NCBI RefSeq assembly: GCF_001457595.1
Contig: NZ_LN831039.1
Location: 6,000,001 to 6,032,000 of the forward strand
Direction of reading: 5' to 3'
Length of the DNA stretch: 32,000 nt
Origin: Mycolicibacterium smegmatis
GTDB lineage: Bacteria; Actinomycetota; Actinomycetes; Mycobacteriales; Mycobacteriaceae
Shown here one piece after another: positions 1 to 32,000 of this stretch (within the stretch, counting starts at the first letter, position 1; the number at the start of each line of letters is the position of its first letter). Under the pieces are notes generated by a model. That model did no database searches and was not told the DNA's origin. It saw nothing but the letters and a program-made list of their open reading frames with translations. A program made the position numbers and the translations under genes.

Positions 1-272
1 CCGGTGACGACGTACTCGTGCCCGGGCAGCACGCGTGTGCCGAAGTACAGCGTGTCGGGGTTGTCGAGGCCCATCTTGGTGAACGGACCGGTTCCCGACT
101 GGAGGAACGGGTGGTCGCGGTCGTAGTCGAACGCGAGGTGCAGGCATCCCGAGACACAGCCCGCGAGGTACTGCAGACCTTCGGTCAGATCGGCCTCGGA
201 TGCGATGAACGGGGCGGCGGCCACGAGGCGTTCGGCCTCGGCGATGGCGTCCACCAACGGCTGTGAGTACAT
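1..272 (-). CDS. hypothetical protein, N-terminal 90 codons only (gene runs off the left edge of the window)
   Basis: The reverse complement starts at ATG (270-272). It reads MYSQPLVDAIAEAERLVAAAPFIASEADLTEGLQYLAGCVSGCLHLAFDYDRDHPFLQSGTGPFTKMGLDNPDTLYFGTRVLPGHEYVVTG with no stop before the edge. Third codon positions are GC-rich like the neighbouring genes. It is absent from the ORF track because it is truncated. The family is not recognised with certainty (the GLDNPD..Y block is reminiscent of DUF1214-type proteins). Confidence 0.6.
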   Translation of the reverse strand, partial: MYSQPLVDAIAEAERLVAAAPFIASEADLTEGLQYLAGCVSGCLHLAFDYDRDHPFLQSGTGPFTKMGLDNPDTLYFGTRVLPGHEYVVT

Positions 273-288
273 CGGCGTCCGTTCTCTC

Positions 289-304
289 GGTTCAATATTG
301 AACC
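289..304. promoter_or_regulatory. perfect 16-bp palindrome GGTTCAATATTGAACC in a divergent promoter region (candidate operator)
   Basis: The sequence is its own reverse complement. It lies 17 bp from the start of the leftward gene (272) and 68 bp upstream of the IclR start (372). It is AT-rich in a GC-rich genome. Confidence 0.4.
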
Positions 305-331
305 ATCATGGTAGAGTTTCCGACCTGACAC

Positions 332-345
332 TAGAACGCGTTCTA
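332..345. promoter_or_regulatory. KstR-type operator (TAGAACGCGTTCTA)
   Basis: Fits the published KstR consensus TnnAACnnGTTnnA at every constrained position and is itself palindromic. It lies 27 bp upstream of the IclR ATG, in the divergent intergenic region. Confidence 0.6.
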
Positions 346-371
346 ATTCGCGTCAACATTCGGGAGGACTC

Positions 372-1283
372 ATGACCGAGGCTGCGGAGTCGGCCGGCCG
401 TGCGTCGCCGCCAACTGCGCGTGTCGTGGCGATCCTGGATTTCCTGGCCCGTCACCCGCATGACCGGTTCGGTTTGTCGGAACTGTCACGGCGGGTCGGG
501 GTGAGCAAGCCGACCTGCCTGGGCATCCTCACCACTTTGACCGAATCGAGTTATCTGGTGCGCGAGGGCGACGGGCGGGACAAGTGCTACCGCCTGGGGC
601 CCGCGTTGATCGCGCTGGGCCACATGGCGCAGGAATCGATGCGCGTGAACCCGTCCGCTCGCGCCGAACTGCGCGCCCTGTCAGGGGCTTTCGACAGCAC
701 CGCGGCCATCTCGGCGGTGATCGACGACCGCATCACGGTGCTGGAACTCGTGGCCCCGCCCGGCACCGACGTCGGGGTGCGCGTCGGGCAGAGTTATCCG
801 TTCGCCCCTCCGGTTGGCCTCATGTACGTGCTGTGGGACGACGACGCCCTGCGGGCGTGGCTGGACAAGTCCCCCACGGTGCCGCTGCGCACCGATTCCG
901 AGCGGTTGGAGAAGGTCATCGGCGAGTGCCGCAACTCGGGCTACCTGGTGGAACGGCTCACCCCAGCCGGTCAGCGGCTGTACGGGCTGATGGCGGGCAT
1001 GTCCAGCCGGTTGCCCGACGAGTTGCAGGCACTGCTACGGGAACTCGTGTCCGACATCGGTGAGCGTGTGCATCTGCGCAGCGAGGCCACCGGTCGGCAG
1101 CGCCACGACGTCAGCGTCATCTCTGCGCCGGTCCACGACCACCACCAGCGGCAGGTCATGGTGGTGTCACTGCACGTGGGCCGCGCGCTCACCGATTCGG
1201 AGATCACCAAACGGGCCCGCGGCGTGGTCGAGGCCGCCGACGCGGTCACCGCGCAGTTGGGCGGCGTGAAACCCACGCGTTGA
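372..1283 (+). CDS. IclR-family transcriptional regulator
   Basis: ATG 372 is preceded by GGGAGG (362-367). The N-terminal winged HTH is typical of IclR (ARVVAILDFLARHP...FGLSELSRRVGVSKPTCLGILTTL). The rest looks like an IclR-type effector domain. 303 aa. Confidence 0.9.
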   Translation: MTEAAESAGRASPPTARVVAILDFLARHPHDRFGLSELSRRVGVSKPTCLGILTTLTESSYLVREGDGRDKCYRLGPALIALGHMAQESMRVNPSARAELRALSGAFDSTAAISAVIDDRITVLELVAPPGTDVGVRVGQSYPFAPPVGLMYVLWDDDALRAWLDKSPTVPLRTDSERLEKVIGECRNSGYLVERLTPAGQRLYGLMAGMSSRLPDELQALLRELVSDIGERVHLRSEATGRQRHDVSVISAPVHDHHQRQVMVVSLHVGRALTDSEITKRARGVVEAADAVTAQLGGVKPTR

Positions 1284-1295
1284 CAACGACGTTCG

Positions 1296-1643
1296 TCAGA
1301 AGTTGCTACAGGTGTCGAACACCGTCTGCAGCAACCCGATGTAGGGCTGGTTGGGCGGGTATTCCACGATCGCCTTGGCCATGCGTTGACGCAGATCCCG
1401 TGGTGCGTCGATGAATTGGCGAAGCGTGGTCTGCATGTCCGGCGACGAGTTCAGCACCCCGCCGTACACCGGGCTCTGAGCGTTCAGCGCCGAGACGAAC
1501 TGTGGGTACGTACAGGTGGTGTTGACCGCCGAGTCGAGGTTGGGCTCGGCGTTAGCGACGCCGGTGCCTGCGGTCAGTCCGACAACCGTGGCGGCCACCA
1601 GCCCACCCGCGGCGACCGCCGCCTTCATCGGTGTTGATTTCAT
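1296..1643 (-). CDS. secreted hemophore-related protein, TB8.4 (Rv1174c)-like
   Basis: The internal ATG at 1643 (MKSTPMKAAV...) is preceded by GGAGG. The signal peptide ends ANA|EP. The mature part (AVNTTCTYPQFVSALNA...YIGLLQTVFDTCSNF) closely parallels M. tuberculosis TB8.4 (VINTTCNYGQVVAALNA...YIGLVESVAGSCNNY), including the two Cys. The longer ORF start at 1751 only adds an Arg/Ser-rich extension. Confidence 0.85.
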   Translation of the reverse strand: MKSTPMKAAVAAGGLVAATVVGLTAGTGVANAEPNLDSAVNTTCTYPQFVSALNAQSPVYGGVLNSSPDMQTTLRQFIDAPRDLRQRMAKAIVEYPPNQPYIGLLQTVFDTCSNF

Positions 1644-1772
1644 GTCTGCACCTCCGATTGCCCGGACTTTACCCGCCCGGTCCGAGCCGTCCCGGCGATT
1701 CGAAGACGCTCGACGGCGACTTGGTTGCGAACGAAAAGACAAGGTGCGCAAGGGCCGGTGTGCGGGAGTTGC

Positions 1773-3848
1773 TCAGGTGGTGCTCGCCAGGACGAACGGC
1801 AGGACTGCCGGCACGCCCGCGTCCCGCAACACCCGTGCGGCCATCGTCAACGTCCAGCCCGAGTCCGTCATGTCGTCGACCAGCAGTACCGGCCCGTCGC
1901 AGTCGATCTGGGGACGTTCCCACGATCCTTCGAGTGCCGCGACGCGGTACGCGGAGTTCGCGGCCGTGACGGGACGTCGGGTCGGGGTGTAGCGCAGGAT
2001 GCCCAGGTCGGTGAGCCGGCCGATCTGGGCCAGGCGTTGCACGGTCGAGGCGATGAGCCGTGGATGGGTGTCCGAGTCGAGGCCCATGACCGCGACGGGG
2101 CGGCGCTCCCAGTCCCACGCCTTGAGCACCGCGATCGCGGCCTGGACCACCTCGTCGGGCACGTCCTGGTCGGGTTCGGAGAGCAATCGCCGCAGCCGCG
2201 CACCCCAGCCCAGGTCGGTGAGCCTGCCTATGGCGCGACCGGGTGCCGCACCATCGGCGATCCGGCCTGACAACTGCAGGCCCAGTGATGCCAGGCCCGA
2301 CGGCCACTGTTTGCGTGGCGCCACCGCCACCCCGGGGCGGCGCAACCGTTCGGCGGTCGCGGCGAGCGTCGCGTCGTCCACCGCGGTCGGGCGGCGGGAT
2401 CCCGTGCAGTTGTCGCAGCGGCCGCAGCGCTCCCCCGGCTGCAGTTCGGGGTCGTCGAGCTGTGCACGCAGGAACGCCATGCGACAGCCGTCGGTGGCCT
2501 GGTAGTCGAGCATCGCCTGCTGCTCGCGGCGACGGGCCTCGTCGAGCGCGCGGTACCGCTGCTCGTCGTAGCTCCACGGTTCTCCGGTGGCGATCCACCC
2601 GCCTTTCACGCGGCGCACCGCGCCGTCGACGTCGAGCACCTTGAGCACCATCTCCAGCCGCGACCGGTTGAGGTCCACCTGGGTTTCCAAGGCAGGCGTG
2701 GATTGTGGCCGCTCGGTGTCCAGCGCGGCAAGCACGTTGCGCACCAAGGGTTCCGACGGGAACGCGACCGAGGCGAAGTAGCGCCACACCTCCTGGTCCT
2801 CGGTGCCCGGCAGCAGGATCACCTCGGCACTCTCGGTCGCACGGCCCGCGCGACCCACCTGCTGGTAGTAGGCGATCGGCGACGACGGCGCACCGAGGTG
2901 TACGACGAAACCCAGGTCCGGCTTGTCGAAACCCATCCCCAGCGCCGAGGTCGCGACCAGCGCCTTGACCCGGTTGTCGAGCAGGTCCGCCTCGAGTTGT
3001 TCGCGTTCCGCAGTGTCGGTGGACCCGGCGTAGGCCGCCACCTTGTGGCCCTGCTCGGCCAGCAGAGCCGCGACATCGTGCGCCTGCGACACGGTCAGGG
3101 TGTAGATGATGCCCGAGCCCGGCAGCGAATCGATCTGTGCGGCAATCCATGCCGCGCGCTGCGCGGGAGTTCCGGCCTGCACCACCGACAACCGCAGGGA
3201 CTGCCGATCGAGCCCGCCGCGCAGCACCAGGGTGTCGCGCCCACCGACTCCCAGTTGCGCCGCCACATCGTTGACCACGCGGTCGTTGGCGGTCGCAGTC
3301 GTCGCGAGAACCGGTATGTCCGAACCCAATTCGGCGATCAGCGTGCGGATGCGCCGGTAGTCGGGCCGGAAGTCGTGCCCCCAGTCCGATACGCAGTGCG
3401 CCTCGTCCACCACCACCAGACCCGCGTCGGACGCGAGCGCGGGCAGCACGTTGTCACGGAAGTCGGGGTTGTTGAGGCGTTCGGGGCTCACGAGCAGCAC
3501 GTCGAGGTCACCCGCGCCGACCTGCTGGTGGATGGTGTCCCATTCGGTGACGTTGCCCGAGTTGATGGTCGCGGCCCGCACACCGGCACGCTCGGCCGCG
3601 TCGACCTGGTTGCGCATGAGCGCCAACAGCGGCGACACGATCACCGTGGGGCCCAAGCCGGCATTGCGCAGAAGTTTCGCGGCGATGAAATACACCGCGG
3701 ACTTGCCCCATCCGGTGCGCTGCACCACGAGCGCCTGGCGGCGCTGGACCACCAGCGCCTCGATCGCGGTCCACTGATCGTCGCGCAACGTCGCCGTGGG
3801 ACCGGCGAGTTGTTCGAGAATCGACTGCGCGTGCTCACGGGTGACCAT
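1773..3848 (-). CDS. rqlH: RecQ-like ATP-dependent DNA helicase RqlH (helicase core + Zn tetracysteine module + C-terminal phosphoribosyltransferase/ComF-like domain)
   Basis: Helicase motifs are present: TGWGKS (I), [20 protein letters not shown] (II, DEAH) and LATTATA (III). The Zn module is C-x20-C-x2-C-x2-C (CRMAF...ERCGRCDNC). The C-terminus carries a PRTase-type signature, [18 protein letters not shown] 3848 has an AGGA Shine-Dalgarno 7 nt upstream and gives 691 aa. The alternative GTG at 3869 would add 7 aa. Confidence 0.9.
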
Positions 3849-3911
3849 GGGACCATCCTGCCGGGTCACTCCGACACGGAATCACAGCAGGATCCGGGCC
3901 CGCGCATGTAA

Positions 3912-3945
3912 CCAGGTGGCGGCTCGGGGGAAAGCCGCCACCTGG
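3912..3945 (-). terminator. stem-loop downstream of the Rv0203-like gene (12-bp perfect GC-rich stem, 10-nt loop)
   Basis: CCAGGTGGCGGC (3912-3923) pairs perfectly with GCCGCCACCTGG (3934-3945). The hairpin begins 9 nt after the stop codon at 3955-3957 on the minus strand. There is no long U-tract, as is common for mycobacterial terminators. Confidence 0.55.
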
Positions 3946-3954
3946 CTACCTCAA

Positions 3955-4338
3955 TCAGAGCTCTTCGAGCGCGTCGGACACCGGCGTCGGCGTCACGTCG
4001 ATGCCGCACTGTGTGTGGAGATCGACGACGGGCTGGTTGATCTTCTGCAGATCCTGCGTCACCTGCGGATTGCCCGCGAAGAACGTCCGGTACAGGTCGT
4101 CGGCGCGATCGTCGGGCTGCCTGGCGATGTCGGTCAGCGCCCGGTCGGCCTCGGGATGCGCGGTCAGGTACGTGCTGGTGGACGCCGCCACCGAGCTGAC
4201 GGTGCTCGCGATCCCACTCTCGCTGCACTGATCGGGCTCGGCGTTCGCCATCGGGATCGTGAACCCGGCGGAGAGGACGCCGCCCGCGCACATGCCGTAC
4301 AAGCAGCGACGGACAGTGCGTGCGGACATCTTCTTCAT
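3955..4338 (-). CDS. secreted hemophore-related protein, Rv0203-like
   Basis: The signal peptide ends ANA|EP. The mature sequence DQCSESGIASTVSSVAASTSTYLTAHPEADRALT...NPQVTQDLQKINQPVVDLHTQC parallels M. tuberculosis Rv0203 (DPCAASEVARTVGSVAKSMGDYLDSHPETNQVMT...NPKVASDLHALSQPLTDLSTRC). Confidence 0.85.
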   Translation of the reverse strand: MKKMSARTVRRCLYGMCAGGVLSAGFTIPMANAEPDQCSESGIASTVSSVAASTSTYLTAHPEADRALTDIARQPDDRADDLYRTFFAGNPQVTQDLQKINQPVVDLHTQCGIDVTPTPVSDALEEL

Positions 4339-4424
4339 CGATCACTCCTTCGGTCGGCGATCTTTTCGATCGCGACCAAAGGGTTAACCGACGCCTGCGA
4401 GGCTAAACAACCCGTACCCGCAAG

Positions 4425-5474
4425 CTACTTGGACGCGGCGGCTTCCTGCTCACGCTTGATCTCCAGCGCGATGTCGATGAGCTGGTCTTCCTGACCGCCT
4501 ATGAGCTTGCGCTGACCCGCGCGGTGCAGCAGCTGATGTGCCGGCACGCCGTACCGCTCGGACTGCCGGATCGCATGCTTGAGGAAGCTGGAGTACACGC
4601 CCGAGTAGCCCATGATCAGCGCGTTGCGGTCCAGCAGGCACTCGGCGGGCATGGCCGGGGCCACCACCTCTTCGGCCGCGTCGGCGATGTCGAAGAAGTC
4701 GATGCCGGTCTTGACGCCGATCTTGTCGAACACGCCGATGAGCGCCTCGACGGGTGCGTTGCCCGCACCCGCACCGAACCGCCTGCAGGAGCCGTCGATC
4801 TGCTTGGCGCCCGCGCGCACGGCCTCGACCGAGTTCGCGACGCCCAGGCCGAGGTTCTCGTGACCGTGGAAACCGACCTGGGCGTCCGAGCCCAGTTCGG
4901 CGACCAGCGCCTGCACGCGGTCGCGAACGCCTTCGAGCACCAGCGCACCGGCCGAGTCGACGACGTAGACGCACTGGCAGCCGGCGTCGGCCATGATGCG
5001 GGCCTGCTGGGCGAGCTTCTCCGGCGAGATGGTGTGGGCCATCATCAAAAAGCCCACGGTCTCCAGGCCCAGTTCACGTGCCAGGCCGAAGTGCTGGATC
5101 GACACGTCGGCCTCGGTGCAGTGGGTCGCGATGCGGCAGATCGAACCGCCGTTGTTCTGCGCCTCCTTGATGTCCTCCTTGGTGCCCACACCGGGCAGCA
5201 TGAGGAAGGCGATCTTGGATTCCTTGGCCGTCTCGGCCGCGATCTTGATGAGTTCCTGTTCGGGCGTCTTGGAGAAGCCGTAGTTGAAGCTCGACCCGCC
5301 AAGGCCGTCGCCGTGGGTCACCTCGATGACCGGCACACCGGCGGCGTCGAGCGCCGCGACGATGGACCGCACCTCTTCACCGGTGAACTGATGCCGCTTG
5401 TGGTGCGACCCGTCGCGCAGCGACGTGTCGGTCATGCGGACGTCCCAGATGGGGTTGAAGAAGATGTCGCTCAT
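4425..5474 (-). CDS. hsaF: 4-hydroxy-2-oxovalerate aldolase
   Basis: 349 aa with long blocks matching M. tuberculosis HsaF/Rv3534c ([78 protein letters not shown]). Its ATG overlaps the hsaG stop (ATGA). Confidence 0.95.
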
Positions 5475-6394
5475 GCCTGTGCTCCTGACGCGAGGCTTGC
5501 TTCGGCCGATTTCTTGGCGATTTCCTCGCCGACTTTCGTCGCCGCGGCGGTCATGATGTCCAGATTTCCAGCGTAGGGCGGCAGGTAGTCACCCGCACCC
5601 TCCACTTCCACGAACGTGGTGACCAGATGGTTGCCGCCGTTGACCACCGAAGGCTCGTCGAACTGCGGTTCGTTGAGCAGGCGGTAGCCCGGGACGTACG
5701 TCTGCACCTCGGCGACGACGTCCTTGATGGACTGCGTGATGGCGTCGTGGTCGGCGCCTTCGGGGATGGCGCAGAAGATGGTGTCGCGCATGATCATCGG
5801 CGGTTCGGCCGGGTTGAGGACGATGATCGCCTTGCCCCGCTGCGCACCGCCGATGTTCTGCACGCCGGCGCTCGTGGTCTTGGTGAACTCGTCGATGTTG
5901 GCGCGCGTGCCCGGGCCTGCCGACGCCGACGACACCGACGCGACGATCTCGGCGTAGGGCACGTCGACCACGCGGCTTACGGCATGCACGATCGGGATGG
6001 TCGCCTGACCGCCGCACGTGACCATGTTGACGTTCGGGGCGTCGAGGTGGTCGCGCAGGTTGGCCGGCGGGATGACACCAGGACCCACCGCGGCAGGCGT
6101 GAGGTCGATGGCACGAATGCCCGCTTCCTCGTAGCGCGGTGCGGCGTCACGGTGCACGTAGGCACTGGTGGCCTCGAAGACCAGATCAGGCTTTTCGCTC
6201 TGTGCCAGCAGCCAGTCCACTCCCTCGGCGGATGTCTCCAGGCCGAGTTTGCGTGCCCGCGCCAAACCTTCGGATTCCGGATCGATGCCGATCATCCAGC
6301 GTGGCTCAAGCCATTCCGAGCGGAGCAGCTTGTAGAGCAGATCGGTGCTGATGTTGCCGGATCCGACGATCGCGACGGAGGACTTTTTCGGCAT
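5471..6394 (-). CDS. hsaG: acetaldehyde dehydrogenase (acylating)
   Basis: [47 protein letters not shown] matches the HsaG/Rv3535c N-terminus. ATG 6394 is preceded by GGGAGA. The longer ORF start at 6436 would overlap the hsaE stop, so it was not used. Confidence 0.95.
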
Positions 6395-6432
6395 TGTTTC
6401 TCCCAGCTGTTCGAAAGTCTTGGTCGAGGACA

Positions 6433-7218
6433 TCACTCGAAACGCAGGTGTACTGAACCTAACCCGGCGAAGTCGGCGACGAAATCACTACCGGCGGGTG
6501 CATCTATCGCACGTGTGCACGAGCCGGGGAGCACGATGTCGCCGGCCTTGAGCCGCACACCGAAACTCTCGACCTTGCGTGCCAGCCACGCGACCGCGGT
6601 CACCGGGTTGCCCAGCACCGCATCGCTGCGGCCCTCGGCGACCACCTCGCCGTTGTTCTTGAGGACGGCGTCGATGTTGCGAATGTCGATGTCCTTGGGC
6701 GACACCCGGGCCTCGCCCAGCACCCAGCCCGCCGACGACGCGTTGTCGGCGATGGTGTCGCACAGCTTGATCTGCCAGTTGGTGATACGCGTGTCGATGA
6801 GCTCGATGGCCGGCGCGAACGCCGCGGTCGCGGCGAGCACATCCTCTTCTGTGCAGCCCGCGCCCGGCAGATCGTCGGCGAGGATGAACCCGACCTCGAC
6901 CTCGACCCGCGGGTAGAGGTAGTTGGCGCTCTTGACGGGCTGATCCTCGTACACCTGCATGTCGTCGAGGAGGTGGCCGTAGTCCGGCTCGTCGACGCCC
7001 ATCATCTCCTGCATCGCCTTGCTGGACAGGCCCACCTTGTGGCCCACCACCTTGGCGCCTTCCGCGATGCGCTGACGGATGTTGATCAGCTGGATCTCGT
7101 AGGCGTCGACGACGTCGATGTCGGGATTTCCGTCGGTCAACGGAGTGATCGGTTGCCGGCTGCGCTCGGCTTGGGCCAGGTCGGCGGCAAGTCGCGCGCG
7201 CACCTCGTCACTGAGCAT
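6433..7218 (-). CDS. hsaE: 2-hydroxypentadienoate (2-keto-4-pentenoate) hydratase
   Basis: 261 aa MhpD/HsaE-type hydratase. It is first in an hsaE-hsaG-hsaF order identical to Rv3536c-Rv3534c and divergent from kstD. Confidence 0.9.
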
Positions 7219-7276
7219 TGTGGTGAAGTCCCCTCACTTCTTTGACCGGGGCGGTTGTTCGATCACCGGCCAATTC

Positions 7277-7290
7277 TATAACGTGTTCTA
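7277..7290. promoter_or_regulatory. KstR operator (TATAACGTGTTCTA) in the hsaE / kstD divergent region
   Basis: Fits TnnAACnnGTTnnA at all constrained positions. It ends 1 nt before the kstD ATG. kstD and hsaEGF are established KstR-regulon members in mycobacteria. Confidence 0.7.
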
Positions 7291-7291
7291 C

Positions 7292-8992
7292 ATGACTGGA
7301 CAGGAGTACGACGTTGTGGTGGTCGGGAGCGGTGCTGCCGGCATGGTCGCCGCCCTCACCGCAGCCCACCAGGGCCTCTCGACAGTAGTCGTAGAAAAGG
7401 CTCCGCACTACGGTGGTTCCACTGCGCGGTCAGGTGGTGGTGTGTGGATCCCGAACAACGAGATCCTCAAGCGCGACGGCGTCAAGGACACTCCTGACGA
7501 GGCGCGGAAATACCTGCACGCGATCATCGGTGACGTCGTCCCGGCCGAGAAGATCGACACGTATCTGGACCGCGGGCCGGAAATGCTGTCGTTCGTCCTC
7601 AAGCACTCGCCGCTGAAGCTGTGCTGGGTGCCCGGATACTCCGACTACTACCCCGAGACCCCGGGTGGCAAGCCCACGGGGCGGTCGGTCGAGCCGAAGC
7701 CGTTCGACGCCAACAAGCTGGGCCCCGACCTCAAAGGTCTCGAACCGCCGTACGGCAAGGTCCCCATGAACATGGTGGTCATGCAGCAGGACTACGTGCG
7801 GCTCAACCAGCTCAAACGTCATCCGCGCGGCGTACTGCGCAGCCTCAAGGTCGGCATCCGCGCGACGTGGGGCAAGGTCAGCGGCAAGAACCTCGTCGGT
7901 ATGGGCCGCGCGCTCATCGCGCCGCTGCGTATCGGCCTGCGCGAGGCCGGGGTTCCGGTGCTGCTGAACACCGCGCTGACCGATCTGTACGTCGAGGACG
8001 GCCGCGTGCTGGGCATCTACGTCCGCGACACGACGGCCGGCGACGACGCCGAGCCCCGGCTGATCCGCGCACGCCACGGCGTGATCCTCGGATCCGGCGG
8101 GTTCGAGCACAACGAGCAGATGCGCGTGAAGTACCAGCGCGCGCCCATCACCACGGAGTGGACCGTCGGCGCGGTCGCCAACACCGGCGACGGTATCGTC
8201 GCCGCCGAAAAGCTCGGGGCGGCACTCGAACTCATGGAAGACGCGTGGTGGGGCCCCACGGTTCCGCTGGTCGGCGCCCCGTGGTTCGCCTTGAGCGAGC
8301 GCAACTCCCCCGGATCGATCATCGTCAACATGTCCGGCAAGCGCTTCATGAACGAATCCATGCCCTACGTCGAGGCATGCCACCACATGTACGGCGGCCA
8401 GTACGGCCAGGGCCCCGGTCCCGGCGAGAACATCCCGGCGTGGCTCATCTTCGACCAGCAATACCGCGACCGCTACATCTTCGCCGGTTTGCAACCAGGG
8501 CAGCGGATCCCGTCGAAGTGGCTGGAATCCGGTGTGATCGTCAAGGCCGACACGCTGGTCGAACTGGCCGAGAAGACCGGCCTGCCCGCCGATCAGTTCA
8601 CCTCGACCATCGAGCGCTTCAACGGGTTCGCACGCTCGGGTGTCGACGAGGACTTCCACCGCGGCGAGAGTGCCTACGACCGTTACTACGGCGATCCCAC
8701 CAACAAACCCAACCCGAACCTGGGCGAGATCAAGCACGGCCCCTTCTACGCCGCCAAGATGGTGCCCGGTGACCTCGGCACCAAGGGCGGCATCCGCACC
8801 GACGTGCGCGGACGCGCTCTGCGCGACGACGATTCGGTGATCGAGGGTCTGTATGCTGCCGGCAATGTCAGCTCACCGGTGATGGGCCACACCTATCCGG
8901 GACCCGGCGGCACCATCGGTCCCGCCATGACATTCGGTTACCTGGCCGCACTCGACATCGCCGCTACCGCGGCGGCCTCCCGGAAGGGCTGA
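7292..8992 (+). CDS. kstD: 3-ketosteroid-delta1-dehydrogenase
   Basis: From ATG 7292 the protein reads MTGQEYDVVVVGSGAAGMVAALTAAHQGLSTVVVEKAPHYGGSTARSGGGVWIPNNEILKR. This is almost colinear with M. tuberculosis KstD (Rv3537), with an FAD GxGxxG fold at the N-terminus. The ORF-track start at 7118 would overlap hsaE and the operator. Confidence 0.95.
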   Translation: MTGQEYDVVVVGSGAAGMVAALTAAHQGLSTVVVEKAPHYGGSTARSGGGVWIPNNEILKRDGVKDTPDEARKYLHAIIGDVVPAEKIDTYLDRGPEMLSFVLKHSPLKLCWVPGYSDYYPETPGGKPTGRSVEPKPFDANKLGPDLKGLEPPYGKVPMNMVVMQQDYVRLNQLKRHPRGVLRSLKVGIRATWGKVSGKNLVGMGRALIAPLRIGLREAGVPVLLNTALTDLYVEDGRVLGIYVRDTTAGDDAEPRLIRARHGVILGSGGFEHNEQMRVKYQRAPITTEWTVGAVANTGDGIVAAEKLGAALELMEDAWWGPTVPLVGAPWFALSERNSPGSIIVNMSGKRFMNESMPYVEACHHMYGGQYGQGPGPGENIPAWLIFDQQYRDRYIFAGLQPGQRIPSKWLESGVIVKADTLVELAEKTGLPADQFTSTIERFNGFARSGVDEDFHRGESAYDRYYGDPTNKPNPNLGEIKHGPFYAAKMVPGDLGTKGGIRTDVRGRALRDDDSVIEGLYAAGNVSSPVMGHTYPGPGGTIGPAMTFGYLAALDIAATAAASRKG

Positions 8993-8993
8993 T

Positions 8994-9854
8994 ATGCCAA
9001 TCGATCTCGACAAAGCACTGGGCGCCGAGCTGGAACCCATCGAGTTCTCGTGGACCAGCAGTGACATCCAGCTCTACCACCTGGGCCTCGGCGCCGGGGC
9101 GGACCCCATGGACGAGCGTGAGCTGCGGTACCTGGTCGACGGCACCCCGCAGGTGCTTCCGACGTTCGGCAACGTCGCGGCCAGCTTCCACATGACCGAG
9201 CCGCCCAAGGTGCAGTTCCCCGGCATCGACATCGAACTGTCCAAGGTGCTGCACGCCAGCGAGGCCGTCAGCGTGCCCGGCCCGATCCCCACGAGCGGCA
9301 CAGCGAAGTCGGTGCAGCGCTTCACCGAGATCTGGGACAAGGGCAAGGCCGCGGTGATCGTCAGCGAGACCACGGTCACCGACCCGTCCGGCAAGGTGCT
9401 GTGGACCACCAAGCGGTCCATCTTCGCGCGCGGCGAAGGTGGCTTCGGCGGCGAGCGCGGCCCCTCCACCTCGGTCGAACCGCCATCGCGGGCACCTGAT
9501 TTCGAGATCTCCCTGCCGACCCTGCCCCAGCAGGCGCTGCTGTACCGGCTGTGCGGTGACCGCAATCCGCTGCACTCCGACCCGGCCTTCGCCAAGGCCG
9601 CGGGCTTCGACCGGCCGATCCTGCACGGGCTGTGCACCTACGGCATCGGTTGCAAGGCCATCGTCGACAACCTGCTCGACGGCGACGTGTCGCGCGTGGC
9701 GAGCTACGGCGCCCGCTTCGCGGGCGTCGTGTTCCCCGGCGAGACGCTCTCGGCGAACATCTGGAAGGAAGACGGCAAGTTCATCGGCGTCCTGACCGCA
9801 CCGTCACGGGACAACACCGTCGTGCTCTCGGGTGTGGAGTTGGTCCCGGCGTAA
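8994..9854 (+). CDS. hsd4B: MaoC-like (R)-specific enoyl-CoA hydratase, double hot-dog (Rv3538/Hsd4B-like)
   Basis: 286 aa with the MaoC signature region YRLCGDRNPLHSDPAFAKAAGFDRPILHG. ATG 8994 lies 1 nt after the kstD stop and has a GGAAGGG RBS. The position is the same as Rv3538 after kstD. Confidence 0.85.
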   Translation: MPIDLDKALGAELEPIEFSWTSSDIQLYHLGLGAGADPMDERELRYLVDGTPQVLPTFGNVAASFHMTEPPKVQFPGIDIELSKVLHASEAVSVPGPIPTSGTAKSVQRFTEIWDKGKAAVIVSETTVTDPSGKVLWTTKRSIFARGEGGFGGERGPSTSVEPPSRAPDFEISLPTLPQQALLYRLCGDRNPLHSDPAFAKAAGFDRPILHGLCTYGIGCKAIVDNLLDGDVSRVASYGARFAGVVFPGETLSANIWKEDGKFIGVLTAPSRDNTVVLSGVELVPA

Positions 9855-12425
9855 CCGCGCGAGGTGCCGCAGCACCAGCTCGTATGCCTTCCATGCGAGC
9901 ACTCCGGCCACCAGCGCGATGACGGTCGCGGCGACAAGCCGTAGATCGTGCATCACTCCCGAAGGCGCCGGTCTGGGTACTCGTGCGTCCGGCTGGTCGA
10001 CCAACAGCGACCGACCCCACTCCAGAAGGAAGAAGGTCAGCGGCTGCGTCAGGTAGATCATCAGGGACGCACCGGCCAGGATGGCGGTGATGCGCCGTAG
10101 CCCAACGGGAACCGGCACGCGGGTGACCCAGATGAGCAGCAGCAAGCCACACGCGATGACGAGCTTTCGCCCGCTGTCGCCGTCGGAGAAACCCGGGAGC
10201 ATGGCACCGCACACGGCCGCGACCGTCAACAGCACACGCTCACGGTCGCGGGTCGCGCGCGCCGCTGCCCAGCCGATCGCGAACAACCACAGTGTGGCGA
10301 CCGGGCGATACAGCTCCATCGCGCCGTCACCAGAGAAGGGCTGGAACCTCAGCGCGAGGCCGACAGCGACGAGACCGGTGGCGAACCCGAACGGCCAGGT
10401 CCGTTCGACACGACGGACCGCCGGGATCGCCAGCAGCACTGCGCAGAAGACAAGTGCGAGAACCAGCACCTCGATGAACCAGTAGTTCCACACCGGGTCC
10501 CAGGCATCCGGTCCGAGCTCGGGTCCTTCCGGTGCGAAGAGGTGCTCGATGAGCAGGATGTTCCATACGTCGTAGTGCCGCGTGATCGCGTAGGCGACCG
10601 CGATCACGATCACGGACGGAACCACGATGCGCACGATCGACCGGATCAAAGGCCGAACCCGTCCGCTCGTCGCGACCGCGCTGAGTTGAAATCGGGCGAA
10701 GCTGTGGCCGGCGACCGCAAGCAGAACGTGCGCGCCGCCGAACAGATACGTCAGGCCCACGTGATTGGCGCACACCAGGACGATCGCCACGGCACGCAGA
10801 ACGGTGCTGAGTTCCATCCATGCGAAGAGGCCACGCTGCTTGCTCCGCGCGTGCTGTTCCAGATCGGCGACGCTGCGCAGGTACCAGTGCGTGGGGAGTG
10901 TGCCGAGAAGATCATCGAGACGCCGTGACGTCTCGACGTAGGACAGCGAGTCACCTCCGAGGCTGACGAACGTATCGGTGTCCGCGACTTCGTCGACCGC
11001 GAGAACCTCACGGTAGAGCGCACGCACGTCACTGTTTTGCGCTGCGGGAGCGGCACTTTCTGTGCCTTGGGTGCGGCTTTCGGCGAGCCGCAGCACGCCC
11101 GCGTAGTCCGGTTTGCCGTTGGCGTTGTGGGGCAGTTCGTCGAGCACCACGGTCCGCACGGCGGTGGCGGGCAGACCCACCTTCGTGCAGACGACTGGGA
11201 CCGGATCGGGCGTGCTCCGCGTGACCGCGACGATCAGTCGTGCGTCGTCCCCCGCGCACAGGGCCTCGATGCCGTCGGCTCGCAGGCTGTGCTCCAGCTG
11301 GTCGAGGTCGACGCGTAGGCCGAACAGCTTCAGGAACCGGCTGCGCCGGCCGATGATCTCGTACAACCCATCGGCGCGGCGACGGGCCAGATCGCCGGTG
11401 TGAAGACAATCGATGGTGCGCCCGAGCGCGAGGTCACGAGACGTTGTGGCGTAGCCGAGCATGACATTCGGACCGTGGTAGATCAGTTCGGAGTCGCCGT
11501 CGATGGTGAATGCCCCACCGGGAATGGGCTGCCCGATCGCCTCGGGCGCATCGAGTACGCGCTCGGGCGGGAGGTACGCCATACGGGCGGTGGCCTCGGT
11601 CTGTCCGTACATGACGACCAGATCCCAGCCCCTGCGATGTCCGAGCTCGGCGAACCTCCGCACCCGGGCGGCGCTCATCTTGCCACCGGCTTGAGTGACG
11701 TAACGCAGGCTGGGCAGTTCGATATCGGCGAAACCCACGCTGTCCAGGAGGTCGAATGTGTAGGGGACCCCCGCGAACGACGTCGCCCCGGTCGCGCGCG
11801 CCAGGTCCCAGAATCCGGCGTCCACCACCGACAATCCGGTGACGACCACCGTCGCACCCTGCGTCAGATGGCTGTGCAGCACCGAGAGCCCGTAACAGTA
11901 GGACAACGGCAGCACCGTCATCGCCCGATCGGAGCCGTCGATTCCCAGGTACTGCGCGATCGCGCGGGCGTTGCTGTCGAGGTTCGCGTGGCTCAGGCGC
12001 ACCAATTTCGGTGAGCCGGTCGATCCCGATGTGGACAGCAGGAGCGCCAGGTCGGGATGCAGCTCATGCCGTGTAGTCAGGCGGCGCCGGTGCACTGTCC
12101 ACCCGTCTGCACCGTCGGTACCGATCACCACGTCGGGGTCGTATGCCGCCACTAGTGCGTCACGAGAGTCGGCGTTGGACGCCACCAGCACCACGTGCCC
12201 CGCACGCAACGCGGCCAGGTAGCTCACGATCGCCTCGACCGTGTTCCTCAGCTCGATCAGCACCAGGCAGCGGGCCATATCACACAGCTGTGACTCTGCC
12301 GAAACACGCGCGGAGAGTTCGGCATACGTGATGGTGCGCCGGTCGGTGATCAGGGCCGGGTGGTCTGAATGTTCATCCCACCCGTCGAGAAAACCCGCCC
12401 CACTCGCACCTGCCGTGCCGCGCAC
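9804..12425 (-). CDS. tri-domain fusion: adenylate-forming enzyme (AMP-binding) + phosphopantetheine carrier domain + acyltransferase_3 (OafA/OatA-type) integral-membrane domain
   Basis: 873 aa with a GTG start. Adenylation core motifs are LLSTSGSTGSPK, VMYGQTEA, HTGDLARRRADG, GRRSRFLKLFGLRVDLDQLE and NANGKPD. The carrier motif is FVSLGGDSLSYVE (Ser codon 10947-10949). A roughly 330-aa multi-TM domain follows, opening with the AT3 hallmark LRAVAIVLVCANH. The 3' end overlaps the hsd4B 3' end by 51 nt (convergent). Confidence 0.85.
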   Translation of the reverse strand: MRGTAGASGAGFLDGWDEHSDHPALITDRRTITYAELSARVSAESQLCDMARCLVLIELRNTVEAIVSYLAALRAGHVVLVASNADSRDALVAAYDPDVVIGTDGADGWTVHRRRLTTRHELHPDLALLLSTSGSTGSPKLVRLSHANLDSNARAIAQYLGIDGSDRAMTVLPLSYCYGLSVLHSHLTQGATVVVTGLSVVDAGFWDLARATGATSFAGVPYTFDLLDSVGFADIELPSLRYVTQAGGKMSAARVRRFAELGHRRGWDLVVMYGQTEATARMAYLPPERVLDAPEAIGQPIPGGAFTIDGDSELIYHGPNVMLGYATTSRDLALGRTIDCLHTGDLARRRADGLYEIIGRRSRFLKLFGLRVDLDQLEHSLRADGIEALCAGDDARLIVAVTRSTPDPVPVVCTKVGLPATAVRTVVLDELPHNANGKPDYAGVLRLAESRTQGTESAAPAAQNSDVRALYREVLAVDEVADTDTFVSLGGDSLSYVETSRRLDDLLGTLPTHWYLRSVADLEQHARSKQRGLFAWMELSTVLRAVAIVLVCANHVGLTYLFGGAHVLLAVAGHSFARFQLSAVATSGRVRPLIRSIVRIVVPSVIVIAVAYAITRHYDVWNILLIEHLFAPEGPELGPDAWDPVWNYWFIEVLVLALVFCAVLLAIPAVRRVERTWPFGFATGLVAVGLALRFQPFSGDGAMELYRPVATLWLFAIGWAAARATRDRERVLLTVAAVCGAMLPGFSDGDSGRKLVIACGLLLLIWVTRVPVPVGLRRITAILAGASLMIYLTQPLTFFLLEWGRSLLVDQPDARVPRPAPSGVMHDLRLVAATVIALVAGVLAWKAYELVLRHLARLRRDQLHTREHDGVVP

Positions 12426-12634
12426 AGCAAATATTGTGTCAGCATCTGGCGTCGACCGTCACCGACTCAGCGAACTTGCCCCGAGTATGAATAACTTGCC
12501 TTTCGTCGTGACACCGGTGATGTAGAGTCCGTTGCCAGCAAGCGCCTCGCGTTTCCACAGCATCTTGGCGATGAGCGCCCCGGTAGCGGCAGAGGGTGCG
12601 TCCCATACGATCTGCCGCCCCACATGCGAACGAG

Positions 12635-14242
12635 ATGCGAATGAAGAGCACTGACGAATCCCCTTACGACGCAATCGTCGTGGGTTCCGGCGCGGCAGGG
12701 TCCTGGGCGGCCAAAGAGCTGACCGAAAGTGGTCTGCGAGTGGTCCTGCTGGAGGCCGGTCGGGCTGTTGATCCCGCGAGGGATTTTCCCGCTGAGGCGC
12801 CGACGGGCGCCATCGGGATGGCGAGCCGCGCAAAAGCCGCCGTCAGCGGCCAATTCGTCCAGGCGCAGTGCGCGGCATTCTTCGAGACCACCAAGCACTT
12901 CTACGTCAACGACCGGCAGAACCCGTACACCACAACGCCTGGTAAACGGTTTCTCTGGTATCGCGGCCGCCAACTCGGGGGCCGTCTGCACACATGGTCC
13001 AGGCATGTTCCGCGGATGTCGGACAACGAATTCAAATCCGCGAGCCTGCGTGGGCACGGCATCGACTGGCCGATCTCGTACGAGGACGTGGCGCCGTTCT
13101 ACGACATCGTCGAACAGACGCTCGGCGTCCACGGCGCCCCTTCGGGCATCGCTTCCTGCCCCGACGGGAAATTCCTCGGACCCGCGAAAACCACGCAGAT
13201 AGAGGAGAAGTTCAAGACCAGCCTCGAGAACCGCTTACCGAACGTGCGTGTGACCTACGGAAGAACTGTCAGGTACGACCGGGAAAGAATCCCGCTGCCG
13301 CTACGCCTCGCCATGGGTACCGGAAACCTCGAGATCCGTACCGACGCCGTCGTACGCCGCCTGATGATCGATCCACGGACCGGGAAAGCCGTGGGCGTCG
13401 ACTACGTCGACCGGAGCACCGGCGCGGCGCAAGCCGTTCACGGCAGGGTGGTCGTGCTGTGCGCGTCGGCGATCGAAAGCGTCAGGATCCTTCTGAATTC
13501 AAGAACCGCAACGCATCCCGCCGGTGTGGGCAACTCGTCCGGCCATCTCGGCAGGTACGTATGTGATCACGTCGCCTACGCGCAGAGCGGCAGCGTTGCC
13601 GAACACGAGATCGAACCAAGTCCCGCCGAAGACGGGTTCGACTTCGCCGCGACCGGTCTGTACATCCCGAATTTCTGCGACCCTGCCGCCGTCGGATTTC
13701 CCGGTGGCTATGGTATTCAGATCGGCATCGGACGTGGTAAGCCGACCTGGAGCATGTACGCCCTCGGGGAGATGCAACCGCGGTTCGACAACCGGGTGTC
13801 ACTGGACCCCAGGGTCACCGATGCGTGGGGCGTGCCGGCCGCGCGGATCGAGTGCAGCCACTCCCCTGACGAGGTCAGGATGGTCGGCCACATGCGGTCG
13901 ACGATCCGCGAGATCGCCACGGCCGGTGGCCTTCCGGTCGAAAACGATCATGACCTCGGGCGCCGCAGCATCGCACTGCGATTGCTTCGGTCCCGCTTCT
14001 TCACCGACTACGGCGCGTACTGGCCGGGGGCGGCCGTCCACGAGAGCGGCGGCGCCAGAATGGGCGAGCGCCCGGACAACTCGGTACTCAATCCCTACTG
14101 TCAGGTCTGGGATGCCGACAACGTCTTCGTGACCGACGGCGCGTGTTTCGTCTCATCGGGTTTCCAGAACCACACCCTCACGATGATGGCACTCACCGTG
14201 CGGGCGTGCCGGTTCATCGCTGAGGATTACTTGAAGCACTGA
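12635..14242 (+). CDS. GMC-family FAD-dependent oxidoreductase
   Basis: N-terminal FAD fold: YDAIVVGSGAAGSWAAKELTESGLRVVLLEAG. C-terminal GMC block: AVHESGGARMG...NVFVTDGACFVSSGFQNHTLTMMAL. The start is uncertain between ATG 12635 and ATG 12641. GTG 12596 directly abuts its putative SD and is less likely. Confidence 0.85.
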   Translation: MRMKSTDESPYDAIVVGSGAAGSWAAKELTESGLRVVLLEAGRAVDPARDFPAEAPTGAIGMASRAKAAVSGQFVQAQCAAFFETTKHFYVNDRQNPYTTTPGKRFLWYRGRQLGGRLHTWSRHVPRMSDNEFKSASLRGHGIDWPISYEDVAPFYDIVEQTLGVHGAPSGIASCPDGKFLGPAKTTQIEEKFKTSLENRLPNVRVTYGRTVRYDRERIPLPLRLAMGTGNLEIRTDAVVRRLMIDPRTGKAVGVDYVDRSTGAAQAVHGRVVVLCASAIESVRILLNSRTATHPAGVGNSSGHLGRYVCDHVAYAQSGSVAEHEIEPSPAEDGFDFAATGLYIPNFCDPAAVGFPGGYGIQIGIGRGKPTWSMYALGEMQPRFDNRVSLDPRVTDAWGVPAARIECSHSPDEVRMVGHMRSTIREIATAGGLPVENDHDLGRRSIALRLLRSRFFTDYGAYWPGAAVHESGGARMGERPDNSVLNPYCQVWDADNVFVTDGACFVSSGFQNHTLTMMALTVRACRFIAEDYLKH

Positions 14243-14249
14243 CAGCCAT

Positions 14250-14855
14250 ATGCCTGGTTCAAGGTACAGTCGCGACATGCCCGATACCGCCAGGGGCGCG
14301 AAACTCACACCCCGCCGGCGACGCTTTCGCAACGGGATGTTGGCGTTCTGCCTGATTCTCACCGCAGCACTGGTCGCCGGGTTACCGGTTTACGTCTTTC
14401 CCCAAGTCGATCCGCCGCGGCATGCCGACGCCGTCCTGATCCTCGGCGGCCCGGATTATCGCCGATACGGATTCGGGTTCGATCTGGGCAGGGAGGGTTG
14501 GGCGCAAACCGTCGTGGTATCGAACCCGAATGGGGCCGACGACCCGTTCATGACCGAGTACTGTGCCGAACCGCATCCTGAATTCCATTTGATCTGCTTC
14601 ATTCCGGATCCCCGAACGACCAAGGGGGAAGGACGAGAACTCCGCCGGTTGGCGGAAGAGAACGGCTGGCAGCGGGTCATCGTGGTGACCATTCGACCGC
14701 ACATCTCCCGGGCGAGGTACATCCTCGAACAGTGCTATGCCGGCGAACTGGTGATGGTGGCTCTGCCGGTTCGGTTGTCGTTGTTCGAGTGGGCGTTCCA
14801 CTACGTCTACCAGACGGCTGGTTATGCGCGAGCGATGTTGCAACCCGGATGTTGA
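14250..14855 (+). CDS. DUF218 (YdcF/ElyC/SanA-like) membrane-anchored protein
   Basis: An N-terminal Arg-rich segment and a TM helix (MLAFCLILTAALVAGLPVYVF) are followed by the DUF218-type core (DAVLILGGPDY...RTTKGEGRELRRLAEENGWQRVIVVTIRPHISRARY). The alternative start is ATG 14277. Confidence 0.8.
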   Translation: MPGSRYSRDMPDTARGAKLTPRRRRFRNGMLAFCLILTAALVAGLPVYVFPQVDPPRHADAVLILGGPDYRRYGFGFDLGREGWAQTVVVSNPNGADDPFMTEYCAEPHPEFHLICFIPDPRTTKGEGRELRRLAEENGWQRVIVVTIRPHISRARYILEQCYAGELVMVALPVRLSLFEWAFHYVYQTAGYARAMLQPGC

Positions 14856-14889
14856 GTGGACGGCACCATTTCGGACCTACGATGACGAC

Positions 14890-15501
14890 ATGACGCGTGA
14901 CCGACGGACGACACTGCTCACGCTCGCGCGCGTCTGGGCCTATCCGTTGTGGTTCACCGTCAACCGATCGGACGCGGCGGACGTGGTCACCGAGGATGTC
15001 GACTGGTGGATGAGCTGCATCGACGATCCCGATCTGTCTGCCCTCGATCACTATTCGCGTTTCGCCTACCTGAGTGGCGCGCTGTGTGAATTCCGCACGC
15101 TCGTCCACTACCGGCTGCGATCTGTTCCATGGCCGCTGCGCGTGCTCCTGCGCAAGCTGTACCCGCCCGAACCCACCCTGACGCTCGACGTCGGCAGCAT
15201 CGGGCCGGCCTTCTTCATCCAGCACGGTGTGGGGACCATCGTCGCCGCGGAATCCATCGGGTCCCACTGCTGGATCAACCAGCAGGTCACCATCGGGCAC
15301 AACACTCGAGGCAGGCCGACATTGGGCGACCACGTGCGGGTGGGGGCCGGAGCGGTGGTGATCGGTCCGATCACCCTGCACGACAGAGCGACGATCGGAG
15401 TCAACGCGACGGTGATCCACGATGTGCCCGCCGGCGCGACCGTCGTCGCACCCGCTGCGACGATGCTCAACCGACCGGCGACCGGCGACGCACAAGCCTA
15501 G
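14890..15501 (+). CDS. hexapeptide-repeat acetyltransferase, serine-O-acetyltransferase (CysE)-like, polysaccharide-cluster type
   Basis: Left-handed beta-helix repeats: FFIQHGVGTIVAAESIGSHCWINQQVTIGHNTRGRPTLGDHVRVGAGAVVIGPITLHDRATIGVNATVIHDVPAGATVV. The start is uncertain (ATG 14890 chosen; ATG 14824 would overlap the DUF218 gene by 32 nt). The 3' end overlaps the flippase 3' end by 35 nt. Confidence 0.8.
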   Translation: MTRDRRTTLLTLARVWAYPLWFTVNRSDAADVVTEDVDWWMSCIDDPDLSALDHYSRFAYLSGALCEFRTLVHYRLRSVPWPLRVLLRKLYPPEPTLTLDVGSIGPAFFIQHGVGTIVAAESIGSHCWINQQVTIGHNTRGRPTLGDHVRVGAGAVVIGPITLHDRATIGVNATVIHDVPAGATVVAPAATMLNRPATGDAQA

Positions 15502-16786
15502 GCACCCACAGCAGATCAGGGAGTACCTGCGCTGTGAGGATCGCAAGCGCCGAAGCGAACACCACCCCGACCGCACCGAAGCGGGCAACCACCAGGCATC
15601 CGAGCCCGATGCTGACGGCTGCCATCGTCAACGTCCAAAGCGCCTGCCACCGAGCCTCATTCGACCTGGTCAGAAGGACCGAGGACGCGAAATGCACGGC
15701 TTGGCCGACCAGGACGGCGCCGAACGCCAGGGCAAGCCAAGCAGAAACATCGATCTCTCCATCCGACAGCACCGATGCCGCCCAGGGGCCGAGCAACCCC
15801 AGGAGCACCATCGCCACGATCCCCACGACAGCCAGCGCGACCGTGAGTTGCCACCACATGCGGATCGTCGCGTCCACGACGCTTCTTCTCTTGACGAAGA
15901 TCGGCCAGTACGCCAGGGCCGCAGTCGACAGGATCTGCCAGCCGATCGCGTAGATCTGCGCCATCAACGCGTAACGGGACAATTCCTCGGGCGTCGAAAG
16001 GTGCGCCAACAGAACTCGTCCGCCCTGAGACCCGATCGGAATGCCCACGCCGACCAGGAACAGCCACATACTGCCGGCCAGCAGGCGAGTTCCTGCTCGC
16101 GACGAGGACACCGACGAGAACACGTCCGCTCCGAGCCCGGACAGTCGCAGCGCCAGTACGGTACCGACCAACTGGCCGATGAGCAGACCACCCAGTGCCG
16201 ATATGGCATACCAGATCCCACTTGCTCCCATGCCACGCAGTACGAGTGTGAGTCCCAGCCCGAATGCGGGGCAGCTCATCAAAACCAGTGTGGCCATCGG
16301 ATTCCGGTCTATGCCCACCAGGATCCGCGGCCCGAGGCCGGCTGGAATGGTCAGTGCAAATATGCACACGGCAACAGTGATCGCCCAGCGGTCCTCGGGG
16401 CCGCTGGCGAATCCGATCGCCGCGCGCCATCCGTCGAGCACCATGACACCCAACGCGATCGCGATCAGGGTGCCGGCGACCAGGAAAAGGACGCGGTAGG
16501 CGCGCCGGATGACATCGACGGCCTCATCATGATCTTTGCCGCCGAGCATCGCCGCGGCGTTGATCGCCGTGGCTCCGATACCGAGGTCGGCAAACGGAAA
16601 CAACAGGGTGACCGTGGCGATGAGTGAGACCAGACCGAACACGGCTTCGCCTGTCTCGCGGACGATGATCGCCGTGTTCAGCAGGCCCAGCAACGCCACG
16701 ACCGGTGTTCCGAGGATGCGGTACAGCGGGCCGAGCACCAGCGAACGGCGCTCCTCGGGTGCCAGACGCCCCTGATCGGTCGTCAT
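15467..16786 (-). CDS. MOP-superfamily oligosaccharide/polysaccharide flippase (Wzx-like)
   Basis: 439 aa and multi-TM throughout (…VVALLGLLNTAIIVRETGEAVFGLVSLIATVTLLFPFADLGIG…). ATG 16786 overlaps the upstream GT2 stop (ATGA). The ORF-track extension to 17137 is Arg-rich and lies inside the GT2 gene. Confidence 0.8.
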   Translation of the reverse strand: MTTDQGRLAPEERRSLVLGPLYRILGTPVVALLGLLNTAIIVRETGEAVFGLVSLIATVTLLFPFADLGIGATAINAAAMLGGKDHDEAVDVIRRAYRVLFLVAGTLIAIALGVMVLDGWRAAIGFASGPEDRWAITVAVCIFALTIPAGLGPRILVGIDRNPMATLVLMSCPAFGLGLTLVLRGMGASGIWYAISALGGLLIGQLVGTVLALRLSGLGADVFSSVSSSRAGTRLLAGSMWLFLVGVGIPIGSQGGRVLLAHLSTPEELSRYALMAQIYAIGWQILSTAALAYWPIFVKRRSVVDATIRMWWQLTVALAVVGIVAMVLLGLLGPWAASVLSDGEIDVSAWLALAFGAVLVGQAVHFASSVLLTRSNEARWQALWTLTMAAVSIGLGCLVVARFGAVGVVFASALAILTAQVLPDLLWVPRLVRRRSPVG

Positions 16787-17685
16787 CGCCGGACGGCCGA
16801 GAACCGGCGCACGACGATCCTGACCGCGTTCAGAATCGCGTAGGTCAGAGCGACAACGCCCGGCCGGGCGTACCGCACCGCCGACCACGTCGCTCTGGCC
16901 ACCCCGCTCAGTGACCCAGCCGAGACCGCCGCACTCACGGGACTGGTGCAGAGATAGTCGCCGAGAACCCGCGGTGACTCCGGCGCAAGGTGGCGTAACC
17001 CCCAGCGGATGTATATGCCAGTTCGATCGGTGGTGTCGCGGGAGACCGAACGGCCGTGCACGTTGTAGATGGTCAACGGTTCGGGGAGTTGAATCACGCG
17101 CAGGTCGGGCACGGTGCGCTGTACCCGTATCAGCCAACTGGGCTCATCGTGGGGTTGGTCGAGCGGTGCGCCCCACGGAATCGATCGTGCCAGCGCGGTG
17201 GGGAAGCACAGGGTGGACGTCTGCAGATTGGCGTTGCCGAATCCCAGTCGCTCGAACCGGAACAGATACTCCGCCACGGCCTCTCCTGGCGCGATGAGGC
17301 GCTGGGGCCATATGCGCCGCCGATCGCCCGGCCCGTGGACCAGCATCCTGGAGGACACGATCCAGTGGTCGTCGCCGAACTCCTCGACTGCCGCGAGCTG
17401 ACGGGTCAGCTTGGTCGGCCGCCACAGGTCGTCATCGTCGAGCAACGCGATGACGGTCCCCCGTGCGGCATCGATACCCAGTTGCCGGCTTCGTGCCGGG
17501 CCGTGACCGGGTGGTGCCGCGAGAACCTTGATCCGATCGTCGCCCGGGAGGCGCACCTGCACATCCGGTTCCGCGACGACGAGAATCTCATCGACGGGAT
17601 ATGTCTGCCCGAGCGTCGACTGGACGGCACACGCGAGAGACGGTCTGCCGATCGTGGCGATCACCACGCTGACGCTGGGTTTCAT
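16783..17685 (-). CDS. family-2 glycosyltransferase
   Basis: MKPSVSVVIATIGRPSLACAVQSTLGQTYPVDEILVVAEP... with the DxD region ALLDDDDLW. ATG 17685 shares 1 nt with the upstream gene stop (TGATG). 300 aa. Confidence 0.85.
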   Translation of the reverse strand: MKPSVSVVIATIGRPSLACAVQSTLGQTYPVDEILVVAEPDVQVRLPGDDRIKVLAAPPGHGPARSRQLGIDAARGTVIALLDDDDLWRPTKLTRQLAAVEEFGDDHWIVSSRMLVHGPGDRRRIWPQRLIAPGEAVAEYLFRFERLGFGNANLQTSTLCFPTALARSIPWGAPLDQPHDEPSWLIRVQRTVPDLRVIQLPEPLTIYNVHGRSVSRDTTDRTGIYIRWGLRHLAPESPRVLGDYLCTSPVSAAVSAGSLSGVARATWSAVRYARPGVVALTYAILNAVRIVVRRFSAVRR

Positions 17686-18884
17686 CAGCTGTCTGACCGT
17701 ACCGATCGACCGCGAAAGTGAGTGGCGGAGAACAGCAACGCGATGCATACGAAAGTGGGAATCATGTTGTACAGCCACGGGCCGTACATGATGTCCCAGA
17801 TGCCCTGCAGTGCCACTGTGACGCCCAGCGGTGCCCATCGACCGAGCCTGGTGAAGTTCCACACGATGCCGAGGCATGCCACCAGCAGTGCCGCGGGTAG
17901 GAGCACTGCCAGCACGCCTCCTTCGGCCCAAGAGCCCAGAAGAATCGAATGCATCGCGGAATAGTTGGTGGGCGGTAATTCCCAGTACACGTCGAAGGGG
18001 AACGTCGGATCGAACCCAAGCCGGGTCGCAAGATGCTGGGCGCGCGTGTACACGTCGGGGGTCAGGTTCATGGCACTTCCCCAACCCAGAAGCGGATGCT
18101 CGAGAATTGCGGTGATGCTCATGGGTGGTTCGGTCCGGCCCGCGAGCAGTAGCGGCACGTTGAACGCGTCCTGCTCGATGGTCTTGCGTTGCAGTGCCGA
18201 TCCGAACAGTCCGGTGCGAGCGACCATCGGCATCACGTACGCGAACGCCACACCGATCATGATGAGACCCGCGAACTGCCATCCGCGGCGGAGTCTGGAC
18301 CCAAAAATGTGATCTATCAACAAGGTTCCGGCGGCGAGGAAACACACCAGCGCGTGCGCGCGATAGTTCAGCCCCAGACTGGCCAAACCGAGCGCGAGCA
18401 GCGCAACCGGTATCACCAGGCGCGGTGCCCGCAAAATCGTCAGACCGAACACGAGGACGATCGTCACGGCAGCGGCGATGCCGTATTTCCAGGTATCCGC
18501 GAAACGCCCGGTGTGGGTCAGTTCGATCCCCTCCGTCACGAAGAAGACGATCGCGCCGACGGCCAGTCCTGCCAACACCACTGCGATCGAGTCGACTGCA
18601 CGCCTTGTGATCACCGTCAACCCGATGAAGTACAACCCGAAAGCCGCAGGCGCAAGGGCGTTCGGCCACAACACGCTCACGTCGTTCACCAGACACGACG
18701 CGAGGAACGAGATCCAGCCCAGAGCGGCGAGCAGAAGAGGTAGGACGTCGATTCCCCGGTGCGACATGAGGAACCACGCCGGCGCGATCAGCAGACATAT
18801 CAGGGACAGTGCTGTCACCGTCACGTTGGCGCCCTGTATCGCCGAGGCTGCGGCAGCCACGAAAATCAAGATCTGGCCGGGCAT
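17685..18884 (-). CDS. Wzy_C / O-antigen-ligase-family integral membrane protein (polymerase or ligase)
   Basis: About 10 predicted TM segments plus an extracytoplasmic loop. Family-typical blocks are HPLLGWGS and AMHSILLGSWAEGGVLAVLL (compare hP.fG.G and HNsyLq.laE.G..G). The start is uncertain: ATG 18884 was chosen, and GTG/TTG candidates lie about 66 nt upstream. Confidence 0.7.
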   Translation of the reverse strand: MPGQILIFVAAAASAIQGANVTVTALSLICLLIAPAWFLMSHRGIDVLPLLLAALGWISFLASCLVNDVSVLWPNALAPAAFGLYFIGLTVITRRAVDSIAVVLAGLAVGAIVFFVTEGIELTHTGRFADTWKYGIAAAVTIVLVFGLTILRAPRLVIPVALLALGLASLGLNYRAHALVCFLAAGTLLIDHIFGSRLRRGWQFAGLIMIGVAFAYVMPMVARTGLFGSALQRKTIEQDAFNVPLLLAGRTEPPMSITAILEHPLLGWGSAMNLTPDVYTRAQHLATRLGFDPTFPFDVYWELPPTNYSAMHSILLGSWAEGGVLAVLLPAALLVACLGIVWNFTRLGRWAPLGVTVALQGIWDIMYGPWLYNMIPTFVCIALLFSATHFRGRSVRSDS

Positions 18885-19067
18885 TACGGAATGCACTCGG
18901 CTTTTGTCCTGTAGCGAACAGGGTGCGAGCTCGGTAGTTGTCAACACACACCCCCAATTGACCGATGCGCGCAAAAGTTGACGATAGCTGTTTACGCGGT
19001 TTCGCGTGGCGAAGTCGTAGCTCCCGTTACCATATTCCTCGTCAGATCCTTTGCTAGCGGAGGCAAT

Positions 19068-19616
19068 GTGTCGATCACACAGCCGAACCGATCGCTGGCC
19101 GCGCGGCGTGGCAGGTCCTACGACAAGGGCCGTGGCCTCTGCGCGCAGATCCTCTGGGTCGCAGCGTCGAACCTCGTCTTCACGCAGGTGTGGTGCCCGA
19201 GCCGGCTTCGGTGCGCCATGTTGCGCTGGTTCGGCGCCCAGATCGGAGAGAACGTGTTGATCCGGCATAGGGTCACGGTCCAGTGGCCGTGGAAACTCAC
19301 CATCGGAGACAACTCCTGGATCGGTGTCGGCAGTGAGCTGTACAACCTCGACCAGATAGTCATCGGATCCGACGTCTGCATCTCGCAACATGTCTTCCTG
19401 TGCACCGGCAGTCACGACCGCAGGTCTCCGACCTTCGAATTCGACAATGGGCCGATCACGATCGAAGACGGTGCGTGGGTGTGCGCACGCAGCACCGTTC
19501 TACGCGGAGTTCGTATCGGCGCGAACTCCGTCGTCGGCGCCATGTCGCTCATTCAGCGCGATGTGCCTGCGGACTCGCTGGTCCAGGCCTCACAACCGAC
19601 CGTCAGCCGGATGTGA
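19068..19616 (+). CDS. WcaF-like hexapeptide O-acetyltransferase
   Basis: GTG 19068 lies 4 nt after GGAGG (19059-19063) and gives 182 aa. The protein is colinear with my recollection of E. coli colanic-acid WcaF (…[37 protein letters not shown]…LCTGSHD…): MLRWFGAQIGENVLIRHRVTVQWPWKLTIGDNSWIGV…LCTGSHD. Confidence 0.85.
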   Translation: MSITQPNRSLAARRGRSYDKGRGLCAQILWVAASNLVFTQVWCPSRLRCAMLRWFGAQIGENVLIRHRVTVQWPWKLTIGDNSWIGVGSELYNLDQIVIGSDVCISQHVFLCTGSHDRRSPTFEFDNGPITIEDGAWVCARSTVLRGVRIGANSVVGAMSLIQRDVPADSLVQASQPTVSRM

Positions 19617-19620
19617 CGAC

Positions 19621-20745
19621 ATGCGCATCCTGCAGGTGGTGACATTGTTCAGTCCGGACGGTCTGTACGGCGGACCCACCCGCGTGGCACTCAACCAGAG
19701 CGCCGAACTGGCCGGCCGCGGGCACGAGGTGACGATCGCGGGGGCGGCACGTGGTTACGAGGCATTACCGAGCGAGCTGAACGGAGTGCCGGTCAAACTG
19801 TTTGCTGCCACAAACATATTGCGCCGATCAGGGTTTGCCTGGACCTACGCCCCAGGTCTCACGAGCTGGCTGCGTCGCAACTGGCGCGAATTCGACACCG
19901 TACATGTTCACTTGGCGCGCGACCTCGTCACCATGCCGGTGGCCGCAGTGGTGCGTCGGCGCGGAATCCCGTATGTGCTACAGACACACGGCATGGTCGT
20001 GCCGACGAACCATTCACTTGCCACACCGCTGGATCGGATGTGGACCCACGACATTCTCCGTCACGCGCGTGCAGTGTTCTTCCTCGACTCGGTGGAACGG
20101 GAACAGCTCATCGCTGTCGCCGGGCCTGATCTGCGGCTCGTAGAACTGGGCAACGGCGTACCTGAGTACCCCACCGCCCACTCGGGCCGAACTTTGGGGC
20201 GAGCACCGGAGGTGCTTTTCGCAGCGCGCATGCATGCGAGGAAACGACCCGTGGTATTCATTGAGATGGCAAGGGAATTGCTTGCATCCGGCATGGACGC
20301 CCGATTCACCTTGGTGGGGCCGGACGAAGGTGAGGGCCCGGCCATTCGGGCAGCACTCGGTGGAGATCCGCGGATCACCTGGGAGGGTGCGCTGAGCCCC
20401 GAAGCCATCCCGGCACGGATGGCCGAAGCAGATGTCTACGTGCTCCCATCCGTTCGAGAACCGTTCCCGATGTCGGTACTGGAGGCGATGTCGGTCGGCC
20501 TGCCTGTTGTCGTGACCGACGACTGCGGCCTGGCACCGATCATCGAGCAGTGTGGTTGTGGTGCCGTCACCGACCCGTCGGTGTCCGGTCTGGCGGCGGC
20601 CGTCGGCGCGATCCTCCGCGATCGCGCGCATACCAAGTCGATCGGCGAACGCGGCAGAGAAACCGTGGTCGAACGCTTCGGCATGCGACCAGTCGGGGAT
20701 CGCCTCGTGAGCACGTACTCCGACGCCCTGGTAGGTGCGCCATGA
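19621..20745 (+). CDS. family-4 (GT-B) glycosyltransferase
   Basis: MRILQVVTLFSPDGLYGGPTRVALNQSAELAGRGHEVTI at the N-terminus. The E-x7-E region is PSVREPFPMSVLEAMSVGLPVVVTD. 374 aa, and the stop overlaps the next ATG (ATGA). Confidence 0.9.
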   Translation: MRILQVVTLFSPDGLYGGPTRVALNQSAELAGRGHEVTIAGAARGYEALPSELNGVPVKLFAATNILRRSGFAWTYAPGLTSWLRRNWREFDTVHVHLARDLVTMPVAAVVRRRGIPYVLQTHGMVVPTNHSLATPLDRMWTHDILRHARAVFFLDSVEREQLIAVAGPDLRLVELGNGVPEYPTAHSGRTLGRAPEVLFAARMHARKRPVVFIEMARELLASGMDARFTLVGPDEGEGPAIRAALGGDPRITWEGALSPEAIPARMAEADVYVLPSVREPFPMSVLEAMSVGLPVVVTDDCGLAPIIEQCGCGAVTDPSVSGLAAAVGAILRDRAHTKSIGERGRETVVERFGMRPVGDRLVSTYSDALVGAP

Positions 20746-21401
20746 AGAAAAACGAGACGGTTCACCAGCGGATCCGGTGGGTCATCGGCCTCTTCCTCGG
20801 CCTGCAGCTGGTTCTCGCGTCCACACTCGCCTGGACACCGGCCACAGCCGGCGTGCCGCCGGTGACCATCGCCGTGATCGGTGATCAGAACACGGCCGGC
20901 ATCAAGAACCGGGTCGTCTGGCCGACGCTGATGGCTGCGAGAAACGGTTGGTCGGTGTCCAATTACGCACTCCCCGAATCGGGTTTCGCGGCAGACGGAA
21001 TGGGTGGCCAGGCCTTCAGGTATCAGGTGGAACGTGCGCAGGCGCAGCACCCGCGCGTGATCCTGCTGATGACCGGCACTGCCGACGCCTCCGTGCCGGA
21101 GATGACTGCGGTCACCGTCGGAGCGGTCGAGGCGATCAACAAGGTCATCCGGGGTGGTCAACAGGTGGCCGTGGTCGGTCCGTTCTGGTACGAAACACCC
21201 GTTCCCGAGTCAGTTCGTCGGGTTGACGACGCCGTTCGGAAAGCCGCCGCGCAGACCGGGGTGCCGTATTTCGATGCCCTTGACCCGCCCCTGTTCACCA
21301 GGGCTCAGATGCACCCTGACCGCACTGGCCCGAGCGATGAAGGACAGTCGATTGCCGCGGACAAGATCGCGACATGGCTCCGAACGCAGGTCCTGAAATG
21401 A
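20742..21401 (+). CDS. exported SGNH/GDSL-fold protein with degenerate catalytic blocks
   Basis: Signal peptide: MKKNETVHQRIRWVIGLFLGLQLVLASTLAWTPATA. Block I reads IAVIGDQNTAG (Gln where the nucleophilic Ser is expected). Block III reads GTAD (GxND expected). Block V retains His (MHPD) but no Asp at -3. 219 aa. Confidence 0.7.
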   Translation: MKKNETVHQRIRWVIGLFLGLQLVLASTLAWTPATAGVPPVTIAVIGDQNTAGIKNRVVWPTLMAARNGWSVSNYALPESGFAADGMGGQAFRYQVERAQAQHPRVILLMTGTADASVPEMTAVTVGAVEAINKVIRGGQQVAVVGPFWYETPVPESVRRVDDAVRKAAAQTGVPYFDALDPPLFTRAQMHPDRTGPSDEGQSIAADKIATWLRTQVLK

Positions 21402-22150
21402 ACAGCACTCGCTGGCTGGACCTCGGCGCAATCACCCTCGCGGCCGCGATCGCGCTCGGCATCGCCGGAATCTCCCGCCCTGAGGTCGTGACAACGCCTT
21501 ACTCGACGTCGTCCTCTGTCCGCGAAGACCACGCACCGCCCGACACACGACCGCTCGCATTGTTCATCGGTGATTCGTACACCGCGGGTGAAAGCTCTGC
21601 CGAGTTGTCTTATGCATGCCGGGCGGCGCTTCGGATGGGCTGGCTGTGCGCGCTGTCGGCGGTCGGCGGGACGGGTTACATCAGCGGCGGCCCGGCGAAT
21701 CGCTGGGACGATCCGTACACCGGCAAGTCGTTGTCGTTCATCGAACGTATCCCCGGGCTGTCCGCCAAGTACGACCCCGACCTGGTGGTGCTCGACGGAG
21801 GACGAAACGACGATTTCGCCCCACGCACATATGCGTTCGAGGAAACGGTCTCGACACTCGGTGAGGTGCGCCGGGCATGGCCGCGGGCTCAGATCGTCTT
21901 CGTCCGGCCCCGTTTCCTGGACGACCCCACTGACGATTTGGGTATGACCGACGAGTTCATGGCACGCCTGAAGGCGACGCCCGACGCCAAAGGGGTGATC
22001 TTCATCGATCCGCTCAGCACGTTGTCCGGCACAGATACGTCAGATCTGCTCGCATCGGACAAGATTCACCCCAACGCCGAAGGAGAAAAGCGGATTCTCG
22101 CGGCTCTGATCGAAGCACTTCAGACGCGAAACGTCAGGCCACCGTCGTGA
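21398..22150 (+). CDS. membrane-anchored SGNH/GDSL hydrolase or acyl-esterase/transferase (catalytic blocks intact)
   Basis: N-terminal TM anchor: LDLGAITLAAAIALGIAGI. Block I is FIGDSYTAGE, block II GGTGY, block III LDGGRNDD and block V DKIHPNAEG. The ATG overlaps the upstream stop (ATGA). Confidence 0.8.
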   Translation: MNSTRWLDLGAITLAAAIALGIAGISRPEVVTTPYSTSSSVREDHAPPDTRPLALFIGDSYTAGESSAELSYACRAALRMGWLCALSAVGGTGYISGGPANRWDDPYTGKSLSFIERIPGLSAKYDPDLVVLDGGRNDDFAPRTYAFEETVSTLGEVRRAWPRAQIVFVRPRFLDDPTDDLGMTDEFMARLKATPDAKGVIFIDPLSTLSGTDTSDLLASDKIHPNAEGEKRILAALIEALQTRNVRPPS

Positions 22151-22797
22151 ACCCCGTGCTCGTGACCTATCTGCGCCTCCTCCGAATTCGGTGGCGGTGG
22201 CTCGTGTGGGGCGTCTTGCTTGCACTCGCGGTTGCGACGGTCGTGTTGATCCTTCAACCACCCATGTACCAGTCAAAGGCGACAGTGCTGGTCCGGACGC
22301 CTGGCGACGTCAGCCGCGTCGTCGACGGCGGCGATACTTATGCTCGATCACGCGCCGCGACCTACGCGCAGCTGGCGAAAAGCTCGACTGTGGCCGAACG
22401 CGTGATCGCCGATCTCCACCTCGACATCGCACCGGCCACCCTGTCCTCGCGAATCAACGCGGAGAACGTCCCTGGGACCGCGCTCATCACCGTAACGGCA
22501 AGCGCGCCTTCTGCAGGGCAAGCACAGCAGACGGCCACTATGTTCCTCTCTGGATACGGAGCCACGGTACGCATGTTGGAGTCGGTTCCCGGATCGCTGG
22601 TTCCGCGTGCCGAACTCGTTGTCGTCGACCCGCCCGGGATGCCCAGCCGGATGGTCGCGTCGGGTGTGCCGCTTCCACTCCTCCTCTTCGGGGTCGCGCT
22701 CACAGGCCTGGTAGCAGCTGCCACCATCGTGGCGGTTCGGTCGGCACTGCACCCCTACGCGGAAACGGAAACCGAACCTTCGGGGGTGAAGGGTTGA
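22147..22797 (+). CDS. short Wzz-like polysaccharide co-polymerase (no kinase domain)
   Basis: TM1 is followed by the Wzz signature QPPMYQSKATVLV. A Pro-rich segment (VDPPGMPSRM) precedes the C-terminal TM (LPLLLFGVALTGLVAAATIVAV). 216 aa, and the GTG start overlaps the upstream stop (GTGA). Confidence 0.75.
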   Translation: MNPVLVTYLRLLRIRWRWLVWGVLLALAVATVVLILQPPMYQSKATVLVRTPGDVSRVVDGGDTYARSRAATYAQLAKSSTVAERVIADLHLDIAPATLSSRINAENVPGTALITVTASAPSAGQAQQTATMFLSGYGATVRMLESVPGSLVPRAELVVVDPPGMPSRMVASGVPLPLLLFGVALTGLVAAATIVAVRSALHPYAETETEPSGVKG

Positions 22798-23459
22798 ACC
22801 TGAAATCTTTTGTCGCTGCGGCACAGCGGTTCTGGTCGACGTATCTGCTCGTCGCCGGGTTGGTTCTCATCGTCGGCGCAGCCGCGATAATGATGCTGCC
22901 CGTCACATACGTCTCATCGGCGCGATTGATGGTGTCGATCGAGGGATCGACGACTGCGGCGGCGTACCAGAACGAAGAGGTTGCTATCCGGCGCATCCGC
23001 ACGTACATCCCGCTGCTGAAAAGCGATGTGGTGACCCAGCGCGTCATCGACAAACTCGGTTTACCCATGACAGCAAAGCAACTCGCCGAAGAATTGTCCG
23101 CCACCAACGTTCCACCCAAGACCTCACTCATCGACATCAGGATCTCCGACTCGTCACCGCAACGTGCGGAACTGATCGCGAACACCGTCGCGCGGGAGTT
23201 CGTCGCGTACACGGCCGCGATCGAGACGGCGACCGGCGAGGACGATCAGAAGGTTCAGACGACGATGGTCAGCGACGCGACGCCGGCGCGCAGGGACCCG
23301 GTCGAGCGAGCCTTGCTCTATCTGTTGGCAGCACTCGCAGCCCTCCTGCTCGGCGGAGCGGCGGTGTGGCTTCGCGCATCTCGTGAGCAACTCGATGCCG
23401 ACTCGGACGACCCTGTCGGCCGCGCACCGAAAGCCGCTCAAACAGTGGAAGGCAGCTGA
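22794..23459 (+). CDS. short Wzz-like polysaccharide co-polymerase paralog (no kinase domain)
   Basis: The TTG start overlaps the upstream stop (TTGA) and follows GAAGGG. TM1 (YLLVAGLVLIVGAAAIMML) is followed by PVTYVSSARLMV. The C-terminal TM is ALLYLLAALAALLLGGAAVWL. The long ORF-track N-terminal extension (22191-22793) is an Arg-rich alternate frame of the previous gene. Confidence 0.7.
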   Translation: MNLKSFVAAAQRFWSTYLLVAGLVLIVGAAAIMMLPVTYVSSARLMVSIEGSTTAAAYQNEEVAIRRIRTYIPLLKSDVVTQRVIDKLGLPMTAKQLAEELSATNVPPKTSLIDIRISDSSPQRAELIANTVAREFVAYTAAIETATGEDDQKVQTTMVSDATPARRDPVERALLYLLAALAALLLGGAAVWLRASREQLDADSDDPVGRAPKAAQTVEGS

Positions 23460-23470
23460 AAGCGGCGTCG

Positions 23471-24457
23471 TCAGGAGTTCCGTGCAATACACTGTTGCTC
23501 GCGGAGCCATTCGACGGTAGTTGCGATACCGTCACGCAGATCCACGCGAGCCTGCCACCCCAGCAGCATGCGCGCCTTCTCGACCGACGGCCATCGCCGC
23601 TGGACGTCGACCTCGAAGGTCGGCACGTTCTCCAGTGCGAAATCCTCTGGATCCAGCCCACACGCCGTCCAGATCATCTGTGCGATCTCGGCGATTGTGT
23701 GTTCCTCTGAGGCGGAGATGTTGAAATCCTGGTTCTCGCCCGCCGGATGGAACATCGCCGTGACGATGCCGTCCGCAATGTCGTCGACATGTGTGAGCGT
23801 ACGGGTCTGCGTACCGGAGCCGAAGATCTGCAATGGGTGCTGACCCGAGAGCGCCTTTCTGATCAAGTCGGGGACGGCATGCGCGATTCCTGGCTCCGTG
23901 TCGGGCAGTTCGCCGGGCCCGTATGCATTGAACGGCCGGCAGATGGTGAACGGCAGGCCGTGTTCCTCATGCACGGCGCGGCAGTAGATCTCACCGGTCA
24001 GCTTCGAGAAGCCGTACGCCGATCGTGGTGGGCGACAATCCAGCAGGTGTTCTTCCGTGGTCGGAAACTGCGTCGCCTGCTCGAACACCATCGACGAGGA
24101 CACATAGACGAGTCTTTCGACTCCTTCACGAAGTGCCGCGCTGAACACCGAGTTGTACAGGCCGGTATTCATCTCGAGGAGCGTGTGCGGAAGCCTGTGG
24201 AAGTTGGCGATGCCGCCTACGATCGCTGCGAGATGGATGACGTGGGTACATCCATCGACAGCCGCCCGCGCCTCGTCGGCGGAACGCAGATCCCCGGTGC
24301 GTATCTCACACGCCTCGTTCATCCACTGCGGTGCCGGCCGTTGATCGCACACTCGGATCTCGTAAGCGCTCTCATGCAGCAATCGCCGAACTACCGCGCT
24401 GCCGATCGTCCCTACGCCACCGGTGACGAGTATCCGGCTCACTTGGCGCCAGCGCAC
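23471..24457 (-). CDS. NAD-dependent extended-SDR nucleotide-sugar epimerase/dehydratase
   Basis: Rossmann motif ILVTGGVGTIGS, catalytic YGFSK (YxxxK), and typical length and C-terminal substrate domain. The start is GTG 24457 or GTG 24442 (VSRILVTGG). Confidence 0.85.
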   Translation of the reverse strand: MRWRQVSRILVTGGVGTIGSAVVRRLLHESAYEIRVCDQRPAPQWMNEACEIRTGDLRSADEARAAVDGCTHVIHLAAIVGGIANFHRLPHTLLEMNTGLYNSVFSAALREGVERLVYVSSSMVFEQATQFPTTEEHLLDCRPPRSAYGFSKLTGEIYCRAVHEEHGLPFTICRPFNAYGPGELPDTEPGIAHAVPDLIRKALSGQHPLQIFGSGTQTRTLTHVDDIADGIVTAMFHPAGENQDFNISASEEHTIAEIAQMIWTACGLDPEDFALENVPTFEVDVQRRWPSVEKARMLLGWQARVDLRDGIATTVEWLREQQCIARNS

Positions 24458-24665
24458 ATGCGCGCAGAGCCCAAATCGGCTCTCCCAGTACCGCAGCCAT
24501 CGTCAAGAATATGCTCACACACACATCGACCGATGCTCACCCGCATGGCCACCTTCCCCCTAGGGGCTCAACCCCCGCAACCAGTCGGACCCAATGTTAC
24601 GCGCAATGATGGCTGCCGGCGCCCGCATTGACGTACTCGAAACCACACCAGGAGCACCGAGATCA

Positions 24666-26078
24666 TCACCAACTGATGCCGATGTAGCGAGGATCGTCCT
24701 GGTAGTCCACCGACCCCGGAAACCGCACCAGGTCGACCACGATGCGCCCGTCGACGCGCCTCAGAGCAGCGATCGACTCTGGATCCGCTGCGCCGACAAC
24801 GCACACCTCGGCATGGTTGACGACTTCGTCGGGCGAGTCCGAAACACACTGTGAAAGACACGGAATTCGCGCTTCGGCGAAGGCTCGATTGGCACCGAGC
24901 AGCCGTGACGCGGAGACTTGTGGGTCGTAGATCTGCAAGTCGAAGCCGCGTCCGACAAGGCGTTCCGCCAGTGCCACCAAGGGGCTTTCCCGCAAGTCAT
25001 CGGTACCCGATTTGAAGGCGAGGCCGAGCAGACCGACGCGACGCTTGCCGGTCGCCTCGATGACATTGAACGCACGATCGATCTGGCCGTTGTTGGAAAT
25101 GCAGACACTCTCCAAGATCGGCAGGGGGACGTCGGAGGTCCGTGCACGATGGATGAGTGCGCGGAGATCCTTGGGCAGGCACGAGCCGCCGAATGCGAAG
25201 CCCGGCCGCAGGTAGGCCCTCGAGATGTTGAGCTTTGTATCGGCCACGAAGATGTCCATGACGGCATGACTGTCAAGGCCCATGGCCTTGCAGACTGCTC
25301 CGATCTCGTTGGCGAAACCCGTTTTGAGTGCGTGAAATCCGTTGTCCGCATACTTCACCATCTCGGCGACGGCGAGTGGCACGCGAAAAACAGGAGCTGA
25401 CATTCCCTCATACAGTTGGGCAACCACGTCTCCGCTGACGGCGTCGAACTGGCCGATGACGATCTTCGGTGGCTCGAAGAAGTCCCGGATCGAACTTCCC
25501 TCACGTAAGAATTCAGGATTGACCGCCACCCCGAAATCCTCGCCGGCCCGCAGTCCCGATGCGGCCTGCAGGCGCGGAAGAACGATCTGCTCACATGTCC
25601 AAGGCAGAACCGTCGACCGTATTACAACGGTGTAGCGTCCTGCACGGCCCGCGAGTGCAGCACCTATGTCTTCACTTACCCGCTCGAGATACGTCGTGAG
25701 GAGGCTCCCGTTCGCGGCCGAGGGCGTTCCGACGCATACCAGCGCGATATCTGTATTCGCCACAGCATCAGCGGGATTCGTGGTCGCGCTGAGCCGGCCG
25801 GCGGCGACCTCGCCGAAGATGAGTTCGCCGAGGCCGCCTTCTACCACCGGGCTCTGACCGCGGTTGATCATGTCGACCTTCTCGCGCCTGACATCGACGC
25901 CGATGACCGAATGACCGCGGCTGGCAAGACAAGCCGCAGTAACGCTGCCTACATAACCAAGACCGAAAACCGCGACGCGTCGCACCGCTCGGCCAGAGGG
26001 CGCGCAGGATTCTGCGACACCCTTGAATTCCCGGGCGGCGAGTGAATCACCACCCTGTGAGTTATCAATTCTCGGCAT
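24666..26078 (-). CDS. nucleotide-sugar 6-dehydrogenase, best read as GDP-mannose 6-dehydrogenase (AlgD-like)
   Basis: Long blocks are colinear with my recollection of P. aeruginosa AlgD: FGLGYVG, RGHxVIGVD, [18 protein letters not shown] (AlgD VVVRSTVLPGT), NPEFLRE and VAEMVKY. Also [26 protein letters not shown] (AlgD [26 protein letters not shown]), [25 protein letters not shown], and C-terminal GISW (AlgD GICW). ATG 26078 has a GGGAAGGG RBS 6 nt upstream and adds about 31 aa N-terminal to the Rossmann fold. Confidence 0.85.
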   Translation of the reverse strand: [470 protein letters not shown]

Positions 26079-26546
26079 CGACTGCCCTTCCCGCGCCGCA
26101 AGCCCTTGGGCCAGCATTCTGCCAGTCGAGATCGCAATGCTAACACCCTTTGCCAAGATGGGACCACATGACAGAACAAGTCACCTGAAGATCCAAGACA
26201 ATGAGTCGAGAGGATCCGATCGTCTTCCCTTTCCCTACCTTCATGACGGCTTCCACCTGGGCTTTTGTCAACGCCAGGAAGCTGTCGAACCCACGCTACT
26301 GGGGGGTATTTGATTAGTTCATTACATTTCAAATAGCTGCGTACACCGGTTGCTCACAGTGGCACCTACTTCAACCCTCGGTACAAACCGGCTATCCCCC
26401 TGGCAAATGGTCGACTGGGGCCAGATGAGGCAAAAGTGGATTAACTCCGCAAATCCCGAATCCATATCGAAAAGCGCGCCCGGTGGGTAGCCTGAGCACA
26501 GCCAAATCCCCGGACTCCCATTGATTCCATTACGAAGGGACATGAC
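26079..26546. promoter_or_regulatory. 468-bp divergent intergenic region (promoters and long leaders for the dehydrogenase operon and the Wzz/Wzy operon)
   Basis: This is the longest non-coding stretch in the window. It is visibly AT-enriched: 26281-26340 is about 45% GC by hand count and includes GGTATTTGATTAGTTCATTACATTTCAAATAGC. No convincing ORF with an RBS is present. It is flanked by divergent starts at 26078 (-) and 26547 (+). Confidence 0.4.
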
Positions 26547-27287
26547 GTGGACCTGTTTGATGTAGTGCGGTCGTGCTTCCGCCGCTGGTACGTCTTTGTT
26601 CCGCTGTTGGCGATCGTGACCTGGCTCAGCTACTCGACATACAACTCGGTGCAACCGGTTTACTACTCGAACGCCGTCATCGGCCTTGCCGCCCCGAGCT
26701 CGCGGATCGACAACGCGGTGCAGGGGGTTCCCGTGCCACGCAACGGGCTTCTGGATGTTGGCGGCGCATCGCTGATCGCCAACATGACGGCTCTGGGCCT
26801 CAAGGAGCCGGCGGTGGTCGACAAGGTGGTCGCGTCGGGCGGGATACCGGATTACGACGCAAGGATGTTCCCGAGCCCGGCGAACATGCAGCAGTTGCCG
26901 CTCGTGATGATCGAGGCGACGGATGCCGACGAGGAAGCTGTGTCCATCACGATGCAACTCGTCACCGCTCAGGCCGAAGAAACACTGCGAAACTTACAGC
27001 AGCAGGCGCAGGTCCCTGACGCACAGATGGTCCGCCCCTTCATGGTGTCACCTCCGAGTACCCCAGCCGCCGGAATGCCGGCCCGCACCCGCTCGACAAT
27101 CGCGATTTTCGTCGCGGGGTTCGGCATCACGGTCGTCGTCACTGTGCTTTTCGATGTGGTGGCCAGCCGGATCGGTCGACGGCGCAAGGCATCTCATGGG
27201 CCCGAACCGATCAGGGCGGATCACGCGTCCGATACCCCGTCGACAAACGGACAGCCGATCAGAAGCACAGAAGTGAATCAGACCTGA
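26547..27287 (+). CDS. Wzz-like polysaccharide co-polymerase, third paralog (no kinase domain)
   Basis: GTG 26547 lies 6 nt after GAAGGGA. The N-terminal TM (WYVFVPLLAIVTWLSY) is followed by QPVYYSNAVIGL. A Pro-rich segment SPPSTPAAGMPAR precedes the C-terminal TM (IAIFVAGFGITVVVTVLF). 246 aa. Confidence 0.65.
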   Translation: MDLFDVVRSCFRRWYVFVPLLAIVTWLSYSTYNSVQPVYYSNAVIGLAAPSSRIDNAVQGVPVPRNGLLDVGGASLIANMTALGLKEPAVVDKVVASGGIPDYDARMFPSPANMQQLPLVMIEATDADEEAVSITMQLVTAQAEETLRNLQQQAQVPDAQMVRPFMVSPPSTPAAGMPARTRSTIAIFVAGFGITVVVTVLFDVVASRIGRRRKASHGPEPIRADHASDTPSTNGQPIRSTEVNQT

Positions 27288-27288
27288 T

Positions 27289-28698
27289 ATGGCCACGGCA
27301 GTGAGGACGACCGAGTCGGTACCGTTCGCTTCGACCGAATTCCTGATCAGTACACCCGTCGAGACTGAAGGGCGCCGGCCCTGGTTGCTCGGAATCCTCT
27401 GCATCCTGATGATGCTCCTACCGAGCTACGTGCTATTTCCAGGACCGTTGAAGAGCAACGGCTCGCCAGCGCGCATGATCGCGGTGATGTTCTTCGGTCT
27501 GCTGGTGCTCGGTTTCCTGATGGTCCGCCGTACGGGCAAGGTCCGCAGGATCCAACCGGGTGTGCTGATCCTCGTGCTCTACTTTTTCCTGTGGCTCACG
27601 ACTTACGGTGTCGCACTGCTGAATTTCGATCCCTCGCCGGGGTCAGCGGCCACCGATGCGAGCATGACACGAAGTCTGATCGCGCTCATCGCGAATGTCG
27701 GTTTGGGACTCTACGTTGTCACACGGGTCCGGACCACGCGGCAGCGCAACTTCGTGATGGGTTGCCTCCTGTTCGGAATGGCGTTCGTGTGCCTGGTGGG
27801 CCTGCTCCAGAGCGTTGCTTCTGTCGACTTGCGCTTCCTCTTGCAGCCACCCGGGTTCGTCATCAGCACGGATACCTTGTCGCTGGTTGAACGTGCGGGT
27901 GTGGAACGTGCCTTGGGCACCTCCGAGCACGCGATCGAGTACTCCATCCTCACTGCGTCGGCACTTCCGCTCGCTCTCTATTTCGCACGCTTCGCCGAGA
28001 CTCGCAATCGCCGCATACTGTCGGTCGCCGTGTGCGGTTTGGCCATCCTGACCGTACCGACCGGAGTTTCGAGGACCGGGGTGATCGCTCTCGGCGCAGC
28101 ACTTCTGGTCCTGATGCTCGCTCACACCGTTCGGCAGATCGCAATCGGCCTCGTCGTCGGACTGGTCGCCATCGGCGGGTACATGACTGCCTTCCCGAAC
28201 ATCGTGAAGGCACTGTGGGAGACGATCCTCACGTCGGACAAGGATCCCAGCGTCCTCGGCAGGACGGCAGACTACGCGACGGTGTCGGAAACTTTCCGCG
28301 CTCATCCGGCATTCGGATTGGGGCTGGGCGCATCGCCCCCTGAAATCTACGGTCTACTTGACAACGAGTGGCTTCAAGCGGTCGTGCAAGGCGGCCTTGT
28401 GGGAGTTGCGGCAATGATCGCGCTCGCAGGTGGAGGTATTTTCGGCATCGCCGCCGCGCTTCGATGCGCGTCGAACACCCGAGAGCGGTACCAGGCATAC
28501 GTACTAGGGGCGATCTTCGCCGCAGTGCTGGTCTCCAGCTTCACATTCGACCTGTTCGGCTTTCAACAGGCAACGTTCCTGTTCTTCATCACTTTTGGCC
28601 TGTTGTGGTCCGGCTATACGGTCGAAGTGCCATCACGCCCGACAAGGGCGCGACGCGTGCTCAGGTCCACACCGACCGCGGAAAGCCTGAGGACTTGA
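27289..28698 (+). CDS. Wzy_C / O-antigen-ligase-family integral membrane protein (second copy)
   Basis: 469 aa and multi-TM. Family blocks are VSRTGVIALGAALLVLML, AHPAFGLGLGA and LDNEWLQAVVQGGLVGVAAMIAL. The ATG lies 1 nt after the upstream stop. Confidence 0.8.
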   Translation: MATAVRTTESVPFASTEFLISTPVETEGRRPWLLGILCILMMLLPSYVLFPGPLKSNGSPARMIAVMFFGLLVLGFLMVRRTGKVRRIQPGVLILVLYFFLWLTTYGVALLNFDPSPGSAATDASMTRSLIALIANVGLGLYVVTRVRTTRQRNFVMGCLLFGMAFVCLVGLLQSVASVDLRFLLQPPGFVISTDTLSLVERAGVERALGTSEHAIEYSILTASALPLALYFARFAETRNRRILSVAVCGLAILTVPTGVSRTGVIALGAALLVLMLAHTVRQIAIGLVVGLVAIGGYMTAFPNIVKALWETILTSDKDPSVLGRTADYATVSETFRAHPAFGLGLGASPPEIYGLLDNEWLQAVVQGGLVGVAAMIALAGGGIFGIAAALRCASNTRERYQAYVLGAIFAAVLVSSFTFDLFGFQQATFLFFITFGLLWSGYTVEVPSRPTRARRVLRSTPTAESLRT

Positions 28699-29770
28699 CA
28701 CCGCGTACATGGTGAAGGGCCCGTCGCAGGCTCGGAGCGAGGGGCGACCTTTTCACCGCGTCTGTCATCGCCTGACGTCCGCTGCGCATTACTCGTCGAG
28801 TGACACTGTTGCTGACGAAAGCTTGACTCACAACCGTTTCGCCCGTCTTCGCTCGACGTTTGTAGTCGTCGTCGCCTCGGCCGAGATCCATACGCGTGAT
28901 GCCGATTTCGGCAGCGGCGTCGATCACCTCACGTAGCAGTATCCAGCCCGGAGACAGTTGTGCGAACGCTGGATCGTAGACCGGGAACCACCAGTGCAGT
29001 ACGTGACCGGAGCGAATACCGAAGTGAGCTGCGACCAATCGATCACCGATATGGACCGTGGAAAGAACACCTCCGAACCCAGGACCACGAGTGTGCAGCA
29101 GTCTGTGCATCAACTGGACGTGAGCCGACTTCGCGAAATAGTCGCGGCTGCCTGTCTTCACATACTGGGCGCGCTTCAATTCGATCAGACGTGCGAGGGC
29201 GTCGTCGTCGACGACATCGACACCGAACCGGAGCGGGCCGTGGGTTCGTTCGGCTCTCACCCGGCATCGCCGCGCCTCCTTCATCTTGTCCCTGCCGCTT
29301 CGCGACACTCGATCAAGGTAGCCATCCAGCCCGCCTGTGATGTCCATCCACGGCGATGACCGACGGGAGACGATCCATGGTTCGAAACCGGCCTTCTGAG
29401 GAACCAAGTGGTCGAATGTGAGAACCCGTAAGCCGTCCACCAGAAGCTCAAGCGGCGAGGGTGCCTCGCCGGGTCCGCATATCGGTCCCTGGAAGTCCGC
29501 AGCTGGCCAACCCACCGGATGCAACACTGCGCCCTCACGGTGCCCCGGGAGAAGGGCGGACACCGCTCCGGCCGCGTCACGGACCACGACCACCGACACC
29601 GGTCTGCCGGTAGCATGCACCGCCGCGGCGAACCCTGGGTGGAAATATGGGCTGTCCAAGGCCTGATTGCTTGCCCGGAGCGCGTGCCAGGCGTCGATCT
29701 CTTCGTCGCTGAGCTCATCCATCCCCACAATCCGCGACGTCGTCGAACCCAAGAGCTTCCTGCCGTTCAT
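28661..29770 (-). CDS. GNAT-superfamily acyltransferase, CelD/BioF2/FemAB-like (Acetyltransf_6-type)
   Basis: The C-terminal block is LVAAHFGIRSGHVLHWWFPVYDPAFAQLSPGWILLREVIDAAAEIGITRMDLGRGDDDYKRRAKTGE (the SPG...DxGxG..YK signature of this family). ATG 29770 overlaps the upstream GT2 stop (ATGA). The ORF-track extension to 30394 lies inside the GT2 gene. The 3' end overlaps the Wzy-like gene by 38 nt. Confidence 0.8.
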   Translation of the reverse strand: MNGRKLLGSTTSRIVGMDELSDEEIDAWHALRASNQALDSPYFHPGFAAAVHATGRPVSVVVVRDAAGAVSALLPGHREGAVLHPVGWPAADFQGPICGPGEAPSPLELLVDGLRVLTFDHLVPQKAGFEPWIVSRRSSPWMDITGGLDGYLDRVSRSGRDKMKEARRCRVRAERTHGPLRFGVDVVDDDALARLIELKRAQYVKTGSRDYFAKSAHVQLMHRLLHTRGPGFGGVLSTVHIGDRLVAAHFGIRSGHVLHWWFPVYDPAFAQLSPGWILLREVIDAAAEIGITRMDLGRGDDDYKRRAKTGETVVSQAFVSNSVTRRVMRSGRQAMTDAVKRSPLAPSLRRALHHVRGVKSSGFPRSVWT

Positions 29771-30708
29771 GTGGGCAGCTCCCGCATTCGGCGAGACGGC
29801 TGCAACAGAGCGGCAATCGAGGCACGCGATGTGGGCCGGCCCACTGCGGCGCGAATGCCCTGCCCAACTGCCACAGCCGCGAGGTACGCAGCGCCGTGCA
29901 GGCGATTGTGTCGCCGTCGGAACAGCTCCACCTTGTTGACGGTGAGCATCGAGGCGAACATCGGCTTGGTTTCGGACACACCGCCGACGTGCTCGAACAC
30001 CGCAGCGGGCTCGTACCAGGTGTACCAACCATTGTCCGCCGCGCGCAGACAGTACTCGGTCTCCTCGCTGTACATCAGGAACGACTCGTCCCACATACCT
30101 ATGTCGAGCAACAACCGAACCGAGAGCATCATCGCAGCACCCGTGGCCCACGCGGTGACCCCGGGTTCCTCGTAGACCCGGGGATCGGTCACACGTTCTG
30201 CCAGAGGGCCCAGCCGCCCTGCCAGTTGCCCTGGCACCAGCGCCTCGACCAATGCTCGGATCACGGTCGGCTTCCGGCGCAGTGTGTATTGCTGAGCGCC
30301 GTTTGGATAACGCAACCTCGGCACCGCTATGCCACAGTTGGTCCGGTTCAGCGCTGAAGCCAGTACCTGCAACGTATTCGGCGAGACACGGCAATCAGCA
30401 TTCAGCACCAGGATGGCGTCCACGACGCTCAGGTCCAGAGCCTGGATACCGGCGTTCACGCCGGCGGCGTATCCCCCGTTCCGCCCAGTCTGGACAACTG
30501 TCACGTCGAGATCAGCGAACCTCCCGGCGATCTCGCATGTCTCATCTTTGGACGCATTGTCGGCAACGACCACAGCTGCCAACGGTGTTCCCTCGTCCGC
30601 CAGCGCGTGCAAACACTCACCGAGGACATCGGCGCTGTTGTAAGTCACGATCACCACTGCCACGCGCGCCGCGGGCCGGGTGCGCGCCGATACGCCGTCT
30701 TGCGCCAT
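29767..30708 (-). CDS. family-2 glycosyltransferase (rhamnosyltransferase/WbbL-like architecture)
   Basis: VAVVIVTYNSADVLGECLHAL, VVVADNASKDET, GRNGGYAAGVNAG and LVLNADCRV. ATG 30708 lies 4 nt after GGAGGGG and shares 1 nt with the upstream stop (TGATG). 313 aa. Confidence 0.85.
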   Translation of the reverse strand: MAQDGVSARTRPAARVAVVIVTYNSADVLGECLHALADEGTPLAAVVVADNASKDETCEIAGRFADLDVTVVQTGRNGGYAAGVNAGIQALDLSVVDAILVLNADCRVSPNTLQVLASALNRTNCGIAVPRLRYPNGAQQYTLRRKPTVIRALVEALVPGQLAGRLGPLAERVTDPRVYEEPGVTAWATGAAMMLSVRLLLDIGMWDESFLMYSEETEYCLRAADNGWYTWYEPAAVFEHVGGVSETKPMFASMLTVNKVELFRRRHNRLHGAAYLAAVAVGQGIRAAVGRPTSRASIAALLQPSRRMRELPT

Positions 30709-31475
30709 CAGCCCCTCCAACGCTTGACCGCTCGCGCGGCGCTGTTACGCGCTGACAGGACAAGCGGTGTGTGTGGATCGAGCAACCGGTATATCCAGTC
30801 CGCATCTATGTCGTGACGCAGACTGGTCCTGGCCTGCAGCCAGGCTTCCGGTCGGGCCCGCCCACCGTCACTGGTGTAAACGCGGGTAACGCCGGCGTCC
30901 CGCAGCCTCCGCAGCACGTGGCGGTCATAAGAACCGAACGGGATCGCCACCCGTGACACGGAACTGCCGGTGACGGCGCTCAGCCTCTCGTGAGCGTCTT
31001 CGAATTCCTCGTGGGCCTGCGCGTCGTCGATACGCCGCCAATCACGGTGCGCCCAACCATGAGAACCGATCGACATACCTGCATCCAGAAGTTCTCGGAC
31101 TCCGGTGTCGTCCACTCGCCCGAGCTTTCCCAATTCACCTGCGAGCAAGAAAAACTCCGCGGTGATGTTTCGCTCGACCAGTCGCGGCAACGCGACCTTC
31201 ACATCAGATGCGTTTCCGTCATCGAACGTGATCCGAACGTCCGATCGGCCTGAAACCGCGTCGAGGACCTGCTCGAACTGCGCGACACTGACCCAGGTGA
31301 GATGTTCCCCCGGATCCAACTCACGGTCGGTCGCGCCGATCCCGTGGACGGTGATGTTGCACACCGATGCGCGCCTGACATCTGCATCATGAGAAGAACG
31401 TACGGACAACAAGACAACCCCCGACTCACTCGTGTATGTCGACCGACTGCTGCCGGATGTCGATGCCCGATTCAC
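30708..31475 (-). CDS. CE4 (NodB-type) polysaccharide deacetylase, apparently cytoplasmic
   Basis: Motif 1 is RITFDDGNASD and motif 2 is GSHGWAH (HxxxH), which together give the Asp-His-His metal triad. No signal peptide or TM is present. GTG 31475 forms a GTGA overlap with the upstream stop, the same coupling style as the rest of the locus. GTG 31493 is the alternative. Confidence 0.85.
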   Translation of the reverse strand: MNRASTSGSSRSTYTSESGVVLLSVRSSHDADVRRASVCNITVHGIGATDRELDPGEHLTWVSVAQFEQVLDAVSGRSDVRITFDDGNASDVKVALPRLVERNITAEFFLLAGELGKLGRVDDTGVRELLDAGMSIGSHGWAHRDWRRIDDAQAHEEFEDAHERLSAVTGSSVSRVAIPFGSYDRHVLRRLRDAGVTRVYTSDGGRARPEAWLQARTSLRHDIDADWIYRLLDPHTPLVLSARNSAARAVKRWRG

Positions 31476-32000
31476 ACACGGGTCTGTATCCACGGTCGCC
31501 AGAGAGGTCGCGGCGGCAGCCGCAACTTTCGACGAAGCTTGAGAAACCAGACGCGGTAGTAGACCAGATTGAGAAGATCTGCCCAGAGGATCAAAAGCTC
31601 ACCACGCCAGCGCGACAATCCCGAATCCCGACTCACCACCAAGCGATGTAGCGGATGTTCCTCGGCACCCAGCAGGACCTTGTGGTCGTAATGGCCAGGA
31701 CCGCTCTCGACCGTTCTGATCCCGCCTTCGATGAGAACCCGGAATTTCTCCACCATACTCAACCGGCCCAGGCCCATCGATTCCAGAGCCGGGTCGTCAA
31801 CTCGCGCAGGGAGTCGCGAGTAACATCTATCACCGAGAATGAAACCGTATTCGATCGCCAATACCTGTCCGTCTCCCGTGATCTCGTAGAACCGAGCCCG
31901 TCCCGAGGATGACATCCGTGAGACGAGTTCGCGATTGAACTCCTCGCTGCCCGGCCAGTCACCGAAGTGACCGAGCTTGCCCCGCCGACGCCAGCACGAT
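31472..32000 (-). CDS. GNAT-superfamily CelD/BioF2/FemAB-like acyltransferase, C-terminal part (gene continues beyond the right edge)
   Basis: The reading frame is open from the window edge (…WRRRGKLGHFGDWPGSEEFNRELVSRMSSSGRARFYEITGDGQVLAIEYGFILGDRCYSRL…GIRTVESGPGHYDHKVLLGAEE…) to the stop at 31472. The G.G.Y.HK block matches the family. The ORF-track Met at 31915 is internal. Confidence 0.75.
   Translation of the reverse strand, partial: SCWRRRGKLGHFGDWPGSEEFNRELVSRMSSSGRARFYEITGDGQVLAIEYGFILGDRCYSRLPARVDDPALESMGLGRLSMVEKFRVLIEGGIRTVESGPGHYDHKVLLGAEEHPLHRLVVSRDSGLSRWRGELLILWADLLNLVYYRVWFLKLRRKLRLPPRPLWRPWIQTRV

What the first reader, a model, noticed from the sequence alone, without database searches (positions are those of the whole stretch)
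9804..12425. Adenylation domain, carrier protein and AT3 membrane acyltransferase fused in one polypeptide: a carrier-protein-fed trans-membrane glycan acylation machine
**Seen in the sequence.** One 873-aa ORF joins three parts.
- (i) A complete adenylate-forming domain with motifs LLSTSGSTGSPK, YGQTEA, TGDLARR, GRRSRFLKLFGLRVDL and NANGKPD.
- (ii) A carrier domain with the phosphopantetheinylation motif GGDSL.
- (iii) A multi-TM acyltransferase_3 domain opening with LRAVAIVLVCANH.

**Established knowledge.** AT3 proteins (OafA, OatA, WecH, mycobacterial SucT) use cytoplasmic acyl-CoA donors and pass the acyl group outward, often to a fused SGNH domain. In the Dlt pathway an adenylating enzyme (DltA) loads a carrier (DltC), which feeds an unrelated MBOAT (DltB), and an SGNH-fold protein (DltD) finishes the transfer.

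**Inference.** This protein looks like a hybrid of the two logics. A self-loaded acyl-S-carrier would deliver directly into an AT3 channel, and the two exported SGNH proteins of the same locus (20742-22150) would be candidate final transferases. The A4 region reads LPLSYCYGLS, like the PLxH..G of acyl/aryl-CoA ligases, rather than the FD.. of amino-acid-activating domains. This suggests a non-amino carboxylic acid substrate. I know of no characterised example of this architecture.
Basis: partly seen in the sequence, partly recalled or inferred. Interest (0 to 1): 0.82.

Follow-up and report, generated by a model that had tools for sequence, protein, structure and literature searches.

The report
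Self-loading membrane acyltransferase (A–PCP–AT3 fusion)
A Mycolicibacterium smegmatis gene fuses an ATP-driven acid-activating enzyme, its carrier domain and a membrane acyltransferase that normally uses acyl-CoA. It belongs to a large, unstudied actinobacterial family whose other members are mostly switched on by iron starvation.

Summary
ORF 9804-12425 (-) encodes one 873-aa protein. It has an adenylation domain, a carrier domain (Ser493) and a 10-helix AT3 domain (R544-X10-H555). All three pass the Pfam cut-offs, and every quoted motif is present.

It is not a frameshift: 86 related loci each carry one uninterrupted ORF. The exact protein is from M. smegmatis.

The fusion defines a large family, found in at least 593 species genomes. 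The best 80 are all Actinomycetota, and the proteins are annotated only as "AMP-binding protein". Ten full-text searches found no paper on it.

The carrier-fed AT3 logic is well supported in silico:
- the catalytic residues are invariant;
- there is no Asp235 equivalent, so the substrate is probably not an alpha-amino acid;
- the PCP-to-TM1 tether is short;
- the topology is N-in.

The glycan/SGNH part holds only for the M. smegmatis clade, which always sits at the edge of a Wzx/Wzy polysaccharide island.

Most other members carry an IdeR/DmdR iron box directly upstream. About half of all loci examined adjoin an FbpABC ferric-iron importer, and none shows SGNH genes. Substrate and acceptor remain unknown.

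Verdict: a new variant of a known kind, testable in a model organism.

The parts
9804..12425 (-). Whole gene: 873-aa A-PCP-AT3 fusion protein. GTG start at 12425, stop codon at 9804-9806.
   Evidence: ORF list. Pfam domains. Identical protein in M. smegmatis. Intact single ORF in 86 related loci.
11061..12425 (-). Adenylation (ANL/NRPS-type) domain, residues 1-455. P-loop at 129-140, YGQTE at 273-277, TGD at 343-345, hinge GRRSRFLKLFGLR at 359-371, A10 Lys438.
   Evidence: Pfam AMP-binding 135.9 bits. TIGR01733 covers residues 33-383. PDB sequence matches to LgrA, E = 1e-26. Fold matches to A-PCP structures. K140, E277, D345, R360 and K438 are invariant.
11889..11891 (-). Gly179, in the invariant YCYGLS stretch. 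It occupies the position of the alpha-amino-binding Asp235 of amino-acid-activating A domains.
   Evidence: HMMER alignment to LgrA module 2 pairs YCYGLSV with YIFDISV. The column is invariant in 57 sequences. The PheA numbering is from my own knowledge.
11583..11585 (-). Arg281, in the invariant TEATARMAY stretch. It is the predicted pocket position 331 in PheA numbering and a candidate binder of an anionic or polar group on the substrate.
   Evidence: Invariant in 57 of 57 sequences. The mapping to PheA is my inference and was not tested.
10842..11048 (-). Carrier (PCP/ACP) domain, residues 460-528.
   Evidence: Pfam PP-binding 26.1 bits against a cut-off of 20.8. Foldseek matches to PCPs and ACPs, probability 0.98-1.0 and rmsd 2.0-2.6 A.
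10947..10949 (-). Ser493 of GGDSL, the predicted phosphopantetheine attachment site.
   Evidence: Invariant in 57 of 57 sequences. Codon checked.
9876..10811 (-). AT3 (Acyl_transf_3) membrane domain, residues 539-850. Ten helices, N-in/C-in. An Arg-rich cytoplasmic tail follows (residues 847-873).
   Evidence: Pfam 46.1 bits against a cut-off of 31. Helices in both AF2 models. K+R are concentrated in alternate loops.
10761..10796 (-). R544-X10-H555 motif in TM1, the AT3 family's essential R/K-X10-H motif.
   Evidence: Motif definition from PMC9558356. The spacing is exactly 10 in 57 of 57 sequences, and R and H are invariant.
12426..12595 (.). Intergenic region of 170 bp shared with the divergent GMC oxidoreductase gene. 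It has no IdeR/DmdR iron box, unlike most homologues.
   Evidence: Sequence read. The best PWM score anywhere in the window is 1.9, against a median of 29 for the sites in homologue loci.
12596..14242 (+). GMC oxidoreductase (MSMEG_5944), divergently transcribed. It is the conserved neighbour in this clade.
   Evidence: Pfam. Conserved neighbour in L001, L006, L008, L087, L088 and L089. Locus tag from PMC10454040.
14250..31915 (.). Wzx/Wzy-type polysaccharide island: DUF218, two hexapeptide acyltransferases, a Wzx flippase, GT2, GT4, two SGNH genes, Wzz, an epimerase, UDP-sugar dehydrogenase, Wzy_C, FemAB-like GNATs and a deacetylase. It is the candidate source of the acceptor.
   Evidence: Pfam scans. 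GC is lower than in the left flank. The same gene order occurs in the clade.
21374..22150 (+). SGNH protein 2. It has an N-terminal membrane anchor, GDS in block I and DKIH in block V. It is the only catalytically plausible SGNH partner.
   Evidence: Pfam Lipase_GDSL_2 56.7 bits. Sequence read.
20742..21401 (+). SGNH protein 1. It has a signal or anchor sequence, but block I reads GDQ and block V lacks the Asp, so it is probably not a working transferase.
   Evidence: Pfam 44.2 bits. Sequence read.

Best explanation
The protein is a self-loading membrane acyltransferase.

**Proposed steps**
1. The cytoplasmic A domain activates a carboxylic acid with ATP. The acid is not an alpha-amino acid and is probably small and polar, for example a hydroxy-, keto- or dicarboxylic acid.
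2. The A domain thioesterifies the acid onto the phosphopantetheine arm of Ser493 in its own carrier domain.
3. That arm has the same chemistry as the pantetheine arm of CoA. It enters the cytoplasmic mouth of the fused AT3 domain (R544...H555) in place of acyl-CoA.
4. The AT3 domain passes the acyl group to an acceptor at the outer face of the membrane.
5. In M. smegmatis the most likely acceptor is the polysaccharide made by the adjacent Wzx/Wzy island.

**What is shown and what is inferred**
- Shown: the domain anatomy, the conservation of catalytic residues, the topology and the gene context.
- Inferred: donor hand-off from PCP to AT3, the identity of the acid, and the acceptor.
For: - Three domains pass the Pfam cut-offs, in the order A-PCP-AT3.
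- The following are invariant in 57 homologues of 46-98% identity: the A-domain catalytic residues (K140, E277, D345, R360, K438), the Ppant Ser493, and the AT3 residues R544 and H555.
- The R-X10-H spacing is exact in 57 of 57 sequences. The Ser493-to-R544 distance is held to 46-57 residues.
- Ten helices with K/R-rich alternate loops give an N-in topology. This places A-PCP in the cytoplasm at the end of TM1 that carries R544.
- The PCP-AT3 didomain model has pTM 0.86.
- There is no Asp235 equivalent.
- The fusion is kept as one ORF in 86 of 86 loci and in at least 593 species genomes.
- In the M. smegmatis clade (64-100% identity) the gene always borders the same polysaccharide island. In two loci an NTP_transferase gene ends 3 bp upstream on the same strand.
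- Between clades the A core is the most conserved part (57%). The extracytoplasmic TM3-4 loop is the least conserved (29%). This fits a constant donor and a changed acceptor.
Against: - No biochemistry exists; every step is inferred.
- The gene is its own transcription unit, divergent from the island.
- The island already has four other acyltransferase-type genes: two hexapeptide and two FemAB-like GNAT genes.
- Outside this clade, relatives of the window's GMC, Wzx and SGNH genes are absent. Most loci instead carry an iron box, and about half of all loci examined carry FbpABC genes. The family's core role may therefore not concern a capsule-like glycan at all.
- The strict RXXR motif of the first cytoplasmic loop is not met in this protein. 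It has R578, R589-V-R591 and R595.
- No solved AT3 structure confirms the fold. The best match is 8jkv_A at probability 0.82.
- I could not measure the Ser493-to-His555 distance because model coordinates are not returned.
Confidence: 0.5

Rival explanations
1. The enzyme chemistry is the same, but the biological role is iron acquisition, as in the rest of the family. The protein would acylate a surface or membrane acceptor with a metal-binding acid so that Fe(III) can be captured and passed to an FbpA-type binding protein. The M. smegmatis copy has merely lost the iron box, and its place beside the polysaccharide island is incidental.
For: - 62 iron-box sites were found in 84 non-redundant loci. 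Of these, 53 lie within -200..+150 of the gene's ORF start, 9 lie upstream of a preceding ABC operon, and none lies elsewhere. Shuffled sequence gives 0.45.
- A PWM recovers most of the remaining loci.
- A ferric-binding-protein ABC importer is adjacent in 42 of 87 loci, in four different arrangements across several orders.
- The binding protein matches solved FbpA/HitA structures at E = 1e-73.
- The predicted pocket residues are identical in both clades.
Against: - The window, M. goodii, M. hodleri and L006 have no iron box (best score 4.4 or less) and no Fbp genes within 10 kb.
- This clade is a separate long branch, apart from the ABC-linked mycobacterial clade.
- Its outer-face loop has diverged strongly.
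- Its synteny with the polysaccharide island holds over 64-100% identity.
Confidence: 0.2
2. The acceptor is not a glycan but a lipid or small molecule, acylated in or at the membrane. This would resemble AT3 enzymes that acylate macrolides or trehalose mycolates, and the Aas or MbtM/L/K logic in which an adenylating enzyme and a carrier feed an acyltransferase.
For: - AT3 enzymes with small-molecule or glycolipid acceptors (CmmA, TmaT) are described in PMC9558356.
- Most family members stand alone or with transport genes and have no glycan genes nearby.
- The NCBIfam hit list includes the acyl-ACP-phospholipid acyltransferase Aas at E = 2e-22, for the A part only.
Against: - Nothing in the window encodes a small-molecule pathway next to the gene.
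- The M. smegmatis clade is tied to a glycan island.
- The A domain is closer to NRPS and short-acid ligases than to fatty-acyl ligases.
Confidence: 0.17
3. The AT3 part is only a membrane anchor or scaffold. The A-PCP pair would feed a separate, trans-acting enzyme, as in NRPS-like systems.
For: - NCBI sometimes names homologues 'non-ribosomal peptide synthetase'.
- A few relatives carry extra domains: a second PCP in P0139 and PhoD in P0125.
Against: - R544, H555, H566, R578 and E652 of the AT3 domain are invariant across 57 sequences, and the R-X10-H spacing is exact. A mere anchor would not keep these.
- No condensation, thioesterase or reductase partner is conserved nearby.
Confidence: 0.06
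4. Artefact: two or three genes joined by a sequencing or assembly error.
For: None found.
Against: - One ORF spans the three domains in 86 of 86 loci from independent assemblies.
- The identical 873-aa protein is present in many M. smegmatis assemblies, including complete genomes.
Confidence: 0.01

Closest known systems
AT3 (Acyl_transf_3, PF01757) carbohydrate O-acyltransferases such as OafA/OafB, OatA, Oac and WecH
   Same: - A 10-helix membrane domain with the essential R/K-X10-H motif in TM1.
- An Arg-rich first cytoplasmic loop.
- The N terminus is in the cytoplasm.
- The presumed role is moving an acyl group from a cytoplasmic thioester to an extracytoplasmic acceptor.
   Different: - The known members take acyl-CoA. 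The review states that acyl-CoA, rather than ACP, is the donor (PMC9558356).
- This protein has its own adenylation and carrier domains fused upstream.
- It has no 11th helix or SGNH domain. At most 74 residues follow the last helix in 57 homologues.
- The strict RXXR spacing is not kept.
Dlt pathway (DltA, DltC, DltB, DltD) for D-alanylation of teichoic acids (from my own knowledge)
   Same: The logic is the same: an adenylating enzyme loads a carrier protein, the carrier feeds a polytopic membrane acyltransferase, and the acyl group ends up on an extracytoplasmic polymer, with an SGNH-fold helper.
   Different: - DltB is an MBOAT, not an AT3.
- The Dlt components are four separate proteins.
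- DltA activates an alpha-amino acid; Gly179 here replaces the Asp that binds the alpha-amino group.
- None of the window genes I scanned with Pfam is an MBOAT.
AlmEFG of Vibrio cholerae, and Aas or LplT-Aas (from my own knowledge)
   Same: - An adenylating enzyme plus a carrier protein feeds an envelope acyltransferase.
- In Aas the adenylating and acyltransferase parts are fused.
   Different: - The acyltransferases there are of the lysophospholipid (PlsC/LABLAT) type, not AT3.
- The acceptors are lipid A or lysophospholipid.
- The carrier is a separate protein.
TIGR03098, the exosortase-A-associated acyl-CoA ligase (best NCBIfam match)
   Same: - It is the closest named A-domain profile: E = 1e-40, 139.6 bits.
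- By its name it is also associated with an exopolysaccharide system (the exosortase A system).
   Different: - The score is far below the family cut-off of 592, so this protein is not a member.
- To my knowledge that family is itself uncharacterised.
VanT (AT3 fused to a serine racemase)
   Same: It is a precedent for an AT3 domain fused to a soluble enzyme that is not an SGNH domain (PMC9558356).
   Different: - The fusion in VanT is C-terminal.
- The partner is a racemase, not a module that loads the acyl donor.

Membership tests
ANL / NRPS-type adenylation domain | Profile match above the curated cut-off. | tested here: met
   Pfam AMP-binding scores 135.9 bits against 29.9. TIGR01733 aligns residues 33-383 to profile positions 1-400 of 409, but at 114.9 bits it is below its own cut-off of 317.
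ANL / NRPS-type adenylation domain | Core motifs: P-loop (A3), YGxTE (A5), TGD (A7), hinge GRxxxxxKxxGxR (A8) and the A10 lysine. | tested here: met
   All are present. K140, E277, D345, R360, K366 and K438 are invariant in 57 homologues.
Amino-acid-activating A domains (NRPS, DltA) | The Asp in motif A4 (PheA Asp235) that binds the substrate's alpha-amino group. | tested here: not met
   The A4 region reads YCYGLS. Alignments to LgrA place Cys177 or Gly179 at that position, and neither is Asp. The stretch is invariant.
Carrier protein (PP-binding) | Profile match, the GxDS motif with a conserved Ser, and a four-helix carrier fold. | tested here: met
   Pfam scores 26.1 bits against 20.8. Ser493 of GGDSL is invariant. 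Foldseek matches to PCPs and ACPs have probability 0.98-1.0.
Carrier protein (PP-binding) | Actual phosphopantetheinylation and acyl loading. | not testable with these tools
   This needs mass spectrometry of the recombinant A-PCP fragment with a PPTase.
AT3 (Acyl_transf_3) | Profile match above the cut-off and about 10 transmembrane helices. | tested here: met
   Pfam scores 46.1 bits against 31. Ten helices appear in both AF2 models. Charge distribution gives an N-in/C-in topology.
AT3 (Acyl_transf_3) | The R/K-X10-H motif in TM1. | tested here: met
   R544-X10-H555 is present. The spacing and both residues are invariant in 57 of 57 sequences. The motif definition is from PMC9558356.
AT3 (Acyl_transf_3) | The RXXR motif in the first cytoplasmic loop. 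| tested here: inconclusive
   The loop is Arg-rich (R578, R589, R591, R595, R599). The R586-x-x-R589 spacing is seen in only 36 of 57 homologues and not in this protein, which has T586.
AT3 (Acyl_transf_3) | Acyl-CoA as the acyl donor. | not testable with these tools
   The anatomy predicts acyl-S-PCP instead. A membrane assay comparing acyl-CoA with loaded PCP is needed.
AT3-SGNH two-domain acyltransferases | An 11th helix and a C-terminal extracytoplasmic SGNH domain. | tested here: not met
   The protein ends 27 residues after TM10. No homologue in the alignment has more than 74 residues there.
Dlt-type pathway | An MBOAT membrane component (DltB). | tested here: not met
   The membrane domain is an AT3. 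No MBOAT was found among the 30 window ORFs scanned.
Iron-regulated, FbpABC-linked subgroup of this same family | An IdeR/DmdR iron box upstream, and/or an adjacent ferric-iron ABC importer. | tested here: not met
   The window has no box (best PWM score 1.9, against a site median of 29) and no Fbp genes. The same holds for L001, L006 and L008.

The most novel reading that the evidence does not exclude
A-PCP-AT3 proteins would be the first AT3 acyltransferases fed by a built-in carrier protein instead of acyl-CoA. In most Actinomycetota they would form an iron-starvation-induced system that decorates the cell surface, or a membrane component, with a metal-binding acid. That would let an FbpABC importer take up Fe(III) without a diffusible siderophore. 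The M. smegmatis clade would be a duplicate re-used to acylate a Wzy-dependent polysaccharide.
Probability: 0.2. Interest if true: 0.9.

Novelty: new variant of a known kind. Interest (0 to 1): 0.74.

Why it matters
**Donor supply for AT3 enzymes.** AT3 enzymes modify O-antigens, peptidoglycan, capsules, mycobacterial arabinogalactan and antibiotics. The field's working rule is that they draw on cytoplasmic acyl-CoA pools. A version with its own adenylation and carrier module would show two things:
- the AT3 channel can accept a protein-tethered pantetheine thioester;
- bacteria can install acyl groups for which no CoA pool exists.

**Experimental access.** The PCP-AT3 tether gives a natural, stoichiometric donor-enzyme complex for structural work on a family with no close solved structure. 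The gene sits in M. smegmatis, where knock-outs and point mutants are routine.

**Iron.** An iron box lies in front of most family members, and ferric-iron importers adjoin about half of the loci examined. This points to an unrecognised component of actinobacterial iron acquisition.

Tried and rejected
**Ruled out**
- Frameshift or gene-fusion artefact.
- Membership of a named family. NCBIfam gives only sub-threshold hits, the best being TIGR03098 at 139 bits against a cut-off of 592.
- SGNH as a conserved partner. Relatives of the window's two SGNH genes occur only in this clade.
- Zur boxes and PhoP-type direct repeats. They show no positional enrichment.

**Searches that found nothing**
- All ten full-text literature searches found no paper on the architecture or on the M. 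smegmatis gene.
- The AT3 review does not mention the architecture.
- The S. coelicolor DmdR1 regulon paper does not list such a gene.
- A PDB sequence search with the AT3 part gave no hit even at E = 10.

**Limits of the tools**
- The Foldseek PDB search gave only one weak AT3-like match: 8jkv_A, described only as "membrane proteins", probability 0.82.
- I could not measure the Ser493-to-His555 distance because the models' coordinates are not returned.

**Left unresolved**
- The mc2155 locus tag. MSMEG_5944 is the GMC neighbour, and MSMEG_5943 is quoted as the end of the cholesterol cluster.
- Whether M. smegmatis also has an iron-type paralogue.
- The substrate. I mapped a Stachelhaus-type code from memory (G L L Y T A M A R K). 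It shows no Asp235 and an invariant Arg, but that does not identify the acid.

Full report
**1.

- The minus strand carries one ORF at 9804-12425. It has a GTG start and encodes 873 aa. Its third-position GC of 0.80 is typical of real genes in this window.
- Pfam finds three domains above their gathering scores:
  - AMP-binding, 135.9 bits;
  - PP-binding, 26.1 bits, residues 466-523;
  - Acyl_transf_3, 46.1 bits, residues 542-801.
- The NRPS adenylation profile TIGR01733 aligns residues 33-383.
- An AlphaFold model of the whole protein has mean pLDDT 82. Its best PDB fold matches are adenylation or adenylation-carrier structures: PltF-PigG, EntE-EntB, LgrA and EntF, at E about 1e-21.
- A model of residues 455-873 alone has pLDDT 87 and pTM 0.86. 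Its N-terminal part matches solved carrier proteins with probability 0.98-1.0.
- The membrane part has no close solved relative. A sequence search finds nothing even at E = 10. Foldseek finds one weak full-length match, 8jkv_A, at probability 0.82.

**2. It is one gene, in a known organism**

- All 86 related loci fetched from independent assemblies have a single uninterrupted ORF across the three domains.
- The exact 873-aa sequence is on record for Mycolicibacterium smegmatis (for example CKI41433.1). Strain mc2155 carries a near-identical copy in the same 90% cluster (ABK74667.1 / AFP42216.1).
- To the left lie cholesterol-catabolism genes:
  - HsaF/G/E-like genes;
  - KstD at 7118-8992;
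  - the MaoC hydratase at 8994-9854, whose 3' end overlaps our gene by 51 bp.
  KstD is MSMEG_5941.
- To the right, divergently transcribed across 170 bp, lies a GMC oxidoreductase (MSMEG_5944).
- An island of about 18 kb follows, with lower GC. It encodes DUF218, two hexapeptide acyltransferases, Wzx, GT2, GT4, two SGNH proteins, Wzz, an epimerase, a UDP-sugar dehydrogenase, a Wzy_C protein, two FemAB-like GNATs and a deacetylase.

**3. The fusion defines a large, unnamed family**

- A search with the whole protein returns hundreds of proteins of 830-920 aa with the same three Pfam domains. They come from Mycolicibacterium, Rhodococcus, Arthrobacter, Kocuria, Streptomyces, Micromonospora, Kineococcus and others. 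All are called "AMP-binding protein" or similar.
- A search with only the carrier-plus-AT3 part finds 1055 representative proteins at E <= 1e-10 among clusters at 50% identity. Most are 810-920 aa with the match starting near residue 460-500, which is the same architecture.
The best 80 are all Actinomycetota, across several orders.
- Ten full-text searches found no paper on this architecture or on the M. smegmatis gene.
- The 2022 review of AT3 proteins lists AT3 alone, AT3-SGNH and AT3-racemase (VanT). It concludes that acyl-CoA, "rather than" ACP, is the donor.

**4. Anatomy and likely mechanism**

Across 57 homologues of 46-98% identity, these residues are invariant:

| Domain | Invariant residues |
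|---|---|
| A domain (catalytic) | K140, E277, D345, R360, K366, K438 |
| Carrier | Ser493 |
| AT3 | R544, H555, H566, R578, E652 |

- R544-X10-H555 is the family's essential R/K-X10-H motif. Its spacing is exact in 57 of 57 sequences.
- The strict RXXR motif of the first cytoplasmic loop is not kept in this protein, although the loop holds five arginines. RXXR is thought to bind acyl-CoA. My speculation is that its relaxation would make sense if the donor carries no nucleotide.
- The ten helices have lysine and arginine concentrated in alternate loops and in the C-terminal tail. This gives an N-in/C-in topology and puts A-PCP in the cytoplasm.
- Only 46-57 residues separate Ser493 from R544 throughout the family.
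- It is established knowledge that the carrier's phosphopantetheine arm is the same chemical arm as in CoA. The simplest reading is therefore that the arm delivers the thioester into the AT3 entrance that normally receives acyl-CoA. This step is inferred, not shown.

**5. Substrate**

- The A4 stretch YCYGLS is invariant. HMMER alignments to LgrA place Cys177 or Gly179 where amino-acid-activating domains have the alpha-amino-binding Asp.
- Mapping from my memory of PheA numbering gives the pocket code G179, L180, L183, Y222, T244, A246, M272, A280, R281, K438. All but position 183 are at least nearly invariant.
- From memory, Gly at the first position occurs in NRPS domains that activate alpha-hydroxy or alpha-keto acids.
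- The invariant Arg281 suggests an anionic or polar substituent.
- The nearest non-NRPS relatives by sequence are oxalate-, malonate- and o-succinylbenzoate-CoA ligases.
- These are leads only.
- Because the pocket is the same in all clades, the acid is probably the same throughout the family.

**6. Two genomic contexts**

(a) The M. smegmatis clade:
- It comprises the window, M. goodii, M. hodleri and several assemblies with no species name, at 64-100% identity.
- The gene always lies between hsd4B and the same island. The order is SGNH-SGNH-GT4-hexapeptide-unknown-GT2-Wzx-hexapeptide-DUF218-(aldo-keto reductase)-GMC, then the fusion gene on the other strand.
- In two loci an NTP_transferase gene ends 3 bp upstream on the same strand. 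In one locus a GlmS-like gene lies downstream.

(b) Everywhere else:
- The IdeR/DmdR iron-box consensus TTAGGTTAGGCTAACCTAA (PMC4598388) occurs with 4 or fewer mismatches at 62 sites in 84 non-redundant loci (1.70 Mb).
- Of these sites, 53 lie within -200..+150 of the gene's ORF start, 9 lie upstream of a preceding ABC operon, and none lies elsewhere. Shuffled sequence gives 0.45.
- A matrix built from these sites recovers weaker boxes at the same place in most remaining loci.
- In 42 of 87 loci a three-gene ABC importer is adjacent. It occurs in four arrangements: divergent, operonic upstream, operonic downstream and convergent.
- The importer's binding protein matches solved ferric-binding proteins (FbpA/HitA/SfuA) at E down to 1.4e-73.
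- The window clade has neither the box (best score 4.4 or less, against a site median of 29) nor the importer.

How the two groups relate:
- In a neighbour-joining tree the family largely follows taxonomy. The window clade is a separate long branch, apart from the ABC-linked mycobacterial clade.
- The table gives the window protein's mean identity to sequences of the other clades, region by region.

| Region | Identity between clades |
|---|---|
| Adenylation core | 57% |
| AT3 domain | 43% |
| Extracytoplasmic TM3-4 loop | 29% (76% within the clade) |

- This pattern fits a constant donor and a changed acceptor. Relaxed constraint on loops would give the same pattern.

**7. The SGNH idea**

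- The two SGNH genes lie 8-9 kb away in another transcription unit.
- SGNH2 (21374-22150) has a membrane anchor, GDS and DxxH, so it could act outside the membrane.
- SGNH1 (20742-21401) has GDQ in block I and lacks the block V Asp.
- Relatives of these genes occur only in this clade.
- The four Pfam-annotated loci outside this clade have no SGNH gene within 10 kb.
- No homologue in the alignment has room for a fused SGNH domain.
- SGNH2 is a possible local partner, not a feature of the system.

**8. Verdict**

| Reading | Confidence |
|---|---|
| Self-loading, carrier-fed AT3 acyltransferase; in M. smegmatis it probably acylates the product of the neighbouring polysaccharide island | 0.5 |
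| Same chemistry, but serving iron capture as in the rest of the family | 0.2 |
| A lipid or small-molecule acceptor | 0.17 |
| The AT3 part is a mere anchor | 0.06 |
| Artefact | 0.01 |

- In what it works like, the system is closest to the Dlt pathway, but built on the other membrane acyltransferase family and fused into one chain.
- In membership, it is an ANL enzyme, a carrier protein and an AT3 protein. It is not a member of the amino-acid-activating, AT3-SGNH or Dlt families.
- I rate it a new variant of a known kind. It is widespread, unstudied and directly testable in M. smegmatis.

Noticed in passing
Homologue loci L002-L086, upstream of the fusion gene (for example L040:9916-9934, L064:3215-3233, L070:9912-9930). 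When ABC genes precede the fusion gene, the site lies upstream of the binding-protein gene instead (for example L033:6256, L063:5469, L074:6318).: An IdeR/DmdR iron box sits directly in front of most family members. There are 62 sites with 4 or fewer mismatches, all at these two kinds of position, against 0.45 expected. The window clade lacks it.
   Followed up: yes
For example L003:6098-9781, L005:12605-16262, L010 downstream of the fusion gene, L033 upstream of it.: An FbpABC-type ferric-iron ABC importer is adjacent in 42 of 87 loci, in four different arrangements across several actinobacterial orders. It comprises a binding protein related to solved FbpA/HitA (E = 1e-73), a fused double permease, and an ATPase with a TOBE_2 domain.
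   Followed up: yes
window 20742-21401 (+): The first of the two SGNH proteins has GDQ in place of the catalytic GDS, and it lacks the Asp of the DxxH block. It may be a non-catalytic paralogue.
   Followed up: partly
window 12596-31915: M. smegmatis carries a Wzx/Wzy/Wzz-type polysaccharide island with lower GC (0.58-0.65, against 0.64-0.71 in the left flank). It is inserted next to the cholesterol-catabolism gene hsd4B. I know of no described product for it.
   Followed up: partly
P0125 (1121 aa) and P0139 (1212 aa): Architectural variants of the family. P0125 is a PCP-AT3 protein fused to a C-terminal PhoD-like phosphatase. P0139 is an A-PCP-AT3 protein with a further PP-binding domain after the AT3 part.
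   Followed up: partly
L006:9204-9998, L089:9093-9998, L087:12677-14476: In some members of the window clade an NTP_transferase gene ends 3 bp before the fusion gene on the same strand. In one locus a GlmS-like amidotransferase lies between the fusion gene and hsd4B. This hints at a link to sugar-nucleotide metabolism.
   Followed up: no
window 28661-30394 (-), 30708-31493 (-), 31472-31915 (-): Two FemAB-like GNAT (Acetyltransf_6) genes flank a polysaccharide deacetylase gene at the far end of the island. They could add aminoacyl or acyl groups to a de-N-acetylated sugar.
   Followed up: no
window 9804-9854: The convergent fusion gene and the hsd4B (MaoC hydratase) gene overlap by 51 bp at their 3' ends. 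The same overlap is seen in M. goodii and L006.
   Followed up: no
window residues 616-648 of the protein (coordinates 10482-10580): The acidic extracytoplasmic loop between TM3 and TM4 is 76% conserved within the M. smegmatis clade but only 29% conserved against the iron-type clades. It is the most diverged part of the protein.
   Followed up: partly
window 3955-4338 (-): A haemophore (MHB domain) gene lies among the cholesterol-catabolism genes. It appears unrelated to the finding.
   Followed up: no

What the first reader, a model, noticed from the sequence alone, without database searches (positions are those of the whole stretch)
9804..32000. A 22-kb-plus acylation-heavy Wzx/Wzy glycan locus interrupting the steroid-catabolism cluster
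**Seen in the sequence.** Directly after kstD-hsd4B the gene content switches. M. tuberculosis continues there with PPE63 and then ltp2/chsH/fadE28-29/cyp125. Here the next genes form seven alternating operons for a lipid-linked repeat-unit pathway.
- Assembly genes: 1 Wzx, 2 Wzy_C proteins, 3 Wzz-like proteins and 3 GTs.
- Eleven predicted tailoring or precursor enzymes: A-PCP-AT3, WcaF-like, CysE-like, 2 CelD-like GNATs, CE4, 2 SGNH, GMC oxidoreductase, SDR, and AlgD-like dehydrogenase.
- Acyl-modifying genes therefore outnumber glycosyltransferases roughly 2:1.
- No priming phosphoglycosyltransferase (WbaP/WecA type), BY-kinase or outer export component is present in the window.
- No integrase, IS element or tRNA marks the left junction. 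Instead the first island gene overlaps hsd4B by 51 nt.

**Inference.** This looks like an accessory, possibly horizontally acquired surface-polysaccharide or glycoconjugate system whose product I cannot match to the classical mycobacterial glycans (AG, LAM, GPL, LOS, glucan).
Basis: partly seen in the sequence, partly recalled or inferred. Interest (0 to 1): 0.7.

Follow-up and report, generated by a model that had tools for sequence, protein, structure and literature searches.

The report
Accessory glycan island in M. smegmatis
The window holds the left 22 kb of a 51-kb, 44-gene sugar-polymer (Wzx/Wzy-type) gene island inserted into the cholesterol-degradation genes of the model bacterium Mycolicibacterium smegmatis; it is real, complete and apparently unstudied, and one part varies between strains as surface-antigen genes do.

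Summary
The window is Mycolicibacterium smegmatis, 100% identical to CP082846.1. After kstD-hsd4B come seven alternating gene blocks that encode Wzx, two Wzy-like proteins, CpsC-type Wzz proteins, glycosyltransferases and many acyl-handling enzymes.

Walking rightwards shows a 51-kb, 44-gene island (mc2155 proteins AFP42216-42259). It ends at the REC-LuxR regulator MSMEG_5987, next to a PE/PPE pair and ltp2.

- The priming transferase reported as missing exists about 24 kb beyond the window (TIGR03025, 419 bits). A second, unrelated Wzx and CDP/dTDP-sugar genes lie there too.
- No BY-kinase, LCP ligase or exporter occurs anywhere in the island.
- The island is accessory. Seventeen related environmental loci have ltp2 and hsd4B 0.1-6 kb apart with no island genes, and one M. 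smegmatis lineage carries a 48.4-kb deletion of it.
- GC3 is 0.755 in the island against 0.874 in the flank.
- It is not strain-private: the same layout occurs in M. hodleri and five MAGs, and partly in M. diernhoferi.
- New here: the Wzx-GT2-Wzy cassette (about 16.0-19.2 kb) exists as deeply divergent alleles (dS 0.44-0.79 against ≤0.03 in flanks; dN/dS 0.1-0.2).

I found no functional study of the locus. The product is unknown.

The parts
7223..8992 (+). kstD (3-ketosteroid dehydrogenase); left-flank context, part of the steroid cluster
   Evidence: FAD_binding_2, 283.8 bits. GC3 0.854.
8994..9854 (+). hsd4B (MaoC-type enoyl-CoA hydratase); last steroid gene before the island
   Evidence: MaoC_dehydratas plus MFE-2_hydrat-2_N. 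Exact-match look-up returns M. smegmatis entries. GC3 0.913.
9804..12425 (-). A-PCP-AT3 fusion of an adenylating enzyme, a carrier domain and a membrane acyltransferase-3 domain; the leftmost island gene, whose 3' end overlaps hsd4B by 51 nt
   Evidence: Pfam domains. Motifs read from the sequence: TSGSTGSPK, YGQTEAT, HTGD, NGK, GGDSL (Ser492), R544-x10-H555. The Asp235-equivalent residue is Gly. The hydropathy scan finds six hydrophobic segments in residues 533-848 (two overlap) plus one weak hit in the A domain.
12641..14242 (+). GMC flavoprotein oxidoreductase (MSMEG_5944), predicted to oxidise a sugar
   Evidence: GMC_oxred_N/C. Nearest solved relatives are FAD glucose dehydrogenase, fructose dehydrogenase and pyranose oxidase. 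Reported as cold-induced in PMC10454040.
14277..14855 (+). DUF218 (SanA/ElyC-like) membrane-anchored protein
   Evidence: PF02698, 27.8 bits. One N-terminal TM segment. In strain variant L004 it is replaced by an unknown 301-aa gene plus a divergent DUF218 gene.
14890..15501 (+). Hexapeptide acyltransferase, EpsC/CysE-like
   Evidence: Hexapep. NF041874 EpsC, 76 bits, below its cut-off.
15467..16786 (-). Wzx flippase (set 1)
   Evidence: PF01943, 47.4 bits against a cut-off of 28.2. About 11 TM segments.
16783..17685 (-). GT2 glycosyltransferase (GT2a); the most strain-variable gene
   Evidence: PF00535, 50 bits. Protein identity between M. smegmatis strains is 84.7% and 78.5%, with dS 0.45-0.75.
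17685..18884 (-). Wzy-like polytopic membrane protein (WzyA)
   Evidence: Wzy_C, 23.4 bits, below the cut-off of 31.7. About 10 TM segments. dS 0.44-0.79 between strains.
16000..19200 (.). Hypervariable allelic cassette: the 5' half of wzx, GT2a, wzyA and the intergenic region
   Evidence: 82-90% identity to the mc2155-type allele and 70-89% to the L004-type allele. The rest of the island and the flanks are 99.6-100% identical.
19068..19616 (+). WcaF-family polysaccharide O-acetyltransferase
   Evidence: NF007797, 188 bits against a cut-off of 192.
19621..20745 (+). GT4 glycosyltransferase (GT4a)
   Evidence: Glycos_transf_1, 91 bits, and Glyco_trans_4_4, 73 bits.
20742..21401 (+). SGNH-fold protein with an N-terminal signal or anchor; the nucleophile motif reads GDQ rather than GDS
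   Evidence: Lipase_GDSL_2, 44 bits. One TM segment at residues 14-32. GDQNTAG is conserved in the orthologues from L008 and L009.
21398..22150 (+). SGNH esterase/acyltransferase with an N-terminal anchor and canonical GDS, GxND and DxxH blocks
   Evidence: Lipase_GDSL_2, 56.7 bits. One TM segment at residues 7-25. Motifs read from the sequence.
22147..22797 (+). CpsC-type chain-length regulator (Wzz1)
   Evidence: PF02706, 36.7 bits against a cut-off of 25.5. Two TM segments, one at each end.
22794..23459 (+). Second CpsC-like chain-length regulator (Wzz2)
   Evidence: TIGR01006, 46.6 bits (partial match), and Pfam Wzz, 18.5 bits, below the cut-off. Two TM segments. 29% identical to Wzz1.
23471..24442 (-). 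NDP-sugar epimerase/dehydratase (SDR; annotated GalE5 in mc2155)
   Evidence: Epimerase, 182.7 bits. Names.
24666..26117 (-). NDP-sugar 6-dehydrogenase (supplies a uronic acid)
   Evidence: TIGR03026, 395.9 bits against a cut-off of 189.8.
26547..27287 (+). 246-aa protein of unknown family, possibly a chain-length regulator for set 2
   Evidence: No Pfam or NCBIfam hit. The hydropathy scan finds one TM segment at residues 184-202; a hydrophobic N-terminal stretch was read by eye only. It lies directly upstream of WzyB.
27289..28698 (+). Wzy polymerase/ligase family protein (WzyB, set 2)
   Evidence: PF04932, 46.5 bits against a cut-off of 31.7. About 10 TM segments. Identical to mc2155 AFP42232. 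No similarity to WzyA.
28661..29770 (-). Cytoplasmic GNAT of the Acetyltransf_6 family (GNAT1)
   Evidence: PF13480, 140 bits. No TM segment. No solved homologue by sequence.
29767..30708 (-). GT2 glycosyltransferase (GT2b)
   Evidence: PF00535, 82.9 bits.
30708..31412 (-). CE4 polysaccharide deacetylase with no signal peptide, so predicted cytoplasmic
   Evidence: PF01522, 75.9 bits. No TM segment. The 234-aa product is on record in CP082846.1.
31472..32000 (-). C-terminal Acetyltransf_6 domain of a 695-aa GT2-GNAT fusion that continues to about 33559 beyond the window
   Evidence: GT2, 48 bits, plus Acetyltransf_6, 91 bits, in the full-length protein.

Best explanation
**Shown**
- Window 9804-32000 is the left 22 kb of a roughly 51-kb, 44-gene accessory island of Mycolicibacterium smegmatis.
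- In mc2155 the island runs from AFP42216 to AFP42259, that is from the gene before MSMEG_5944 to MSMEG_5987.
- It is inserted between hsd4B and the PE/PPE-ltp2 genes of the cholesterol-catabolism region.
- It carries every cytoplasmic-membrane component of a Wzx/Wzy-dependent, polyprenyl-phosphate-linked repeat-unit pathway:
  - one WbaP-class priming phosphoglycosyltransferase, at the far right end;
  - seven glycosyltransferases;
  - two unrelated Wzx flippases;
  - two unrelated Wzy-family proteins;
  - two CpsC-type co-polymerases, plus a third candidate proposed from position and a single predicted TM segment;
  - sugar-nucleotide genes: two NDP-sugar dehydrogenases, RmlA, a CDP-glucose synthase, dehydratases/epimerases, two C-methyltransferases and a GlmS paralogue;
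  - many acyl-handling enzymes.
- One three-gene cassette (wzx-GT2-wzyA) exists as deeply divergent alleles within the species.

**Inferred**
- Repeat units are built on decaprenyl phosphate at the cytoplasmic face. There they are N-deacetylated and re-acylated (CE4 plus FemX-like GNATs) and O-acetylated (WcaF-like and EpsC-like transferases).
- They are then flipped by Wzx and polymerised by Wzy under the control of the CpsC-like proteins.
- The result would be one or two acidic, heavily acylated heteropolysaccharides that contain an unusual C-methyl 6-deoxyhexose and are exposed at the cell surface.
- The A-PCP-AT3 protein probably activates a carboxylic acid that is not an amino acid, carries it on its own phosphopantetheine arm and passes it through its AT3 domain to the flipped glycan. 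The anchored SGNH protein may act as the outside transferase.
- The allelic cassette suggests strain-specific repeat-unit linkages maintained by recombination, as in O-antigen and capsule loci.
For: **Identity of the window**
- Exact protein look-ups give M. smegmatis.
- The window is 100% identical to CP082846.1.

**Gene content**
- Searches cover the window.
- Searches cover the rest of the island: PGT TIGR03025 at 419 bits against 295.6, RmlA at 447.6 against 360.7, and a second Wzx with PF01943 plus PF13440.

**Extent of the island**
- AFP accession numbering places 44 genes between the two ends.
- MSMEG_5987 is a REC-LuxR regulator.

**Insertion and accessory status**
- 17 loci have ltp2 next to hsd4B with no island genes.
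- A 48.4-kb deletion with a chimeric ORF exists in one lineage. The same genotype appears in an NCBI assembly, MCP2624266-69.
- Flank and island differ in GC3.

**Conservation in relatives**
- Synteny in M. hodleri and five MAGs and in M. diernhoferi.

**Function retained**
- All ORFs are intact.
- dN/dS is 0.1-0.26 for most genes and 0.4-0.55 for some within-species comparisons, measured both within the species and against M. hodleri.
- Transcript changes are reported in cold shock and on cholesterol.

**Allelic cassette**
-.

**A-PCP-AT3 competence**
- All catalytic motifs are present.
- In MAGs L007, L008, L011 and L012 the gene sits between an island RmlA orthologue and GlmS/SDR genes.
- Both SGNH proteins carry an N-terminal anchor, and SGNH2 has canonical catalytic blocks.
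Against: - No polymer has been observed, and I found no phenotype data.
- There is no BY-kinase, LCP ligase or any candidate for export across the mycomembrane among the 44 genes. How a polymer would reach or attach to the surface is unexplained.
- There are two Wzx/Wzy sets but only one priming transferase, so the island may encode one product or two.
- WzyA, Wzz2 and the 246-aa protein fall below family thresholds.
- The 74 more distant A-PCP-AT3 homologues (45-51% identity) are not in glycan loci. They sit beside an Fbp/Pot-like ABC importer, so the acyltransferase may have a target other than this glycan.
- Lower GC3 could reflect low expression rather than foreign origin.
Confidence: 0.75

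Rival explanations
1. The island encodes two independent glycan systems that merely lie side by side. Set 1 (9.8-23.5 kb: Wzx, GT2a, WzyA, GT4a, Wzz1/2, acetyltransferases, SGNH proteins) would make a strain-variable polymer. Set 2 (23.5 kb to the right end: WzyB, Wzx2, five GTs, the PGT and the CDP/dTDP-sugar genes) would make a conserved one. Alternatively one Wzy_C protein is a WaaL/PglL-type ligase that transfers an oligosaccharide to a lipid, a protein or the cell wall rather than a polymerase.
For: - Wzx against Wzx2 and WzyA against WzyB show no detectable similarity.
- Only set 1 is hypervariable. Set 2 is 99.9% identical between strains.
- M. diernhoferi carries set 2 in synteny, but it did not appear among the A-PCP-AT3 hits.
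- The Wzy_C family includes both ligases and polymerases (established knowledge of PF04932).
Against: - The 44 genes contain only one priming transferase.
- Where enough sequence is visible in relatives, the sets travel together. The MAG contigs behind L008 and L012 also hold Wzx2 homologues.
- The 48-kb deletion removes both sets at once, which says nothing either way.
Confidence: 0.35
2. The A-PCP-AT3 gene does not belong to the glycan pathway. It would be a member of an independent Actinomycetota-wide module that acylates some other extracytoplasmic target and only happens to border the island. The acylation-heavy tally would then be smaller by its most unusual member.
For: - In 36 of 74 distant homologue loci the neighbour is a fused-permease ABC importer. 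A solute-binding protein is adjacent in 33 of 74 and a TOBE-type ATPase in 15 of 74.
- This association holds across Kocuria, Frankia, Actinomadura, Nocardioides, Amycolatopsis, Rhodococcus and other mycobacteria, and none of these loci has glycan genes nearby.
- The gene is transcribed divergently from the rest of the island and lies at its edge.
Against: - All six close orthologues (66-71% identity) sit beside the same GMC-Hexa-Wzx-GT2-Wzy block (DUF218 detected in four of the six).
- In four MAGs the gene is flanked on both sides by sugar-nucleotide genes: an island RmlA orthologue at 76-78% identity on one side, and a GlmS paralogue (L008, L011, L012) plus an SDR (L008) on the other.
- In L008 and L011 the gene stays with the island rather than with hsd4B.
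Confidence: 0.3
3. The island makes a glycolipid of the LOS or GPL type rather than a polysaccharide.
For: - C-methyltransferases, a CDP-hexose pathway and N-acylation enzymes recall the branched, N-acylated sugars of mycobacterial LOS (my own knowledge; gene content).
Against: - No pks, NRPS (mps), Pap acyltransferase, FadD or MmpL transporter appears among the 44 genes.
- Wzx, Wzy, Wzz and a polyprenyl-phosphate PGT are hallmarks of lipid-carrier-linked polymer assembly.
Confidence: 0.07
4. The island is a silent or decaying remnant with no current product.
For: - No phenotype or product is reported in the literature searched.
- One lineage has lost the island without obvious consequence.
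Against: - All 44 ORFs are intact.
- dN/dS is 0.1-0.26 for most genes and 0.4-0.55 for some within-species comparisons.
- The island is 99.9% conserved between strains outside the cassette.
- Transcript changes are reported in cold shock and on cholesterol.
Confidence: 0.05

Closest known systems
Wzx/Wzy-dependent capsule and EPS loci (E. coli colanic acid wca; Streptococcus pneumoniae cps)
   Same: - A WbaP/WcaJ-class priming transferase.
- GT2 and GT4 enzymes, Wzx and Wzy.
- A WcaF-family and a WcaB/EpsC-like acetyltransferase.
- An NDP-sugar dehydrogenase.
- Short CpsC-type co-polymerases with two TM segments, as in Gram-positive cps loci.
- Allelic wzx/wzy/GT cassettes between strains.
   Different: - No BY-kinase/phosphatase (Wzc/Wzb or CpsD/CpsB), no Wza-type exporter and no LCP (CpsA) ligase in the island.
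- Two unrelated Wzx/Wzy sets served by one PGT.
- The host is a mycolate diderm for which no Wzy-dependent polymer is described.
- Two GMC oxidoreductases and an A-PCP-AT3 protein are present.
Bacillus subtilis teichuronic acid operon (tuaA-H)
   Same: - The same family set: PGT, Wzx, GT4, UDP-glucose dehydrogenase, a Wzy-like protein, a small Wzz-like protein and GT2.
- Partial NCBIfam hits to TuaC, TuaD and TuaG. This suggests an anionic, uronic-acid-containing wall or surface polymer.
   Different: - All Tua matches are far below the equivalog cut-offs.
- The island is five times larger and carries many tailoring genes.
- There is no evidence of phosphate-starvation control.
Caulobacter holdfast modification pair HfsH (CE4 deacetylase) and HfsK (FemX-like tandem GNAT)
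   Same: - A cytoplasmic CE4 deacetylase next to GT2 and FemX-like/Acetyltransf_6 GNAT genes inside a Wzx/Wzy locus.
- HfsK is proposed to acylate amines exposed by HfsH, and its homologues are said to be coupled to various EPS systems (PMC5362036).
   Different: - The HfsH match is weak (29 bits against a cut-off of 400).
- I did not test whether HfsK belongs to PF13480.
- There are two GNAT copies here, one fused to a GT2.
- Nothing links the island proteins themselves to c-di-GMP; GGDEF/EAL genes seen near the island in MAG L011 were not followed up.
AT3-SGNH O-acyltransferases (OafA/OafB, OatA) and the Dlt D-alanylation system
   Same: - An AT3 domain with the R-x10-H motif of TMH1, with SGNH proteins encoded in the same locus.
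- As in Dlt, an adenylating enzyme and a carrier domain feed a membrane acyltransferase that modifies an extracytoplasmic polymer.
   Different: - The SGNH proteins are separate genes, not fused to the AT3 domain.
- The AT3 review lists only AT3-alone, AT3-SGNH and AT3-racemase architectures and favours acyl-CoA over ACP as the donor (PMC9558356).
- Dlt uses an MBOAT (DltB) and D-alanine. Here the membrane part is AT3, and the A domain lacks the Asp that binds an alpha-amino group.

Membership tests
Wzx/Wzy-dependent glycan assembly pathway | Wzx (MOP/PST-family) flippase | tested here: met
   - PF01943, 47.4 bits against a cut-off of 28.2, with about 11 TM segments.
- A second, unrelated Wzx lies at window-equivalent positions of about 40.0-41.5 kb.
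Wzx/Wzy-dependent glycan assembly pathway | Wzy polymerase (Wzy_C, polytopic) | tested here: met
   - WzyB: PF04932, 46.5 bits against 31.7, about 10 TM segments.
- WzyB matches the Wzy_C family, which does not separate polymerases from ligases.
- WzyA scores only 23.4 bits, so it is inconclusive on its own.
Wzx/Wzy-dependent glycan assembly pathway | Polysaccharide co-polymerase (Wzz/CpsC) | tested here: met
   - Wzz1: PF02706, 36.7 bits against 25.5, with two terminal TM segments.
- Wzz2 is sub-threshold.
- For the 246-aa protein the scan found only a C-terminal TM segment; there is no family hit.
Wzx/Wzy-dependent glycan assembly pathway | Priming polyprenyl-phosphate phosphoglycosyltransferase | tested here: met
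   - Not present in the window.
- Present in the same island in M. smegmatis, about 24 kb beyond the window end: TIGR03025, 419 bits against 295.6, with Bac_transf plus CoA_binding_3.
- Also present in a related contig, L173.
Wzx/Wzy-dependent glycan assembly pathway | A polymer of repeat units is actually made on a lipid carrier | not testable with these tools
   This needs chemistry. I found no report in the literature searched.
Group-1 / Gram-positive capsule subtype | BY-kinase (Wzc/CpsD) with a cognate phosphatase, an LCP ligase or an OPX exporter | tested here: not met
   None of these domains appears in the Pfam lists for the 44 island genes. Six small or unknown ORFs have no family hit.
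AT3-SGNH O-acyltransferases (OafA/OatA type) | AT3 domain with the catalytic His of TMH1 (R-x10-H) | tested here: met
   PF01757, 46.1 bits against 31. R544 and H555 were read from the sequence.
AT3-SGNH O-acyltransferases (OafA/OatA type) | C-terminally fused periplasmic SGNH domain | tested here: not met
   The protein ends after the AT3 domain. Two separate anchored SGNH genes lie 8 kb away.
Dlt-type carrier-dependent polymer acylation | Adenylating ligase plus phosphopantetheinyl carrier | tested here: met
   AMP-binding, 135.9 bits, and PP-binding, 26.1 bits. The A3, A5, A7, A8 and A10 motifs and GGDSL are intact.
Dlt-type carrier-dependent polymer acylation | MBOAT membrane component and an amino-acid (D-Ala) substrate | tested here: not met
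   The membrane domain is AT3, not MBOAT. The residue aligned with the alpha-amino-binding Asp (the FDxS motif of LgrA) is Gly in YCYGLS.
Mycobacterial GPL/LOS glycolipid loci | Pks or NRPS lipid core genes, Pap acyltransferases and an MmpL exporter | tested here: not met
   None is found among the 44 genes.
Integrase-mediated genomic island | Integrase or recombinase, a tRNA target and flanking direct repeats | tested here: not met
   - No tRNA and no repeats at the left junction.
- No integrase or transposase domain in any island gene.
- The right junction lies next to PE/PPE genes.

The most novel reading that the evidence does not exclude
**Claim 1: a self-loading transmembrane acyltransferase.** The A-PCP-AT3 protein would be an AT3 enzyme that takes its acyl group from its own covalently bound phosphopantetheine arm, charged by its own adenylation domain, and not from acyl-CoA. 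That would give actinobacteria a Dlt-like but AT3-based way to put a non-acetyl carboxylic acid on an extracytoplasmic polymer. At least 215 species-level genomes encode relatives.

**Claim 2: serotype-like surface variation.** M. smegmatis would carry a strain-variable surface polysaccharide, maintained by recombination at a wzx-GT-wzy cassette, which has so far escaped the description of the mycobacterial envelope.
Probability: 0.3. Interest if true: 0.75.

Novelty: new member of a known kind. Interest (0 to 1): 0.5.

Why it matters
- M. smegmatis mc2155 is the standard laboratory model for mycobacterial envelope biology. Descriptions of its surface glycans list arabinogalactan, LAM/LM/PIMs, GPLs, alpha-glucan and some glycolipids, and no Wzx/Wzy-made heteropolysaccharide.
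- A complete 44-gene pathway under purifying selection implies an undescribed product. Such a product could affect biofilm and pellicle formation, phage adsorption, desiccation or cold tolerance, and the behaviour of this strain as a surrogate host.
- The pathway has a strain-variable specificity cassette, and a natural null allele exists. The deletion strain and the allelic variants make this directly testable.
- The A-PCP-AT3 architecture bears on an open mechanistic question for AT3 proteins, namely what the acyl donor is.

Tried and rejected
**Searches that led nowhere**
- The long-ORF version of the CE4 protein is not on record. The 234-aa version worked.
- A homology search with the partial second GMC protein did not return the M. 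smegmatis protein, so that walking route failed.
- A metagenome scan with Wzx2 found nothing.
The id obtained from the listing of cluster members was accepted and gave the right end of the island.
- A literature search for A-PCP-AT3 fusions returned only unrelated NRPS and acyl-CoA synthetase papers.
- The Actinoplanes EPS paper mentions a plain AT3 and a BioF2-like GNAT but no such fusion.
- PDB sequence searches for GNAT1 and the 510-aa unknown protein found nothing usable.
- tRNA, Rfam and repeat scans were negative.

**Readings considered and rejected**
- A defence system, suggested by the Pfam GT4-conflict hit: this is only an overlapping hit under stronger generic GT4 families.
- A GPL/LOS locus: no lipid-core or MmpL genes are present.
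- L006 as the ancestral empty site: the junction lies inside two genes and creates a chimeric ORF, so it is a secondary deletion.
- A 15-nt microhomology at that junction, suggested by overlapping BLAST hits: base-by-base inspection shows only 3 nt, GGT.

**Not attempted**
- Structure prediction. Only single-sequence input was allowed for the proteins of interest, and that would give unreliable models.

Full report
**Source and gene model.** Exact-sequence look-ups place the window in Mycolicibacterium smegmatis. It is 100% identical to contig DRR207732_151 and to GenBank CP082846.1. It is 98.4% identical to an mc2155-type chromosome, CP102342.1, over the region they share. Because the genome is GC-rich, I chose ORFs by GC3 and frame plots and refined starts with the gene calls of public assemblies. 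The left flank holds an IclR regulator, the 691-aa RecQ-like helicase, a haemophore, hsaG/hsaF/hsaE, kstD (7223-8992) and hsd4B (8994-9854).

**Checking the observation.** Every listed item was found.
- 9804-12425 (-): the fusion of AMP-binding, PP-binding and Acyl_transf_3 domains.
- 12641-14242 (+): a GMC oxidoreductase, equal to MSMEG_5944 according to PMC10454040.
- 14890-15501 (+): an EpsC/CysE-like hexapeptide transferase.
- 15467-16786 (-): Wzx.
- 16783-17685 (-): GT2.
- 17685-18884 (-): a Wzy-like protein, 23.4 bits and below threshold, with about 10 TM segments.
- 19068-19616 (+): a WcaF-family acetyltransferase, 188 bits against a cut-off of 192.
- 19621-20745 (+): GT4.
- 20742-21401 and 21398-22150 (+): two SGNH proteins, each with an N-terminal anchor.
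- 22147-22797 and 22794-23459 (+): two CpsC-type Wzz proteins with two TM segments each. Only the first passes Pfam.
- 23471-24442 (-): an SDR epimerase/dehydratase.
- 24666-26117 (-): an NDP-sugar dehydrogenase.
- 26547-27287 (+): a 246-aa protein with one predicted TM segment and no family hit.
- 27289-28698 (+): Wzy_C, 46.5 bits.
- 28661-29770 (-): an Acetyltransf_6 GNAT.
- 29767-30708 (-): GT2.
- 30708-31412 (-): a CE4 deacetylase without a signal peptide.
- From 31472 (-): the GNAT domain of a GT2-GNAT fusion that leaves the window.

The seven alternating strand blocks and the 51-nt convergent overlap with hsd4B are as stated. No tRNA, Rfam family or meaningful repeat is present.

**The whole island.** I walked rightwards using proteins that the tools would accept.
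- add the GT2-GNAT fusion, a GT4, a 510-aa anchored protein of unknown family, an adh_short SDR that overlaps a second GMC oxidoreductase (MSMEG_5967), and a second Wzx (PF01943 plus PF13440).
- adds a Glyco_trans_1_2 GT, a class-III aminotransferase, small unknown ORFs, two Methyltransf_13/14 C-methyltransferases, a 3,5-epimerase, an SDR, a PIG-L deacetylase and a glucose-1-phosphate cytidylyltransferase (named).
- complete the right end. It holds a MurG-like GT, a second NDP-sugar dehydrogenase, RmlA (447.6 bits against 360.7), a WbaP-class priming transferase (TIGR03025, 419 bits against 295.6), an SDR, a GlmS paralogue and the REC-LuxR regulator.
- Two papers identify that regulator as MSMEG_5987.
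- Beyond it lie a PE-like gene, a PPE-family gene (UniProt A0R4X7) and ltp2.
- The consecutive mc2155 accessions AFP42216 (A-PCP-AT3) to AFP42261 (PPE) give 44 island genes. In window-equivalent coordinates the island runs from 9.8 kb to about 61.1 kb.

The reported absence of a priming transferase is therefore an effect of the window edge. The absence of a BY-kinase, an LCP ligase and an exporter holds for the entire island.

**Accessory or core?** Three lines of evidence agree that the island is accessory.
1. A metagenome scan with Ltp2 returned 80 loci. In all 17 in which both ltp2 and hsd4B were detected, hsd4B-kstD-hsaEFG follows within 0.1-6 kb, and no island protein is detected. This matches the M. 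tuberculosis order hsd4B-PPE63-ltp2 (my own knowledge).
2. Composition changes at the junction. GC falls from 66.8% to 63.1%. Mean GC3 is 0.874 for 8 flank genes and 0.755 for 20 island genes (p = 1.3e-6).
3. One M. smegmatis lineage (L006, run ERR14205398) lacks the island. Base-level inspection puts the left breakpoint at window 12091, inside codon 112 of the A-PCP-AT3 gene. The right breakpoint lies inside the REC domain of MSMEG_5987, and only 3 nt of microhomology join them. This 48.4-kb deletion creates a chimeric 933-aa ORF, so it is a secondary loss and not an ancestral empty site. An NCBI assembly shows the same genotype, with consecutive accessions MCP2624266 to MCP2624269.

The island is nevertheless old in this clade. 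M. hodleri and five MAGs have A-PCP-AT3-GMC-(DUF218)-Hexa-Wzx-GT2-Wzy-WcaF-GT4-SGNH in the same order, and in M. hodleri and three of the MAGs hsd4B lies immediately next to it (one MAG has a 5-kb insert there; in another hsd4B was not found within 10 kb). Protein identity is 66-79% in the island and 78-95% in the steroid genes. M. diernhoferi has the right two-thirds in synteny. M. goodii proteins share the 90% clusters.

**A hypervariable cassette.** Comparison of M. smegmatis strains per kb and per 200 bp shows 99.6-100% identity in the flanks and in most of the island, including 20-51 kb. Between about 16.0 and 19.2 kb, identity drops to 82-90% against the mc2155-type allele. Against a third allele, L004, it drops to 70-89% from 14.24 kb onwards. 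L004 also replaces the DUF218 gene with a 301-aa unknown gene plus a divergent DUF218 gene.
- Synonymous divergence is 0-0.03 in hsaG, kstD and hsd4B.
- It is 0.44-0.45 (L002) and 0.75-0.79 (L004) in GT2a and wzyA. That is as large as the distance to M. hodleri for core genes (0.67-0.81).
- dN/dS stays at 0.10-0.19 in the cassette.

This is the pattern of old alleles exchanged by recombination and kept under purifying selection, as is classically seen at wzx/wzy/GT genes of O-antigen and capsule loci. It argues that the product is exposed to phages, predators or competitors. That last step is an inference.

**How it probably works.**

*Shown:* all membrane-proximal parts of a Wzx/Wzy pathway, and the precursor genes, are present and intact.

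*Inferred:*
- The WbaP-class enzyme starts a repeat unit on decaprenyl phosphate, and up to seven GTs extend it.
- The two dehydrogenases supply uronic acids.
- RmlA and the CDP-glucose branch, with two C-methyltransferases and an epimerase, supply a branched 6-deoxyhexose.
- GlmS supplies an amino sugar.
- The cytoplasmic CE4 enzyme and the two FemX-like GNATs de-N-acetylate and re-acylate it. This parallels the HfsH/HfsK proposal for the Caulobacter holdfast (PMC5362036).
- The WcaF-like and EpsC-like transferases O-acetylate the unit.
- The GMC enzymes have sugar-oxidising enzymes as their nearest solved relatives, so they probably oxidise a sugar hydroxyl. The GMC2-SDR pair could act as an oxidase-reductase epimerase.
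- Wzx flips the unit, Wzy polymerises it and the CpsC-like proteins set chain length.

Two unrelated Wzx/Wzy sets with one PGT leave open whether one product or two are made.

**The A-PCP-AT3 protein.**
- The adenylation motifs (TSGSTGSPK, YGQTEAT, HTGD, GRxxxxxKxxGxR, NGK), the carrier motif GGDSL (Ser492) and the AT3 R544-x10-H555 motif are all present.
- The residue aligned with the Asp that binds the alpha-amino group in NRPS A domains is Gly, in YCYGLS. The best NCBIfam hits are acyl-CoA-ligase-like. The substrate is therefore probably a carboxylic acid and not an amino acid.
- The 2022 AT3 review lists AT3-alone, AT3-SGNH and AT3-racemase architectures, and regards acyl-CoA rather than ACP as the donor.
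- The 2023 model has the phosphopantetheine arm of CoA entering the AT3 cavity. A tethered acyl-phosphopantetheine could plausibly do the same.
- SGNH2 is anchored and has canonical GDS, GxND and DxxH blocks, which makes it a candidate outside partner. SGNH1 has a conserved GDQ in place of GDS.

**Caveat on the A-PCP-AT3 protein.** The 74 more distant homologues (45-51% identity), spread across Actinomycetota, are not in glycan loci. Their recurrent neighbours are a fused-permease/SBP/TOBE-ATPase importer of the Fbp/Pot type, present in 36, 33 and 15 of the 74 loci. In the M. smegmatis-type clade, however, the gene always accompanies the island. In four MAGs it is bracketed by an island RmlA orthologue on one side and a GlmS paralogue with an SDR on the other. 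I therefore treat its membership in the glycan pathway as probable and not proven.

**What is known.** Full-text searches for every MSMEG_594x-598x tag returned 21 papers. Of those I opened, the hits concerned kstD (MSMEG_5941), and island genes appeared only in transcriptome tables.
- Both GMC genes are induced by cold.
- MSMEG_5953-5966 is listed as higher on cholesterol than on androstenedione.
- MSMEG_5987 is lower under nitrogen limitation and is listed among unstudied LuxR regulators.
- Searches on Wzx, Wzy, EPS and O-antigen polymerase in M. smegmatis found nothing relevant.

Within the library available to me the locus is uncharacterised. Subscription journals are not covered.

**Verdict.** The qualifications are that the island is complete, is shared by a small Mycolicibacterium clade and lacks mobility genes. 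By kind it is a new member of the Wzx/Wzy-dependent glycan loci. Its unusual features are the host, the dual Wzx/Wzy sets, the allelic cassette and the A-PCP-AT3 protein.

Noticed in passing
L014-L086 (loci): Distant homologues of the A-PCP-AT3 protein (45-51% identity) occur in Kocuria, Frankia, Actinomadura, Nocardioides, Amycolatopsis, Rhodococcus and other mycobacteria. They sit next to an Fbp/Pot-like ABC importer: a fused double permease in 36 of 74 loci, a solute-binding protein in 33 of 74 and a TOBE-type ATPase in 15 of 74. In Nocardioides they also neighbour acyl-CoA dehydrogenase, biotin carboxylase and a KstD-like flavoprotein. This looks like an undescribed conserved module.
   Followed up: partly
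L006:13070-13612 (window breakpoint at about 12091): A natural 48.4-kb deletion fuses the REC domain of regulator MSMEG_5987 in frame to residue 112 of the A-PCP-AT3 protein, giving a 933-aa chimeric ORF. Only 3 nt (GGT) of microhomology join the two ends. An NCBI assembly (MCP2624266-69, with a 948-aa protein) shows the same genotype.
   Followed up: yes
window 20742-21401: SGNH1 has GDQNTAG where the catalytic GDS block is expected. The substitution is conserved in the orthologues from two MAGs, so the protein may be a non-catalytic or atypical SGNH.
   Followed up: partly
window 13200-13400 and 14800-15000: Short patches of 87-89% identity lie inside otherwise 99-100% identical sequence in strain variants L002 and L004. 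They look like small recombination tracts inside the GMC gene and at the DUF218/hexapeptide-transferase gene boundary.
   Followed up: no
L091:1806-4281 (window-equivalent about 37.1-39.6 kb): The second GMC oxidoreductase and an adh_short SDR are adjacent or overlapping genes, depending on the gene call. An oxidase-reductase pair of this kind recalls the DprE1/DprE2 two-step epimerisation of a lipid-linked sugar. This is speculation.
   Followed up: no
L007, L008, L011, L012 at about 9100-9930 and 12600-14700: In four related MAGs an RmlA orthologue (76-78% identical to the one at the right end of the M. smegmatis island) lies directly beside the A-PCP-AT3 gene; in three of them (L008, L011, L012) a GlmS paralogue lies on its other side. 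The island has therefore been rearranged between species. In L011, GGDEF-EAL genes follow and hsd4B was not found within 10 kb.
   Followed up: partly
window 1296-4338: Between the IclR regulator and hsaG lie a small ORF of unknown function (1296-1751, -), the 691-aa RecQ-like helicase (1773-3848, -) and an Rv0203-type haemophore (3955-4338, -). None of these is a steroid gene. The left part of the cluster therefore also carries inserted genes compared with M. tuberculosis (the comparison is from my own knowledge).
   Followed up: no
literature: PMC4881515 Table 3; PMC10454040 Table 1: Island genes MSMEG_5953-5966 are listed as a cluster expressed more highly on cholesterol than on androstenedione. 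Both GMC genes (MSMEG_5944 and MSMEG_5967) are reported as cold-induced but were interpreted there as choline metabolism, which the genomic context makes unlikely.
   Followed up: partly
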